Source of the DNA: Antechinus flavipes
Taxonomy: Eukaryota
Length of the DNA: 64,000 nucleotides
NCBI RefSeq assembly: GCF_016432865.1
Contig: NC_067403.1
Span: forward strand, 261,578,001-261,642,000
Reading direction: 5' to 3'
This document shows, one piece after another, positions 1 to 64,000 of the stretch; within the stretch, counting starts at the first letter, position 1; the number at the start of each line of letters is the position of its first letter. The position numbers and the translations under genes are program-made. Below the pieces are notes generated by a model that had not been told where the DNA came from, made no database searches, and was given only the letters and a program-made list of their open reading frames with translations.

Positions 1-178
1 TTTGAGGGAAACCAGAACGTCACAGAATGGAGGAGCTAGTCCAACCGGGAATTCTAAGTGACGGACATGGAGGAGGGTGTGTTAGTTGGAGGGACTAGAG
101 ATGGAGCACCCTGCATGAAGATCAGAAAGAGCCATTTGGCCTGTGCTTGAAGACTTCCAAGAAGAGAGACCCAGTGAA

Positions 179-232
179 GTCAACAAGCCTTTATTATGCA
201 CCAACTCTGTGTCAGAACGTGGACACTGTGCT
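179..232 (-). mobile_element. Probable L2 LINE 3' tail fragment
   Basis: The reverse complement reads cacagagttggtgcataataaaggcttgttgac, resembling the L2 3' end motif (...gcttaataaatgcttgttgact). Confidence 0.4.
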
Positions 233-917
233 GGAGGTACATCTCCCACCGAGGAAAAAAAAGGTAAAAGCAGGGCTCGTCCTCCAAGTACTCAGAATCT
301 TCCGGGGCAAAGAACAAATTGGAGATCACCCCCAAGAGAAAGCACTTGTGTCAAAGAGGATCCAGAAAGTCTCTTACAGAAGAGCTGAGACTTGAAGAAT
401 CTGAGAGGTAGAGCTGAAGTGGAAGCTGTGGGGGAGACGGGAAGAGAGAGGTCAGGAAGCAGATCAGCACCACCAGACCCTGGAGAGCTCCCGAATGGAA
501 GATCCTGGTTTGCCCACATAAAGTTTAGAGCCCCCTGCTGAGCTCCCTGGACTGCCCCATCTTTCAGTAGAACCTCCCTTCCTGGCTAAATATTCCTGGC
601 ATGTCATAGAGGGAAATCTTGTACAGAGAACTCTCCCAACTGATGGCTCTTGAATCAAAACTGAATCTGTATGATGAGGATCCTCCTTCCTTTAGGCTGG
701 ACAGCTCCTTGCCCAAGGGGTTCCTCTTATAGCTCCCCTATGGCTCCTGCTTCAATCTCGAGGGGCTGGCTGTCAGGGTCCCCCTGAGCCTTCTCCTGGC
801 TAAGCATCTTGCACACCAGGAGCCCTTCCCCATCGTGGCTGTCCTCGTCTGGCTCACAGAGCATGCTCTCTGAGGCTCTTCCTTGGGGCTCCTTTGCAAA
901 TCCCCAAGCTTCCCAGG

Positions 918-1474
918 CTCCTTCTTTGCCTAATATATAATGGTTCTCTGGGAGCAGGTTTCTTGGGGAGGTTTTCTGGAGGCAGCCTTAGTTTTGGTTC
1001 CAAGTAATAATCACCACAAATGCAGCCAGGTGTTAAAATCCAAACGTTTATTTTCTCCTTCTTTGATTCCAAGAGCTCTTGAAGCTTGTCCTTTGCTTCT
1101 GCCTCTGCTTTCTTCAGCCTCCAGCCAGCACAAAGGTGGAAGATGGAATGAATCTGACTCCGCCTCTGAGAGTGGGCTTGTGGGCTTCTGTATCTCCCAG
1201 AGTGCTCTTTGGCCCTGAGAGCTTCTTGCTTATATGCTGTACTGAGTACACACCAATCATCAGATCACTGGGAAACCATTATTTGTTGTAGGATTAAATC
1301 AATTCTAAACTAGATTTAAACAATGTCTCCTCAATTCCACTTAGTACCTTGTTTCACGTTCTGGCCCAGAACATCTCCTCGTAGGATGAGATCAATTGCA
1401 CTGAACCAGGCTAAGTTAGGTAATTATTGTCTCTATCAACTCTAATGAGTTAACACTTTGTAAGGATTCCAACA
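918..1474 (-). mobile_element. Solo ERV LTR in an OSBPL5 intron
   Basis: On the - strand it begins tgttggaatccttacaaag. Homologous copies lie at about 50486, 51105-52038 and 56985-57636. Boundaries are approximate. Confidence 0.75.
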
Positions 1475-1817
1475 CTCGGTCCTGCTCCTCTTTTATCCAC
1501 AGCCAGTCTCGCTTTGAGACTGGCGAATGGGGGATCTGCCTAGCAACAGAGGGTGGAAGCTGCCATAATAGAAGGGAACCCCATAGAATAGAATAGAAGG
1601 AAACTGTCCCCCAATCAAACAGGCTGCCTCGGGTCGGGGCATTCTCCGCCCTCACCGGAGGTCTTCCAAGACACCTCACAAGGCGGCTTCCTCTTCCCTC
1701 TTCCTTGCCCCCTCCCCATCTTCTCCCCTTCCTGCCTGGGCAGAAACACTGAGAATCAGCTCTATTAAAGGGATTAGACAGGAGGTAGAAATAACCCTTC
1801 TTGCTCTGTGGTCCCAG

Positions 1818-2924
1818 ACTGTGAAAGTTCCTGCGCCCGATGTGGGAAGGAGAACCAGCATCTGAAGGAAATCCATACTGCAGTGTTGTCCCTACAGAAG
1901 GCCCAACAGGATATCCACAGGTGAGTGACCACCCTCAGCAGGATGCTGGTAAATATTTAACAACCGGCTTTTAAACACTCCCATACACAACCCACTTTAA
2001 TGAACATTTTCATCGCTTTTTAGTTAAATTTAGATCATACGCCTGGATTTGGCAGATGTAAAAGCTCACCTGAAAACTAACCAAGGAAGCCAGTGTGCAA
2101 TGCAATGGCTCCAACACCCCCTTCCCCGGTCCCGCAGGGACCTGCCCTAGACAGCCAGCTATGGCAAGTGAGCCGGGCCCCTTATGCAAGCCTGGTGACA
2201 GAGGAGGGGGGGGGACGATCGGGGACGCCGCCTGGTCCGGGCAAACCCAACCCAGCCAAGGAGGGAGGAAGAAGGTCCCAGGGGATTCAGTTCTGGGCCT
2301 TCATCCTTCCTAACTGCAGCCTCCCTGCTGCAGCATCTCGGTCGCTTCCTGGGCTTGAACCCGAGACTTCAGGTGTGAGGATGCCCTCCAGCAAGGCATT
2401 GGGAAGTCTCCTGTCTCTTGTGGTCTTGGGGAGTTACCCGAGAGGGAGGGTCCCAGAGCCGGCCCATGTCAGAGGAGCCTGACTCCAAAGCCTCCCCTCA
2501 CTACCGTGGCAGCGGTTCCTTAGCAAGTGGGCAGGGAAGGCTGGAGGGCAGTCGAGGTCACGGGTGCAGCACACGTAGGGGCCTTTCTTTGCATGGCCAG
2601 AGGCTGGCACCTAAGAGACTGACCCGCTCAGCCCTTGTCGGGCTGCCCACCGGGCAGGACTTTGGGCCTAAAGCGCTCCTGGGCGCCGGGCCCCGCCCTC
2701 CGCGAGTGGCACAAGCCAGCTGGGGGGCAGCAGCGGGGCAGAGGGAAGATGGGCCCCGCTCACCGGCGGCCTGCCTGTTCTTATGTTCCAGGAACCTCAC
2801 AGCTCTCAACAAAAAGTCTTTGTACAGGCGGGCACCAGGAAGCTTTCTGCACAGCTCACGCTGCTGGTTTCTACTCTGCGTGTTTCTGACGTGTCAACTG
2901 TTCATTAACTATGTCTTGAAATAA
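1818..2924 (+). CDS. OSBPL5: Oxysterol-binding protein-related protein 5 (ORP5), last two coding exons: 1818-1920 and 2792-2924
   Basis: cccag|AC...CACAG|gtgagt encodes (D)CESSCARCGKENQHLKEIHTAVLSLQKAQQDIH(R). It splices in phase 2 to ttccag|G NLTALNKKSLYRRAPGSFLHSSRCWFLLCVFLTCQLFINYVLK*. This matches the ORP5 C-terminal coiled coil and tail anchor (human ...SPRSWFLLCVFLACQLFINHILK, recalled). Upstream exons lie outside the window. Confidence 0.93.
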
Positions 2925-3950
2925 AAGCACTGTAGGGGCAGCAGCCCATGCACCTCCCTGCCGATGAACACTGCCCCCACCCCAGGAGCCCGCCCTGCAC
3001 GGGTGGGACCCCATCCAGGGAGGCTGGGCCCCAGGCCCCGGGCACCACTCCTGGGCAGCGGGTGCCCCTCAAGGGGGCACAGCCTTAATCGCTGAAGCCA
3101 AATGTAGCTTATCTGTGCACTTTGTTTCCTACGGCGGCTAGTCCTGGTCCGTCCGTCCGTCGTCCGTCTGCATCGCATGTGGTTCCTCCTCCAGTCCCCC
3201 ACCCTGAGCGTATGTGGGCTTCCCCCAGTTCTACCCAGACCCCCCGGGGCAGCAGGAAGGAGGAAAGCAAAGGGGACGGGAGCGGGCCTGGCCTGAGCGG
3301 GGCCTGCCGGCCGTCCTTTCCTCCGGCCGTCCTTTCCTCCGTCCTTCCTCCCCGATGAGGGACAGCCGTTTCCGGAAGTGCAGAGGACCAGCTCACCCCG
3401 TAGAGCTCCTAACGGTGCACGGTAATGCACAGTAATGGTGCCCTGCCCGCCCAGCGCCTCCCCCTCGGGAAGCCAGGACCGGGAAGCCCAGACCTGAGCC
3501 AGAGGAGGCTCCGCACTCAGAGCTGGCTGGGCCCCAAGCCAGGCGTGGGCTCTGCCGCCGGCCGGCCTGGGCCTCGGGATCCATGTAGCCCCTGCTCTGG
3601 GGGAGTGAGGAGGGAAGACCTCCCGGAGTGAGGGCCGGGCTGCCCCCTGCTGGGGCCCCAGAGCCGCTGCGCGGCCCCTCCCTGCTGGTAAGTCTTGTTT
3701 TCTACCGTTTAAGTGGCCATTCCCAAGTTCTGCCTCAGTCCAGGGAGCAAGTGTGGGGGGCGATGCGTGTGAGCACGCGTGAGTGAGCCGTGTCTGTCTG
3801 CGTCCGTCCGTCCGTGTCTCCGCTCGCACACTTGCTCAGCCCCAGCCGTTCTCAGCCGGCAGCCGTGCCCGGGCCAGACTGTGGGCACCTCATCGAGTCC
3901 GACCTGCGCCTCCTGCCTTTGGGGAAACGTGTTTCTGCTTGATAAGTGAC

Positions 3951-3956
3951 AATAAA
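3951..3956 (+). terminator. Likely OSBPL5 polyadenylation signal
   Basis: AATAAA about 1 kb after the stop codon, followed by a GT/T-rich stretch. Confidence 0.6.
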
Positions 3957-4078
3957 CTGACCTACCACCCTCGGTGTTCGTTTCTGGGGGCAATCGCTTG
4001 GGAGGCCACAGGGGGCCTTGGGGCGCCCGAGCCCCTCTCACACACAGCTCAGGCTCAAAAGGGGGCTTCTTTTTAGAC

Positions 4079-4084
4079 TTTATT
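4079..4084 (-). terminator. Likely ZNF511 polyadenylation signal
   Basis: tttatt on + (AATAAA on -), about 180 nt past the stop codon and tail-to-tail with the OSBPL5 signal. Confidence 0.65.
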
Positions 4085-4264
4085 TCGGGCTGGGGGCTTA
4101 ACAGGGAGAGGCACCTCAAAGGCAGCTCAGGATGGCCGCTAGCCTCCAGGGGCCTGTGCTAAAGACAGACGGACAGACAAAGGGTCCTCCTGGGCCCCTG
4201 CCCGGCGGGAGTCGGTCCACAGCTGCGGTGGGTCCTGCCTCCCGGGGTGGGGGCCCACGCGGGC

Positions 4265-5137
4265 TCAGCGCGGCTCACTCCTTTTCTTTGTGTTTTTAAA
4301 CCCTCGGGTGGCCCCTTGGCCGAAGCAAATGGTGGAGGGGATCCTGCGGTTCTGGGCGCGCGGCTTCTCGGGGGCGGCCTCGGCGGGGCACACCTCCATG
4401 GCCTCCTCGCCCGCGGCCGGCCGGCCGGGCCCCCGGGCCTTGCGGGGCTGGTCGAAGCGGAAGTCGGGCGGGTAGCGGTGGGCGCGCACCAGGTGCTCCT
4501 TGCGCTCGCCGCTGCTGCGGAACTTGGCGGGGCAGCCCTCCACCAGGCACTGGTGCATGCTCTGCCGCTCGGCCAGGAGCTGGAAGAGCGAGTCGTGCCA
4601 CTCGAGGATGTGCACGTCCAGCAGGTGCGCCGACGGGAAGGAGCGCCGGCACACGGAGCACACGTGCGTGTGCAGCGTCCGGTAGTGGTGCTCGTAGCCC
4701 TCGAGGCTGGCGAACTCCTGCTGGCAGCCGGCCACGTGGCAGCCGAAGGTCGCCACGAGGGGGCGCTCGGGCACCTGGCAGACCTGAGTGATGACATCCT
4801 GCAAGTAGGCGTGCCTCTGCACATCCCCGTCCTGTGGAGCACAAGCGAGTGAGGCCCCCTCATTCAGCCCCGCCCTCGCCCCTTCTTCCAGAAGCAGGCC
4901 CCGCTCTAATCAAGAAAGGTCCCACCCCTCAGACTCGCTTCCGCCCCGGACCCCGCCCCGACCGCACGTGACCTCGAACAACGGGTGTCCCCGGGGCAGG
5001 CACTGGGTCCGCGGCGCGAAGCGAAAGGGGGCGGCCCCGGCGGCCGGGTGGCGGAGCACGGGCAGCGGGAGCGACTCGGAAAGGCTCCCGGCTGGGGCCG
5101 GGCCCAGGCGACCCTCCAGCCCCGGCGGCAGCTGCAT
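4265..5137 (-). CDS. ZNF511: Zinc finger protein 511, two exons (5137-4973 and 4831-4265), 243 aa
   Basis: MQLPPGLEGRL...AAGAAPFRFAPR...HPLFE | 141-bp GT-AG phase-0 intron (4972-4832) | DGDVQRHAYLQDV...HILEWHDSLFQLLAERQ...HRYPPDFRFD...RIPSTICFGQGATRGFK. It has three C2H2-type fingers and the ORF is intact. Confidence 0.95.
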
Positions 5138-5139
5138 CC

Positions 5140-6020
5140 TATTCCGGAGCCGGGGGCGGGGCTTAAGGCAGGGGCGTATGGGTGACGCAACTTCCTGCCC
5201 AGGAGCCACTTCCGGGTTGTGGCTCGCCCGAAGCGGGGCGCCGAGGGTGCTACTGCGGTCGTGCCGGGGCTGGGAGGAGTTCGGACACTGTCCTCCGCCT
5301 TCTCCTGCTTCCCCGACTCCCCAGAAGGGAAGAATTAGAGGCGAGTTTGAACCCCCCCCCCCCGCTCCCTGCGCGATACTCGCCTCTGACCTCCGACCTC
5401 CGTGACCCGCGGGTGGGGAACAAATCTGAAACAGTCTCACCTCGCTTTTGGAGGGGGAAGGGAGGAGGGTTAGCCGGTAGTCCCTCCTGACCCGCCACCC
5501 CAGGGCCGCTCCTCCCCAGCAACAGATGAGTAAAGTGAGGCGGCGGGTGGGAGACTAGGAGGAGCCATTGTGCCCAGTGCGCTTCGGCACCACCGCCTTC
5601 CGGAGGCCTTCCCAGACCAGCGCCTGCCTCTGCCTCCCCCTCCCAGCACCGGGCAGAGACCCGGTCCTGAACAAAGCACCGAAGGGCCCGAGGAACGGGG
5701 ACCCCGCGGGGCAAAGGCGCCCACGCGCGCCCGGCTGCCGGGCTGTGAGAAGGGCCGAAAAGCTGGGTTTCCACGGTGTTTGCAGGCTTTGAGGTGTGTG
5801 GGACGGTGGGTACCGCTGACCTAGAGGTTAAGGAAGGTTAGGGTTCGCTGAACAATTAAGGGACTACTAGAAGTCTTGCGCAAATGGGGGGGCGGGGCGG
5901 GGCGCGCGCTAGGAAAACACAGGTGGATTCAGCCCATCAGAAAGTCTTGTGGTTTTGGGAAAACCTCCAGCCCGAACCAACTAAATCCCTACTGCGCGTG
6001 CGCAACAGACTAAGTGACTT
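5140..6020. promoter_or_regulatory. CpG-island promoter of ZNF511
   Basis: CpG-dense, with an ETS/GABP motif (ccacttccggg, ~5207), TGACGCAA (~5183), GC boxes (~5890) and an NRF1-like tgcgcgtgcgca (~5994). Confidence 0.7.
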
Positions 6021-6339
6021 TTAAACACCTCACCCCAGAGGAGGCGTTTTCTACCATTTTTTTTTAACACGGGCCGTATGATAGGAGAGGGGGGCGCATG
6101 AGTCAGAAAGTGTAACCAGGATAAAAGGGACCCATCCAGTCTCTGAAGGGAAGAGCTGTGTCCCCATTTCTGTGCTCAGTGCTCCCTCCCGAGAAGTGCG
6201 CCCCCTTCTGGCCAGAAATGTTCAGATGATTCCTTAAGATTCTTTAACAAGTTTTCTTGCCATCCCATTTTCAGTGTCGAGTATTATTCCTAACAGAGCC
6301 GTCCTCCCGCACTCCCCCTGGCAGAAGCAGCCCAGCGTA

Positions 6340-6800
6340 CCCTGGACACCACGTTTCTTACAAACATGTTTCCGTGTTAGGAGAAAAGAGGAAAAAATGG
6401 CGTAGATGCCACAGTGTATCCAGCCTCGGTTCCCACAATCCTCTGGGTGCAGAGGGCTCTGTCTGTCTCAGGACCGGCAGTCTGGCACCAGCCACCTCAC
6501 TGCTGCAAAGAGAATTGATCATTGTAGTCTTGTTGCCGTGTGCATGATCTGGTTCTGCCCAGTTCCCTCAGCGTCAGTCCCCGTCAGTCCCCCCAGGCCT
6601 CTGAAATCCTCCTCCTGGTCGTTTCTTACAGAACAGAATTACTCGGTGACATCCAGGTACCACCCTTTATTCAGCTGATGGGCATCCCCTCGGTTCCCAG
6701 TTTTTTGCCACCCCTAACACTTTTGCACATGCGGGTCCCTTGTTCCTTTAAGATCTTTGGGATTCAGGCCCAGTAGAATCACTGCTGAATCAAAGGGGTG
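6340..6800 (-). mobile_element. Degraded L1 fragment (end of ORF2 and 3' UTR)
   Basis: Aligns by eye with the L1 copy at 34050-34280 (ctggtc.tttcttacagaaca...gatgggcatcc). Confidence 0.7.
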
Positions 6801-6803
6801 TTG

Positions 6804-6923
6804 GCTGGCCCTTTGGGCACGTTCCAGATCCCGCTGGCCCTTTGGGCACGTTCCAGATCCCGCTGGCCCTTTGGGCACGTTCCAGATCCCGCTGGCCCTT
6901 TGGGCATGTTCCAGATCCCGCTC
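6804..6923. repeat. 29-bp tandem repeat, 4 copies
   Basis: Unit gctggccctttgggcacgttccagatccc starts at 6804, 6833, 6862 and 6891. Confidence 0.95.
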
Positions 6924-7329
6924 CAGAATTCCTCTGAGGTTCCCAGACAATCCTCCAGATGTGTCCAGAGTCAGCAATGCCTTCACATTCCACCTCTAGG
7001 ATACTAATTTTCCATTAGGCTGAACCACACCCTAAGCCCCAAATACACCCTCAGAACTTACCCCACCCCATTCCTCATAAAGGAACCCAGCTGGTGACGA
7101 CCTTGTCCCCTTCCACTGGGATTCTTGGCACGAAGGGCCAAATGGCCCGAATAAAAGGGTGTCCCCGATGGCCAAGAACAGGCTCCAGACCAGGCCTTGC
7201 TCCCTCCATCGGGAGCCACACTGGCTCCTCCTCCTAAAGGAATGAAGCTTTCCTGCTTCCCCTGCACTCAGGGGAGACTGGGTGTCTGCCCTTACTCTCC
7301 ATGCTCCGGTGCTCCCAGATCACAGAAAG

Positions 7330-7690
7330 ATCCAGCCCAACCAGGAGATCACGGCCCCCGGCAACAAGGAGACTATCCCAGGCTCGATTGTGGTCATCGC
7401 TGAGATGATTCGGGCCAGCTCCAACGGTCTGCACCAGGGAGGGCTCTGGGAACTGGCTGTGGATGCAACAGCACTCTCACTCTTGTTTGTTTGCATGTTG
7501 TTCTTCCTCGGTTTGATTTGATTTTTCTTGTGCAACAAGGTAATTGTGTAAATATGGATGCACGTATCAGATGTGACATTTCTACCATGTTTAGCATCTA
7601 CTGGACTGTTAGCCACATTTGGCCGGGGTGGAATTGGAACACAAGGTTCCAGGGGTTAAAACTCGCCTGTTTTTAATAATAAAAAGCATT
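7330..7690 (+). mobile_element. Degraded L1 3' end
   Basis: Marsupial-type L1 3' UTR (tttttcttgtgcaacaag...ttggaacacaagg...aataataaaaaa). Confidence 0.65.
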
Positions 7691-10354
7691 TGTGAAGTCC
7701 TTGGGCCCCAGCCTGCCCTTTCCCCTGCATTTACCAAAGCATCTCCCATCTCCACCCATGGCATCAGGTCCTGTTTTTATCTCCCCATTTTTCCGGGCTC
7801 TGTGCCCACAACTGAGGGTGTGCACTCCCCACATGGATTGTGGAACGGCCTCCCATTGGCCTCCCCTGCTTGGAGGCACATCTGGCGCCTTACGGGATCC
7901 TGTAGTTCCTTAGTTAATAAGGAAGTCATTGGCTTTCCCAGCCTCCCCCTCCTCGTGAGTGACCCAAGCTCACTCCCACCCCTCCTTGCCTTAGGACTGT
8001 CCTTCCCCCTCTTCCTTAGCCACAGGAAACCTTCCCTTCTTCAGGCCTTGTTCACTCACTCCCGGGTCAGGGTTTCTGGTCTTCTATTAGAGTTATTCCA
8101 TCCCTCCACCTTGTATCCCGGGTACTTAGCACAAGGGAGTTCCCAGTGGCCCTGGCCCTAGGAGGGTGCAACGGTCCCAGAAGAGCCAGGGGTCATACAG
8201 GAGTCCTGCCCCCCACCCCCCTCAGACATCCTCCCCGCCAAACTGCCAAAGTTCAGAGACCTCCGGAAAGAGGCAGAGCAGAGCAGGGTCGGGAGTCCAG
8301 AGCTGGAAGGAGGCCTGAGGAGCGGCCCCGGTGTGTCCCATTGGACAGCCTGGAGAAGCTTCCGGTGGGCGGGGCCTGCTGGCGTGAGCCCTGACCCAGA
8401 AGCCCCCCTGCTCCCTGGGGCAAGCCCAGAAGGATTAGAAGGGGCCACGCGGCCTTGGGTTCTAGTGGGCTTGATTTCAGCCGGCTCCCTTCTGGGGCAA
8501 GTCTGCCCTTTGGGAACATGTCTGAGTCTACGATTTCTTTTGAGCCAACCAGCCACAATGGCCCATTTCCCAGTATACTTCTGGGGTATCACCCGCACCC
8601 CAACATTTCAGTGGCCTGCTGTGGGGAGTCTGACTGCACCCCGGCCCCTTCACAGGGCTGTCCTGGGCTCCCATGGCCCCCCTTCTCCTGACACTGCCGC
8701 AGGCCCTTCCCACGGAAGGGAACTTCTCGAGCCCTCGCTGCTTTCCGAGGTCAGTGGCTTTTGTCCCCCAGCAGAGAGCGGGGCTCAGACACCCTGTGTA
8801 AGGACCGGCCGGCAGGGAGACCTCCATGGCCCTGGGGCCCCGACAGGCTGGGGAGCTACCTTAAGGCCCTAGGGGCGCCCACCATCCTACTACACAAAGG
8901 AAGGGCTGTTTCCAAAGAGCAGCAGCTCGCCCTCCGACCCGGACCAGAAGCCCTGGAGGAGGAGGAGTGACTCCGGGGGAGCAGCCAGGTCTGTGTGGCC
9001 ACCTCAGTAGCCCCCGCTCCCCGGGCAGTTCCAGTCTCACCGGTTAACAGTTCTGGGACAGAGAGGGCCAAGGCGAGGCAGCCCCCAACTGGAAGGTGCC
9101 AGGGGGAGGGGAAGGCCATCTCAAGGGACAGGAAGGCGTGCCCTGGAGGGGGCCAAAGTGTGGAGACCCTGGCAAGGACTCAATACGGGAGGGTTCGGGC
9201 CTCTAGGCCCAGACAGAGCGACGGAAAAAGCATTTAGGGACCGTGCTAAGAGTGCAAGGGGAAGAAGCAAGTGTCCTCGGGGGAAGGGCCGGGGCCAGGC
9301 TCAGACAGCTGGGAGCCCGCCCCATCCCCCCGTCAGTGATGGGCTCCTCACACATGGCCGTTGTCACATGGTAAAAACTGGGTTTGGGGCCGGCTGCGGG
9401 AATCCCCTGCTATTCCAGGGCTCTCACGTCCTGCTGAGAGCTTGTGTCTTCGGGCAGCAGTGGTCAAGGACTCCTGGGTCCCGGGACCAGCACAGGGCGC
9501 TCCCTGCCCTTCAGCTACCTCCCGGTGGGAACTTAAGCCCCTCGTTTCATTCATTTGCCCTTTCTGCTTCACGATGAAGGATCCGGACGGGACCAGCCCC
9601 AAGACGCCTTCAAGCTCCCACCTCCCATTACCGGGGAAGAGAATGACCAACCTTGTCCCGGGCAAAATACACGGAAGGTGTGTGTTCTGTCTCCTAATGA
9701 GTCAAAGAGGAAAAACTGCCTGACTCCTTCCTAGGGAAAGTTTCCCTCTTCGGGTTTCCTTAAACCAAAGGCTCAGTGGAAAGAGGCGACTCCTTCCCCG
9801 AGACACCTGGGAGAGCCCCAGGGACCCCTCTGAGCCCAGGCTTTCCCTTCGAGCTTCCCAGCCCGGGCCTTGGCTGCTCCTGGCTTTCGTGGGACGGAAA
9901 GTGAACAAACGGGTCCGCGGCAGGAAACCTCGGGTGTATTTACAGAGAGACACAAATACAGCTGGGAGACCCAGCCTCGGGGCACAACGCTGGTGAGGAA
10001 AGAGCTGGATTCCAATCCTGCCTTCTAGGACCCGGCTCTGAAGCATGGGGAAGGTGCAGAAGCTCCCCGGACCTCGGCTTCTTCCCAGCAAGATTCAAAT
10101 CACACACCGTGAGGGTGACGGACCCCAGTGGGGCCGCAGGGGAGGGTGAGCCACCGATACCGTTTGTGGAAAAGGGAGGAGCCGGGGGATCACTGCTATT
10201 GCCACCAAGGAGCCAGCTGGGACAGGACCACGTGAGCTGGCAGGACCAGGGTTCACCGGAGAGGACCCTGAGCCCACCCTTCCCGGGCCTTGGGCAGGAG
10301 AGGGGGAGTTCCGCCCCTCCCCCTCCCTGGCGTTTCTGGGAGTCCTACCCCCAG

Positions 10355-13300
10355 CTACTCTTTCTCCAGCCCTCTGGATGAGGTCCCCGGGAGGCAGAGG
10401 CGGCACTGGAATCGGGTTTTCCAATCTTCGTCAGCGTGCTCCCTACTCACACACATGTGGTGGACCCAGCCCCGGCAGGACTCGCACTGCAGCTGGGAAG
10501 GGCAAAGTGGGATGGGGTCACGGGCGGCTCCGAGGGGAGGGGGCTTCTACCTGCCACCGAGTAATGGTTAATGCCCGGAGACCTCCAGTGGGGAGCGCTC
10601 AGCACCTTCCCGGGCTTCTGCTTGGGGGAGTTCCCATCCCCCACATTACGCCAGCCCCCATCTTCCCTCCTCGGTGCTGGAGAGCTTCCCCGGGCCCATC
10701 AGAGAATTCCAGCCTCCCGCTCCCCCCAAGCCCACTGGAATCGGGCCGGGGGAGAAGGCTCACCATGGTGAAGACGTCGCTGTTGCCGTCGTCCGTGAGC
10801 CGGTTGCAGTAGGAGCACGTGTCCTCCATGGTGACCGTCACCATGGGGCCCTTGTCCCCTTCCTGGGCGCTGTCCGGGGCCTCTGGGAGGCTGTCAAACG
10901 CGGACCAGATGTCGGTGTCCGAGTCCTCGGCGGAGGATTCCTCCAGGCTGTCCAGGTAGTCTTCGTCTTCGTCTTCCTCATCCTAGTGTGCAAAGGCAGC
11001 CGCGTCGGGAGCAACTTCAAATACCAAGGGGGAGCATTTCCCCACCCCCAGAAGGACGGGCCGGACTGGACTCGATTCCGCCACAAAATTCCATTTACAC
11101 CCCTTGGTTCTGCTGGGGGTTATTTGTTTGCTGAGGCAGTTGGGGCTAAGTGACTCGCCCGGGGTCACACAGGCAGGAAGTGAGACCAGAGAGGACTCGG
11201 CTCCTGACTTCGGGCTGGTGCTCCGTCCACTGCGCCACCAGCTGCCCGCCCGCCTTGGGTGTTAACAACCAATTCCCTGAGTTGCTTTCTTGTCCGGAGC
11301 CGCGGCAACATTCGGGCCTGGGCTCCGTGCGATAGAAAGAGCATCCCAAGGAATTGTGGCACCAGCCCCCGCTGCAAGGGGCCAGCAGGCTCCACACGGG
11401 GACTTTGCTGTGTTACATCAGGACAGCCTGCTGGGCCAAAGCCCGGGGCGGCCTCCAATACGGAGACCGGGGCCAAAGCCCTTACGGAGACCGGGGCCAA
11501 AGCCCCGGGCGGCCTCCAGTACGGAGACTGGGGCCAAAGCCCTTACGGAGACCAGGGCCAAAGCCCTTATGGAAACCAGGGCCAAAGCCCCGGGCGGCCT
11601 CCAAAATGGAGACAGGGGCCAAAGCCCTTAGGGAGACCGGGGCCAAAGCCCGGGGCGGCCTCCAGTACGGAGACCGGGACCAAAGCCCCAGGCAGCCTCC
11701 AAAATGGAGACCGGGGCCAAAACCCTTAGGGAGACCCCGGCCAAAGCCCTTATGGAGACCAGGGCCAAAGCCCTTACGGAGACCAAGACCAAAGCCCCGG
11801 GCAGCCTCCAAAATGGAGACTGGGGCCAAAACCCCGGGGGGCCTCCAGTACGGAGCCAGGATTGCTGCCCTTTCGGGCCCTTCAGTTTCCCCATCTATGA
11901 AGTGCTTCCTCCTAACAAGCCTTTTCCTAGAAGTCGGGGAGCACAGAGAAAGGGGTGAGGGGACCGTCCCTATATAATCGAGGGGGCGCAGGGAATCAGC
12001 CACGTGCCGGGGAAATAGCCTGGGACAGGGCAAAGGAAGAGCCAGAGGGCCAGAGCTCCCGAGCACCTCCACCTGCACCTCCACCTGCGCAGGAACTTGG
12101 ACGGCCGCCGGGGTAGAGGCTGCCCCACCCCCACTCCTGGTCGGCTCTCTATCCCCCCCCCTTCCCTTCCCAAACAGAGCTCGGCAGGCTTCCCTCAGCG
12201 AGGGGAGACCCCCGGGGGGGGGGGTCACTCACGTTGTACGAGTCCCGATTCTGCAGAAAGAGGATCTTCTGGAGCTGCAGGTCCCAGTCCACCTGGTTCA
12301 GATTCACCACCAGGGAGAGCAGGCTGCAAAGGGAGGGGGCAGCAGGGGAGCGTGTCCCAGGGTCACGGGAAGGGCGGGCGGGCAGCCAGGGAGAGCCCAG
12401 CCCCGCCATGGATCGGGCTCCGATCCAAACGCTTTTCAGACCGAATCCAAAGGCGAAAGAACTAGGCTGGAGTCTGGGCAACCTGATTTTGAATTGTGGC
12501 GCGTACCTCTGCCCTGGTGGGATTGGGGGAGACCCCTGAACTACCTGCCTCCACCGGAGCGCGAGAGAAACACCCCAGAAGCCTTGGGGCCCAACCAGGC
12601 TAGGAGAGCTCTCTGAAGGCCGGCCTTCCCATCCCCCAGTCCTAGCCCTGGAGACGGTGGGACCCGAACCTCCAGAGTCCGGCTCGCCCCAGTGGTGGGA
12701 CCTCGGAGAGAAGGCCGGGCTGGGCCCCTGCACGCCCCGACAGCCCCCGAGGTCACCAGGGCCCCGGGAGGAGCTGCAGGCCCGAAGCTGAGCCACCCCC
12801 AGGAAGGGGGGAGACCCTCCCCAGCCCCATCTTACCTGCGCACAAACGAGTTTGTCTTCTCCAGGAGCCCGTGCGCTTGGGGGTGATAGACGACAATCAG
12901 GTCGCACTTGACTTTTGTTTCCGCTCTCAAGATCTGATTGAGCTGAAAGAGCGGGTGGGAGGGAAGGAAAAGGGGGCTGCTGAGCCGGAAGCCTGGGAAT
13001 TAGAGATGGCGCAGGACCTCCGGGGGGCAAGGGGCCCCTGGGTGCTTATCTGCAGTGCTGGGCCTGGCTTATCGGTACCACTCCACAGGAGAGCGCGCAA
13101 GCTCCCCAAGTCCCAGAAACCATCCCCTAACACGAAGGTGGGGCCCGATGCCCAGCCAGCTCCGCCCCCCCCCCCACGCCCGGGATGCCCCCACACCTGC
13201 TGGACAAACCCGCCGCACTGGGTGCTGACGATCCTCTCCGGGAAGCCGAAGCGGTGCACCAGCTTGAGGATCTGCTCGGCCGTCTCCTCGGGGGAGCACG

Positions 13301-16300
13301 TCTTCATGGGGGCCACCTCCACCCAGCGGGTGTAGTGGTCCACCACCACGAAGATGAAACGCGCCCCCCGGGCCGTCTGCTTCATGGGCCCCACCAGCTG
13401 CAGGCCCACCAGGTGGAACAGGCCCCTGGCCTGGGGGCGAAGGGCGCGGTCAGGGCAGGAGCCGCAGCCGGCAGCGTGCCAGCCGGCGGGCACTGCCAGC
13501 ATGTTTGCCAGGCCCGATACGGGCTTGGAAGGGGCTCAGCAGGGGGAGGTACTTGGGAGCTGGGAGCCAGCAAGCCTGGGGTGCCAGACTCATAACCCAC
13601 CCTCCTAAGGGCTCAGTTTCCTCATCCGAACCCCCCAGCTGGTACTGTGGCAAGGCTGAAGGCACAGCCCGCGGCTCCGAACCCTGGCACTGACCAGCTG
13701 TGTGACCCCGGCGGTCTTCCCACGGGAGCCTCGAGAATTCCAGGGCCCCGGAGAAGCCTCTTCCCCAAGGACGTTGCCGCCAGCCCGGCTTCTGAGCTTC
13801 TCTGTGCCGTCCCCTCCTCCCCACCCTGGCACAGAAAAGGAGGGGCTCTTCCCTCCGATGCCCATCTAGGAGCAAATGCCCCTCCTCCCCACAGAGAACT
13901 GGGAGCTCACTGAAGGCAGGGGCGCCTCTGTCTGCTCCATCCCCTCTGAGCCCGGTGCAGGCCCACAGTAAATGGGGGCGAGTCCCACAAGTTCCCCTTC
14001 ACCCACTTATCTTAGAATGTGTTTGGGGGGACCCAAGGAGGACTTTGCCAGAGGGATGAGAACTCAGTCCTGGGGGGCAACTTGGCGGGGACCCCCTTCC
14101 TCACTGCCCCCGGTCTCTTTTAGGTGCAGCAGGTTCTTCGTACGCCCTGGCGCCCGACAAGGTACCTGGGCCGCAGGGAGCTCCCTTCGGGATTGGGGGG
14201 GCTCCTTCTTGGCCTTCAGCTCGGTCGTCGGCCCTTCTTTCTTAGGAGCGCGGGCCAGCTTGACTTTCTTGAAGGACTCAGTTTCCCCAATCTGTGAGGA
14301 CGAAGCACAAGGCTGGGGCTCCACCCAGGAGGGCATCTTGCCAAGGGGGAAAGAATGCCATTCTTGAGGAGGGGACCACGGAGGCGGCTGATTCCCTGCC
14401 TTTAGGGGGGCAAACACGGGCAGGAGCCCCCACCGCAGGCCCCCACTTACCTTATTAGCTCGGGTTTCCTTCTCTGCCAACTTGTCCTTCTGGCATTTCT
14501 TACACTCCTTGACCTGGAAGGGGGGGAGCGTCAGGCTTTCAGGCCGGGCCACCCCGACCTTCCCTGTCCCCCTCCTCTCTAGACCGAGCTTTGGCTGTTT
14601 TATTGAAGGGATTTGTGAAAACAATTCACCTTTTGAAAGGCGGCTGTGAAAAGTCTGGCCAGACCCACAACCAACATCCCTGGGTCAGGCAACAATATTC
14701 CTATTTTACAGCTGGAGAAACCGAGGCTCACAGAATGTGCCTTGCCAAGGGGACACCGCCAGCAAGTGAGAGTCAACCCCCAGCTCCCAGTCCAGGCGGC
14801 CCAGGTGTCAGGGACCCTGAGGGCACAGCCCCACCCCCCAACCCAGAGGCTCCGGGGCCCTAGGCAGAGTCTGCCCATCTGCGGGCTCTGCGAGGGGGCT
14901 GAGCTGCCTTAAAGGCGCGGAGAAAAGCTCCGAAGGGAAATCTCGGGAGCCTGAAGAGCAGCTGCCCGGTCAGCTGGGGGGGGGGGGGGGGGGGGGGGGG
15001 AGGGGAGGGTCAGCAGGGGCCGGGGGTCACTGTCCCGGCCAGAACCAACAGCAGCCCTCCAGTCCGGGGATTACCCAGCCCCCGGGGTCTCCAAGTGGGG
15101 TGGGCAGCTCAGAACTTTCCATAACGCGATTGTTGGCGCTTCTAACGTGTAAGAGCCAGAAACACCCGGGAGAAGCCAGAGGGGGCGGATTCCCATTAAT
15201 GTCGTCAGAGCGGACTGGGGGGCGGGGCCGGAGGAGGAGAAAACATCTTATATCTCCAGCCAATCAGCTGTGAGCCAAGGAACTCCTTAAATTCTCGAAA
15301 AAGGGGCTTAGGATCAAACTCCCCCAAACCCGCTGTGGTCCCGACTTAGGCGGAGGCTTTCCGGGGGAGGGCCGGCCAGCCTCGTTGCTACTCTGATGGC
15401 GAATCCCACCGATGGTAACCGGCCCCGGCTGTAAATCCCACCAATCCCAACCTTGGACCCCCGCCAGGGTAAAGCCGCGTCTCCCCCCTGAGTCCGCCTT
15501 GGAGGTTTGCGCAGTAAAGATGCTCCTCTGGCTCCTGGGCCAGTTACAGCTGCGGGAGGGAGGGAGGGCGGCCGCAGCCCGTCCGGGGCATGCTCCGCAG
15601 CCCTGCCCCCGCCCGCGGAGGCTTTTGGTAACATAACCAACTAAATCAGAGGTCTGGGGAAGGGGAGAGCAAGCAGCCGCCCCAAGACCAAAGGGGACTA
15701 CCCCGACCGTCGAGCTCCGGACCCTTTACAGCCCGACCTCGGGCTCCTGAAGGATCCGTTCACTCTCCTCCCCTTCGGGAACACTGAAGACGGGCGTCTA
15801 AACCACGGGAGCAACCCCGAACTGGGCGATTCCCGGAGGCGCCCGTCTGCACCCTTAACGTCTGCGCTACGCCTGAAAGGGCAGTTCTCTCCTCCCAAGG
15901 CAGACGGGCGGACAAGCGGGCAGGGGAAGGACAGGCGGACAAGCGGACGGGCGGAAGGACAGGAGGACAAATGGTCAGGAAGACAAGCCAACAGGCAGAG
16001 AAGGGGACAGGCGGGCAGGGGAAGGACAGGCGGGCAGGCCGACAGGCAGAGAAGGGCACAGGCGGGCAGGGGAAGGACAGGCGGGCAGGCCGACAGGCAG
16101 AGAAGGGAGCAGGCGGAAGGACAGGCGGACAGGCGGGCAGGGGAAGGACAGGCGGACAAGCGGGCGAAGGACAAGCGAGCAGGCCGACAGGCGGGCAGGC
16201 CGACAGGTAGAGAAGGCGGCGAAGGGCGGGCGGAAGGACAGGCGGACAGGCAAGTCGGCAGAAAGAAAGGCAAACCGCTGGGACAGGAGTTCCTTTCTTT

Positions 16301-19300
16301 CCCAGAGGCCGCCTGGCAAAGAGACAGCTCTGCCCGGGTCCTGCTGAGGGTCCCGGCATTTCTCCCTTTCACCATCCGCGCAAACTTCAGTCACTCAGCT
16401 TGAGACGAAGAGGACGGAATCGTGGGATTGGGAGAGACCCCCGCGAACTGCCGCTTCCCCTCCCCCCTCCCAGGCGCTGGCTGGGCTTCTGTGGGCCGCA
16501 GGACCTGCCCGCATTAGGGGCGCGACCCGACATTTGCAGCTGGAAGTGGGCGCGAGGCTTCGCTCAGCGAAGAGCCGAACAGGGCGCCCCTCCCACTTCT
16601 CCGGGCACAAAATTGGGGTAGAATTGTCAGCCTCGGGGCGGACTCTCCCACAGAGTGGGGGTGGGGGAGGGGAAGCCCCAAAGATTGGCTTTGGAAATGC
16701 TCCTTAGGGGAGGGGCGGAAAGAGAGAGAGAGGCGCGTTCCGGCTCCAGGTTATTCTAAAGCCACTTGGGGAGCCAGCGCGCTTTTAGGTCAATTTAAAT
16801 TTTAAATAGGAACCGCGGGCTCCTTTCCGGCCCAAAAGAAACAAAGGGAGGGTCCAGCCTCTCCCCCCCATCCCCCAAAGGAAGGAGTGACCGCTGGGAT
16901 TGCTTTCAAAGAAACCCGGCCCATTGGCCTCCACTTGAAAGCCCCCAAGGTCCCACTTTGCGCCCCGCTCCCCAGCAGCCGGCCCTTGTAAAAATGGGCC
17001 GCAAGGTTTGAATGGGCCGTGGACGGGCGATTCTAGCAGACTGTCTAACGGTGTGTCCGTGTATTTTAACATATTTAACATGTATCTGTCTACCTGCCCT
17101 CCGGGGGAGGGGCGGGGGGGAGGGGAAGGATGGGAAAAGCTGGAACAAAGTTTTGCTGAAAAGTTACCCTGCATGTTCATGTTTTGTAAATAAAAATCTT
17201 TGCAGAAAGGGGGGGGGGGGCAGCTAGTTGGTGTAGTGGGCAGAGCACTAGCTCTGAAGTCAGGAGGACTGAGTTCAAATCTCACCTTAAGCGCTACTTC
17301 CTGGCTGTGGGACCCTGGGCAAGTCACAACCCCGAATCCTCAGCAAAAATACTTTTTTAGAAGAGGCAATTCTTGCTTCGACTTGGCCGTTAGGGGCAGG
17401 GACGGGAGCGAATGTCCCTAAGGGTCTGGGTTCGGCGGCTGAGCCCCGAGCCAATGCTGGCCCTGGGCAGGCAGCGCCCTTTCGGGGCCCCCACTTTCAG
17501 AGTAGTCAGAAGGCTCCAGACGAAGGAGGGCGGGCGGGAAAGGCCGAGGCGGAGGGGCTCTCTGGCTTTTCCCGATCCAGGCTCCTTGTTGGGCATCAGC
17601 CTGGCGCCCCCTGCTCAGCAGCGGTTACATTGCCCCCCAAACCGGGATTCCAAAGGAAAGCCAATCTGGGAATCTCCCGGGGTGAGGGCCCCAAGTTCAG
17701 AAACCCTCCGGGGGGTGGGGGAGGGAATAAATGGCTCGGCAAAAGGAGCCCGGGATTTGGGCGGAGGCCAAGGCAGAGGCAGCTCCCCCAAGGAGGAAAT
17801 CTCGTTGGAGGCCCAGAGTCTGAAGAGACGTTGCCAGAGAGGAGGCCCCTGCGCCCCCCCCTCCCCCCACAAAGAACCGAGTTCCGCCTGTGGCCAAAAG
17901 CGAGCTCTCCTTACCCATTTCCGGGAGTCGTAAACCACCCCGGGCCAGTAGTAGGACTTGGTGACATTGCCCCCGGTCTTGCGGATGCCCAGGTGCCCCC
18001 GCTCGGAGATGTGGGCCTCCAGGAACGCCTGCCTCTTCTCCTCCAAAGTGAAAAGGATCTTCTGCTTCTTCCCTCGGCCCTTGTAGTAAAGGTGATTCCC
18101 TGGCGAAAGAGCCAAAGCCCCGAGCGGCCTCGTGAGACCCCGGAGCTTACCCCCCACCCCACCCCCCGGCGGTGACCTTGGCCCTCGACCTCTGCCCTCT
18201 GGGCCTCTGTTCCAGCAGCAGCCGGTTCCCAAGTCCACGGACACTCTCAGCCCTGGACTGGAGGAGGAGGAGGAGGACCCCGGGGTCCTGATTGCCCAGC
18301 AATGCCCCCCCCTCCCCAAAGACTGCACAGCAAAAAGCACTTACCAGCCCAGTCCTGCTGGGGGGGAGGGGGAGATAGGTGAGAGCAAAATACCCGGGGG
18401 GGGGGGGTCAGGAAGGAGCCGGGTTTGCCCCTTTGAGGCTTCCTTTGAAAGGAATCCCGGCTGTCACTCCTCCCCTCCCCTCCCGGAGGAGCCTGGGACC
18501 TGCCTCTGGGTCCTTTTTGCCAGACCTGAGCCCACGGTTCCCATTTACAAATTTAAAACCGGGCTGTGTGACCCTGGGCAAGTCCCTTACCCCGCCTGCC
18601 TCAGCCAAGAAACACAAAAGCCAGGGAAGCAGGTGGGGGCAGCTGGGAAGGGGGGGGGGTTCGGGAGAGGGCACAGAGGCTGGGATGGGGGGGGCCATCC
18701 TCCAGCGCCTCAGCTGGAGGGAGGGACGAGGATACAGCGGTTTAGTGGCCGATTATTGGCCGCCTTTTATTATGTCAATGGCCTCCCCAGTATTTCAATG
18801 GCTTCCTCCTGCCTTCCTCCCCCGCTCACTTTTCTCCCTCCCGCTGCCCCCCCTCCGGCCTTTGGACTTGCTGAGTCCTGGGGGGGGGGAGAATGGGGGG
18901 ATGTTACTCTCCCCCCCAACACACACACACAGAGCCCTACAAATTACCCCCCATCTCCTCCCCTCGGAATCGCCAGGACTCCCCCGCGGCCAGACGCGCC
19001 CCCCAGTATTTGCTCTTCTATCTGGATGCCCCTAAAGACGGGGCAGCAGGCGGAAGCGGCCCCTCTGCGCTCGGGCCGGGGCCTCCCTACCTGCCACCCC
19101 CAGCTGTGCTCCCCTCGGTCTGCAGGGCCTTGAAGCCCCTTCCCCCTGCGTCTCCTCGGACCCCTCCCCCAAGCTTCCCACAGTGCCCGGCACAGAGTGG
19201 GCTTCCCCCCCCAGGAGACCCACGGGAGCAAGCTCCGGGGGGCACCAGCCTTTGTTCGGCCCAGAACTGGAGAGCAGCCGAGGGGGGGAGCAGCCGGGCC

Positions 19301-19791
19301 AGGGCGCGATAAGGGCTGGGGTGCGGCCGGGCCGGGGGCACAGTAAGGGCCAGAGAGGGCAGGAGGACCCCTGGGCTTCTAGCCACCGACCTCCGGCCAC
19401 AGGTGAGGGGGGAGGGGTCTGCGCTGGGAGCTTTGACCTAGTCTAGGAGGAGGCAGCTTGGGTTCAGGAACTGGGGGGAGGGGAAAGGCCATCCAAGGTC
19501 AAGTTCTGGGGCCCAGTGAGGGCTGAGGAGCTCCCGGCAGGAGAGAGACACTGACCTTCCTGGAAGAAATTGGCCTTCTGCAGCAGCTGCCTCCTCAGAG
19601 CCTCCGGGGAAGAGCCGGCCTTCAGAAGCTGCAGAGCCGTGGCCTGGGGGGAAGGAAGCGGCCGTCGGGGAGGGGGGCTGGGGCCCGGGCCTGCGGCGCG
19701 CCCCCCCCTCCCCGCCGCACCTGGCTCACCGGCCGCCCCCCACCCCCCCCTGCCCCCTGCTCACCTGGCGCTCCCTCCGAAGGGACTCCAT
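10355..19791 (-). CDS. GIN/Ginger1-like integrase-PHD gene, copy A (about 425 aa, 10 coding exons)
   Basis: Exons with GT/AG sites and matching phase: 19791-19765 (MESLRRERQ); 19643-19556 (ATALQLLKAGSS...NFFQE/G); 18099-17915 (NHLYYKG...EAHISERGHLG...YYWPGVVYDSRKW); 14513-14451 (VKECKKC...); 14291-14166 (basic linker); 13430-13197 (ARGLFHLVGLQLVGP...VDHYTRWVE...RFGFPERIVSTQCGGFVQQ); 12942-12836 (LNQIL...YHPQAHGLLEKTNSFVR); 12323-12233 (...VDWDLQLQKILFLQNRDSYN); 10982-10764 (acidic linker, EDTCSYC...FTM); 10492-10355 (LQCESCRGWVHHMC...FQCRLC...*). No stops or frameshifts. Confidence 0.88.
11127..11250 (-). mobile_element. tRNA-derived SINE (WSINE1-like)
   Basis: The reverse complement reads gggcagctggtggcgcagtggacggagcaccagcccgaagtcaggagccgagtc...gtgtgaccccgggcgagtcacttagccccaactgcctcagcaaa, with A and B boxes. 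Confidence 0.85.
11433..11852. repeat. Composite minisatellite (37-bp and 24-bp units), intronic in copy A
   Basis: Interspersed ggccaaagcccggggcggcctccaatacggagaccg(g) and ggccaaagcccttacggagaccgg units. Confidence 0.92.
15895..16265. repeat. Purine-rich gacaggcgggcagg-type minisatellite in a copy A intron
   Basis: Repeated gacaggcgggcaggcc, ggggaaggacagg and cagagaaggg modules. Confidence 0.9.
17040..17195 (+). mobile_element. L1 3' terminal fragment
   Basis: acatatttaacatgtat...gggggagggg...ggaacaaagttttgc...aaataaaaa. Confidence 0.7.
17218..17350 (+). mobile_element. tRNA-derived SINE (WSINE1-like)
   Basis: gggcagctagttggtgtagtgggcagagcactagctctgaagtcaggaggactgagttcaaatc...cctcagcaaaaa. 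Confidence 0.85.
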
Positions 19792-19799
19792 CCTCCGCA

Positions 19800-20200
19800 G
19801 CCTGGGCCGAGAGGGGCAGCCGCGGGCCCGGGCGCTATTTAAAGCTCAGGGGCTGCCTCTTCACCCCCTCAGCCCCGCCCCCACTCCTTCCCCATCCCCC
19901 TCCCCACCATCCCCTTCCTGCTCCCGCCGGGCTGTGCAGACCTTGGCCAGAGGCTTCGGGTTTGGGCCGGGCAGCCCCAAGTGTCCCCCCAGAAGCCTCC
20001 TGGAGCCCGCTGGGGAACTCGGGCAGCGGGGGGAGGGGGCTCGGCGGGACTCCCCGGGGTCCTCCCCAGCTGGCCGGGCGCTGGCCCGCCTCTGGACTCT
20101 GCCGCCCGGAAGGGAGAGCGAGGCTTCGGGCAGCTCTGCCGCGCTCAAAAACCATTTACCGGGAAGCCGGGACTCGGCCCTGAGAGGGAGGCCGGGCTAT
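19800..20200 (-). promoter_or_regulatory. Putative promoter of copy A (TATA-like box, CpG-rich)
   Basis: TTTAAATA on - at 19843-19836, about 45 nt upstream of the ATG at 19791, within GC/CpG-rich sequence. Confidence 0.55.
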
Positions 20201-20269
20201 GGGAGGCTGCGCTAAGGGAGGCTGCACTAAGGGAGGCTGCACTAAGGGAGGCTGCGCTAAGGGAGGCTG
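20201..20269. repeat. 15-bp tandem repeat, about 4.6 copies
   Basis: Unit gggaggctgc(g/a)ctaa starts at 20201, 20216, 20231, 20246 and 20261. Confidence 0.92.
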
Positions 20270-20535
20270 GATTGTGATCTCAAGAAATAACTGGAGGTAC
20301 AGTTCCAGTTGATCCGTGATGAGCAGAAGCAGCAGCGAAAGAACACTGGGAAACGAGTGGGCCACACAGCATTTGCATCCTTCTGTCATTGTTTGCTACA
20401 TTTTCGTTTTCCTTCCCAGGTTATTTTTCCCTTATTTCTAAATCCGACCTTTTTTTGTGCAACAAGAACTGTATGGACACGTACACATACAGTGCATTTA
20501 ACATATACTTCAACATGTTTAACAAAAAAAATAGA
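20270..20535 (+). mobile_element. L1 3' UTR fragment
   Basis: gaaagaacactgggaaa...ttcccaggttattttt...ttgtgcaacaag...tttaacatatact; homologous to the other L1 3' ends in the window. Confidence 0.7.
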
Positions 20536-20566
20536 AATAACTCTGAGGAAAACAGGCTGGAGAACT

Positions 20567-20694
20567 NNNNNNNNNNNNNNNNNNNNNNNNNNNNNNNNNN
20601 NNNNNNNNNNNNNNNNNNNNNNNNNNNNNNNNNNNNNNNNNNNNNNNNNNNNNNNNNNNNNNNNNNNNNNNNNNNNNNNNNNNNNNNNNNNNNN
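20567..20694. other. Assembly gap (128 N)
   Basis: Run of N. Confidence 1.
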
Positions 20695-23584
20695 CTCCTG
20701 CCTCGGGCCTGTGACCCCCGCCCCCCTTTCTCCCAAAGAGCCGACTGGCCTCGTGCTGGGGCCTCCACGCTGGCCACAGGCCGCCTCACCTCGCCCTCGC
20801 GCACCCTGACCTGTCCCTCTTGTCCGGCTCCGGATCGGCCGCCCCTGGCCGGGCCCCCTCCCCTCCAGCTTCAGGCTCCTTTTGAGGCTCGTGGTGCATC
20901 AGGGTCACAGGGTTTGCGTGTGACGGGACCTGGGCCAGGAGCTCCCCGTGTTCCCGGGAGAAGTGGGGGTCCAGCCCCTCCCCCAGGGCAGCCTTCCCAA
21001 CAAGTCGGCCTCTCCGCCCTCCCCTCCGGGGCTCCTGCAGTCCCTGGGTCCGACCTCCCAGGGTGGCCCCTTCCCTTCCGCCTCCAGCCCCTTTTAGCCT
21101 CCCCTCTCTTTCCGCTCTCTGACCTCCGCACTTTTCTGCGCCTACAGACAGGCTTGTGCTCGCCCACCCTCGGGCCCCGTCCCCTCCTCCCCGTCCCCTC
21201 CTCCCCCTTTTGTCCAAACACCTTGCCAAGGCTGCCTGGGGAGCTTTCCCAGCCTCCCCGTAGCTGTGCACGGCCGTGTGCTGGACTGGGAGCCACTGAA
21301 CTTGGAACTGGGTCCTCCTCTGTCCCCGGGGTCCGTCGGGGGGGGGGGCTCGTGGGCCCCTCTGGGGTCACCCCCGAAGAGGAATGGAGTCAGCCCCCCC
21401 CCCCATGGGGGATTTCCAGGGTTGTTGGGACAGAATCCCCGGGTTCCTATTGCAGGAAGGGAGGGAGGGGCTTTGTTCTCTCTGCCAAAGACAATGTTCT
21501 TTGACCTAGAAGTCAGCCTGGTTGGGGTCTGGTCCCGAGACAGTCGGGGAGAGAACCGGGAGCCCCTCCCTGAGAAGCCCTGTACAGTCCGGCGGCGGGG
21601 GCTTAAGGTGTGCTAAGAGCTTCCAGAGCCCCGCCCACCCTCCCCAAGAGTAGGAGTGAGCAGGAGGTGGTTTGGGTGTCTGAGTCATCGGCCTTCCTGG
21701 CTGCTGAGGAGGCTCCCTGCCAGCCCCAGACCTCAGGCCCTGGGAGAGGGGGCCGCAACCTCAGAGTCAGGACTCGCGGTCTGTAGGCGACTCCCCGGCT
21801 CCTCCCGGAAGAGAAACCCCCCCCCCCCATTTTTAGTGACGAAATTCAAAACGCATAATGACAGCCGGGCCCGCGGGCTTTTTTGGATGCGGATTATTGA
21901 GGAGGAAAATTGGAATTCTTTCTGAGAGGAAAACTCTCCACAACTGGGATCCAACGAGCCGAACAAGGGCCGAAGCAGAACCGTAGGGACGGGACGGGAG
22001 CGATCCGGGAGCGCGGTGCTGATCGCCAGGAGATTGGGGAAAAGCAGCAGGAATCATTCAGCTCCAAGTTAAAGCCCAGGTGGATGGAATCGAGAGCCAA
22101 AATTAGGGAAGGTGCGAGGCCATCAGGGAGCAACCAAGGACCAGGCTACACGGCCATCAGGGAGCAACTTTGTTGCTAAGGACCAGGCTACATGTGGCCG
22201 CAACTTTGTTGCTAAGGACGAGGCTGGCGCTCCGAGGCTAGAAGGGCTGGCTGACACACTTCCTTCTCGGCTCCTTTTCTCCCCCGGAAACCCCTCGCGT
22301 CCCCATTTCCTTTCTAAACTCTCCCCAAAGAACAGCCCCTCCTCCCTTCCTCCTTAGGCTCCCTTGGGGGTGATGCAGCCCTTAGCAATGTCACCCGGCA
22401 GGGTTTAGGGGAACCCGATACTGTTCAAGAAATCCCTGGGCTACCCAGCCTTGGGGTAAGGGAGTCACCTCAGCATTGTGGCTACTGAGGGGCCCCGCCT
22501 GGGGACGCTGGGACCCCCTTAGCCCGTCCTTGGGGCGGCGCCCAGAACTCGGGGGGGGAGGGGGGGAAGGGGTCTCGCACCCGGGCCCAGACACGGAGCC
22601 AGTTCTGGGAAAGGAGAGGAGGGTGGTCAGCCCATCACCAAGCTCCCCACCCAATCGGGGTCTGTTCTTTTGTTCTGCCCCCTCCCCCCAAGCTGACTTG
22701 CTTGCTCTTGCTCTCTCCTCCCAGGGATTTAGCTCTTTAATTGCCCTTCGTTCCCATTAGGAATTACAATAAAACTTCACCTCTGCCCTTAGAAATTGTC
22801 TAAGCCTCCAAATTCCCCAGACAGCGGTCCAGAACCGGTTTGGGGGCTCCCCTGCCCCCAACACTCTGGCTGCCAGAGAAAGACCCGGCGGGCCTCCCTT
22901 TTCGAGCCCCTCCATCTGGCTCCAGACGCCTTTCAGACCTGCCCGTCGGGCCATCCCGGCGGCCCCCCCTCCCCCCAGGCCGCTCCGGTGCCCGCGCTGC
23001 CAGCCTCCCGCCCTCCTTAAGGCCCCAGCTCAGGCCCTGCCAGCCCCGCTTGGGCCTCCCCCCCCAGTCTCGTAGTTACTTGTTTTTAGGGCTCCCTCCC
23101 ATCCCTGCCCCGCTCCCAGGCCCAGAGAATCAGGGACCCTCTGTCCTTAAGAAGGCACTGGCGGTGCTCACTAAGCGCTGGTTTATTGATAGCAGGAGAC
23201 AGCAAGAGGCAGAACACGCAGCGAACAAAAGCACAGACGGCCCTGGGACACGGCCCGAGGTCGGCCCTCAGGGGCCTCCTGATGGAGCCGCCCCCGTCTG
23301 AGCCCCGGCTTCCATTCAAGGTGAAAGGGCCCGTTTGGGGCGACTGAGATAACAGCCGGGAGCCGGGGGGAGGGGCCCCTTTCTGAAAAGGAAGGTCAAG
23401 GTCACCTGAGACAGGAGATAGGGAAGGGGGCGCGGGCCCCAGCGGAGAAGCGTCCCCTTGTGTTCCAGTCACCCCGACTTTCAGAACAGCCTCCAAGGCA
23501 AGCTCAGGCTTCGGGCCCAACCAGCCCCTCTTTGGGGGGGGGGGGTGAGTAAACTGCGGGGGCGGGGGAGGGGGGCACCCGTAC

Positions 23585-23590
23585 TTTATT
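23585..23590 (-). terminator. Candidate polyadenylation signal of copy B (a second candidate lies at 23182-23187)
   Basis: AATAAA on -, about 440 nt downstream of the stop codon at 24030. Confidence 0.5.
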
Positions 23591-24029
23591 ATTCCTCGGC
23601 CTCCGCTCTCTGCCTCTTAGCCTGAGGCTATGGGACTTTTGGCTTCCGTGCCCGAGGCTCTCAGGAGGACTTTGTAAGTCATTGTGTGTGTTGGGGCGGG
23701 GCACGTGTGGGGGGGTGGGGGTGGGGCAGAGCAGGTCGGGGTTCCAGGCGGCTGCAGGGAGTCCCGGCCCCTTTTGTGGGGAGGGGGGGAGAGAGACCTT
23801 TCCTGTGCTCTGGGGGATGATCACTGGAGGAAAGGCAGAGCGGGGAGGAGGGAGCCGGAGGGAGGAAGGCCTTTGGGCCCCTTGGAGCCCAGGGACCAGC
23901 CTCCCCTCCATATTCTAGGACCCGCCTCCAGAGGGAGCCGGGCGTGGGGGAGGGGGGCAGAAAGCGCCCCCCCCCCCAATGGCTCAGGCCGTCGCCCCCA
24001 CAGCCGCACTCACCCCTGCGGCGGCCCCC

Positions 24030-27000
24030 TCACTCTGGGCCGGAGCCGGGCCCGGGGAAGCAGGCTCTGCAGCGGAACGCGCTCCTCCAGCCGTCGCCTC
24101 TGTACCACCGCTGCACGCAGGTGCGATGGGCCCAGGACTGGCAGGCGCCGCACTGCAGCTGGGAAACCGGGCAGGCTCTGGGGGGGCCGGCGCGGATCGC
24201 CCCCCTCCCCACAAAGCAGAGGGGCTCCCTGAGCTGCCCCCCCAGGGGCAGTGGGGTCCTTCAGGGACAGATTCCACCGGACCCCAGGGCTTCCTCCTGA
24301 GGTGGCCACGTCCCTCCCTGACGTGACCCGGGAGGTTGTGGCCCCCGGTCCGTCCCCCAGGAAAGCCGGGTCAGACGCAGCGGGGAGACCCCCGCATTCA
24401 GGCAGGGAGCACGCTGGGAGGGGGGGTCCCCGGAAGCAGGGGCGCGGGCTGACTCACCATGGTGAAAACTTCGCTGTTGCCTCTGTCGGCGAGCTGGTCG
24501 CAGTAGGGACACGTGTCCTCCACGCCGAGGGCGGCCACCACGACCGGCTCCGCGTCCTCGTCCGGGGACGGCTCCGAGGCCGAGGGGAAGGGAGCGGGGG
24601 GCACGGCGTCGTCACCCTCCAAGTCTCCCTCCGACCTCTCCTCCGAGCCCAGGTCGTCTTCCTCCGACTCGTTCTCCGCCTGGGGGGCGAGACCAGAACC
24701 TCAGCCCTGCCCCCAGCCCGGGCTTCCTGCCCTTCCTTTCCTGCTCCCAAGCCCTTCTGGGGTCTCTGCTCCGCCCGCGGACGGTGGAGGACCCGGCCCC
24801 GACGCCCCCGGTCCGGCCTGCGCCTTCCCCCTCCCTCCCGGGCCTTCTCCCCCTCCCCCAGGCCTTCCCCCTCCCTCCCGGGCCTTCCCCCTCCCTCCCG
24901 GGCTCTCCATCATCTCTGGGGCCAGGCGGAGGCGGAGCGTTTCTCATCTCCCTGTGACGCTGAGGCAGGAGGCAAGTGCCCGACCCTGGGGCTCTGGGCT
25001 CCCCCCCTCCCCACGCCAAGCCCAAGGCTCCGCCCCGAGCCACTGACTGACACCCCTCCAGCCTCCCAGACCGTCCCAGGGTCAGAGGTCACGGCTTCTG
25101 GACGAACCATTGGGTGTCACCGAGCGAACTCGGACAAACCGACCTGCGGCTCAGCCCGGGAGCCGGCCAGGGGAGGCCCAGGTGCCCCAGGAGTCCCTGA
25201 GGAGGCCGTCTCCCTTCTCTCCTGGGAACCTCCCCCGGCGCCGCGCCCAGGAAGCCCCTGGAGCTCATTAGGGCAGAGCCCCCCGGGCAGGGCTGAGCCC
25301 CCGCCTCTCCCCCCAAGCCCCAGCCGCCTGTGAGCCCCGGCGCGGAGGCCTCCCCCAAGGCAGAGGCCCCAGGAGCGGGGGCAGGAGGAGCCTCACCTGC
25401 ATCTGCAGGAAGAGAACGTTTGGCAGCTCCAGGTCCCAGTTGGCCGTGTTCCCTCTCACCACCAACGTGAGCAGCCTGAAAACCAAAGCAGTTTGTTGGG
25501 GTTCCACGGGGGGGGGCGTCCCCGGCGGCGGCCCTCCCTCACCTCTGCACGAAGGCGTTGGTCATCTCCAGGAGCCCGTGCGTCCGGGGCCGGTAGTTGG
25601 CTACGAGGTCACACTGGAGGTCGGCCCGGATCCTCAGGATCTGATTCAGCTGCGAGAGACGGGGGATGGGAGGCCGGCGGGGAGGAGGCCGCGGGTGGGC
25701 ACAGTCCCCGTCCCTCAGCCTCAGGGCCTCCTCCTGAACCGGCTCCGGACTAACCGGCCACCGGTAAAGGGAGCCCGGGGCTGGCGTCTCCCCCTCTGCT
25801 CCCCAGCAAAGGGGATTCTGCCGCACAGCCTTCGGCCCTCCCCGGTCTGGGGCCCAGAAAGTTCTCGCCCGGTTCTCCCAAGCTGAGCCGGCCCCCCACT
25901 CTCCTGTCCGCCCCCCCCCCCCGCACTTCCGGGGCCGGCCCAACCAGCCAGGCCCCCGATTACCAACAGGCTCCCCGAGCCCCCAATTACCAACAGGCCC
26001 CCTGATTACCCACAGGCCCCTGATTACTGACAGGCCCCTGAGCCCCCGATTACCCACAGGCCCCTGATTACTGACAGGCCCCGAGCCCCCAATTACCGAC
26101 AGGCCCCTGATTACCCACAGGCCCCTGATTACCGACAGGCCCCTGATTACCCACAGGCCCCCCACATCTGGGCCCCCATTACCCACAGGCCCCTGATTAC
26201 CCACAGGCCCCTGAGCCCCCAATTACCAACAGGCCCCCCACATCTGGGCCCCAGAGGGCCGCACCCCGGGCCGGACGCCTCCGCACCTGCCGGACAAAGT
26301 CGCCGCTCTGGGTGCAGACGATCCTCTCCGGGAAGGCGAAGCGGTACACCAGCTTGAGCACCTGCTCGGCCGTCTCCTCGGGGGAGCACGTCTTCATGGG
26401 GGCCGCCTCCACCCAGCGGGTGTAGTGGTCCACCACCACGAAGATGAAGCAGGCTCCCCGGGGCGTCTGCTCCATGGGCCCCACCAGCTGCAGGCCCACC
26501 AGGTGGAACAGGCCCCTGGCCTGGGGGCGAAGGGCGCGGTCAGGGCAACCGCGGGCACCACGCAGCCAAGGAGCTGGGGGCGGCCCCTGATCTGCCCCCC
26601 GGGCGCTTCCCACCCCTGGTACCCAGAAGGCTGGTGCGGACAAGGGCGGTACCCAGAGAACCCGTGGCTCAGCATCCGGCCCTGCCGCTGGGCACAGCCT
26701 GCCCGCCACTCCTGGCAGTGCCCACCCGAAGGGCACCAGATCTCGCCCCTCTCTTCCACACTGACCCAACGAGCTCGGAGCCCTGCCTCCCCTCCTCCCA
26801 TCCCTCGGAGGCCATTGACCACTCCCAGAATCCCCTCCCAGGCCCAGTCCGGTAGACGTGTGATGGGCACCAATGCCCCCTCGCCGGAGAAAGGGGAAAG
26901 CGGCGTACCTGGGCTGTCAGGGCCTCTTTCTTGGGGGCCACCGCAGCTGGGGGCGGGAGTCTCAGGGGGGGCGAGACGGACGGCCGCTCCCTGAGCCGAG

Positions 27001-28777
27001 CCGCCGGGGCCACTCCCTTACACTTCTTAGCTCTGACCTAGGAACCAGCAGGAGGCGTCTGCAGGAGACTCCGAGAAAGACTGTCTCCCCCGCCCAGCCC
27101 CCTGCTCCCCTCAGAGCCCCCCCCAGCTCTGCCCGCAGGCCTCCCCGGCCCTTACCCTGGCACTCTGGGCCTCCTGCTTTGCTAACTTGTCTCTCTGGCA
27201 CTTCTTACACTCCTTCACCTGGGGATGGGAGAGCCCGAGCTGAAGCGGGGGTGGGGGGCTGGCCTCCGGTTCGTGACCTCCCCTCCCCTCCCCCCCAGCC
27301 GTCACTCGAATCCTGGGCCCTTCCTATGGGCGCCTTCCCGCCAGCACCCCGGGGGCGGGGGGGAAGGAGGAGGGGGATGCTCCAGCAGCTCCCAAGGTGG
27401 AAGGAGGCCCTGCGGGAACCTGGGCTTCCCGGAGGTGGAGCTGCCCAGCTGGGCGCTGCCAGGGAGGGGCCGAGGACAAGAGGTGACCTTCCAGCCACAG
27501 AGCGGGGCACGGAGCCCAGAAAGGGAGGCTGGGAGCGGGCCGGCCCCGTGCAAGGGCTCGGATTGTCCGGCGGCTCCTGGGAGCCTCCGTCCGTCCCTCC
27601 CTGCCGGGGACCCCCTCCCCTGGGGCCCCGAAGCTCAGCCTCTCTGGTTTCCCGGCAGGAAACGGGGATCACGCCGGCCGGGCCCTCACCCACTGCCGCG
27701 CGTGCAGCGTGATCCGGGGCCAGTAGTAGGACTTGGTGATGTTGATGCCGGTGGCCCGGATGCCGTGGTGCCGCTCGGCCGAGACCACGTGGGCCTCCTC
27801 GAAGGCTTCCCGCTTCTTCTCCGGGGTGAAGAGCACTCTCTGGAACTTGCCTTTGCCCTGGTAGTACAGCACGCCGCCTGGGGGCAAGCAGGCCCGCTGG
27901 GCGCCCAGGACCGGCTCAGGGCCCCCCCAGACTGCTCTCTCTGCCCCCCCCATCGGGGCTCGGCCGCCCCCTCTGGGCCGGAGGCCGGTGCCCCCCATCC
28001 GGAAGCTGCTGATCGAGGCCCGTCTCTCACTGCCCCAAACGGGGGCCTCCTTGCCTGCCGCCCCGCGGGCGTTTTCAGTCCTTTCCCATCTCTGTGGCAA
28101 AGACATTGCCGCAATTTCCTTTTCCACCCATTTTACAGATGAGGAAACTGAGCGGCTAGGAAGGGTCTGAGACTGGATTTGAACCAGGAACAGGAGCCTG
28201 ACTCCAGACCGGGCACTCCTGGCCCCCGAACAATAAGAAGGCCCCGAACCTTTGGGGTTCTACGTCCCCAGGCCTCCTGCCTAGAGGATGGCTTCCCCAC
28301 AGGTGGGCAGAGCAGCCTTCCTCCTCCAGGCCCGGCTCTCCCATCCTTCCTTCCCTTTAAGGGAAGCTTGGGAAGCCACAAGCCGCCCCCCCCCCCCACG
28401 GCCTTCCCTCCCCCCGGACACCCAGGCCCTCCTCCTGCCCGGTTAGGGAAGAGCGAGACCCAGGGCGTCCGAGGCCTGGGGACAGGGATGGGATCCGGAG
28501 CCCTGAGGTCCCCTGGGACGGGCTGGGAGCCAGCTCAGGACCCTGTCACAGGGAGGTCCACAAGCCCCCGGCAGCTGCTCGTACAGTGGTCAAGATCACG
28601 GCCGAGGGGCCCTGGCCGGAGTCACACACGCGGTCCGCGGCTTCGCGGAGAGCCGGACACCCTGGGCTGTATCCCGGGGCCGGAGAAACACTGACCTTCC
28701 AGGACAAAATTGGAGTTCCGACTCAGCTTCCTTTTGACGGAAGGGGTCGGGGAAGAGGTCATCCTCAAAAGCTCCAT
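24030..28777 (-). CDS. GIN/Ginger1-like integrase-PHD gene, copy B (about 410 aa, 9 coding exons)
   Basis: Exons: 28777-28696 (MELLRMTSS...NSNFVLE/G); 27877-27690 (GVLYYQG...EAHVVSAERHHG...YYWP...RQW); 27218-27156 (VKECKKC); 27037-26909 (linker); 26520-26287 (core 1); 25649-25543 (LNQIL...THGLLEMTNAFVQ); 25475-25397 (ANWDLELPNVLFLQMQ); 24679-24458 (acidic linker, EDTCPYC...FTM); 24158-24030 (LQCGACQSWAHRTC...FRCRAC...*). All junctions are GT/AG and in phase, with no disruptions. Confidence 0.9.
25955..26240. repeat. Minisatellite of about 18-26-bp units, intronic in copy B
   Basis: Repeated gcccctgattacccacag and gccccgagcccccaattaccgacag. Confidence 0.92.
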
Positions 28778-29199
28778 AGTCCCGACCTGTCCAAGAAAAC
28801 AGCAGCCGTTGTGGCCGGAGCCAAGGCCGGGAACCCGCTAAAGCTGCAGAACTGCCGCCCGGACAGAAGCCCCCCCCCTTTCCCAGAGCAGAGGTTTGCC
28901 AGCTGGGCAGGGTCCGGGCGTGCCCTGGATGGAGGAAGTCAGAGGGTAAGTCGGAACCCCCTCCCCCTCCGCCCCCAACCCCCTCCAGGAGGGAATCCTT
29001 CCCCTTCCCTTGGGACAATTCCAGACCAGGGGAAGTTTACTGCAAAAGTAAATCCTCCACCGGCCGGGAAAGGCCCAGGCCCGAACTAAAACCCAATCAG
29101 CCTGGGGATCCAATGCGGCCTAGAGCCTCGAGAACCTTTAAAGGCTCTGAGGAGGCCGGGAGGAGGCCGGGAGCAGAGGGAAGGAGGAGGAGGCTTCCC

Positions 29200-30390
29200 A
29201 GGCAGAGCGGGACACTTACAGATTACCAGGCAGCGAATAGCAGCCCCCTCCCCCTGTCCCCCCCCTCCTCCCTCCCTCCCTCCCTCCCGAGTTGAGCGCC
29301 GCGGGGCAGAGGCTGGGCCCCAAGCCGGGGCCTGCTCGGAAGCTGGCGGCCTCCTGGCTACTGGACCAGCCTCAGTCTGCCCGGGCCTCAGTCTGAGGCC
29401 TCTAAAGGCTTTTCCGGCCGCAGCCGCTCTCCCCCAGCCCGCGGAGAGCCTCACTTTAACGCGGAACCGGGGCAGGTACTTTCCCCTCCCAGCTAATCAG
29501 CGCCGAGCAAGGACTAAAAGCCTGGGGTTTGAGCTGCTCGGGAGCACAGGCGGCCAATCAGCGGCCACCAGGCCGGCGCTGCCCTCCGGGCGCTTCCAGT
29601 CACGGGAGCTGACAGTATGCGAGCTCGATCCTGGAGGCGGAGCCTGGGCCAGTCACTGCGCCGAACCCACCTCAGTTTCCTCATCTGTAAAATGAACCGG
29701 AGAAAGTGGGGAGCCCAGAAAACTCCCCCCCTCTCCCCGCTTGCCCGTGGCCCCGTTGGGCTGAGGGGGCTCCCGAGCTTTGCTTAGCAGTGTCCTAGAA
29801 GGCGCTTCCTAAGTGACTAAGGCCTGCTAAGTCGGTGACTCTGGGGCAGACAGCGGAGGCCGGAGCTCCCGCGGACGGGCAAGAGTCCGGCCCAGCCATC
29901 CTGGCACACGCGCGTGCACCCCCGCAAACATGGCCGGGCTGGGCGTTCTCCCAGGTGGCCGTGCGGGGGCCACGGGCTGTGGGGCGGGACCGTAACTAGC
30001 ACCAGCCCGCTGGGTCACCCGGGTCAATTGCGCCGGAAGCACGCCCATTACCGGCTTCTCTCCCCCCCTCCCTCTCTCTCTCCCCCTCCCCTCTCATCCC
30101 CTTCCCCTCCCAGCCTCCACCCGCAGCAGGCCCCGCCCCCTAGCCGGTCCTCGTAGATCAGACGCCGGGTCAGAAGGTTGCCATCGGGAATAAGCCAATT
30201 GCAGCCCACGAGGGAGCGGCGGGAGGGGTGAGTCCGGCCCCGGGATGCTGGAGGGGCTCTGGGTGGGCCGGATTCGCCAAAGGGAGAGGGGTGTGAGGGC
30301 GGAGACTGAGGGAGAGGAGGCCCCGCCCCAGAGAGCCCGGAGAGGAGACCTTGCTCCGGTCCTCTCCCTCCCACTTCTAGGCCGGGAATC
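29200..30390. promoter_or_regulatory. Putative bidirectional CpG-island promoter with non-coding first exons of copy B (-) and copy C (+)
   Basis: CpG-rich, with CCAAT boxes (~29556, ~30195) and GC boxes. There is a - strand donor GTAAGT at 29219-29214, a + strand donor GTGAGT at 30228, and a + strand acceptor cttctag at 30380. Confidence 0.6.
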
Positions 30391-31629
30391 ATGGCAGGCG
30401 CTGGGACTCTGAAGGCCGCCTCCAGCTCCTTCCATCTGTCCCAGATGGACCAGCTTCCTCGCAGTAGCCCAGAGGCAAGTGTGCTCGTTAGACCGGGCGT
30501 CCCGGGCCCAGACGGGCCTAGATGGGTCCCCTTCCTCCAAGTCCCCGAGAGCTCCGGGCCCACACGGGCCCAGACGGGCCGCTTCCTCCAAGTACCTGAG
30601 CGCTCCCAGACGGGCCGCCGCCTCCAAGTACCCGAGAGCTCTGGGCCCCGGGGGGACCAGCCGGGCCGCCGCCTCCAAGTACCCGAGAGCTCTGGGCCCC
30701 GGGGGGACCAGCCGGGCCGCTTCCTCCAAGTACCCGAGAGCTCCGAGCCCACACGGGCCCAGACGGGCCGCTTCCTCCAAGTACCCGAGAGCTCCGGGCC
30801 CACAAGTGCCCAGACGGGCCGCCTCCTCCAAGTAACTGAGCGCTCCGGGCCCTGGGGGAACCAGACGGGCCGCTTCCTCCAAGTACCTGAGCGCTCCCAG
30901 ACGGGCCGCCGCCTCCAAGTACCCGAGCGCTCAGGGCCCCGGGGGAACCAGACAGGCCGCTTCCTCCAAGTACCCGAGAGCTCCGGGCCCCGGGGGGACC
31001 AGACGGGCCGTCTCCTCCAAGTACCTGAGCGCTCCGGGCCCAGGGGGGACCAGCCGGGCCGTCTCCTCCAAGTACCTGAGCGCTCCGGGCCCAGGGGGGA
31101 CCAGCCGGGCCGCCTCCTCCAAGTACCTGAGCGCTCTGGGCCCACACGGGACCAGCCGGGCCGCCTCCTCCAAGTACCCGAGAGCTCCGGGCCCCGGGGG
31201 GACCAGACGGGCCGTCGCCTCCAAGTACCTGAGCGCTCCCAGACGGGCCGCCGCCTCCAAGTACCCGAGAGCTCCGGGCCCCGGGGGGACCAGCCGGGCC
31301 GCCGCCTCCAAGTACCTGAGCGTTCCGGGCCCCGGGGGGACCAGCCGGGCCGCCTCCTCCAAGTACCTGAGCGCTCCGGGCCCAGGGGGGACCAGACGGG
31401 CCGCTTCCTCCAAGTACCTGAGCGCTCCGGGCCCAGGGGGGACCAGACGGGCCGCTTCCTCCAAGTACCCGAGAGCTCCGGGCCCCGGGGGGACCAGCCG
31501 GTCCGCCGCCTCCAAGTACCTGAGCGTTCCGGGCCCAGGGGGGACCAGCCGGGCCGCCGCCTCCAAGTACCCGAGAGCTCCGGGCCCCGGGGGGACCAGA
31601 CGGACCAGCTTCCTCGAAGCAGCCCAGAG
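30391..31629 (+). CDS. Candidate first coding exon of copy C: 413 codons made largely of a 17-aa repeat
   Basis: Acceptor at 30380 and a strong Kozak context (aatcATGG). The frame is open through the whole array and ends CCAGAG|GTAAGT in phase 0, in frame with the copy C acceptor at 38416/38417. Splicing across the 6.8-kb intron is inferred. Confidence 0.55.
30525..31602 (+). repeat. 51-bp tandem array (22 units; three are 36-bp variants)
   Basis: Unit gggccgcttcctccaagtacccgagagctccgggccccggggggaccagac encodes GRFLQVPESSGPRGDQT. All length variants are multiples of 3. Confidence 0.95.
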
Positions 31630-33109
31630 GTAAGTGTGCTACTTAGACCGGGCGCCCCGGCCCAGACGGCCCCAGACGGCCCCGGACGCCACGCTTCCGC
31701 CGAACAACTGAGCTCTCCGGGCCCAGACGGCCAGCTTCCTAGACGTTACCCCGAGGGCAGAGTGCCGGGCTGGGGCCCTGGGGGAGGGCAGTCCGCAGTG
31801 TGGGAGTGTTTTCCCCTCCCTCTCCCCTCCCCGCTTCCCGCTGCTTTTCTGGCGTCTCCCCACCCCCACCCCGGCGGTGCAGTCACAGGCAGGGGGCTCC
31901 AAGCCCGGCCCGCCCGGGGATTGAGCGCGCGAGACTGACTGGGCTCGCTCGGCCGCCTTAGCCTTGGCTTTCCCTGCCCCGCCCCCAGCTTTGGGACTCC
32001 TTTGCAGCCGCAGAACTGGGAGTGCGGGAACTTGGGAGGGAAGGAAATGGGAGCTGCGGGACTGGGCCTGCGGTCTTTGGGAGGAGTCCTGGGGTCTTTA
32101 GTGAGAAGGAGCTGCCCAGGGTAGGGGACTCCATGCGCGGCTAGGGTCCCCAGGGGCGCCTGGGTGAGCTTGAAATGCTCTTTCTCCCGGGCCCTGAGGT
32201 CGCCACCTTCCTTCAACCTCCTCTTCTCTCCTTTTTGGAGACCCTCTGGAGAGAGTGTCTGAGCTTGGATTTGAACTCGGGGCCAGGTCAATGCCCCGTC
32301 CGCATTTACCCGGTTTCCCCTTCCCCCTCCCCTCCATGCTGCCAAAAAGCCGGCCGTTCCCAGCTAAGCCTAGGCCCCGCCCCCTCCCCAGGAAAGCGGT
32401 TTATTTTTATTTTTTAAATACATATTGTTTTAGGAATCACGTGGGAGAGGAAAATCAGAAGGAAGGGAGGAAAACACCAAAAAGTGAACCTGGCCTGGGT
32501 CATTGGCGTTCACGGCTCTTTTTGGAGCAGATATTTCTCTCCCGAGGCTGGGGGGAGAGGGGCCGCGGAGCAGCTTCTGGGGCACTCTCTTCCCCAGTCC
32601 GGGCACTTGCGGAGGCTTCCTGCTCCGTTAAAAATCTCCCACAAAGTAGCTCTAAACCGAATTCCACTTTGCTACTCATCAGGAGCTCGGGGGCGAGAGC
32701 CGGATCAAACTATACTAGTGGGAACTTCCCCAGTCCGGGCACTTTACATTTTAAGTTGAACAAATTCAAACAACTGAAAAATTATTTAAAATGCTCAGCC
32801 CCAAGTTAGAATTTGGCAGGTATATAACCAGCTGATCTCAGAACTATTTGTTACAAGCAACTGAAAAATGACTCATTCTCTAGTTTAATTATTGAAACTG
32901 GAGCAGAGATAATCCTCCAGCGACCAATTAATCAACATGCATTTTAGGAAATGTGTTTTGTAGTCTTGTATTGATTGGGGAAGTAACAGTGCATTAAGTA
33001 TCAAAGGGCTTTGCTTCAGAATATTCCTAAATCTTTTCTATTTCCGTGGGATTAAGACCCTCTCTGAAATTTACTTGTCAAAACTTCACAGCCCTTTACT
33101 TTCTTTTTT

Positions 33110-34280
33110 TCTTTCTTAATTTTTTTTATTGCTTTTTATTTACAAGGTATATGCATGGGTGATTTTACAGCATTGACAGTTGCAAATCCTTTTGTTCCAA
33201 CTTTTCCCCTCCTTCCCCGTCCCCTTCCCCCATGGCAGGTTGACCAATACATGTTAAATATATCAAAGTATAAATTAAATACAATATAAGCATACATGTC
33301 CAAACAGTTATTTTGCTGTACAAAAAGAATCAAACTCTGAAATAGTGTACAATTAGCCTCTGAAGGAAATCCAAAATGCAGGTGGACAAAACTAGAGGGA
33401 TTGGGAATTCAGTGTAATGGTTCTTAGTCATCTCCCAGTGTCCTTTCGCTGGGTGTCGCTGGCTCAGTTCATTCCTGCTCCATTGGAACTGATTTGGTTC
33501 ATCTGATTGTTGAAGAGGGCCACGTCGGTCAGAATTGATCATCATATAGTATTGTGGTTGAAGTATATAATGATCTTCTGGTCCTGCTCATTTCCCTCAG
33601 CATCAGTTCATGTCAGTCTCTCCAGGACTTTCTGAAATCCTCCTGCTGGTCATTTCTTTATTTTTTAAAAATAATTATAATTATTTAATAATAATTATTG
33701 ACAGAACCCATGCCAGGGTAATTTTTTACAACATTATCCCTTGCACTCGCTTCTGTTCCGATTTTTCCCCTCCCTCTCTCCACCCCCTCCCCCAGATGGC
33801 AAGCAGTCCTATACATGTTAAATAGATTACAGTGTATCCTAGATACAATCTATGTGTGCAGAATCGAACAGTTCTCTTGTTGCACAGGGAGAATTGAATT
33901 CAGAAGGTAGAAATAACCCGGGAAGAAAAACCAAAATGCAAGCAGTTTACATTCATTTCCCAGGGTTCTTTCTTTGGGTGTAGCTGCTTCTGTCCATCCT
34001 TGATCAATTGAAACTACAATAAATCTCTTTGTCGAAGAAATCCACTTCTATCAGAATACATCCTCAAACAGTATCATTGTTGAGGTGCATAATGATCTCC
34101 TGGTTCTGCTCATTTCACTCAGCATCAGTTCCTGTAAGTCTCTCCAGGCCTCTCTGTATTCATCCTGCTGGTCATTTCTTACAGAACAATAATATTCCAT
34201 AACATTCTTATACCACAATTTATTCTCGATTCTCCAGTTGATGGGCATCCACTCAGTTTCCAATTTCTGGCCACTACAAG
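33110..34280 (-). mobile_element. Two adjacent 5'-truncated L1 3' ends (about 33110-33660 and 33665-34280)
   Basis: ORF2 C-terminus ENKLWYKNVMEYYCSVRNDQQDEYREAWRDLQELMLSEMSRTRR, 3' UTRs and T-rich tails on +. Confidence 0.9.
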
Positions 34281-35419
34281 AAGGGATAGCCCTTTACTTT
34301 CAACTTTACACTATCAGTGCAAATAAATCCCTTTTCTTTACCCATTCACTGGTCCTTAGTTTTTCTTATTTCCTCATACAGGGTTACTCTTTCTTCTGTT
34401 TACTCAGTTTCTCTAGTAAACCCCTTTTTGGTTCTGTACTGGGTACAGATACAACAGTTCCTACCAATTTCTTTAAGGGTCTTTGGGCAATCGATTAGTT
34501 ACAATCATTGTTTTGTTTTTATAAGTGACAGGCAAATAGACTCAAAAACAACTCAGTCCAACAAGCTCCTCTTTTAGGGATGTCACAGATTTTCAAAGGC
34601 AGGATGATTTTAGAGAAGAAACCAGTTTTTTTCTTTTTTCTTTCTTTATTTATTTGAAACCAGTTTTTTTCTCAAAATTAATCTCTCTTATGCTAGAAAA
34701 AAACATTCATCCGGTTATTTTGGCAGTGCCCAAGAGATATGGTCAAAGCACAGGAACGTAAGGGAAAACTATAATAGAGAGTATACTTTTCTGAAGGACT
34801 CAGATGTAATTTTTTATCTATTTCTTTTCAAATCGCCCAAAATGAAGTCCATTTATTTTGTTCTTTAAATAATTTGCAAGTTCTGCTTTTCCCTTCCAAA
34901 ATCTCAGTATTTTATAGCTTTATAAACCATATGCTCACTTTATTCTGATCTTTTCCAAGCACTTTGTCCTAGTTGTGCATGTTAATTTCTGTATCTATTT
35001 TATATGTATACATATATACACATAAATGTGTGTATATATTTGTATGCGTATTGTTCAGTTGTATCTTCAATAATTCTTTCCCTAACTTACAGCCTCATTA
35101 TACAATTTGTACTTATTTTCACTAACCAAGTGATTTCAACACATTTTTTCTGTGCTTTTAATTTACCTAAACAACTGATTTAAACTGCAGTGCTAGCACT
35201 GAATTTCACTTGCCTTCAGTTGCTTTCTGATTTCAAAATAAGTTTTCTTTTTCTGGGAGCATTTTGGGACCCACCTTCAATCAGTGTCCCAATCAGGATA
35301 TATTTGGTGCTTTCAAGTTGGTTGTTTAAAAACAGTAAACATAGGAGATAAAATGAACTCCAATTCTACTCACTTTTATCCTTTTCTTGTTCCTTATTCT
35401 GCCTTCTAGTATCTGCAGA

Positions 35420-35900
35420 GGGCCGGACTCTGGACAGGTTTACTTGAAACAAGGTGTTTAGCTCGGTGGAATTGATGAGATGATGCTTCTCTAGTTCCCA
35501 TAGATACTTAGTGCTTAGCACGGTGATGTCATGATTCTCCAGTTCCCATAGATACTTAGTGCTCAGCGTGATGATGTCATAGTTCTCTAGTTCCCATAGA
35601 TACTCAGTATGGTGATGTCACAGTTCTCTAGTTCCCATAGATACTCAGTGTGGTGATGTCACGGTTCTCTAGTTTCCATAGATACTCAGTATGGTGATGT
35701 CACGGTTCTCTAGTTTGCCCACGCTCAGTGTGGTGTAATGATGTAATTGTACTGAGGTATATAAGGGCTGAGGACTGGAAGTGAGACACTGCACCTCTGA
35801 CCAGCCTCCTGCTGGCCCTCCTGCCTCCTGCCTCCTCCACCTAAAGGCCCTCCAGAACTTATCCCAACTTTAAGTACAGTCGTTAAACAGGGGTTTACTG
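35420..35900 (+). mobile_element. LTR-like element with internal ~40-bp tandem repeats
   Basis: Repeated gtgatgtcatagttctctagttcccatagatactcagt, followed by a TATATAAG box (~35757). The same repeat recurs at 37015-37080 and 37465-37570. Confidence 0.6.
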
Positions 35901-36764
35901 GGTGTGATTGATGGTTCTCTATGCTTGGTGCATGGGGCGATGTCATGGTTGTACAGTTGGCACATGCTCAGTGTGCCGTAGTGATGTCATCGCCCTGAGG
36001 TGTGTAAGGGCCGAGAGGCCTGGGAACTGCTGTCTCAGACGCTTTCTGTGGGAAGTCCTGGGGCTCGGGGAGTTGGAGATTTTTCCAAACAAATCCCTGA
36101 ATATTACAGTGCCCACCCTCAGGCTGCCCCATGGGAAATGGCTGCGCTTGCTTCATAGGAGACGGGGAATCTGCGGGTCTTCAGAAGGAACAGCCAGTAA
36201 GGCAGGTCCCTGGGGCTCGGTCCAGTTCTTTTCAGGCAGTTACTCAGAAGTGGGGCTCCTGGCCCGGACCCCTGCAGGAGAGGCGGGGTCGGGCTTAAGG
36301 GGAGCAATGCATCCTAAGGGCTCCCAATTAGGCCGGGTTTTTCTTCCTGCACTGTCTGAATCTCCTTCTAATCCCTCCATTAGGGGCCGGTGGATCCCTT
36401 GGATATGGGGCTTGGGGTCTTCTCTCACCCTGTCCTCTCCTCTCTTTGCCTCCGTTGAGCTTTCAAATCCCCTGTTTTTCCACATTCACAGTCTCGTCTC
36501 CTTGCCTGGGGCCCGGGCCAGCTTTCGGGAGGCCCTCGGAATGGGACTTGTTTCTGGGGGGGAGGCAGGAGGCCCGCGGCGGTCTCCGTCTCGGTCCGAG
36601 CGCTCGTGCTCCAGCCTCAGCCGCTGTCTTTCAGTCCCCCCTAGGTCTGACTCTGGCCTCTTAAACGCTCTATTACAATTAAATGCACTCATCCCACTGA
36701 GTACCAGCCAGTCATTACATCACCAGGGAGCCACCATTTGTTGCAAGATTAATTGAGTCACTAC

Positions 36765-37790
36765 ATGACCTGATGCTGAGGGAAACGAGCAGGACCAGGA
36801 GATCCTTATATACCTCAACAACGATACTGTTTGAGGATGTATTCTGATGGAAGTGGATCTCTTCCATAAAGAGAGCCTTAATTGATCAAAGATGGACAGA
36901 AGCAGCTACACCCAGAGAAAGAACACTGGGAAATGAATAGAAACTGCTTGCATTTATGTTTTTCTTCCCGGGTTATTTCTACCTTCTGAATTCAATTCTC
37001 CCTGTGCAACAGTGCTCAGTACTCAGCAGGTGATGTCATGGTTCTCTAGTTCCCATAGATACTCAGTATGGTGATGTCACTGACCCGTCCACCAGGTCAT
37101 CAAAGTGTGGGTCCCGAGGCTGGCATTTGTCTGTAAGGCTATGCCTGAAACGTAATGGGGTTAGAAATGAGGAGGGAGACTAGTTGGGGTGAAACAAAGT
37201 CTCAGTTTAATGAATGAAGAGGGTCCAGTTATATACATTTCTGAGTGGGGGGTAGCAAAGTAAAGAATGTCACACCAGATGTGTGGCAGACATCCTGGAG
37301 CCTAATCGTTATCTTGCACCTGGGCTGATAGGGCCAATTTTCTGGGATACACATCATCTTGTCTCAGGAGTTTAGGGTGTATAGTTTGTTTACGATAAGG
37401 TTGTAGCTTCAGAATTTATGTGCAGGCGATTACATTCTTCTTTAGCTCTTTGATTCCAAGGACATGGTCTCAGTACTCAGCAGGTGATGTCATGGTTCCG
37501 TAGTTCCCATAGATACTCAGTATGGTGATGTCACGGTTCTCTAATTTGCCCACGCTCAGTGTGGTGTAATGGTGGAGGAATTCTGCACACATATATTGTA
37601 TCTAGGCTATACTGTAACCTATTCAACATGTAAAGGGCTGCTTGCCATCTGGGGGAGGGGGTGGAAGGAGGGAGGCAGAGGAAAAGTCGGAACAGAAGCG
37701 AGTGCAAGGGATAATGTTGTAAAAATTACCCAGGCATGGGCTCCATCAATAAAAAGTTATAATTATGAAAAAAGAAAATGAATTGTAGAG
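36765..37790 (+). mobile_element. L1 3' end interrupted by nested LTR-like sequences (inner LTR about 37081-37465, - strand)
   Basis: The L1 3' UTR stops at about 37012 and resumes at about 37580, ending aataaaaagttataattatgaaaaaagaaaa. Confidence 0.7.
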
Positions 37791-38434
37791 ATTAATATCT
37801 GGCTCTCCTTTTACACAAATGAATTGCACGTAAAAGCAAAAGTGTAATTAGTATCCAATTATAGTTGTTTGGAATCCAGCAGTTACCCAAGAAGTTCTTA
37901 TTAAATATTTCCTATATAAATGAAAAAAAGACATTAATTGAGTCACACTGAACTAGTGAACTATTGGTCACTGAGCTAAACTAGAGAACCACTGTCTCAT
38001 CCATACCACTGAGTTAGCACCTTGTAAGGACTCTGGTTTGAGAGTTCTGGCCCATTACAATAGGTGACCCCTGCCCTTCCCCAGTAGGTGACCTCTGCCC
38101 TTCCCAGTCCATCCATACAAAGCCGGGGCTGCAGTTTAATTTCCTCCAGTTTAATTCCACCCTCATCAGTTGCCGGGAACGGTCGGGTCCTTTGTCCGCT
38201 GAGCCCCAGTTTCCTCTCGGTTGATTGGGGTCACCGATGCAGATCCCATCGGACAGGTGGCTTGGGCTTGGGGCTTGGGGGAATCTTGTTCAGTGAAAGC
38301 AAAGCTCTGGGTCCTAGGTCATTTTCAGTGGAGGACTTTTGGGGGAGGGCGGGCTGAGGGGGAGGGGCGCAGGTGGGGCCAGCCGGACCTTACCTCTTCT
38401 GTCTGTCTCTCCCCAGAGTCCTGAGTGCCCGCTC

Positions 38435-41400
38435 ATGGGCCCAGCGGTGCAGGCCGGGGAGTCGGGGAGCCTGGCTCCTGTACGGGCCGCCCAGGTGCCG
38501 AGTGCTCCGGGTCTGGGCTCCCCGGGGGCCGCCCAGGTGCCGGGTGTTCCGGGTCTGGGCAGCCCGGGGGCCACCCAGGTGCCAGGTGTTCCAGGTCTGG
38601 GCTCCCCGGGGGCCACTCAGGTGCCAGGTGTTCCAGGTCTGGGCTTCCCGGGGGCCGCCCAGGTGCCAGGTGTTCCGGGTCTGGGCTCCCCGGGGGCCGC
38701 CCAGGTGCCAGGTGTTCCGGGTCTGGGCTCCCCGGGGGCCACCCAGGTGCCAGGCGCTCCGGCTCTGAGCTCCCCGGGGCTGGCCTCTGGGGATGCCCTT
38801 CCAAAGGCAGGATCTTCCTTGAAGACGAGACGTTCTGCGAAAGGTGGGTGTCTCTACAGACTTTTTGGGCGGACGCGGCTGCAGGAGCTCGGCCGAGGGA
38901 GGGCCCCTGAATCGGACCGTTAGCTCCCGCTGGCACCGGCCTGGCACCTGGAGAGGTGGCGGCTGTCAGGAAAGGCCCTCGGTGGATGGCAGGGCTGAGG
39001 TGGGCCGCGGGCAGCCAGCCAGTTCTGTCTCCCCTAGAGGACGCCTTCTACAGCCGGAGGAGAAATCGGAACCAGAAGTTTCTCTTCCTCGAGGCGGAGA
39101 AGAAGAAGGCCTTTTGGGAGGCCCACGTGGTGCAGCACAGGCACTACGGCGCGCGGACCACCTGCACCCACCTCAGGAAGAAGTACTACTGGCCGGGCAT
39201 GGCCCTCGACGTCAAGAAGTGGGTAGGAGCGGGTACGGGGAGGGCGGGCAGCCGGTTGGCACGGGGGCATCCCGATCCTGCCTCAGAACCCCCGGCAGGC
39301 GACCCTGGCCAGCTGTGTTCTCAGGCACCTGGGCCCCCATGGCCCCGAGCTCCCCCTGGATCCTCTGGCCTTGGCCAGGCTGCTCCCTCATGAGTCCAGG
39401 GGCTGGACCCCAATGGACAGTGACGGCCCTAGAAGAGGCGCTCAGGGGGCTGGGGGGCTGGGCCTGGATCCCCTAGGGAGCCCCTCCCTCTGGGGATTTC
39501 ATCCAGCTTGACCTTAACCCAGGAATAGGCTGACTGGGGAGACTTGGTGGACCCAACCTGCCATGGGCAGACAGCTGAGAGCTCACCCACTGCCCGGGGC
39601 CTGTGCCCATCAGCAAGAGGGATTGGGGATGGGGAGGGGCACTGCCCAGAGGGGCGACCTCGGCTGGGGCCCTCAAGTTCAGTTTACCCCTCTATACAGT
39701 GGGTACTGTGTGGGGCAAGCCCTTGTGGATCACTGACTGTCCGGTCTGCGCAAGTCCTTGCAACGTGAATGGGAAGTGCCCACGAGAGCGGGGGAGCAGG
39801 TCGGGGGCCGCCAGCCCCCTCCCATCTCTGGGCGGACCCAGAAGCCCTGTGCTCTCCTCACCCCCAGGTCAAGATGTGCAGGAGATGCCTAGACAAAAGC
39901 ATACGGACCGCGGCCCACAATGCCCTGGTAGGTGCCTCAATGGGGGGCCCACGGGGCAGATGGCTGGGACTGGGGCTGAGAGGGTCAGGAACCTTCTTAG
40001 CCTCCTGGAAGCAAGGGCATGGGGGGATGGGGGAGTCCTGTCCCTCTCTCTCACCCTCCTGGAAGCAAGGGCATGGGGGGATGGGGGAGTCCTGTCCCCC
40101 TCTCTCACCCTCCTGGAAGCGGGGGGATGGGGGAGTCCTGTCCCCTCTCTCACCCTCCTGGAAGCGGGGGGATGGGGGAGTCCTGTCCCCCTCTCTCACC
40201 CTCCTGGAAGCGGGGGAATGGGGGAGTCCTGTCCCTCTCTCTCACCCTCCTGGAAGCGGGGGGATGGGGGAGTTCTGTCCCCCTCTCTCACCCTCCTGGA
40301 AGCGGGGGGATGGGGGAGTTCTGTTCCCCTCTCTCACCCTCCTGGAAGCAAGGGCATGGGGGGATGGGGGAGTCCTGTCCCCCTCTCTCACCCTCCTGGA
40401 AGCTGGGGCGTGGGGGGATGCCCCTCTCTTGCCCGGATGGGGTCATTTGCTGCTTCCCCTCGGTTTGAAGGAAGCCGGATCGCAGCAAGCGCCTCAAGGA
40501 GACGGCAGGATGGATCACTTCCCGCTAGCCCAGGTACCGGGGCGGGGGCAGCGGGGGAAGGGGTTCTGGTTTCTGGCAGCTCCAGAGCTGGGGTGGATCA
40601 TTTTTAGTTGTTCTTTTCTCATCAGCAGAAGTTGCACGTTCTCTCCCCTCAAGGAGGGAGACCCAAAGCAGCCCCGCGAGGCGCTCTCTGTCCCTCCCCC
40701 CGGGCTGCCACTTCTGTGCCCGGGTGGGGCCGGGGAATCTTTACCTCCTTGGGGCCAGTTCAGGGGAGCGAGGGTCCATCATCGGCTCCTCCCCACCCTT
40801 ACACAGGCTTCTCTCTTTGGTGCCCCTGGCGCCCAGGCTTCCTTCCTGCCCCCGTCCCACACAGTTCCCCCCGGGCTTTCCCTGAGTGTTTCCTTGTGCT
40901 CGCCGAGCCCCTATCCGAGCCCGGGCTCTTCTCCCCCCTCCGCAGGAACAAGGGCTCTTCACCTTTGTCAGCTTGCAGCTCCTGGGGCCCCTGCGGCAGA
41001 CGGCCCAGGGATTCTGCTTCGCCTTCGTGGCCGTGGACTACTTCACCAAGTGGGTGCGCGCCGCGCCCATGCATTCCTGCTCCGTCAGGGAGACCAGCGC
41101 GCAGATCCTGGAGCTGGTGAAGAGGTTCGGGTTGCCAGAAGGGATCATCAGCACCGCGTCGAGCAGTTTCATCCTCCAGGTATGAAGGCGCCATCGTGGC
41201 CCCAAGTGGCCCACGGTCAGGGCCGGGGCTGCAGGGAGCAGGAAGCGAGATCCTGGCCCCTTAGCGCCACAGCTCAGCCGGGACGCTGGGCTGGGGGGCT
41301 CTCGACCCCGAACGTTCTCCTGGGGAGTCCCTGTTTGCCTCCGTCTCCCCTGGATGGGAGGGGGGCGAAGATGGGGGCAAACGGGGCCTGTATTGAATGC

Positions 41401-44218
41401 TGGGCATCCTGACCAGGCAAGCTGGGTGCGGGAGTGGGATGCTCAGCATGAGAGAGGCAGTAAAGCGCGGCGAGCAGGGAGTGCCGGGCAGGAGCGGTGT
41501 ACGGTGCTGGAGGCAGGTGGGGACTGGCAGGGCGGCCTCAGGAAGGGGCAGCTCCGGGCCTGCTGGGCACTGCGCCGGCCCCCACACACACACATTCTTG
41601 CCACATAATCATCCTTCTCATTCCCTTTTCTGTGAAATACCACCCGGTGACAAAACGTTCCGCCACATGCCGGGAATGGGCGTTCCTCTGAGTTTCTGAT
41701 TCTCGGCCCCCACAGAAAGGGACGCTTTAACACTTGGGTCTACGTAGGCCCCTTTGCTTTTCTGCTTCGGAGATAACAGGTCCAGGCTGGGCCGGCACTG
41801 GATCAGAGACACGCAGTTTAGGGCCTGAAGGCAGAGGTAGCTCTGGATTGCTTTCCAAAGGGACCACAGCTCCACCAACCATGTAGCAGTGTTCCTCGTG
41901 GCCTCGCCAACAACTTGCATTTTCGTTTTTTGTCATCTTGAGCCACTGGTTCCCATTGGAACCTGAAAATTCTTCTTTGGTCTTGCAACTCTTTAATTCT
42001 TCATGCTTTTGTGTATTGGGGGGGGGGGGGATGTTTTGGGTTTTTAAATTTTTGTTTTTGATACAGATTTTGAGAACTTGCATTTTTTTTCCTAAAAGCT
42101 TCCTTGCAGAGTTGCCTCGACACAAAGGAGAGAGCGTGGCTACCTGCCCTTATGGAGCCCAAGAACCCCCTGGGGACTGAAACTAATAGAAGTTAGCTAG
42201 CTAGCACCTCAGATATCCTAACAGCATGTTGGGTTGCCTTGTGCGTAAGGGAGTAAGTTCCCCATCATCCAAGGAATCCAAGAAATTAGATTTTCTTTTG
42301 CGTCTAGGGGAGGTCCCTTGAAACTGGAATGGCAGCCCAGCCACCACCTCTTGTGACTGGAGCTTCTGCCCTTCTGCCTCGAACCCCAGAGTGGCCATAG
42401 CTTCCTTGGCCCCTCTCTTCTGATTAATTGGGGTTTTGGTCTTATTCTTTCAGATAAACAAATTTTTGAAAATGGCTTTGAAAATGCAAAACAGCCTGGT
42501 TGTTAAATACAATCCCCAAACAGATGGGTGCCTGAAAAGCATCAGGTCCTTTGTGACTAGGTGAGCTTCACCCGGGATGGGGGGACAGGCTGGGGGCCCC
42601 GTGGTCTGAGCAGCTTCTCCCTGTCACCTCCCCTTGGATCCTGATGGGCCCCAGAGGAGCGGGTGGCCACCTAAGCAGGCTGTGGAGGGTGTGCCCATCC
42701 GGATGGAGCTGCCCGTGTGCCTGTGTTGCCCACTTAAGTGGGCCATGGTGGGCGTGTCCACCCAGATGGAGCTTCTCATGCTGCCTATATAAGTGGGATA
42801 TGATGGCATGCCCATCCAGATGGAGCTGCCCGTGTGCCCGTGTTGCCTACTTAAGTGGGCCGTGGTGGGCGTGCCCATCCAAAGGTGCCCGTGGCCCCGG
42901 GAGGGCCCGCACTAAGCCCTGGCTGTAGACACGACCCGGCCCTTTGGGCCCCCACATTTCAGGATCCTTTCTCTGGTGCTGATCATGAACCCGACCGACT
43001 GGGACCACCACCTGCATAAGATTTTCTTCCTCCAGAACCGGTGTTCGGACTACTTCGTAAGTGCTTGGCTGGCAAGGCCGGCCTCCCCCTGGAGGGGGCA
43101 CCTCTGGGCTAAGGGCCACTCGGCTGGTCAGGCGGACGGGCTTGGGAAGGAGGAGGTGTGAGTGTGGGGCTTGGAGGCAGGTCTTGGGGCCCCTTCGGGA
43201 GCAGTCCTGGGCCAGCCCGGCTCTGTCCTGGGCCCCGTGGCCTCTGCCTCAGTCATCACTTGTCACGCTCCCCAGACGCCTCCTAGCTGGGCGAGACACT
43301 TCATGGTGCTTCCCTCAGTTTCCTCATCTGTAAAATGGGAGAAGGAAATGGCCAAGCCCCCCAGTGTCTGCCAAGAAAGCCGCGAATGGGGCCATGGACA
43401 GACACAACTGGAGACTATTGGACAAAAACTGGGGGAAAGCGGAGGGGGTCCGGTTGTGGGACTGCGGCCGGGACGACGTGATCCATAGAACTGGATGGCG
43501 GGTGAGGGCCGGAGAGCGGGCTGTGTCCAGGGGACTCGGGCCTGACCCACAGGCCTCGTCCCGTCTCCGTCTCTAGGAGGAGGAAGACGAGGGTGACCTG
43601 AGGAAGCTCCATGGCGAGTCACCAGGGGCTGCCTGGGCCCCACCCCCGCGGGTCCCAGAGCCCCCACAGCCCTCCCCAGAAAGCCAGAGGGACCCCCCGG
43701 CCAAAGCCCAGGGCGAGGACACCTGTTTGTATTGTTGCCGGCTCCCGGACGAGGGGGACAGTGACGTGTTTGCCGTGGTGAGTGGGCCAGCCCGGGCCCC
43801 TGAGGAAGGCAGACCCTGCCTGGTCCTGGCTCTGGGGGGGAGGGCTTGCGGACTCCTGGAGGGCAGGACAGGGAGGGAAGGGACAGGGCTTAGCTGGGAA
43901 GGAAAGGGGGATGCCCCTGCCACCCACCACCCCCACTCACGCGTGGACCTTGTCCCCTCCCCCCAGGTGCAGTGCGACAGGTGCCCGGCGTGGGCCCACG
44001 AGCAGTGTGTGCGGAGGCAGCTTGGACGGGTGGACCCCAAAATTAGCCTCCGCTGCAAAACCTGCCTCCTGGCAGTTGTTGGGGCGCAGCCAGGGCCCCA
44101 GACCCCCAGGGCTCTGGGAGCGGGGGACGGCGGGGCAGGCAGCGTGGGGCCCGCGGGGGGGCCGGGCCCCCAGCGTGGCCCAGGTGTGCCCAGCCATCAG
44201 CTTCCCCCTTCCAAGTAG
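38435..44218 (+). CDS. GIN/Ginger1-like integrase-PHD gene, copy C (534 aa from the ATG at 38435; up to about 953 aa with the upstream repeat exon)
   Basis: Exons: 38417-38843 (...LPKAGSSLKTRRSAK/G); 39038-39222 (DAFYSRRR...EAHVVQHRHYG...YYWPGMALDVKKW); 39868-39927 (VKMCRRC); 40471-40533 (linker ending LAQ); 40946-41179 (EQGLFTFVSLQLLGP...VDYFTKWV...RFGLPEGIISTASSSFILQ); 42454-42560 (INKFL...YNPQTDGCLKSIRSFVT); 42963-43056 (NPTDWDHHLHKIFFLQNR); 43577-43777 (EDTCLYC); 43967-44218 (VQCDRCPAWAHEQC...LRCKTC...*). The core exons have the same lengths as in A (185, 234 and 107 nt). Confidence 0.9.
38488..38780 (+). repeat. 42-bp coding tandem repeat (about 6.5 copies) in copy C
   Basis: Unit encodes PGLGSPGAAQVPGV. 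Confidence 0.92.
40008..40410. repeat. ~46-bp minisatellite (about 8 copies), intronic in copy C
   Basis: ggggggatgggggagtcctgtccccctctctcaccctcctggaagc; some units carry an extra aagggcat. Confidence 0.92.
42690..42890. repeat. Imperfect ~54-63-bp tandem repeat (about 3.3 copies), intronic in copy C
   Basis: gtgcccatcc.gatggagctgcccgtgtgcc.gtgttgcc.acttaagtgggcc.tggtgggc. Confidence 0.8.
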
Positions 44219-44661
44219 CTGGCGGGCCCTGAGGCCGCACGAGTGCCGGCTCCGGCTGGGACTGGCAAAGTCGCTCGGGCCAACGCCCGTCCGGCCTCCT
44301 CGATAGCCGACATCTGGTTGTTCCCAGTTTTTCACATCTGTTTTTCAAACTCCGAGCTCCGGATTCTCTGACCTGGTGCCCCCCGGGGGACCTTTGTGGG
44401 TGGGAGTCCGAGACTTCTGGGAAACCCTCCATTTTCCCTCTGGTTTCCATGAAGCTGGGACGGTTGAAAGTGGCCAAGGGCCATCACTTGGGCGCCCGCC
44501 TGCCGGGGGGGCCGCTCTGCCCACTGCGTGGGCGCAGGAAGCCATCACACCGGGAGTGCGTCTCTGGCCCAGGACCCCAGGCCCACCACCTCCTGACAAG
44601 GAGCGTTCCTTTACCCGTCTGTGGGGCGATTGCTTGCAGTTTTGCTCTGCCCAAATGGGGC

Positions 44662-44667
44662 ATTAAA
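44662..44667 (+). terminator. Candidate polyadenylation signal of copy C (ATTAAA; an AATAAA lies at 45092-45097)
   Basis: About 445 nt after the stop codon, followed by a T-rich tract. Confidence 0.4.
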
Positions 44668-45769
44668 ACAATCTTTCATTTGTTTGTAAGTCCCCGCGCC
44701 GAGCAGTTGTCAGCGGCCCCGAGGGCCCGTTTGTCCGTCCCGAGTCTGAAGTCTCAAAAATTAGATAAAATTGTCAATGGCTTCATCAGACATTGGGATG
44801 GAAACCTTTTCTGACTCGAGGAAAGCAAATTTCGGCCTCGATCGGCTCCCAAAATGGACGCTTCGTTGCTGTGCGGCTCCAGTGTCCCCGACGAATCGCG
44901 GGCCGAGAGACCTTGCCCCAGTCCTCCGCCCTTAGCTGGTGGTCAGGACTTGGAATTGCCTTTAAGACTAAAAAGCAGAAAGCAGGGGCAGCGGGGGCTC
45001 GGGGAAGGGGCGGCAGCCCTGGAGTCAGGGGCTCCCTCCTCACGCAGTTACTGCTGTGACCCCGGCAAGTGCCTGAACCCAGGAAAAAATCAATAAAAAT
45101 GAAAACGTGAAACGCGCTTCCATCGGGTTGGGGGGAAGAGAGGAGGGCTGTAAGTGACCCCCCTGGGATGAGGAAGGACTGAGGAAAGATGAGGGGAAAC
45201 GGGTCCAAGAAAGCAAGATTTGCCAGGAGACTGGAGGCGGGAAATGACTGAAAGAACGGAAACCCCTTCTCGGGCACTCTGAGGTGAGACCCCTCTTCCA
45301 GAAGCATCCTGGTGGGAGCTGGAGGCACAAGGCCACGGGGAGAGGACAAAGGCTGCTCTGGGGGGACTTGGAGCCCCAGGGAGGATCTTGGGAGGGAGGA
45401 GCAGGAGCCTCTCAGCCCCAAAGCCTGTCAGGGTGGGCCGGGAGCTCCAGGAGTCAGCTGCCCCCTCCCCCCCCCCCCCCACCAGATGTGCAGATTACAG
45501 CATCAGCAGGACCCAGGCCCAGAGCCACGGTGGGGACGGCTGGAGGAAGCGAACTCGCTGCGGAAACCTGAACACCCAGAGCGGGGACCCAGGCTGGGGA
45601 AGCGGCAGAGAACGCAGATGGACCTCCCGACACCAGCCCCCCCCGGGGTCCCCCGTCCCCCCCCACTGTCAGCCAACAGCAGCACCAGGGAGCCTCCGTG
45701 GCCGCCCTTCCCAGCCCAGCAGAGCCCTGTGCTGAGGGCAGCAAATGCCCAGAGCAGCAGAAGGGGCGA

Positions 45770-46620
45770 CTGTCCAGAGGGGAAGAGTGGGTCACGTGGC
45801 CACCAATGCCCAGGGGGGCCCTGGCTGCTCACAGGGCCGGTGACCCCGAGCCCCGCGTGGCAGCTGGGAGTGAGGGGGGGAGGCTTCCCTCCCTCAGTGG
45901 GGATGTCACCCCCGCCTCCCTCCCAAGCTGGTCCCCCACCCCCGCATCCACCCCCACCCTGGGCCGCCCTCGCCCACACTGAGCCCAGCTTTGCTGGTCC
46001 CTGAAGGTCACTTTCTGTCCTCTGCCCAGAGCCTGCCATCAGCCACCTCCTGGGGGGGGGAGGGGAGGGATCATGCCCAGGAAGCTCTAGAGGCAGAATC
46101 AGGAAGGCTCAGGCTCAGCCACAGGCGCTTCCTAAGGGGGCGGCCCCGGGCCCTCCTGTTTGCCTCAGTTTCCGTGAGAAGCAGAGGAGTCTTCGTGCTT
46201 TCCGAGCCCTAAAGATGCTGTGACTGAGCTTGCTCCTGTTGTCATCGCCATCATTACTGTTGCCGGCAGCGGGAGGCCCTGCCCCACTGCCCGGGTCCCC
46301 TGCGCCCCAGGGAGAGATCAGCTCCTCTTCCCGCCCACTTCGGAGACACTTATTGGGCACCTACTGTGTGCCAAGCAGAGGAGACACCCAGAGGCCGAAG
46401 GGAGCCCCCGCCTGGAGGGACTCGCAGCCCCGTGGGGGCGGAACATCGCGGTCCCCCAGGGGGCACCTCGGCTTCGACCGGGTGTCAGGGGAATGAACCC
46501 AGGGCCAGGCCTGGCTCCTCCTCCTGCCCCGCCCCAGCTTCCCCCTTCCCATCTCACTGGGGACCGCGGCTTGGGGGGCACACACACACACACAGGCTGG
46601 CACTCCAGGACTGGGGATGG
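45770..46620 (-). repeat. Inverted, near-identical copy of TNFRSF-like gene intron sequence (about 52410-53650) with the exon 2 region deleted
   Basis: About 46080-46490 matches the reverse complement of about 52930-53335 almost base for base. At about 46580 the match jumps from the intron 2 homolog to the intron 1 (CA)n homolog. Confidence 0.85.
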
Positions 46621-49359
46621 CAGTGTGACTCACAGGGCGTCTCTTCCCAACCTCCCTCTTTCAGCCTCTGTCCGGTCTGTTTTCCCCTTCCCTCTTAATT
46701 TTCCTCGGTTCCTTTCTCTTGTTCTGTCTCTTTCTGTGTGTCTCTGTCTCTCTGTCTCTCTCCACCCCCCTGCCCTTCCTTCTTGCTGTCTTTGTCTCTT
46801 TTAAAGATTTGAGCCCAAGTGCAAAGGAGCTTCTTGAGTTCGGGTGGACCCCGCGGGGCAGCGCTGACGCCCGGGGCCGCTCAGGGAATCTTCGGGTAAA
46901 GCTGCCAGGATCTCCAGGAGCTTTGGGGTGGGGGGAGGGGGGGAGGGAGGAAGGGTGGAACGGAGAGGGGGGGGAGAGGAGAGAAGGGTAAGGACACGCG
47001 GTCAAGGGGCGCACTGAGAGCGTCGGGCCGCCCCCGGCGCCGGTTCGGTTCGGCCCCAAACCCGCCCTCCCCGTTGAGGACCACCTGCCGGTTCTGGGCA
47101 GAGAGAGCGGTGCCTGGCAGGTCGGACGGGGGGCTTCTCTCCCGGCCCGTCCACTCCATGGGTCGGAGGGGGCAAAGACTCGGCATCGAGAGCCCTCCCC
47201 GGCTCCCGCTGCCTCCCCGCCCTCCCCGAGTTCGGTCTTGTCCGGCGCTTTCCGGGCGCGACTTTCCAAGGTCGCGGGACTGGAGGCGCTCTAAGGCCGG
47301 GGGACCCCATTCTCCTTCCCAGGCGGGGAGCAACTCTGGCTCGGCCCTTCTACCCGCCCCCGCCCCGGGAACCTCGGCTTGGGGGAGCGTGGGAGGCTGG
47401 AGGGGAATGGGGGGGTGGCTTTACCTAGCCGGGGCCTAAAGGCGGGGATTGGACAGTTGAGTCAAGCGCGATAGGTAGAGCCGTTTAGCTCCTCCTCCAG
47501 CTCCTCCTCCCAGTCTGGTGAAGAACTTGGACAGCTCGCAGTTGCTATCCGGAGTCCTGCGAGAGACCAGCATCCTGCCATCACTGCCAGAGAATCCGCG
47601 TCGCGCCCAGGAGGCGTCCGAGCTTGCCTGTGATCTTGGCCCTAGTGTGGGTCGCAACCCCGGCCAGGGCCCAGCTGAGGCCTCCCCGCCCTTGCCCAGG
47701 CTCCTGCTCTTCCCAGAGGGCTGCCGAGGCTTCCCCGGTGCTCGGTCGGAGAGTGCCAGACTCCTCAGGGAGGCTGTCCAGGTGTGCGCGAGCCTCGCGC
47801 ACCCCCCCGCTGCCTTCAGGGGACAGTCGGACCAAACCAGGCCACCTGGAGGCTCTCTCCTCCTCCACCTCCTCCAGCGCGCTTATAGGTATGTGCCGCG
47901 GTGGCCCCACTTCGGGGGCCCTCGCTTCGGTCCACTGCCTTGGGGGGGGGCGCCGTCGGGCGGACCCGTTCACTTGGAGGCCCCCTCCTCTTCCTCCTAG
48001 TCCGTGTGTGGATGGGTGCCACTGCCACCCCACTGCCTGCTTCGGTCCATTGCCTTCCGGGGGACAGTCGGCGGACCCGGCCACCTAGATACTTCTTCCC
48101 CCTCTCCTTCTCCTTCCCTCTTCCCCCTGCCCCTCCCCCCCCACCGCCACCCCCCCACTGCCCTTCCCCCACCGCCACCCCCCCACTGCCCTTCCCCCAC
48201 CGCCACCCCCCCACTGCCCTTCCCCCACCGCCACCCCCCACCTCCTCTCCCCCCAGCCGCGCACGAGCAGACATGAGAGCGCAGGTGTGTAACGCGCCAG
48301 CCCCGGTGCCCGCCACCACCCAGTCAGCTGGGGCGCCGGGAGAGCCTCCGAGCAAAGGGAGCCCCAAATATCTCAGGCTTTCAGAGTTCTCCCGAGTGGG
48401 ATTTCCCGTTCTTTTGCTGCTCTTGTGTCAAAATTCTGTTTGCTTTGGGGGATTTGCAACTTTGCGACGCTCTTTTTAATTGGTGTTTTGCTGGTTTCTA
48501 TGATTTTCTAAGTAAACCATCATATGGATGGCGAGTAGAGGCCATTTGGGCTCCTTTTTGCTACGCTATGTCTTGAGGTCACGTGCCTCTCTTCACACAC
48601 ACACACACCACACACACACACACCCTCACCCACCCCACCCCCGCCCTCACCCCCCCCCACCCCACCCCCCGCTCTCTGGGACCAGCAGCTAGGTAGGAGT
48701 TATTGGATCCTGGGACTTGGAGAGTTGAACCAACTTTGTCCAACGGTGACCCCTGGCGGTCACAACGAGAACAAACAGGCTGTGAGCTCCGCCTGCTAGA
48801 ATCCCTCAGTGAGGGGCTGGGCTGGAACCAGCTCCCGGGGCTTCCCCGCCGCCGCCCGCTCTGTTCTTCCCTCTCCTCGGCCCCGCGTCCCTGCGGGCCT
48901 GGGACGGGAGAGGCGGAGCATGTCCCTGGGCGGGACGGTTCTCTCCCGGCTTCTCTGAAGGGGCCACGACGGACTCACAGAATCCAAGTCCCGGCCCAAG
49001 CAGGGCAAAGGCACGCGGTCCTTCCCTGAAACGGGGAGACCCGGCAAAGGCTGCCCCGGCTCCAGGACATGGGGGGCTGTCCGGCTGGAAGGCAGCTGGA
49101 GGCGGGGGGAGATGTGGGCTGGCTGTGCAGCTGAGGGAGAATCAGAGACCCCTCGGAGAGAGGGCAGAGGGCAAGGAGGGCACCCAGGATGGGCCTCGGA
49201 GCCCGTGGGACAGGGCCTATGGCAGGAGGAGAGCCGCGGGACAGTGGTCTTCCCCAACCCAGCTCCGATCCGAGGTGGGGGTGGGGGTGGGGGGAGACTT
49301 TTATTATGAATTTCTTTTGTCTCCAATGTTTTCATACGTTACCCACAAAGTCCAGCAGC

Positions 49360-49846
49360 GAGAGACAGGAGGGAAGTTTCCTTTAAAACAACTTTGGCTA
49401 ATGTAAAGTACCGGGAGCCGGCACTCTGTGAACACCGCTACGGAGCCCTGTCCACGCCGAGAAGTCAGCTCAGCAGCTGGAGAGGAAGTGCAGGGGAGAG
49501 GGGGGCGGAGCCAATATGAGCAGGGGACAACGCTGCCCACATCCATCTGCCCGCTCAGTGCCGGCCGCAAACTCCCACCAAGTTCTCTTACGCAGCTAGA
49601 AAAGTAACAGCAGAGTTCTCCAGAGGGACAAGAGGTCAAGAAGTCCAAGGGAATTAGGGAAAAAACGGCCAGTGAAGGCGCCTCTCTGGGCCAGACCTGA
49701 AACTCTATCATAAAGCGGAGGCGTGAAAACCCTTCGGTCCTGGCTGAGAACCAGAGCAGTCGGGGAGCGGGACAGGGCAGGTCCAGAGAACAAATCAAGG
49801 ATCCTAGGAGCCAGCGTCTGACAAACCCAGAGACCCCAGCTTTGGG
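49360..49846 (+). promoter_or_regulatory. Putative promoter and non-coding first exon of the TNFRSF-like gene
   Basis: NF-kB-like GGGAAGTTTCC (49371), ETS GAGGAAGT (~49482), GC box plus CCAAT (49501-49516) and donor GTAAGG at 49847. A further perfect kB site GGGATTTCCC lies at 48398-48407. Confidence 0.4.
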
Positions 49847-49849
49847 GTA

Positions 49850-49980
49850 AGGGCTCAGTATTTGGCAAAAACTGCCGGGAAAACTGGAAACTAATATGGC
49901 AGAAACTGGGCACTGACCCTCACCTCACCTCCTGTACCAAGATAAGGTGGAAATGGGTTCATGATTCCGACATAAAGCAT
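49850..49980 (+). mobile_element. L1 ORF2 fragment
   Basis: Encodes ...KNCRENWKLIWQKLGTDPHLTSCTKIRWKWVHD.... Confidence 0.85.
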
Positions 49981-52040
49981 TGAATTCCTTGAGATGAAAA
50001 ATTGTTGATGAGACTATTGCAGGACTTCAGAGCTTACAGGAATCATTGGATTCCTGGCACATGAACTAATGGACAACGGAATCCTTTTGGACTATTTCTA
50101 GGACTTATGGACATGTGCAAATTCTTCATGTTGATTCATTTGTTTGTTACCTCCCTTCTAGCCTGTGTTATATTGCTATGTGCTATTGTAATTCTGTGTA
50201 ATGCCTCCCATATTGATGGATTTATGTACACTTGTTTCATACCCGTTTCAAACGAGCCCCTTTAGAAACCCGCTAATCGGATTTGATTTTCCATTTCCTT
50301 TGGTGTTTTCATCTCCCTTCCTGAGACGTCAGGGAGGGCGGGACCACCTTCTTTTTATGGTGTTTTCACTTCTTTTTTGAGCAGTCAGGGAAGGTGTGAT
50401 CACCTTCTTTTTGGCCTTCTCACCTCCTTGAAAAGTCGGGGAGGTCATGACCACCCTATGTTTTAAATCAAAAGAAAGTGGGAGAGGTTGGAATCCTTAC
50501 AAGCTGGTAAGTCATTAGAGTTGAGAGAAACAATGCTTATGGTTCACACCTTTGGAGCTCATACATTAGAGTTCCCAAGTCCGGAGATTCACACCTCCCA
50601 CAATCCCACTCTCTCAGAGGAGGAGTCAAGCTTTGAGTTCACACCGCTAAAAGAGCATAAAAAGGAGCTGAGTCAGTGGAGTCAGTCAGTTCGGAAGATT
50701 GACAGAGCCAGAAGTCACTTGAAGAAATTGAGAAGCCAGGAGTCGTTAGATTGCCTGACGTGAAGCAATGGACAATAGATTGGTTTGGGACTATCTCTTG
50801 GCTGCTGAAGAAGGCGTGTGTGTGACCGTTTACATACCCTCCTTCTAGGACTTCCGGCAACCTTTTACAACACCATGTTGATTTATATTTGTTATACCAC
50901 TACTTGTGTGTACAATTCATGTTTGTTACACATCGAGCCTGCACTGACTGTGGGGAGGGTCGTCACTAATAGCCTCTGCGTTGTTGCTATGTGCCTGTGT
51001 AACACCTCCCATGCTGATGGGTTTGTGCCTCATAAGGCCCCTCAGCCCATTACAAGGAGTCAGAGTTGAGCTAGAGACAGAAGCTGCAAGAGAAAACGTG
51101 GCGTTCTCTTCTTTTGTATAATATATGATCGTTCTCTTTGGCTGCAGTTTCTTGGGGGGTTTCTGGAGGCAGTCTTGGGGTCAGTTCAAAGTAATAATCA
51201 CCTAAATACAGCCAGGAGTTAAAGCAGTTCTTTATTGTCTCTTCCAAAATAGCCCGGTTAGTTTTCTTAGAGGCTTCTCTGTGATAACCATGTATTTAAA
51301 ATCAGCCGGAGTCAGGAATTCAGGTTAAGGGAAAAATCTTCAATCGTTATCGAGTGAAGAGGTGAAGAAGGATTGGGATAGCACTATGGGCAGCTGCGAC
51401 AGGAAGCCAGCAGCAGAGGGGGATCGGAGGTGAAGGGCAGTCGCAATAGCAATGCGAGCAGCTGTGACAAGAGGCCAGCCAGCAGCCTCTCCTCCCCTTC
51501 CTTTTCCACTCCCCTGCCTCCACCCACCTGAATCATCATTTCCTATACAACACATCAGGACTTGCACAGAGTGGGCGGGGCCAGTCTCTCTCCAAGCTTA
51601 TATATTAATAGAATATGGTCCAATGACTATTTATCCTCATGAGCTTGGGACCTCAGTGCATCAACTCGAGCCTCAGCCCATTCCACCTCTCTCCCTCCTT
51701 GGCTCCAAGGGCTCCTGCAGCTTGTCCTTTGTCGCCTCCAGCTCCCTCCGAGTCCTTCGTTCTGCTGGACTGCGGGCTCTAGCTTGTCAACCTCCCGAAC
51801 TCGCTGACTTCTGGCTTTCAATCTTTTTCGCCTGCCTGACTGACTGAAGCTCTAAGAGCTTCTTATAGATGATCTCTTAAAGGTGTGAACCCAAAGCTTG
51901 ACTCCTCCGAGAGAGTGGGATTGTGGGAGGTGTGAACCTCCGGACTTGGGAACTCTAATGTATGAGCTCCAAAGGTGTGAACCATAAGCATTGTTTCTAT
52001 CTTTCTAAATGACTTACCGGCATGAAGGATTCTAACAGTA
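49980..52040. mobile_element. Cluster of nested ERV LTRs and env relics
   Basis: A + copy starts gttggaatccttac at about 50486. A - copy spans about 51105-52038 and is interrupted by a different LTR-like insert at about 51290-51650. An env-like MDNRLVWDYLLAAEEGVC lies at 50768. Confidence 0.75.
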
Positions 52041-52093
52041 AAGAGTGAGATTATAAGCTGATTCGAAGAAGTTATGTTGCTTCTCTCCAGGAC

Positions 52094-52435
52094 ATGACAA
52101 CGTCGGAGTCAACCCTGAGATCTACTGGGAAGGACCCAGGGCCAGAGGTGACCTGTGACCCTGAGGAGGAGTACAGACATGGGACTCACTGCTGCTTGCG
52201 CTGCCCTCCTGGTGAGAGGCTCCTCCCACAGCTTAACCATTCCCACCCCACCCCCACTCTTGGGGCCCATGGTCTGCTACTGACACCCCTCCCCCCAACT
52301 TCCCCTCCCAGGTCCCAATTGAGTCAAAAGCCTGACAAGGTTGCTTGTCTCTGGGCAATTCTCAAAGCCTCCTGTGCCTTCTTCTCTGGAATGAATCAGT
52401 GCCCCCGCTCCCGGCCCTGGAGTGCCAGCCTGTGT

Positions 52436-52482
<47 letters not shown>

Positions 52483-55400
52483 ACTGTGAGTGTAATTGTG
52501 AGTTTGTGTAACTGTGTGTGTGTGAGAGTCTCGGGAGCTCCGGCACTTCTGCAGCCTCTGTTATCTCCCACCCAGGCACCCGGGTCACCCAGCCCTGCAC
52601 TGCTCAGGGCACTTTGGGAGTCTGTGCCGAATGCCCGCTTGGACAATACTCGCACAAGAACGGCCTGGACCACTGCTGGCCCTGCACCCGCTGCAGGGAA
52701 GGTCAGTACGGGCTGAGCCGGACGGCCAAAAGCTTCCGGGGGCAGAGGCCGGCTCAGGGCCCCGGGCCCCTCCCCCCCACCAGAGGGCCTTGGTGGCAGA
52801 CCACCGTCCCAGCGTTGCCCTCCAAGCTGCGGTCCCCAGTGAGACGGGAGGGGGGAAGCTGGGATGGGGCAGGAGGAGGAGCCAGGCCCGGCCCCCCGGG
52901 TTCATTCCCCAGATACCCCCATTGATGCCTTGCTGCCGAGGTGCCCCCTGGGGGACCGCGATGTTCCGCCCCCACGGGGCTGCGAGTCCCTCCAGGCGGG
53001 GGCTCCCTTCGGCCTCTGGGTGTCTCCTCTGCTTGGCACACAGTAGGTGCCTAATAAGTGTCTCCGAAGTGGGCGGGAAGAAGAGCTGATCTCTCCCTGG
53101 GGCGCAGGGGACCGGGGCAGTGGGGCAGGGCCTCCCGCTGCCGGCAACAGTAATGATGGCGATGACAGCAGGAGCAAGCTCAGTCACAGCATCTTTAGGG
53201 CTCGGAAAGCACGAAGACTCCTCTGCTTCTCACGGAAACTGAGGCAAACAGGAGGGCCCGGGGCCGCCCCCTTAGGAAGCACCTGTGGCTGAGCCTGAGC
53301 CTTCCTGATTCTGCCTCTAGAGCTTCCTGGGCATGACTCCCCCCCCATTCCCTCCATAGTAGAGGAGGTGGCTGATGGCAGGCTCTGGGCAGAGGACAGA
53401 AAGTGACCTTCAGGCACCAGCAAAGCTGGGCTCAGTGTGGGCGAGGGCGGCCCAGGGTGGGGGCGTTTCTGCCCAGGCGGAGGGGGGGGGTGACATCCCC
53501 ACTGAGGGAGGGAGGCCTCCCCCCCTCACTCCCAGCTGCCACACGGGGTTCGGGGTCATCCAGGGTCATGCCGTGTGAGCAAACCCTCCCCCCTCTCCGC
53601 CCCCCGCCGTATTGGTGGCCACGTGACCCACTGGCGCCCTCTGGATGTGGGGATGCTCCCCTGGGAGCGGCCACCCCTGCGTTACCTTGACCCCCAGTCT
53701 CTCCCTCTCCCGCAGACCAAGAGATGTGGGCTCCGTGTTACAGGAAGAGCGACGCCCGGTGCCGGTGTAAAGCCGGACACTATTGTGAGGGGCCGGACTG
53801 TGCCGCGTGTCTGCCCTGCAGGACAAGGTGGGGCCCTGACAGAAAACCCGGGGGCTTCTGGGGGCCGCGAGAGGGGCGGGGCTGCGGGGGGCGGGGTCAG
53901 AACTGAGGGCTGCCAGGAGAAGCAGGGACTGAGCTGAGTCTCGGAGCACTGGGGGGAGGAGGGGTTGTGATCATCTACTGTCATTTAAAAGGAGTTATGT
54001 GGGGGGGTGGGGGTGGAGACTTCTGATAGGAGCAACCAATCAGACCGAAGGATCAGAGACTGTCTGCTCTGATTGGGTGGTTTGGAGAATCTGGGGGCGG
54101 GGCTTCTCACTACTTTCGGGCTGGGATGAAGCCTGGAGAGCCGGCAGGAGCAGAGAGAATGTCCACCTGTGTGGGAGCAGAAAGGCCGGAAGGGGAGAGG
54201 GGAGCCCCAAAGGCCTGGCTCTCCGGGGGCTCGTGGTCAAGGGAAGGGCGGAGAAGGGAACAAGTGCTGCCTTATTTTCCTCAATATTATCTTTTCCCAA
54301 ACACCTGTAGAGTTTTCAGCGCGCCCTTTTATAGGATTCTGCGTCCCCGCTTTTTTCTCCCTCCCTCACCCCCTCTGCCCCCCCCAGACAGCCGGCGGCT
54401 GCTCCAGGCTAAACATCCAATTTTCACTCCTGTTTCCATATTGGTCACGTTGTGCTGCTCTGCCTGGGGCCCAGGCCTGCCGCCATCGGGATCTCCACCT
54501 CCAACACTCCCGGCTGAGGGGGGAGGGCAGAGGGAGGGGCAGCCCCGAGCCCCCTTGAGTGGCGGCTCTCCCTTCCTGGGGGCTCCGACTGTCACAACTT
54601 GTGGCCCGAAGCTCCTCCCTGGGCTGTGGCAGAGGGACCCAGGTGTTCCCCCCAGGCCTAAGGGGGCCCATCATGGAACAGGGGCTAAAGGGAGAAGCCA
54701 GGACTCTCTGAGGTAAAAGGAGGGAGCCCTTGGTGGCCCTGACTGCCAGGCTGGCACTTCTAGGGGCAGAGGGCTCATCTGGGGAGGGACAGCAGGAGGC
54801 TCCAAGAGACTGGAGAGGCCCCGGGCCGGCTCAGGGGGGGCTGTCCCAGCCAGAGAAGCCAGGGTGGGGCTGGAGGGGCGAGGCGGGGGCTGATCAGGGG
54901 GAGGGGAAGGGAGAGGTGGGGCAGGGCTGGGCTGGGGCTACCAGAGTGGGATCCACAGAATCCGTCTGGAGACTCCTGCAGGTCCCGGTGCTGACGGGCC
55001 CGGCTCGCCCCCAGCACCCAGGAGCGGGACCAGCGAAGGGCAGAAGCTGAGAGACCTCCCTTTGTCCCTGGGGGCAAGGCCAGCTCGGCTGCGGGCTCCC
55101 AGGATCCAGGGGAGGGGGGAGGGCGGCAGCGGGGCTGCCTGGTCCTGTCCTGCCACAATCACCGGGCTCCTGAGGCGTCCTTCTTTTCTGCTTCCAGCTG
55201 CCCAGAGGGAGAAGAGCTTCTGCAAAGATGCACTGACACAGCTGACATAGTGTGTGGGGCCCCTCCAACAGGTGAGCGGGGGGAAGCCGGGCTCTCCTCT
55301 GTCAGAAGGGGCCCGGGTGTCCCCGTGGGGCCCTGAGGGTGGTCGGGCAGAGGTCTAGAGTGCGTGTGACCTCGGGGCTCCCCTGGGCTGGGCAGAGCCC

Positions 55401-56426
55401 CCAGCCTCGGTCTATTGGCCGCCCCCTGGGTCCAAGAATCCCTCAGAGCAAGAGGGCCCTCAGGGTGCCCAGCTAATCCTACACCTGAATGAGGGGAAGC
55501 CCCCCCCACCCCAAGTGCCCTGGAGCTGGAGGAAGCCCCTGGGCCATCCAGGCCAGAGGTTTCCCCGTCACCCAAAGCTCCACACCCGGGTTCCCGGTGT
55601 CAGAGGCAGGACTTGGAGCTGACTCCTCTGTCCCCAGAGGGAGACCCTCTTTCCAGGGCACTTGGCCAGTTAACACTCCCCACCCCCACCCCCTGCCCCC
55701 TTGGGAGCTGCCCAAGTCCCAGCGGGTGTGGCCAGGCCTTGCCATCTGGGGCCTCTTCTCCCTGGGCTTGGGTGTCTGGTCACATTAGGAGATGACCCCC
55801 AGCCCCACCCCAAGGCCCCATTACAAGAGAAGCAGGATTTGAATCCAGGTCTCTGGACTATAGTTCAAGGCTCTCTCCTGGCCCCAGTGACCCGTTCTTT
55901 GTCGTCCTGCCGGCATCACTGTCAGAGGTGGGAGGGAGGTGAGAGTCGCCTCAGGATGGGTGGGCTCCATGCTTCCCCTCGTGGGCTCATTCTCTGCCTT
56001 CCCCTTGTAGGAGGCCCCGACATGTCATGGCTTTTGCCTCTGATTCTGTTTCTGATTGTGTTTCGGATTCTGCTTCTGGTCTTCGGTCCCATCATTTGGG
56101 GAGTCGTGAAGCGTAAGTGTTCAAAATCAAAGTCATCCCAGGCAGTTCCTGTTGAAGAGCAGCTCAATTCTCCCAGACCCTCCACAGCATCTGAAGGAGC
56201 TGCAGGGAAACCTTTGCTGACTCAGGTGTTGGAGATTGAGAATGAGATAAATTGGAGGCGGGAAGAGGAGGAAAGTCAGAGAAGAGCAACAGCCTCCCAG
56301 TCTCCTTGTCTCGGCCCCTCACAAGAGGGGATCCATCCTGGGTTGGATATTCAGCGGCCACTGTCCAATGGCTCCCATGTATTCCAACAATCCCCGTGTG
56401 TTCTGGGCTGTTCCCCTGGCTCCTGA
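52094..56426 (+). CDS. TNF receptor superfamily member, TNFRSF26/22/23-like (about 281 aa; 3 cysteine-rich domains, TM helix, ~100-aa tail, no death domain)
   Basis: Exons 52091-52211, 52576-52701, 53716-53827, 55198-55271 and 56011-56426, in phase: TCDPEEEYRHGTHCCLRCPPGTRVTQPC...YSHKNGLDHCWPCTRCREDQEMWAPCYRKSDARCRCKAGHYCEGPDCAACLPCRTSCPEG...DIVC, then TM WLLPLILFLIVFRILLLVFGPIIWGVV. The pattern resembles mouse Tnfrsf26/23 (HKN..C.PC..CR.DQE..A.C), and the gene lies downstream of OSBPL5 in the same orientation, as in mouse. Confidence 0.85.
52432..52480. repeat. (TG)n microsatellite
   Basis: Direct observation. Confidence 0.95.
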
Positions 56427-56574
56427 AGGAGAACCCCAGAGGGAGGAGGCCTGAGGACTGAATGGGGGTCACAGGGTAGCACTTTCACTTTTTTTTGAGG
56501 GTTGTTTGCTGGTCCTTCCTTTTCTCTCTCCATTTTGCTTTGATTTTTCTTGTGCGTGATGAACATTTACAAGC

Positions 56575-57920
56575 ACTGCCAAATGAATGTTTGTGGCAGG
56601 TCTCTTTGTAGTGGCCAGAAACTGGAAACTGAGGGGCTGCCCATCCATGGGAGAATGGCTGAATAAATTGTGGTATATGAACGTTATAGAATATTATTGC
56701 TCTGTAAGAAACGACCAGCAGGATGAATACAGAGAGGACTGGCGAGACTTACATGAACTGATGCTGAGGGAAACGAGCAGGGCCAGGAGATCATTATGCA
56801 CTTCAACAACAATACTGTATGAGGATCAATCCTGACGGACGTGGCTCTCCAGCAATGAGATGAACCAAATCAGTTCCAGTAGAGCAGGAATGAACTGAAC
56901 CAGCTACATCCAGAGAAAGAACTCTGGGAGAGAACTCATAGAATTCCCAATCCCTCTATGTTTGCCCGCCTGTGGTGTTTTTCTTCTTTAATATAATAAG
57001 ATAATGGTTCTCTCTAGGAGCGAGAGCAGGTTTCTCAAGGAAGTTTTCTGGAGGCAGCCTTAGTATCAGTTCAGATCAATAATTACCCCAAATGCAGCCA
57101 GCTGGTAAAAGTTCAGATCTTTTATTGTCTCTAATATAGCCCAGTTAGGTTAGAGGCCTCTCTCTCTGCTTGGTTCCAAGAGCTCTTGCCGCTTTGTCCT
57201 TTGCTTCTGCCTCTGCTTTCTTCGGCCTCCAGAGCCAGCACCAAGTTGAATCTGTCTTGCCTCTGACAAGGCCTTCTCAATCTTCAGCTGAACTCTCGAC
57301 TCGTAGCTTCTTCCTCTGAAAACTCCTCTGACTGGCCCCTTTGAAGCTCTATTTATTCGAGAGAGAGGAATTATGGGATGCGAGAGAGAGGGATTATGGG
57401 TTTCTCCCATAGTGCTCTCTGGCCTTAAGAGCTTCAAAGGAGGTGTTACAGAGTTTACTTTGTGAATCTCCCATACTTGTGAACTCTGATGAGTAAAGGT
57501 GTGAACACAAGCATTGTATCAATTAGTTCTACTTAGTACCTTCTTTCAGGTTCTGGCCCAAAACATCTTCTTGTAAGATCAGATCAATAATCTATCGACT
57601 CTAATATTAGAGTTAGCAGTTTGTAAAGATTCCAACACCCGCCTGCATTTTGGATTTCCTTCACAGGCTAATTGGACACTATTTTAGAGTCCGATTCTTT
57701 TTGTACAACAAAATAACGGTTTGGTCACGTATACTTACTGTGTATCTAATTTATACTTTAGTATATTTAACATCTACTGGTCATCCTGCCATCTGGGGGA
57801 GGGGATGGGGGGAAGGAGGGGAAAAATTGAAACAAAAGGTTTGGCAACTGTCAATGCTGTAAAATTACCCATGCATAGAACTTGTAAATAAAAACCTATT
57901 TAAAAAAAAAAAAAAAAAGA
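56575..57920 (+). mobile_element. L1 3' end with a nested solo LTR (56985-57636, - strand) and poly(A) tail
   Basis: ORF2 end FVVARNWKLRGCPSMGEWLNKLWYMNVIEYYCSVRNDQQDE. The L1 3' UTR resumes after gattccaaca at 57636, and the poly(A) is at 57902-57918. Confidence 0.88.
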
Positions 57921-58706
57921 ACTGCCGAGACCCCACCAGCTGCACCAAGCGGCTCCTGCTGCTCCTCCCAAAGTCCTCCCTGATGCCCAGAAGGGCTGGG
58001 CTTTTCCATTGGGCCCACAGCAAGCTGCTGGTATGTTGGGGCTGCGACCCAGCTACCCCCTTTGCTCCGTGTTGCCTGTTTCCTCCAGCCTTAATCAGGT
58101 GCTTCTGGGAGGCTCCAAAGAGGAACAGAATGCATTTAAATATATGAAGTTCCTTGTTTATATCTGATAGATGGGTATATAAAAGTGCTTATAAGATATT
58201 CTTATTTAAGTACATGGTACTTATCTCACGGTAATCATGAGAAATAAATACAATGATAATAAAATGTATTTCTGCCATGTCTAACATAGGCTGCTTGCCA
58301 TCTAGGGGAGGACATGGGGGAGGGGTGAGATTGGAACACAGGGTTTTGCTAATATTAAAGAATTGTCCATGTTTTTGTTTTGGAAAATAAAAACCTTTAA
58401 TTTAAAAAAAAATCAAGTCACTTTGTGTTCCCTGCCCTCTGTGCACGCTCTCTGGCCTCCCTCCCTGTCCCTTCTGCTTGCTCTCTTTATTTCCGTACCA
58501 GCCGCTCGCCGAGCCCAGCAGTCCCGACGTCGCCTTGGAATCGGTGACATTCCCACCACAGCCTCCCACTCACCACCAGGGTGAGAGCGGCCCGGCCGGC
58601 CCCGGGTGCAGGTGCTGAGCAGGGCCGCTGTTCTCCCCATTCAGAGACTGGGGGTGAAGTGGAAAAGCTCCCAGATGGGACCGTGAGGAACATGACCTTG
58701 AAACTC

Positions 58707-61700
58707 TGTAGTTAGAAGTTTGTTAGTATCTCTTCACTCCCTAATTCAGATGGTATCTTTAACACCTCCAGATGCTCTGCCCTAAAAAACCTAAGACCTC
58801 GACAACTTGATAAACATGAAGAAATACTGTGTTATTGCCCTCTGGGAATGGCCCCCTGAGTGTGATAACCTTTGCTCTGTCTAGAACAGCAATTCCTTTT
58901 ATTATGACAAATGTAACAAGAAACATTTTGCTGTCTCCCTCTTCTTTCTATGAATAGATGGCCCCGAGACCCCCCTTGCTGACCCCTCCAATGTTGGTGT
59001 TAGGGCTCAGTCGCTAGCTAGCAATAAACTCTTAAATTTTCATTATTTTGCTGCCCTGTTTTCTCTCTGTGGGCACTTCGTTTGGAGGCTCCCCAGCGAG
59101 ATAGCCTTTGGCTCTGTTCTGACAGCCAGTCCCTTTCCCTGGAGGACGACAGGGGGTTACCGGCTCTAGAGGGTGGCCAACGAGACATTCCTCGGCCTTG
59201 GACCTCGGTAACCCACCTTTGTGGACAGGAGAGGAGACATAAACTTGACTCAATTGCCTTCGAGCGCTCCGGGAACAGGCTTATTTCTGGGTGAGTCCTC
59301 AGGGATAGTAGGGCTGGCCACAGCAATAGTAACGCCTACTGGCCTCCATAGGACGCTGTCGAAGGTTGTCTGTCTGTTGTGTTCCAGAATTGTTTGTTTA
59401 CTGTCTCTTTGTGTTTAAGTATACTTGTGTCTATCTGATTCTGAGTGCCCGTGGCACAGCTCTGGTTCCAAGGGCCTCTGGGCACTATCTGGTTCCCTGG
59501 GCAGTCTCTGTGAAGGCAGAGAAATGCACCAAACTGGGGCTTGGAAGCCTAAAGCTCCGTTTGGATTCTGGGAGGGAAGATTCTCAAGCTGCAACAACTT
59601 CCCTCAGGGCTATTCTAAGGCTTCTGAATAGCCCCTAGCCTGTATATGCTCAATGTTTTGTTTAATGTTGTCATTGTGCCCCATGTCTCTGATTTTTGTT
59701 CTGTGTTTGTGACTTGTCTGTTGTGTTGATTTAAAGAGCTCTGTTAAGTTTTAAGAACGATGGTTAAGAACTTTGGCAATTGGTTATTTCCATATTGCAA
59801 GTATGCTTGGTATAAAATTTTTTTGCGTGATTTTAAACTTTTAACCTGTTGTACTAATTTATAAGTAAAAGAACAGAAAACTTCACTATTTTAAACTGGT
59901 GGGGAAATGTTTGCCTGAAAAGCAGGTTTTCAGAGCCTGCCAGAGAGGAGTAACAGCGACAAAACTTTATCTGCTTAATGCCACCTGGGAAAAAGAAGTT
60001 TCTGCTAGTGGCCTTGAAACACTCGGGCAGAAGGAAGAAAAACTTAAAAAAAAACTATTTGGTTTGCTTCTGAAACATTGGGTAATTTGTTAAAGTTATG
60101 GGTTATGTTTGCTGGACATGAGGGTTTTGTAGAGTTATAAGCTATTTACTGTATTGTGAATCTTAAAACTTCTGAGGGGAAAAGGAAAGGAGAATGAAGG
60201 TGATTTATGAAAGATTGATTTGTGGGAGCAGTTGTAGGTTTGAAGGGTTTTAGGAGTGAGAACGAGAAGAGGTGGGGAAAGAGAAACAGGAGAGGATCTT
60301 TTGTCTTCAAAGGTAAAGATTCAACTCACTGCCCCCCCCCCTTACCCCCTTCCTCTTTCCCAGCCACTGCTTCTGCTACTTTAGCAATGGGGCATCTCGT
60401 AGAAGGGTTTTTTTAAATGTTTAAAGAATGTAGCTGAGGGAAAGAGAAGAGTTAAGTAGGAAGAAAAAAAGGAGGGTTTTAATGGAAGGATTTCTGTGTG
60501 GGGAAGCTTGAGTGGGAACAGGAGGGAATCTTTTGTTCAGATTTAGCTCACCTTCCTTTCCCCCTCTTCCCCCCTCTTCCCCCGCCCCAGCCCACTAAGT
60601 GTGTTCCAGTCTTTTTTATCAAGTTGAAGCCATCTGACAGGAGTAACTGTGATTTTAATGAGACAGCCTACATTTGTTTTTGTTTTTGTTTTTTTTTTGA
60701 AAACATAATGATTTCCTTGGTTAAGGAATATAGTCATAAATGTGATCTATAATTTGGTAAAGTTTTTTTTGTTAAATTATTTAATTTATTTTAATTAATT
60801 TAAATTTTATTTATTTAATATTAAATTTTATTTAATTTGTTTTTTTCCCCATTTAGTCCATTACCTATCAGGGGGATTTTCTTTTTCTTTTTTTTTTTTA
60901 ATAGCTTTTTATTTACAAGTTATATGCAAAGGTAATTTTACAGCATTGACAATTGCCAAATCTCTTGTTCTAATTTTTCCCCTCCTTCTCCCGACCCCCT
61001 CCCCCCATGGCAGGTTGACCAATGCATGTTAAATATGTTAAAATAGAAATTAAATACAATATATGTTTACATGTCCAAACAGTTATTTTACTGTACAAAA
61101 AGAATCAGACTTTGAAATAGTGTACCATTAGCCTGTGAAGGAAATCAAAAATTCAGGCAGACAAGGTAAAGTTATTTTTCAAAGTTTAATTGATGTTTTA
61201 AAGAATCTTTCAGATTCTTTTACGGGGTACTTTTACGGGGTACTTTTACGGGGATATTATGTATAAGTTTTAATTGATTGTATGCCCATCATTTAAAGGA
61301 CTTCTGAAAATAATAGAAACCCTACTGTGATATGTATAGGAATTCACTCTTGGGATTTATATAGGGGATGGTTATTTGACAACTCATTTGCTTGAGAGAA
61401 AAAGGGAGGGAAGAAGAGATAGGAAGTTGGGGAAACTGGTGGATTTTTCTCAAAAATACCTGGAAGAACGGGAACCCCAAGTTTCCTGTCCACTTTGCCC
61501 TAGGCACTTCTGCCCCATCCCCTATCTCACTAGTTCATGTCGAATTGGAAGTCCTTTAAGAAGTCCTTTTTCCTTTTTACTCCTTGCTTAAACCTACTGG
61601 GGTGTGACTGCTGGTTCTGCTTTAACTTTGGAACCCCTTACTCTGTCGGAGTTGCCCTGGCAGACTCCGCGTTTGGCACTTTTGTTTTTGAAACAACCAG

Positions 61701-63500
61701 AAATCAGACACCTTGGCACTTGGCAGTCTCCAGCCCTGAAACCCCAGGTTCTTAACTGGTATCTCAGGACTTCTCACCGTTTCAGGCCTCTGAAGTCTGG
61801 AGTTTGTCTGCCCTGATGGTGTAACTGCAGACTCTCATAGCTCTGCTCGGGAACCTGTGGCAGCCCTGCCTGTTGCTCTGGGCCCGGTGGAGCTACTCCA
61901 GGACCCACCCGGAGCGAGTCGGCCCTTGGAAGGGCGGCACAACAGGCTCGAGCTCTGCTGCTCTGTAAGTGCTGAGTTAAGGACCTGCAGACCACCTAAT
62001 GCAGCAAACTGTCCGTCTCAAACTAGATTCTCTGGCTGAGATGGTGCCCCACCTGTCACGCTGCAACAGGGAGCCTTTGGGGCTGTCAGGGGGAGACATG
62101 CCCTTTGCCTGCATTTTTCCACTTCTAGTTTGGTTTATTGCCTCAAATAGTGATGGTCAACATTATGGTTCTGGGACTTCCAGGTATCTAGAGGAAGGTA
62201 ATTCAATGATTTGCACTGTTGTGCCACAGTTCCCTAAAGGGCCCTGCCTCAGTTTCCATGAATTGTTCTGCCTCAGTTCCCCTGTTTGCAAGCTCCCCAC
62301 TCCTGTTCATCAGGACTGATATAACTTAGGGCTAGTTGCTTGTACATGTGCCAACTCCAGATAAGGGGGATTCAATGAAACCTATGGGCGGCCGACCCTC
62401 CTACGGGCCTCAAATCCCCCTGGCCCGGTGGATGGCAGGGCTGGCAGTGCCCTGCAGAAGGACGTGTGATCTCCCAAAAGCCTTGAGCTACAGGTTGTTT
62501 CAGAACCACCCTCTCTGACTCACTTAGGGAGGAGTCGCTTTCCTGTTTCTTTTTCTCACCTGGGATGGAATCCCTCACTGAGACTGCTGCCCCCCGATGC
62601 CTGACCTGTGCCAAGATGACCCCCCCACTGTGCCTGCTCTGCACCCCCGGGGACCCACACCCGGCGAACACTGCACACGGAAACACGGTTTCAAGGATAT
62701 CGTTTTCTCTTCCTTTTTGCTGACACCTTCTCGGGTTGGCCCAAAGCCTTTCCTGTAAAATCCGAATTCGCTTTGGTAGTAGCCAGGAACCTTGTGACTG
62801 GGATCATCCCCCGGTTGGGACTCCCTTTCTCCTCGGGTCTGACAAAGGCCCGGCTTTTGTTTCTGAGGTTGTTCAGTCCCTGGACCAGCCCTCACCAGGT
62901 CATCCTCTCCGATCCCTCAGCAGTGACGGTGGCCCACCGCAAGGCTCGGATCCATTGTTCACATGGGAGGCCTTGCCCTGCTCCTATCTGTCTGCAGGAC
63001 GCCGCAGGAAGAGGTGTTTTCCTGTCTCATCCCCTTTTATGGCCTAACCCTCCCTCTTGCTTCCTCCACCCTGCCCCCTGACCTGTTGGGGAGGCTATTC
63101 CCCCATAGATATGTGTGGACCCTAATGAGAACTGCTGGGGGGAGGGGGGAGGCCAGAATGAGACTTAGGGTCAGCCGTGATTGTATCTGGGCCTCTGCCC
63201 GCTCTTGGGGAGGAAGAGATTTGGGAGTCCTGCCCACAACCCAGAGAAGGAGCCTCCCGAGGGAAAGCATCCCCATAGGCCCTAATGAGGTTATTAACCC
63301 CCCTCGTTTACCCCTGAGACCAGCCACAACCACTTCTCTGCCAACCCGAGGAGGGGGCCCCGTAGGGGGCCCCCCTGCAATCCTCCTGCTGGTCTTTTCT
63401 TACACAACAGCAGCATTCGCTCACACTCATATCCCATCACTCAGCCAGCCCTCCCCCAAAAGCCCTTCTCTCATTGGCTCCCATCCAACTCTAGATTAAG
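58707..63500 (+). mobile_element. Degraded gammaretrovirus-like (ERV1) provirus: 5' LTR about 58707-59080, PBS, leader, gag and pol remnants
   Basis: The LTR starts TGTAG and has AATAAA at 59023. PBS TGGAGGCTCCCCAGCGAGAT (59083-59102) resembles the tRNA-Thr PBS. An integrase relic LVVARNLVTGIIPRLGLPFSSGSDKGPAFVSEVVQSL (frameshifted) lies at about 62765-62890. No 3' LTR is seen in the window. Confidence 0.72.
60885..61165 (-). mobile_element. L1 3' end inserted in the ERV
   Basis: Near-copy of 33110-33380 (tttttatttacaag.tatatgca...ggcaggttgaccaat.catgttaaata). Confidence 0.85.
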
Positions 63501-64000
63501 GCACCCCCGTTACTTCTCAGTTCCCGTTCACTTGAAGCACCGGAGACCCCGGAATCCCGCTCGGGACCAGGCTTCGCCAGCTCTGCGTTCTGGAACCCCG
63601 CGCTCCCGGATCTCATGGGCTCGTGCCTCACTAAGCCCAGCCCAGGGTCACGGGATCTTCCTTGTAAACACACGCTGCAGAATGAAGGCGGCCAAAGCTG
63701 CGCAGACGCTCTCTGGTGTGGGACAATCTCAGCTGGGCCCTCGCCGCCACCAGGCAATCCTCCTCCCCCCCCCCCATCCCTCCCTCTCCCAGTCTCCACA
63801 ATCCTGAACCTTTCCATTCCTCTTCAGATGCTGAGGTTGGGGAAAGGGACCCTAAGTCTGGGGCCACACACAGGTGTTGCAGGCTTGAAGCCATCTCCTG
63901 GTTAAGGGCAAACTTCATTGAAACTGTGACTCCATTACAAAAGGGAGCTGAGTTTCTAAAAGAAACGACCAGGGAACAGACGCAAGGAGACAGGGAGTGG

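Follow-up and report, generated by a model that had tools for sequence, protein, structure and literature searches.

Three intact integrase-type genes with decayed catalytic residues and a C-terminal PHD finger lie between OSBPL5 and CARS1 in the marsupial Antechinus flavipes

Ginger1 DNA transposases combine an HHCC zinc-binding domain with an integrase core, contain introns and carry a PHD finger in some members, such as Ginger1-9_HM (PMC2836005, Table 1). Among the described host genes derived from this group, GIN2 has kept the HHCC ligands while its DDE triad has decayed (PMC3424704, PMC2836005), and Imagin of malacostracan crustaceans, a multi-exon gene under purifying selection, has likewise kept HHCC and lost DDE (PMC12863088). 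Loss of the DDE residues alone is therefore ordinary. Three introns are common to Gin-1, Gin-2 and Ginger1-5_HM, and multimerization is mediated by the GPY/F domain (PMC2836005). In the available text of PMC3670739, the catalogued integrase-type domesticated genes of marsupials are only GIN1/2, SCAND3, KRBA2 and NYNRIN, and integrase-derived genes are stated to have stayed single or in small families; SCAND3 and KRBA2 derive from Ginger2, according to the available part of PMC3575427.

We analyzed a stretch of 64,000 nucleotides (the window) from Antechinus flavipes, a dasyurid marsupial. It contains three intact genes, A, B and C, between OSBPL5, an oxysterol-binding PH-domain gene, and CARS1, the Cys-tRNA synthetase gene. 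The gene models are as follows.

10355-19791, minus strand: gene A, 10 coding exons, 425 aa
19791-19765, 19643-19556, 18099-17915, 14513-14451, 14291-14166, minus strand: gene A exons 1 to 5
13430-13197, 12942-12836, 12323-12233, 10982-10764, 10492-10355, minus strand: gene A exons 6 to 10
24030-28777, minus strand: gene B, 9 coding exons, 410 aa
28777-28696, 27877-27690, 27218-27156, 27037-26909, 26520-26287, minus strand: gene B exons 1 to 5
25649-25543, 25475-25397, 24679-24458, 24158-24030, minus strand: gene B exons 6 to 9
38435-44218, plus strand: gene C, 9 coding exons, 534 aa
38435-38843, 39038-39222, 39868-39927, 40471-40533, 40946-41179, plus strand: gene C exons 1 to 5
42454-42560, 42963-43056, 43577-43777, 43967-44218, plus strand: gene C exons 6 to 9

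An earlier note on this DNA had reported three copies, which is correct; the interval 12836-13430 corresponds to exactly two gene A exons on the minus strand (13430-13197 and 12942-12836). All introns of the three genes are GT-AG and the reading frames are open. The gene C model is least secure at exons 1 and 4, and the first of them contains a 42-nt repeat. The encoded proteins share one domain order: HHCC zinc domain, dead integrase core, acidic linker and PHD finger. Orthologs of gene A were found in devil, wombat and tammar, those of gene B in devil and wombat, and C-type proteins in devil, bilby, tammar and koala. The open frames, the orthologs and the divergent exons rule out a pseudogene or an assembly duplicate. 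A/B/C proteins of opossum, monotremes, placentals, birds and reptiles were not seen among the matches listed (150 of 27,901 profile matches; word-based searches), which is weak evidence of absence, since word-based searches are insensitive and the profile matches are only the best 150. Multi-domain Gypsy polyproteins owed their high profile scores to repeated domains. The gene starts showed no clear CpG island (CpG ratios 0.45-0.54).

In contigs of public RNA runs, eight of the nine gene A introns and at least four of the eight coding introns of gene B were joined, with 14 further joints besides those listed. Intron 1 of gene A was joined in a processed copy. There are two processed copies of A and two of C, all intronless and broken, and because these copies were inherited, expression probably includes the germ line.

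We then compared the integrase core with active DDE enzymes. The Asp-Asp-Glu triad of an active integrase or transposase corresponds to Gln-Thr-Glu in A and B and to Gln-Thr-Lys in C. In the following list, D1 and D2 denote the columns of the first and second Asp.

13197-13430, minus strand: gene A core exon 1 (78 codons), with the D1 column Gln at 13400-13398 and the D2 column Thr at 13223-13221
12836-12942, minus strand: gene A core exon 2, containing the YHPQ loop; Glu retained at 12861-12859
26287-26520, minus strand: gene B core exon 1, with Gln at 26490-26488 and Thr at 26313-26311
25568-25566, minus strand: gene B retained Glu, in the exon after core exon 1
40946-41179, plus strand: gene C core exon 1, with Gln at 40976-40978 and Thr at 41153-41155
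42535-42537, plus strand: gene C Lys in place of the Glu, within the exon after core exon 1

The D1 column Gln is encoded by CAG and the D2 column Thr by ACC in A, B and C alike. These columns bear out the residues read in the earlier note, namely Gln and Thr at the two aspartates, Glu in A (GLLEKTN) and B (GLLEMTN) and Lys in C (GCLKSIR). Its statement that the triad was replaced in all three copies holds for both aspartates throughout, but for all three acids only in C. When orthologs were included, Gln occupied the D1 column in 11 of 11 covering A/B/C rows, Asp was missing from the D2 column in 12 of 12, and Glu was retained in 9 of 12; the tammar and koala C proteins retain this Glu, unlike Antechinus C. 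The alignment register is sound, since D, D and E stand at the three columns in 35 of 45 non-host relatives and the profile places the same positions against Ty3 and PFV integrase. The aligned sequences thus supported the proposal that catalysis was probably lost before the triplication. The core exon shared by A and B has been gene-converted, so these two are not independent witnesses of the loss, whereas C is.

The predicted structure retained an RNase H-like core fold (Z 16.8, rmsd 2.3 A over 136 residues against the PFV integrase core; AlphaFold core pLDDT mostly >85), which agrees with the claim that the integrase fold is kept. HHCC and WDxxL are kept as had been described, while YHPQ occurs only in A (YRPR in B, YNPQ in C). 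RFGxP and VDxxTRW do not extend to all copies: B has RFAxP, and C has VDYFTKW and KRFGLP. In all three proteins, the core stops after the WDxxL helix and is followed by the acidic linker; the SPF..L.G end motif and the GPY/F domain are absent. The absence of this multimerization domain and of the core end weakened the idea of a multimerizing scaffold. The lost core end, the lost GPY/F domain and the C-terminal PHD finger were not mentioned in the earlier note.

The flanking domains were located as follows.

14451-18099, minus strand: gene A HHCC zinc-binding domain, His-His in 18099-17915 and Cys-Cys in 14513-14451
27877-27156, minus strand: gene B HHCC zinc-binding domain
39038-39927, plus strand: gene C HHCC zinc-binding domain
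10385-10832, minus strand: gene A PHD finger of C4-H-C3 type, interrupted by a phase-0 intron
24051-24526, minus strand: gene B PHD finger, phase-0 intron at the same place as in A
43709-44074, plus strand: gene C PHD finger, phase-0 intron at the same place as in A

Pfam PF17921 was above cut-off for the A and C exons and for full orthologs, and HHCC was present in 10 of 10 covering A/B/C rows. PF00628 was above cut-off in the devil ortholog of A (E 2.3e-5, 24.7 bits, cut-off 24), and the remaining sequences fell below it. Of 11 A/B/C-type rows, 10 have all eight C4-H-C3 ligands; the exception is koala C, which has no second Cys. The Asp two residues ahead of the first Cys and the Trp ahead of the His are both kept, and a Met is found in A and B. 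The nearest solved PHD fingers were weak matches (E 0.003-0.5) to the chromatin proteins PHF20, EBS, PHF2, MLL PHD3 and BPTF. The PHD part of the AlphaFold model was of moderate confidence, and a PHD-focused model had a mean pLDDT of 49.6. An ESM Atlas cluster with the HHCC-core-PHD layout (score 0.84) is a lead, both ESM Atlas searches having stayed below 0.9. With the second PHD exon as query, no host donor of the PHD was found among the 5 candidates scored in the same genome.

Between gene A and its wombat or tammar orthologs, identity is 98% for the zinc domain, 94% for the PHD and 89-93% for the core. Among the coding differences listed against a related organism, 17 of 21 were silent (14 of 15 in the zinc and core exons), a count drawn from the best 40 of 195 rows. 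This pattern shows apparent purifying selection on gene A and no arms race, and the proposal that the genes were retained is upheld by the identity across orders and by the silent differences. Gene C evolves fast, its core being 66-71% identical between orders. The A and B core exon is homogenized by gene conversion:

13169-13457 (A), shared with 26259-26547 (B): gene-conversion tract, 289 nt, 91% identical, including the splice acceptor

A fourth relative in the genome, gene D, has no PHD; its neighboring genes rule out that it is GIN2. The trees, from a sampling that contained no ERV integrase, placed A/B/C with Ginger1 transposases and not with Gypsy, and among the matches listed the nearest non-marsupial, non-Gypsy proteins were Ginger1-like sequences from fish, frog and turtle. 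Three A/B/C intron positions are common to the genome's own GIN2, and two of the three, within the modeled part of GIN1, are shared with GIN1 as well; they may correspond to the three introns of PMC2836005. Introns and trees ruled out a retroviral or Gypsy origin and indicated that A/B/C likely descend from a Ginger1-type DNA transposase. Their identity as intact host genes with this likely ancestry is highly probable. The trees also point to D as a putative sister of A/B/C, a relation that joins two long branches. With A/B/C or D left out, the other stayed in the same region of the tree, close to GIN2 and the Ginger1 group of vertebrates, which neither proves nor removes long-branch attraction.

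It is possible, though on the unlikely side, that A/B/C and D arose from a GIN2 duplication, in which case the second Asp would have been lost in early vertebrates and not in marsupials. At the D2 column, B and a fish GIN2-type protein both read Thr-Gln-Ser, GIN2 is described as lacking D2 (PMC3424704), among host genes outside the cluster GIN2 comes closest to the A zinc exon (43%), and an A/B/C/D plus GIN2 grouping was not rejected by the AU test (p 0.39). However, that grouping appeared in 144 of 1000 bootstrap trees (with only two GIN2 sequences in the tree), two GIN2 core introns are missing from A/B/C/D, and two A/B/C/D introns are missing from GIN2. A/B/C are not GIN2 orthologs, as the OGFOD2-ABCB9 interval holds another gene, the true GIN2. 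They are not GIN1 orthologs either, their DDE not being intact and A/B/C plus GIN1 being rejected (AU p 0.02).

We propose, with a probability of about 0.5, that A/B/C are non-catalytic chromatin adaptors which would read the histone H3 tail through the PHD finger. An intron-bearing Ginger1 transposase gene would have been fixed in early marsupials and given rise to D and to the A/B/C ancestor. With both aspartates gone before the triplication, metal-dependent cutting or joining would not be expected; the basic zinc domain, a basic linker and the core may serve to hold either DNA or a partner, with H3 engaged by the PHD, in tissues that would include the germ line. The homogenized cores may let A pair with B, the two differing in zinc domain and PHD. 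The PHD appears to mix signs of H3K4me3 readers (Trp, and Met in A/B) with signs of unmodified-H3K4 readers (acidic residues, which are such a sign ahead of the first Cys; PMC3241642). Against the adaptor proposal, the PHD scores are mostly below the Pfam cut-off and the PHD model is moderate, gene D lacks the PHD, koala C lacks the second Cys, and Imagin, the best-studied analogue, is cytosolic in oocytes. Some PHD fingers bind no histone, as stated in the available part of PMC9640981.

A/B/C could instead be germ-cell RNA- or protein-binding factors outside chromatin, the kind of role put forward for Imagin, with the PHD as an interaction or structural module. Imagin protein, without DDE and with HHCC kept, accumulates in the oocyte cytosol (PMC12863088), and the processed copies of A and C imply germ-line transcripts. 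We consider this unlikely, since PHD residues at H3-binding positions are invariant, the A PHD is highly conserved across orders, and the basic linker (17 Lys/Arg among 58 residues) could carry a nuclear signal. Improbable, in turn, is that the proteins began as repressors of their own Ginger1 family, acting on element ends or on active transposase, and later acquired a host role. A dead transposase joined to a chromatin reader would be a plausible silencer, fish carry Ginger1 relatives whose DDE is intact, and PMC9004415 reports Ginger1 relics from alligator, turtle, coelacanth and frog; yet own-genome searches found no DDE-intact Ginger1-like element besides GIN1 among the best candidates, and A is strongly conserved nonetheless.

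The earlier note had also raised dominant-negative inhibition of retroviral integrases as a possibility, in which decoys would join the multimers of these enzymes and limit infection or the movement of ERVs. The predicted fold, the fast evolution of gene C and the ERV remains in the genome and the window are compatible with such decoys, and a defence role was proposed for GIN1, GIN2 and CGIN1, without evidence in the available text of PMC3575427. We regard this role as unsupported and very improbable, since the origin is probably of Ginger1 type, gene A is highly conserved and not fast-evolving, and a PHD is attached that decoys would leave unexplained; A/B/C are moreover only 34-39% identical, over partial matches, to the genome's ERV-type integrases, compared with 48% for gene D, and have lost the core end and GPY/F. 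A residual nuclease using the Glu retained in 9 of 12 A/B/C rows and other acids is hardly credible: both aspartates are replaced, A has no acidic residue within four residues after the D2 column, and the conserved VDxxT Asp is not a new ligand, as DDE-intact relatives have it too.

Within the chromatin adaptor proposal, a fuller reading is doubtful as a whole. Here A/B/C would be marsupial-only germ-line chromatin readers made from a dead transposase, with A and B as a pair whose cores are kept alike by recurrent gene conversion and whose zinc domains and PHDs read different DNA and H3K4 states. The pair might steer the silencing of mobile elements or of early developmental genes. The cluster lies inside the region that forms the KCNQ1-CDKN1C imprinted domain of placentals.

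The A/B/C family was not found in the literature searched, and its PHD finger is not described there for any vertebrate GIN gene. With this locus, the integrase-type domesticated genes of marsupials gain a cluster of three and, in D, a fourth relative. Should the proteins prove to be germ-line readers of histone marks, they would form a marsupial equivalent of the lineage-specific transposon-derived regulators found in placentals.

Among known systems, Ginger1 transposases differ from A/B/C in having DDE, GPY/F, an OTU or Ulp1 domain and long flanking inverted repeats; the A/B/C locus is fixed, and no inverted repeat of at least 40 nt flanks any single gene. Imagin, likened here by description and not by sequence, is single copy, and no PHD is mentioned for it in PMC12863088. 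The genome's own GIN2 lies elsewhere, flanked by OGFOD2 and ABCB9 at G000:C1:693.09 Mb; it differs in its core introns, retains the core end and groups in a clade of its own. The fish GIN2-type protein showed no PHD. GIN1 belongs to the same superfamily and has in common with A/B/C the intron following the KW motif and the one following core exon 1; the genome's own copy, at G000:C1:206.44 Mb, keeps D, D and E, and core exon identity to A/B/C is 26-28%. In function, A/B/C may be analogous to SCAND3/KRBA2, RAG2 and SETMAR, which are transposon-derived host proteins joined to chromatin modules but come from other transposase families.

The interval 12836-13430 covers two exons of gene A, which lies on the minus strand; motif scans found three copies of this gene within the window:

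19791-10355, minus strand: gene A, open GT-AG model, 425 aa
28777-24030, minus strand: gene B, open GT-AG model, 410 aa
38435-44218, plus strand: gene C, open GT-AG model, 534 aa

On one side of the cluster is a gene with PH and oxysterol-binding domains, on the other a gene for cysteinyl-tRNA synthetase; from their sequences we take these to be OSBPL5 and CARS1. TNF-receptor-like exons come after C. The place is presumably the KCNQ1-CDKN1C region, where mouse carries Tnfrsf22/23/26; no marsupial study of this region was found in the literature searched. Further features of the window were as follows:

4265-4909, minus strand: C2H2 zinc-finger gene, mostly in a single exon
11403-11882: GC-rich minisatellite, 24/37-nt units
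30474-31661: GC-rich minisatellite, 51-nt units
38442-38821: GC-rich minisatellite, 42-nt units
39967-40470: GC-rich minisatellite, 54-nt units
46100-56400: TNF-receptor-like exons in two or more duplicated blocks, with PF00020 at 52512-52925 and more past the window's right end
62372-64000: broken remains resembling ERV pol/env, with a weak Pfam match to an MLV-type integrase C-terminal domain

The zinc-finger gene resembles ZNF511, and a near-intronless relative (identity 43-49%) lies at G000:C2:684.9 Mb of the same genome. The 38442-38821 minisatellite falls inside the predicted first coding exon of C, and the devil protein has a shorter version of it.

All three proteins have the same order of parts: a zinc domain of the HHCC integrase type (PF17921), next a linker (basic in A and B), then an integrase core of 136 residues with a weak PF00665 match, and after it an acidic linker leading to a PHD finger of the C4-H-C3 type. 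AlphaFold, using 46 sequences, predicted the zinc domain and core with confidence. The predicted core matched residues 118-257 of PFV integrase with a Z of 16.8 and an rmsd of 2.3 A, and by sequence the core matched Ty3 integrase (E 1.6e-11). The earlier note had held that zinc finger, fold and YHPQ motif were kept in all copies; the first two were borne out, but YHPQ is intact in A only. The nearest solved PHD fingers are those of chromatin proteins, with weak E-values. At H3-binding positions the PHD carries acids ahead of the first Cys, plus Trp; according to PMC3241642, such acids are typical of unmodified-K4 readers and Trp of K4me3 cages.

The catalytic columns were read in an alignment of 65 proteins, including 45 non-host relatives, 35 of which have D, D, E. 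Its 12 A/B/C rows represent the window and six named species of marsupials. A and B have Q, T, E, and C has Q, T, K. Every one of the 11 A/B/C rows that cover the first column has Gln there, and the second column is never Asp (Thr in 9, Ala in 2, Cys in 1). The third is Glu in 9 of 12 rows, tammar and koala C among them. Thus both aspartates are gone from all three copies as had been claimed, but the triad is not wholly replaced, since Glu is kept in A and B, and the Lys of the window's C is not general to C. These states indicate that the first two acids disappeared early, and that some lineages of C went on to lose the third, which upholds the proposed early loss of catalysis. A pattern search found the SPF..L.G motif, which closes the core in GIN2, many Ginger relatives and a fourth related gene, D, in none of the 12 A/B/C rows; the same pattern also failed on many relatives that are short or divergent. 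No GPY/F domain follows the core in A/B/C.

Core exon 1 of A and B is 93% identical, versus 63-80% across the five further exon segments that were compared, and dS is 0.07 there versus 1.1 and 0.73 in two other segments. With wombat included, informative sites grouping by species were 5 of 7 in core exon 1 versus 1 of 69 elsewhere (Fisher p 7e-6). Judged from these sites, core exon 1 has been homogenised separately in the antechinus and wombat lineages; two gene-specific residues persist in it. C, and not B, is therefore the independent witness of the early catalytic loss. The pattern suggests, but does not prove, a need for the cores of A and B to remain compatible.

Splicing of A and B was read from contigs of four public runs, one recorded as RNA and two presumed to be. 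Contigs joined 8 of the 9 introns of A and, among the joints listed, at least 4 of the 8 coding introns of B. Contigs from three runs skipped 23302-24018, just past the B stop codon; this stretch is probably an intron of the 3' UTR, and its ends are uncertain. An AATAAA lies at 23187. Against A, the contigs show only a few changed letters in each exon, whereas processed copies are 59-77% identical, so the contigs are not retrocopies. Such copies exist for A (two), C (two) and D (one, L036), which implies germ-line mRNA; those of A and C lie at G000:C3:277.51 Mb, C2:221.57 Mb, C1:241.67 Mb and C1:413.34 Mb. Exon 5 of A is missing from the C3 copy, which suggests an exon-skipped isoform. Identity of A was 89-93% in the core (wombat, tammar), 98% in the zinc domain (wombat) and 94% in the PHD; in the same comparison series B gave 80%, 82% and 58%, and the C core 66-71%. 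Among the coding differences listed between A and a related organism, 17 of 21 were silent. A, B and C are working genes.

By the well-established chemistry of DDE enzymes, a core without both aspartates should not hold the catalytic metals. The A/B/C core would accordingly be unable to do so, and a residual nuclease is highly improbable. What remains conserved is the zinc domain, the core with its fold, and a PHD that has such residues where H3 is bound, and we favour the reading, with a probability of about 0.5, that the proteins may serve as chromatin adaptors. An Imagin-like cytosolic factor of germ cells is conceivable but doubtful. Repression of their own transposon family is unlikely, and an antiviral decoy, in line with the inhibitors of retroviral integrases envisaged by the earlier note, even more so.

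A, B and C are not identical with GIN1 or GIN2, both of which own-genome searches placed elsewhere: GIN1, with an intact triad, at G000:C1:206.44 Mb, and GIN2 at C1:693.09 Mb (C1:693.086-693.093 Mb; L038, L045), between OGFOD2 and a gene that we take to be ABCB9, whose tested exon had no Pfam match. This GIN2 has Glu in the first Asp column and Ser in the second. C2:515.48 Mb (L040) holds a long open reading frame that combines RNase H and integrase portions, presumably NYNRIN/CGIN1. The OGFOD2-ABCB9 interval is that given for GIN2 in PMC3424704. Gene D was located at

G000:C1:715.328-715.339 Mb (L005, L011, L012): gene D, between a TBC-domain gene and CASTOR

D has the triad G/T/S, lacks a PHD and has orthologs in opossum, tammar, glider, devil and dunnart. 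Its second zinc Cys is often lost, its tail is a Gln/Pro-rich repeat, and its core is 84-90% identical between dunnart and both tammar and opossum. D and A/B/C have in common a core exon of 234 nt and, after the Glu helix, an intron in phase 2, both absent in GIN1 and GIN2, and were joined at 95/94 in a 24-row tree (a subset of 63 rows, with distant and redundant rows removed). Grouping of A/B/C with GIN1 was rejected (p 0.02); grouping of A/B/C/D with GIN2 was not (p 0.39).

Outside host genes, the closest relatives are proteins of the Ginger1 type in fish, frog and turtle. Among them, P0055 (Logan) ends in half a PHD, and PMC2836005 lists Ginger1-9_HM with a PHD; a transposon probably brought in the PHD finger. 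P0055 and reedfish P0073, fish-type and Ginger1-derived, have also lost D2 and E and have a long insertion ahead of the core; both fall outside the A/B/C group and are thus a parallel case. In the frog Bombina, P0060 fuses a Ginger1 integrase to phosphopantothenoylcysteine decarboxylase.

Close homologs of A/B/C came from marsupials only (devil, antechinus, bilby, wombat, koala, tammar), the window itself being from a dasyurid, and databases label them uncharacterized or "GIN1-like". No description of the family was found in the literature searched, and supplementary table S1 of PMC3670739 could bear on its novelty; A/B/C is a real gene family of marsupials, apparently undescribed. The loss of DDE stressed by the earlier note is ordinary; what is new is the PHD finger, together with the fourth gene and the concerted core.

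What the first reader, a model, noticed from the sequence alone, without database searches (positions are those of the whole stretch)
10355..44218. Cluster of three intact, intron-containing genes fusing a domesticated Gypsy/Ginger-type integrase to a PHD finger
Seen: three paralogues (A -, B -, C +) share one exon/phase architecture. Each has an N-terminal exon, an HHCC zinc finger (EAH..x5-6..H...YYWP...W|V..C..C), an rve-like core, an acidic linker and a complete C4HC3 PHD finger. There are no stops, frameshifts or broken splice sites despite only about 55% identity between the A and B zinc-finger exons. Known: GIN1 and GIN2 are vertebrate genes derived from Ginger1/GIN transposon integrases and have no PHD. 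I recall GIN2 lying beside OGFOD2/ABCB9, and some Ginger1 transposons carrying a C-terminal PHD. Inference: this is an independent, probably marsupial-lineage domestication of a PHD-bearing Ginger-like transposase that expanded to a three-gene family. I know of no description of such a family at the OSBPL5 locus.
Basis: partly seen in the sequence, partly recalled or inferred. Interest (0 to 1): 0.93.

Follow-up and report, generated by a model that had tools for sequence, protein, structure and literature searches.

The report
Marsupial dead-integrase plus PHD gene trio
Three neighbouring, intact, selection-constrained genes in the yellow-footed antechinus encode a catalytically disabled transposon-type integrase joined to a PHD finger (a histone-tail-binding zinc finger); the family is found only in marsupials, is unnamed in databases, and was absent from the literature I could search.

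Summary
Window 10355-44218 (Antechinus flavipes CM028222.1) carries three complete genes: A (-, 425 aa, 10 coding exons), B (-, 410 aa, 9) and C (+, at least 534 aa, 9). Every junction is GT-AG, intron phases are shared, and each gene has one terminal stop. Each encodes a degenerate YPYY-type N-module, an HHCC finger, an RNase-H-like integrase core with the DDE triad lost (Q, T, then E or K), an acidic linker and an invariant C4HC3 PHD finger. The assembly gap (20567-20694) lies between A and B, in no exon.

RefSeq models for B and C are exact substrings of my models. Orthologues keep the same order in wallaby and bilby. dN/dS is 0.06 (A), 0.15-0.39 (B) and 0.36 (C). No TIRs or extra copies were found.

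It is a marsupial-restricted Ginger1/GIN-lineage integrase-PHD family that appears undescribed. However, it shares five or six intron positions and phases (including an identical 234-bp exon) with other GIN-type host genes. That favours duplication of an already intron-bearing host gene, with its GPY/F tail replaced by a PHD, over a fresh transposon capture. The OSBPL5 label was not verified; a TNFR neighbour was. The proposed function, a chromatin-tethered adaptor, is inferred.

The parts
10355..19791 (-). Gene A, 425 aa, 10 coding exons: 19791-19765, 19643-19556, 18099-17915 (HH half of the HHCC finger), 14513-14451 (CxxC), 14291-14166 (exon X, Lys-rich), 13430-13197 (core 1, 234 bp), 12942-12836, 12323-12233, 10982-10764 (acidic linker + PHD N-half), 10492-10355 (PHD C-half + stop)
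   Evidence: Model with all junctions AG/GT. The N-terminal exons and exon X were placed using wombat P0002 and wallaby P0154. dN/dS against wallaby is 0.064.
19835..19843 (-). TATA-like TTTAAATA about 50 bp upstream of gene A's ATG (candidate core promoter; inferred only)
   Evidence: Read directly from the sequence; not tested.
20567..20694 (.). Assembly gap (128 N) in the spacer between B's 3' end and A's 5' end; it is in no exon
24030..28777 (-). Gene B, 410 aa, 9 coding exons: 28777-28696, 27877-27690, 27218-27156, 27037-26909 (exon X), 26520-26287, 25649-25543, 25475-25397, 24679-24458, 24158-24030
   Evidence: Model. Devil P0158 shows the same junctions. RefSeq XP_051820037 (P0231) is an exact substring from residue 171 to the end. 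dN/dS is 0.15 against bilby and 0.39 against wallaby.
38435..44218 (+). Gene C, at least 534 aa, 9 coding exons: 38435-38843 (first in-frame ATG; holds a 14-aa x7 repeat; a further 5' exon is possible), 39038-39222, 39868-39927, 40471-40533 (exon X), 40946-41179, 42454-42560, 42963-43056, 43577-43777, 43967-44218
   Evidence: Model. RefSeq XP_051821313 (P0151) is an exact substring, residues 281-534. The devil P0152 junctions agree. dN/dS against bilby is 0.36.
10382..10492 (-). PHD C-half of gene A (C-x2-C-x2-W-x-H-x2-C ... C-x2-C); the equivalents are B 24054-24158 (-) and C 43967-44074 (+)
   Evidence: Alignment A6. Weak profile matches to the PHD fingers of MLL1, BPTF, PHF2 and PHF8.

Best explanation
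A, B and C are three functional host genes, restricted (as far as can be seen) to marsupials.

Shown: each encodes, in order, a GIN-type N-terminal module, an HHCC zinc finger, a short basic or variable linker (exon X), an RNase-H-fold integrase core without a working DDE triad, a disordered acidic linker, and a C4HC3 PHD finger.

Inferred origin: an already domesticated, intron-bearing GIN-type integrase gene was duplicated. Its C-terminal GPY/F module was cut off at a new splice donor and replaced by two exons encoding the acidic linker and the PHD finger. The new gene was then triplicated locally, before the Australian marsupial orders diverged.

Inferred mechanism: the proteins cannot cut or join DNA. 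Instead they act as nuclear adaptors. The PHD finger docks on a histone H3 tail; its sequence is nearest the H3K4me3-reader class. The HHCC finger and the dead core then bind nucleic acid or partner proteins at those sites.
For: Gene reality:
- Complete ORFs with canonical junctions.
- Two RefSeq models are exact substrings of my models.
- Orthologue dN/dS is 0.064 for A, including 0.055 over the PHD exon and 0.068 over the linker exon; 0.15-0.39 for B; 0.36 for C.
- Gene order and orientation are conserved in wallaby and bilby.

Dead catalysis: in the alignment to yeast Ty3 integrase (7q5b) the first Asp is Q, the second is T, and the Glu is kept. Q is invariant across the family. The Glu is K in gene C.

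Fold: AlphaFold pLDDT is 78-95 for the N-module and HHCC finger and 67-92 for a beta3-alpha-beta-alpha-beta core. Exon X and the acidic linker come out disordered.

Origin:
- Exon sizes and phases match wallaby P0113 (121|188|57|57|234|128|169...) and turtle P0073 (..|188|72|234|95|..).
- P0113 keeps SPFQLLYGR (the GPY/F module) where the family's exon ends and the linker begins.
- The family groups with vertebrate GIN-type proteins at 86% bootstrap.
- The YPYY-type module is retained in degenerate form.

PHD: the eight ligands are invariant. Pfam PHD is at threshold (24.6 bits against a cut-off of 24 for P0005). The nearest solved sequences are the PHD fingers of MLL1 (PHD3), BPTF, PHF2 and PHF8, matching over C-x2-C-x2-W-x-H-x2-C-V.
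Against: - The function is pure inference: no expression, binding or localisation data were accessible.
- The PHD is modelled only weakly (pLDDT 43-63). The PDB matches are marginal (E 0.01-0.1). The aromatic residue that usually precedes the first Cys in H3K4me3 readers is absent (T, M, I or S there), so the histone mark is uncertain.
- The sister relation to the P0113 group has only 51% bootstrap, and long-branch attraction is possible.
- True GIN1 and GIN2 sequences could not be retrieved, so the shared introns were compared only with GIN-type genes that the searches returned.
- RefSeq models of B and C in this species start inside the core exon, so full-length transcripts are not documented here. 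No A. flavipes protein for gene A was returned.
Confidence: 0.6

Rival explanations
1. One reading: an independent capture, in a marsupial ancestor, of a Ginger1-like transposase that already carried a C-terminal PHD, followed by local triplication.
For: - One Hydra Ginger1 family (Ginger1-9_HM) carries Ulp1 + PHD (PMC2836005).
- GIN1 and GIN2 are themselves proposed to be independent captures that share transposon introns.
- P0122, an uncharacterised GIN-type protein, has a Cys-rich stretch after its integrase that weakly matches the PHD C-half (13.5 bits).
- One polyprotein, P0112, has a PHD-like half after its integrase.
- The pairing of the family with the P0113 group has only 51% bootstrap.
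Against: - Five or six shared intron positions and phases with host GIN-type genes, including the extra CxxC|X intron seen only in the marsupial P0113 gene. Described Ginger1 elements have 0-4 introns, and only three of these are shared with the host genes.
- No Ulp1 or OTU domain.
- No TIRs.
- No PHD exon near the P0113 or turtle genes.
- The P0122 match is marginal.
Confidence: 0.15
2. Same genes, different role: a defence or conflict family. The dead integrase would act as a decoy or dominant-negative partner against retroelement integrases, with the PHD placing it on chromatin. This would explain the local expansion and the faster evolution of B and C.
For: - Tandem expansion to three copies.
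- Unequal constraint: dN/dS 0.06 for A against 0.36 for C.
- Gene conversion between A and B in the core exon.
- A length-variable repeat in gene C's first exon.
Against: - No dN/dS above 1 in any exon tested.
- Gene A is very strongly conserved, which is unlike an arms-race gene.
- The 2013 survey argues that integrase-derived genes did not silence their parent elements in mammals (PMC3670739).
- There are no functional data.
Confidence: 0.2
3. The copies are decaying pseudogenes or relics, and they look intact only because GC-rich DNA has few stop codons.
For: The window is 60-70% GC and full of long spurious ORFs, for example a 547-aa stop-free frame through gene C's introns.
Against: - Orthologue dN/dS is 0.06-0.39, with dS 0.8-1.2.
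- All exon-length differences are multiples of 3, and all 25 introns keep GT-AG.
- All twelve zinc ligands are invariant across three marsupial orders.
Confidence: 0.02
4. An active or recently active cut-and-paste transposon family.
For: Only the integrase homology itself.
Against: - No inverted repeats bracket any copy.
- The catalytic triad is lost.
- Introns differ in length and content between the copies.
- Position and order are the same in three marsupial orders.
- Only a handful of proteins per species appear in the databases.
- There are no other fragments in the window.
Confidence: 0.01

Closest known systems
GIN1 and GIN2 (vertebrate host genes derived from Ginger1/GIN transposases; Bao 2010 PMC2836005, Chalopin 2012 PMC3424704)
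   Same: - A standalone multi-exon gene encoding a YPYY-type N-module, an HHCC finger and an integrase core.
- A fixed genomic position.
- A partly or wholly degenerate DDE triad, as reported for GIN2.
- No TIRs.
- The family clusters with vertebrate GIN-type proteins (86% bootstrap) and shares their intron positions.
   Different: - The family has an acidic linker and a C4HC3 PHD finger in place of the GPY/F module.
- It is a three-gene cluster, not a single gene.
- It is found only in marsupials.
- It is not at the published GIN2 position.
- Authentic GIN1 and GIN2 sequences were not retrieved, so the direct comparison is missing.
Marsupial 'P0113-type' gene (wallaby XP_072456078.1; also sugar glider, dunnart, devil, Antechinus LOC127545670 and Monodelphis), an uncharacterised GIN-type gene between a RabGAP-TBC gene and CASTOR1
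   Same: - Six intron positions and phases, including the extra intron after the CxxC exon and an identical 234-bp core exon.
- The first catalytic Asp is lost in the same motif (VGLGLVGP against VGLQLVGP).
- Marsupial distribution.
   Different: - It keeps the GPY/F module.
- It ends in a long Gln/Pro/Thr-rich repeat and has no PHD.
- It is single-copy and lies on a different chromosome record.
- It is only about 22-30% identical to the family.
Ginger1 DNA transposons, in particular Ginger1-9_HM (Ulp1 + PHD)
   Same: An integrase-type transposase with YPYY, HHCC and a core; some members have introns; one carries a PHD.
   Different: The family has no TIRs or TSDs, no Ulp1 or OTU domain, a lost DDE triad, 8-9 introns, a single syntenic locus, and purifying selection acting as on a host gene.
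Imagin (a Ginger1-derived gene of malacostracan crustaceans, PMC12863088)
   Same: A domesticated multi-exon Ginger1-lineage integrase that keeps the H2C2 finger and the core, has lost the DDE triad, and is under purifying selection.
   Different: Imagin is single-copy, has no PHD, and arose in a different animal lineage by an independent event.
Chromoviral integrases (Ty3/gypsy integrases with a C-terminal chromodomain)
   Same: The same design logic: an integrase followed by a C-terminal histone-mark reader. This comparison rests on established knowledge and was not tested here.
   Different: Those are active retrotransposon polyproteins with an intact DDE triad and a chromodomain. Here the protein is a dead, standalone host protein with a PHD finger.

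Membership tests
GIN-type (Ginger1-lineage) domesticated integrase genes | HHCC (H2C2) zinc finger N-terminal to the core | tested here: met
   Pfam Integrase_H2C2 at E 9e-13 to 1e-10, above the cut-off. H68, H74, C104 and C107 are invariant.
GIN-type (Ginger1-lineage) domesticated integrase genes | [quoted passage not shown] | tested here: inconclusive
   The module aligns with the N-termini of GIN-type proteins. The P, F and Y positions are kept (SSPE...NFF...LYY), but the first aromatic is L.
GIN-type (Ginger1-lineage) domesticated integrase genes | RNase-H-fold integrase core | tested here: met
   Ty3 integrase 7q5b at E 8e-11. AlphaFold gives a beta3-alpha-beta-alpha-beta core with pLDDT 67-92. 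Pfam rve scores below its cut-off (20 bits against 32.6).
GIN-type (Ginger1-lineage) domesticated integrase genes | GPY/F module after the core | tested here: not met
   The family's exon ends after 'FLQNR' and the acidic linker follows. P0113, P0043, P0122 and P0073 have SPF.L.YGR at that point.
GIN-type (Ginger1-lineage) domesticated integrase genes | Conserved intron positions and phases shared among GIN genes | tested here: met
   Five are shared with the turtle GIN-type gene and six with marsupial P0113. The family was not compared with authentic GIN1 or GIN2, which could not be fetched.
GIN2 orthologue | Position between OGFOD2 and ABCB9 (PMC3424704) | tested here: not met
   The neighbours are a C2H2 zinc-finger ORF and a TNFR_c6 gene.
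Ginger1 transposon (mobile) | Terminal inverted repeats of 40-270 bp with a 4-bp TSD | tested here: not met
   No inverted pair brackets any copy.
Ginger1 transposon (mobile) | Intact DDE triad | tested here: not met
   Q, T, E in A and B; Q, T, K in C.
Ginger1 transposon (mobile) | C-terminal OTU or Ulp1 protease domain | tested here: not met
   No such Pfam hit in six family proteins.
Ginger2-derived genes (KRBA2, SCAND3/ZBED9) | KRAB or SCAN domain; integrase without the YPYY motif | tested here: not met
   No KRAB or SCAN hit. There is only a sub-threshold Znf_SCAND3 match (E 0.0018, 18.6 bits against 27) over the PHD C-half. A YPYY-type module is present.
PHD finger (PF00628) | C4HC3 ligand pattern with canonical spacing | tested here: met
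   C-x2-C-x17-C-x2-C-x4-H-x2-C-x15-C-x2-C in all 12 sequences. Pfam PHD scores 24.6 bits in P0005 (cut-off 24) and 19.5-21.5 bits in P0002 and gene C.
PHD finger, H3K4me3-reader subclass | Aromatic cage including the Trp two residues before the His | tested here: inconclusive
   The Trp is invariant, and Met sits at -3 from the third Cys in A and B. The usual aromatic before the first Cys is missing. Matches to MLL1, BPTF and PHF2 have E 0.01-0.03. The model is of low confidence.
Ty3/gypsy LTR retrotransposon | Integrase embedded in a Gag-Pol with RT and RNase H, flanked by LTRs | tested here: not met
   The proteins are standalone and start about 57 aa before the finger. There are no RT or RNase H Pfam hits. 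In the tree they separate from the polyprotein integrases.

The most novel reading that the evidence does not exclude
A previously undescribed, marsupial-specific family of chromatin readers. It would have been built by grafting a PHD finger onto a catalytically dead GIN-type integrase, been triplicated before the Australian marsupial radiation, and have one member (A) as tightly constrained as a core regulatory gene. This would be the first vertebrate integrase-PHD host protein, and a lineage-specific addition to marsupial chromatin biology.
Probability: 0.35. Interest if true: 0.75.

Novelty: new variant of a known kind. Interest (0 to 1): 0.66.

Why it matters
Domesticated integrase genes (GIN1, GIN2, NYNRIN, KRBA2, SCAND3) are known, but their functions are largely obscure.

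This family adds a natural 'design experiment': a dead integrase is coupled to a histone-tail reader module, kept for more than an ordinal-level span of marsupial evolution, and expanded to three genes with very different rates of change. It raises the count of marsupial integrase-derived genes beyond the published list, and it offers a tractable handle on what dead integrase cores do in host cells.

It also shows that GIN-type genes kept duplicating and swapping C-terminal modules inside mammals. That bears on the unresolved question of one versus several GIN domestications.

Tried and rejected
1. Word-index protein searches with wombat A, a family alignment and a GIN-type alignment. They returned only marsupial members and then generic Ty3/gypsy Pol fragments. 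Authentic GIN1 and GIN2 never came back, so a direct tree or intron comparison with them was not possible. No tool fetches a protein by accession.
2. P0196, a remote hit with both integrase and PHD. Its PHD lies N-terminal to the integrase, in a dNK-PHD-integrase order. I rejected it as a relative of this architecture.
3. P0122's post-integrase Cys-rich stretch as the ancestor of the PHD. It scores only 13.5 bits over 15 residues, and BLASTP finds nothing there. I keep it as a weak lead only.
4. A PHD exon hidden near the P0113 or turtle genes. None was found.
5. Look-ups that found no record: P0005, P0043 and the left-flank C2H2 ORF. The species of P0005, a more divergent A/B-like member, therefore stays unknown.
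6. The OSBPL5 neighbour. It was not seen among the flank ORFs I scanned, and I did not search exhaustively.
7. Paralogue dN/dS (0.5-0.6) is a poor measure here, because of saturation and gene conversion. I replaced it with orthologue comparisons.
8. I did not run a fold search of the model, because the sequence match to Ty3 integrase already settles the fold.

Slip, stated as required: I asked for printed alignments before knowing the hits. The tool therefore printed alignments of the wombat protein to prototype foamy virus integrase entries; HIV-1 and HTLV-2 integrases were listed but not aligned. I used only the yeast Ty3 alignment and did nothing further with the viral ones.

I could not submit my own spliced A, B and C proteins to the search tools, because they have no single reference. 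Orthologue protein ids were used instead.
Full report
**What is there**

The window is 59% G+C with one 128-N run at 20567-20694. I refined the boundaries by looking for AG/GT sites that keep the frame and recur in all three copies.

The final models are:

| Gene | Span | Strand | Length | Coding exons |
|---|---|---|---|---|
| A | 19791-10355 | - | 425 aa | 10 |
| B | 28777-24030 | - | 410 aa | 9 |
| C | 38435-44218 | + | at least 534 aa | 9 |

Every internal junction is AG...GT, and each CDS is a multiple of three with one terminal stop. From the N-terminal exon onward the intron phases are the same in all three genes (1,0,0,0,0,2,0,0). Exon sizes differ only by multiples of three (core exons are 234 and 107 bp in all three). 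The finding's coordinates are exactly A's stop codon and C's stop codon.

**The gap**

The gap lies in the spacer between B's 3' end (24030) and A's start codon (19791). It is about 775 bp upstream of A's start codon and about 3.3 kb downstream of B's stop. No model exon is near it, and tblastn with A, B and C finds nothing outside the three gene spans. The 'ORFs' that the ORF listing reads through the N run are artefacts. I did not look at any other copy of that stretch.

**Independent support for the models**

The window is Antechinus flavipes CM028222.1; locus L004 is identical at 23,150 of 23,150 bases. RefSeq XP_051821313 (LOC127540579, 254 aa) is an exact substring of my C model, residues 281-534. 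XP_051820037 (LOC127539757, 241 aa) is an exact substring of my B model from residue 171 to the end. Eight junctions are therefore reproduced by an independent annotation.

Both RefSeq models start inside the core exon, so full-length transcripts are not documented for this species, and no A. flavipes protein for A was returned. Devil, wombat, wallaby and bilby proteins (P0158, P0002, P0154, P0152, P0004) do cover the full architecture with the same junctions.

**Domains**

- **Zinc fingers.** Pfam finds Integrase_H2C2 above threshold. It finds rve below threshold, and PHD at or just below threshold. The four HHCC ligands and the eight PHD ligands (C4HC3) are invariant in every member.
- **Catalytic triad.** The best solved relative is yeast Ty3 integrase (7q5b, E 8e-11). 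In that alignment the first catalytic Asp is Gln, the second is Thr, and the Glu is kept. Gene C has also lost the Glu, which is Lys there.
- **Predicted structure.** AlphaFold models the N-terminal module and HHCC finger well (pLDDT 78-95) and an RNase-H-like core reasonably (67-92). It predicts disorder for exon X and the acidic linker, and is unsure about the PHD (43-63).
- **Nearest solved PHD fingers.** A profile of the three PHD C-halves matches, weakly (E 0.01-0.1), the PHD fingers of MLL1, BPTF, PHF2, PHF8, EBS and KDM7 over the C-x2-C-x2-W-x-H-x2-C-V core.

**Are they genes?**

Orthologue comparisons (Nei-Gojobori) give the following:

| Gene | Comparison | dN | dS | dN/dS |
|---|---|---|---|---|
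| A | Antechinus vs wallaby | 0.055 | 0.856 | 0.064 |
| B | vs bilby, exons 1-7 | 0.149 | 0.967 | 0.15 |
| B | vs wallaby, exons 7-9 | 0.299 | 0.773 | 0.39 |
| C | vs bilby | 0.435 | 1.203 | 0.36 |

For A the ratio is equally low over the acidic-linker exon (0.068) and the PHD exon (0.055).

Order and orientation are conserved. Wallaby has the 3' end of a B-like gene upstream of A on the same strand. Bilby has a B-like gene head-to-head with its C-like gene, and a TNFR_c6 gene downstream, as in the window. A, B and C orthogroups have 96, 93 and 100% bootstrap, so the triplication predates the split of the dasyurid, peramelid and diprotodont lineages. No inverted repeats bracket any copy. Pseudogene and active-transposon readings are therefore rejected.

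**Distribution**

An exhaustive HMMER search of about 1.8 billion representative proteins with the core-exon profile gave five close hits, followed by a sharp drop to generic integrases. Together with the word-index searches, all family members with a known source are marsupial. They are named only 'uncharacterized protein LOC...', 'Integrase catalytic domain-containing protein' or, automatically, 'Gypsy retrotransposon integrase-like protein 1'. Three UniParc entries have no species given; one of them (P0005) is a more divergent A/B-like member.

**Origin**

The best non-family relatives are standalone vertebrate GIN-type proteins whose H2C2 finger starts near residue 58, as in this family, and whose N-termini align with the family's. 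The N-terminal module is the YPYY-type motif that defines the Ginger1 lineage and is absent from Ginger2. Here it is degenerate.

One relative, wallaby P0113, has orthologues in glider, dunnart, devil, Antechinus and Monodelphis. It lies between a RabGAP-TBC gene and CASTOR1, which is not the published GIN2 site. The exon plans compare as follows:

| Gene | Exon sizes (bp) | Phases |
|---|---|---|
| P0113 (wallaby) | 121, 188, 57, 57, 234, 128, 169, 837 | 1,0,0,0,0,2,0 |
| P0073 (turtle) | ..., 126, 188, 72, 234, 95, 208 | same, where comparable |
| This family | 88/82, 185-188, 63/60, 126/129/63, 234, 107, 91/79/94, ... | 1,0,0,0,0,2,0,0 |

The turtle gene lacks the extra intron after the CxxC exon. 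The family thus shares five introns with the turtle gene and six with P0113.

Published Ginger1 elements have 0-4 introns, and only three of these are common to GIN1, GIN2 and Ginger1-5_HM. In a 267-column NJ tree the family groups with the P0113 group and the other vertebrate GIN-type proteins at 86% bootstrap. The specific pairing with the P0113 group gets only 51%.

P0113 and the other GIN-type proteins carry the GPY/F module (SPF.L.YGR) exactly where the family's exon stops and the acidic linker begins. The simplest history is duplication of an intron-bearing GIN-type host gene, use of a new donor site that drops the GPY/F module, addition of two exons (acidic linker + PHD), and then local triplication.

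Where the PHD came from is open. No PHD exon lies near the P0113 or turtle genes. The only hints of an ancestral finger are marginal (P0122 and P0112).

**Mechanism (inferred)**

With two or three of the three catalytic residues gone, the proteins cannot act as integrases. What is conserved is:

- two zinc modules;
- the core fold;
- a basic stretch in exon X of A and B;
- an acidic disordered linker.

I therefore propose nuclear adaptors. The PHD would dock on a histone H3 tail, and the HHCC finger and core would bind nucleic acid or partner proteins. The invariant Trp two residues before the His, and Met at -3 from the third Cys in A and B, resemble H3K4me3 readers. The usual aromatic before the first Cys is missing, so the mark is uncertain. 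A conflict or defence role is a live alternative, given the expansion and the faster evolution of B and C.

**Literature**

- Bao 2010 (PMC2836005) and Chalopin 2012 (PMC3424704) describe GIN1 and GIN2 without any PHD.
- The 2013 survey (PMC3670739) lists ten domesticated retroelement genes in marsupials, and this family is not among them.
- A 2026 paper on the crustacean Ginger1-derived gene Imagin (PMC12863088) mentions no such vertebrate family.
- A search for OSBPL5 + marsupial + integrase found nothing.

The held library is incomplete, so 'undescribed' is provisional.

One search printed alignments to foamy-virus integrase entries because I had set show_alignments before seeing the hits. 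I used only the Ty3 alignment.

**Verdict**

This is a new variant of a known kind: a GIN-type domesticated integrase with a PHD finger, expanded in marsupials.

Noticed in passing
L003:10001-18534 (wallaby); orthologues P0190-P0193, P0039: A second marsupial-wide, uncharacterised GIN-type gene (P0113 type; in Antechinus it is LOC127545670). It has 8 coding exons, has lost the first two catalytic Asp residues, keeps the GPY/F module, and has a long Gln/Pro/Thr-rich repeat tail. It lies between a RabGAP-TBC gene and CASTOR1, which is not the published GIN2 position. One devil copy is misnamed 'probable inactive serine/threonine-protein kinase'.
   Followed up: partly
window 13197-13430 (A) and 26287-26520 (B): The 234-bp core exon of A and B has dS 0.07, against 0.5-1.5 in the other exons. 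In wombat, A and B are 92% identical there but only 85-86% identical to their Antechinus orthologues. This indicates gene conversion confined to this exon, in more than one lineage.
   Followed up: yes
window 38484-38779: A 42-bp x7 tandem repeat inside gene C's first coding exon encodes a 14-aa Pro/Gly-rich repeat. The devil orthologues have fewer units, so the N-terminus varies in length.
   Followed up: partly
window 40021-40416: A 46-bp x8 tandem repeat in a gene C intron. It is part of a 547-aa stop-free frame that is not coding, which is a warning about ORF length in this GC-rich DNA.
   Followed up: partly
window 30502-31619: A 51/102-bp tandem array (about 20 units) in the B-C spacer. 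It is open in several frames on both strands (spurious 515-aa and 365-aa ORFs).
   Followed up: no
window 4265-4822 (-): An ORF of 185 aa with a C2H2 zinc finger and a sub-threshold DUF7565 match. It is the left neighbour of the cluster. No exact record was found for it, and its identity is not established.
   Followed up: partly
window 52094-56426 (+): TNFR cysteine-rich exons (Pfam TNFR_c6), annotated as a TNFR gene in the assembly. The same neighbour lies beside the bilby C-like gene, but there it is on the opposite strand to the C-like gene.
   Followed up: partly
window 46220-46804 (+) and 52585-53187 (-): Two long ORFs whose translations begin almost identically (MTELAP.VIAIITVAGSGRPCPTA...). 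This points to an inverted duplicated segment or interspersed repeat flanking the TNFR region.
   Followed up: no
window 33502-34136 and 36762-37725: Several 70-130-nt inverted repeat pairs (81-95% complementary) in the AT-rich part of the B-C spacer, probably interspersed repeats in opposite orientation. A 26-nt motif, CTCAGTTTCCTCATCTGTAAAATGGG, recurs at 28127, 29671 and 43314.
   Followed up: no
L005:1794-5917 (-) and 10001-14564 (+), turtle Mauremys mutica: Two GIN-type integrase genes lie head-to-head in the turtle. GIN-type genes therefore also occur as local pairs outside marsupials.
   Followed up: no
window 24030-28777 and 38435-44218: The A. flavipes RefSeq models of B (241 aa) and C (254 aa) begin at a Met inside the core exon and omit the zinc-finger half. 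No A. flavipes protein for gene A was returned by any search.
   Followed up: partly

Follow-up and report, generated by a model that had tools for sequence, protein, structure and literature searches.

Duplicated splice donors around a tandem array suggest a route to a longer N-terminal exon in a probable transposase-derived marsupial gene

The window examined here (the whole stretch of 64,000 nucleotides of Antechinus flavipes DNA that was analysed) contains three paralogous genes, copies A, B, and C, which resemble a domesticated transposase. In copy C, the end of the exon with the start codon occurs twice, with a GC splice donor in the first occurrence and a GT donor in the second, and a 22-unit tandem array lies between the two. 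Splicing from the GC donor would yield a short protein of 568 amino acids; judged by comparative sequence evidence, this form is real and ancestral. Splicing from the GT donor would carry the array into the mRNA and yield a protein of 953 amino acids. It is plausible from the sequence that the array is exonic through the GT donor, and we regard the long form as probably the main product of the gene (estimated probability roughly 0.55).

Gene model of copy C

The model of copy C comprises the ATG exon and nine downstream exons, all with AG/GT borders, and is free of internal stops with either donor. Both protein lengths proposed in the earlier note on this DNA were thereby reproduced. The features of the gene, all on the plus strand, are as follows:

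30228..30380, plus strand: possible short 5'-UTR intron (motifs only)
30381..30474, plus strand: ATG exon of the short, ancestral form (ATG at 30391)
30445..30515, plus strand: block 1, the original exon end, with the GC donor at 30475-30476
30475..30534, plus strand: spacer of 60 nt, apparently the duplicated former intron start, open in frame
30535..31599, plus strand: tandem array of 22 units
31600..31670, plus strand: block 2, the duplicate exon end, with the GT donor at 31630-31631
31671..31765, plus strand: single decayed unit and a third, degenerate block
38417..38843, plus strand: exon 2, with an in-frame array of 42-bp units (7 units, 38483-38776) and a further ATG in frame at 38435
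39038..39927, plus strand: exons of the H2C2 domain (39038-39222 and 39868-39927)
40471..43056, plus strand: exons of the linker and integrase-like core (40471-40533, 40946-41179, 42454-42560, and 42963-43056), first catalytic Asp missing
43577..44218, plus strand: exons of the PHD-like finger and stop (43577-43777 and 43967-44218)

The ATG exon may itself be internal, given a GTGAGT donor at 30228 and a pyrimidine tract with a TAG acceptor ending at 30380. If so, it would measure 94 nt in the short form and 1249 nt in the long form, and the latter requirement counts against the long form. The 42-bp units of exon 2 number about one in a retrocopy of the gene, about three in the Tasmanian devil, and seven in the sequence studied here, always in frame.

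RefSeq model P0021 (A. flavipes LOC127540579) is identical, letter for letter, to the last 254 residues of the copy C model. It starts at residue 315 of the short model and includes neither N-terminus. Two further database models of this gene have other starts, namely P0005 inside the end of an intron and P0022 via another first exon. Such starts speak against a picture of just two isoforms. Between positions 29001 and 38417, no 'MN' first exon like that of devil P0022 could be located.

Age and support of the short form

Devil model P0023 starts with MAGAGTL...SQTDQLPRSSPE followed by SPECQL, which corresponds to the 28-codon exon joined to the exon at 38417, with no array. It is identical to copy C at 25 of 28 positions in the first exon and at 463 of 512 over the whole model. 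The N-terminus of bilby P0007 matches exon 1 weakly: the alignment score was reached by 8 of 5000 shuffles for the first 40 residues and by 70 of 5000 for the whole protein. This match came from local alignment with shuffles, while BLASTP of exon 1 against bilby gave no match.

Two processed pseudogenes of copy C were identified in the genome; as retrocopies, they attest to germ-line expression in the past. One of them, retrocopy L021 (G000:C1:~413.3425 Mb), aligns with 30401-30474 at 52 of 74 nucleotides and then, without a gap, with the sequence from 38417 onward at 28 of 45; the genomic continuations of blocks 1 and 2 reach 11 and 15 of these 45 positions. No match to the array was found in L021, and the second retrocopy, L023, has no match to exon 1. 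Being only about 70% identical, L021 is old and speaks to past splicing; it cannot show that of today. Since devil P0023 and the retrocopy both cross the junction between the 28-codon exon and 38417 without the array, the short form is the older one. The start codon at 30391, the 28-codon exon, and its splice to 38417, as originally proposed, are thus upheld by P0023 and L021 and, weakly, by P0007.

L021 agrees with block 1 at both silent sites that separate the two blocks and with block 2 at a Thr codon. This pattern identifies block 1 as the original exon end and its ATG at 30445 as recent. A start at that ATG, with an acceptor-like CAG at 30444 and the ATG at 30391 in an intron, was considered as the ancestral form and rejected: L021 includes 30401-30444 (34 of 44 identical), and the devil has Thr at the codon concerned.

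Duplicated exon ends and their donors

The block copies start at 30448 and 31603. Donor 1 (GC; GAG/GCAAGTGT, exon end 30474) and donor 2 (GT; GAG/GTAAGTGT, exon end 31629) are 1155 nt apart. Both are in phase 0 relative to ATG 30391, after 28 and 413 codons, respectively, and both are in frame with the acceptor CAG/AGT at 38417, in agreement with the earlier claim. From -2 to +6, donor 2 agrees fully with the consensus (8 of 8), and donor 1 (GAG/GCAAGT) deviates once (7 of 8). The other eight donors of copy C score 5-6 of 8, so that donor 2 ranks above all. Over 11 donor positions, the sole difference between the blocks is T or C at +2, and the two derived changes in the exon part of block 2 are both silent.

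The duplicated piece is about 130-150 bp long and consists of block, spacer, and one unit. Two flanking copies had been reported before and were found; the length of ~68 bp given for them was not, as the duplication really spans ~150 bp. In the first duplicate the unit was amplified, and in the second it remained single and decayed. The third, decayed block, near 31725-31765, follows this single unit and lacks a donor. The proposed likeness to the 27-nt phase-0 first exon of copy A holds for position only. The sequence similarity was not significant (score reached by 145 of 2000 shuffles), and homology between block 1 and exon 1 of copy A was dropped.

The tandem array

Of the 22 units, 18 measure 51 nt and three measure 36 nt; the last is partial and runs into block 2. 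Its peptide unit reads LQVPE(S/R)SGPRGDQ(T/P)GR(L/F/R). The 15-bp size noted earlier for all unit deletions is correct, yet the three 36-nt units are identical letter for letter and thus represent one copied event, not three. The unit resembles the exon-end block, with a score reached by 3 of 2000 shuffles. This resemblance and the joint duplication of block, spacer, and unit indicate that, by its sequence, the region is an old composite minisatellite spanning the exon-intron border. A possible homology between the 51-bp unit and the 42-bp unit of exon 2, both of which read QVP, was borderline (72 of 2000 shuffles) and is not claimed.

Stop codons across the array number 0 (reading frame), 1, and 12 in the plus frames and 0, 1, and 1 in the minus frames. 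The earlier statement that only this plus frame is open therefore applies among the plus frames, but one minus frame is open as well. The latter, an open frame of 565 amino acids, was rejected as a candidate: its first Met comes only near its end, and its third positions coincide with those of the reading frame. All six frames of the consensus unit are free of stops, and with the observed variants a given frame would stay open with a probability of 0.58. The open frame alone is weak evidence for coding. The frame is also kept through the spacer, the period, the one deletion, and 15 G-runs; the chance of this is about 0.02 as a rough product, (1/3)^3 x 0.58, a figure that overstates the case, as the open frame was the reason for choosing this finding and the antiparallel frame has no stop either.

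Among unit variants, 10 of 23 are synonymous against 27% expected (P = 0.059), with the reading frame joint highest of the six. Pooled post hoc with the changes in block 2, the count is 12 of 25 (P = 0.02). The test has little power, in that the 42-bp array, which lies in an orthologue-supported exon, gave no excess (4 of 13).

The 385-residue insert contains 61 Arg, 56 Pro, 56 Gly, 45 Gln, and 36 Ser, with a net charge of +21, and its DNA is 40% C. This composition is the basis on which the insert, in line with the earlier proposal, is predicted to be disordered.

A genome DNA search with the first 240 bases of the array matched only this array (counts are lower bounds). The repeat was absent from all 7990 candidate proteins of 693-2000 amino acids and from 26 fetched proteins. 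The phmmer search against 1.84 billion representatives gave 14 weak matches at 20-39% identity, and the three inspected were unrelated repeats. The array ORF gave no lead in the ESM Atlas (best 0.87, recognition 809), the unspliced read-through ORF was absent by exact look-up, and the block pattern did not occur among metagenome contigs. Nine RNA-type runs of a relative contained 5-6% of the sequence words of 38400-44300, which was given no weight as evidence.

Proposed route to a longer exon and alternative explanations

We propose that an in-frame duplication of about 130-150 bp copied the end of the ATG exon together with its donor, and that donor 1 was then weakened from GT to GC, a direction suggested by the general excess of GT donors. 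With a GC in the first donor and a GT in the second, splicing would likely have moved mostly to the GT site, which would have extended the exon by about 43 codons. The unit inside the newly coding part could then have expanded in 51- and 36-nt steps, whereas the corresponding unit downstream of donor 2 remained single and degenerated. The 22-unit array would be carried into the mRNA and lengthen the protein by about 385 residues, for which disorder is predicted. Apart from +2, the GC site is intact at all consensus positions, and it may still allow some of the 568-residue product to be made. The N-terminal tail would thus grow by repeat expansion and, being basic, would likely alter nucleic-acid binding or self-association.

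The long form is supported by the perfect GT donor, the intact frame, the weak synonymous excess, and the same kind of in-frame growth in the next exon. Counted against it as the main product were the absence of the repeat from the proteins searched, the start of P0021 at residue 315, the favourable context of the GC site, and the over-representation of natural GC donors in first introns and at alternative 5' splice sites (PMC7242645, excerpt). With all other positions from -2 to +6 perfect and both donors in frame, the GC site might take part in a regulated switch, in which each donor has an appreciable share of splicing and the tissue decides whether the 568- or the 953-residue protein is made. 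We consider this unlikely. It is consistent with the share of human protein-coding introns involved in alternative 5' splice-site events, which is 31.6% for GC-AG and 10.1% for GT-AG introns (PMC7242645, excerpt), and with the positional advantage of an upstream site (PMC1557585, excerpt). However, the good context of donor 1 is simply common to block 2 and so does not demonstrate selection, AGGCAAGT is present 5 times in the window, and most GT-to-GC changes abolish donor use (PMC7324893, excerpt). The more elaborate proposal that one of the duplicated donors was detuned to GC, and that tissue-specific donor choice now adds or omits a basic tail of 385 residues, variable in length between animals, as a tunable disordered domain of a catalytically dead, Ginger-type chromatin-binding protein, appears distinctly improbable.

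The GC site could also be the working donor, with the array and block 2 being an intronic minisatellite in a CpG island that is open in frame by chance. The short form alone appears in the database and fossil evidence, and its exon is of usual size. The stop-free consensus unit in all six frames would agree with such an origin, as would the stronger downstream pseudo-sites of the human F7 gene, which remain silent (PMC1557585, excerpt). Nevertheless, this reading is quite unlikely in our view: it requires that period, deletion, and flank are all multiples of three by chance (the product of ~0.02, before selection bias) and that a perfect GT site is passed over for a GC site, and the slight synonymous excess speaks against it. 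Finally, neither donor would matter much if the exon were skipped or if translation started downstream, at ATG 38435 or inside the integrase exon. Starts in or close to the core exon are indeed seen in models P0021 (copy C), P0024 (copy B), P0006 (copy A), and P0008; P0005 and P0022 begin elsewhere, and a possible upstream donor is located at 30228. The models with downstream starts are, however, predictions, and GC-rich 5' exons are often missed in predicted models. Moreover, the first exon is kept in the devil, weakly in bilby, and in the retrocopied mRNA. We consider such a bypass of both donors highly unlikely.

If the long form is made, copy C would provide an unusually clear natural record of exon growth, from duplication of a donor through weakening of its first copy to in-frame expansion, complete with a retrocopy of the ancestral mRNA elsewhere in the genome. 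Copy C would likewise serve as a natural test, over 1.1 kb, of whether donors are selected first-come or by strength.

Comparison with known systems

The excerpted literature on the F7 precedent, on loss rates after GT-to-GC changes, on GC donors, and on C-rich exons favours the sequence of duplication, weakening of donor 1, shift of splicing, and unit expansion. In the F7 minisatellite with its duplicated donors, the first donor wins and, once it is inactivated, the next is used (PMC1557585, excerpt). As in copy C, a tandem repeat across an exon-intron border, here the VNTR of human F7 intron 7, duplicates the donor. In F7, the extra donors are silent and the 37-bp unit breaks the frame (both PMC1557585, excerpt). 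In copy C, it is the reference sequence itself that carries the changed first donor, and the 1155 nt that separate the donors are in frame throughout.

Only ~15-18% of GT-to-GC changes retain any normal splicing, at 1-84% of normal transcripts (PMC7324893, excerpt). In nature, GC donors are over-represented in first introns and among alternative 5' splice-site events (PMC7242645, excerpt). Copy C shares with GC-AG alternative 5' splice sites the weak GC donor with otherwise full consensus, the location near the 5' end of the gene, and the GT alternative (PMC7242645, PMC7324893, excerpts). It differs from these precedents in that the alternative region is a lineage-restricted repeat of 1.1 kb and that use of the GC donor is predicted from sequence.

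Disordered regions are frequently encoded by long C-rich exons, for which repeat expansion is one possible origin (PMC9825244, excerpt). The exon elongation described there resembles the case of copy C in combining repeat expansion with intron exonisation outside folded domains and in its C-rich DNA with a Pro/Gly/Arg/Ser-rich product. In contrast to those cases, the likely route by donor duplication and subsequent weakening is still readable in the DNA of copy C, the translation of which is predicted. Each single mechanism is known; their combination, with a fossil mRNA of the earlier state in a marsupial gene trio, is a new variation on them.

The host gene family

All three copies encode an H2C2 zinc-binding domain, an integrase-like core, and a PHD-like finger. 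Copies A and B occupy the following positions:

10355..19791, minus strand: copy A, open model with the same core exon borders (wombat P0004, tammar P0002; retrocopy L013)
24010..28777, minus strand: copy B, in head-to-head orientation to copy C, with an approximate 3' end and one mini-exon missing from the incomplete model (devil P0001, wombat P0003)

The genome contains at least three close intron-bearing copies, all of them in the window, as well as processed pseudogenes. The left neighbour of the trio is a C2H2 zinc-finger gene at 4265-4909, which we take to be ZNF511-like.

Pfam family PF17921 was detected above cut-off in the three window exons and in 5 of 5 orthologues and paralogues scanned. 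Matches of the core to rve were below the Pfam cut-off for copies A and B, and none was obtained for copy C. In the ESM Atlas, the core was assigned to rve clusters at 0.95, and profile matches to plant LTR integrases were seen. The PHD-like finger matches PF00628 below cut-off, and its Cys/His pattern is present in 6 of 6 orthologues and paralogues. The first catalytic Asp is lost in all six proteins, which read L-Q-L-(V/L)-GP versus VDLMGP at a GIN1-like locus of the same genome, and the DDE triad is intact in none of them. The copy C protein is likely, judged by its domains, a catalytically dead, transposase-derived chromatin- or DNA-binding protein.

The profile built from the three core exons recovered 20 proteins among 726 candidates. 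The eight strongest matches (E below 1e-28) are all marsupial (devil, wombat, tammar, and bilby). The other 12 are weak; 11 of them are named as plant proteins and one is unnamed.

Ginger1 transposases can carry a PHD finger and are the source of GIN1 and GIN2 (PMC2836005, excerpt). Like GIN1 and GIN2, the trio combines an H2C2 finger with a gypsy-like integrase core, a single locus, and orthologues in several marsupials (PMC2836005, PMC3424704, excerpts), and it may share intron positions with them. Unlike them, it consists of three tandem paralogues that have lost the first catalytic Asp, lack GPY/F, carry a PHD-like C-terminal finger, and have another neighbour. No GPY or GPF was found between core and PHD-like finger in any of the six proteins; a single GPF, at residue 542 of P0007, lies behind the finger. 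GIN2 sits between OGFOD2 and ABCB9 (PMC3424704, excerpt). Neither gene was recognisable within 10 kb on either side of the window, so that the trio does not occupy the GIN2 position.

Nor is the trio the best GIN1 match in the genome, which is a separate locus, G000:C1:206.44 Mb, presumably a GIN1-type sequence and only 28% identical to the core exon of copy C. Two phase-0 introns, before V..C..C and after F.xQ, are common to the copies and this locus, and three introns are common to the copies and the locus at G000:C1:715.33 Mb. These introns may correspond to the three published as defining for GIN genes. Taken by sequence, the trio likely resembles a domesticated Ginger-type transposase, related to but distinct from GIN1 and GIN2. 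PMC3670739 (excerpt) names ten domesticated genes of marsupials, none of which is a member of the trio, and no paper on the locus was found in the open literature, the coverage of which largely excludes subscription journals. The present analysis brings to light an uncharacterised trio of probably transposase-derived genes in marsupials. As a candidate counterpart of the N-terminal YPYY motif, copies A and B show ..NF.xEG.LYY, which, by eye, is degenerate in copy C.

Processed pseudogenes and gene models

Copies A and C have left processed pseudogenes elsewhere in the Antechinus flavipes genome:

C3, ~277.51 Mb (locus L013): the one processed pseudogene of copy A
C1, ~241.67 Mb (L014/L023): processed pseudogene of copy C
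C1, ~413.34 Mb (L016/L021): processed pseudogene of copy C

These three sequences confirm the exon joins and imply past expression in the germ line. Database models of all three paralogues (A to C) frequently begin within the integrase core exon or immediately 5' of it, as P0006 (copy A), P0008, P0021 (copy C), and P0024 (copy B) do. Such starts are either artefacts of annotation or the mark of genuine short isoforms devoid of the zinc finger.

Additional features of the window

4265-4909, minus strand: C2H2 zinc-finger gene, presumably ZNF511-like, with most of the coding sequence in one open frame
28777-30391: CpG-rich stretch between the head-to-head copies B and C
35483-35715 and about 37000-37570: repeats of 41 bp that include a TATA-like motif, copy C intron 1
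38483-38776: second in-frame array, copy C exon 2, 7 x 42 bp, unit GAAQVPGVPGLGSP
62620-63081, plus strand: fragment similar to a retroviral integrase region (weak MLVIN_C match)

The CpG-rich stretch contains CCAAT- and GC-box-like motifs and is likely a promoter common to copies B and C; the first exon of copy B was not located. The 41-bp repeats, which recur farther along the intron, look like an LTR-type insertion that could serve as an alternative promoter. The 42-bp array has fewer units in the devil and in the retrocopy.

Related genes elsewhere in the genome

The gene at C1, ~206.44 Mb (L015, L036, L037), which we take to be GIN1-like, retains the first catalytic Asp and shares two intron positions with copies A-C.

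A fourth dead-integrase gene, with introns and the same exon borders as copies A-C, was detected at C1, ~715.32-715.34 Mb (L012, L034, L035). No PHD match was found in this gene, and its 3' end region holds a long coding tandem repeat (PEPAQQP-like). It is adjoined by an exon similar to a gene that we assume to be CASTOR/GATS. As far as seen, its location differs from the published position of GIN2, between OGFOD2 and ABCB9 (PMC3424704).
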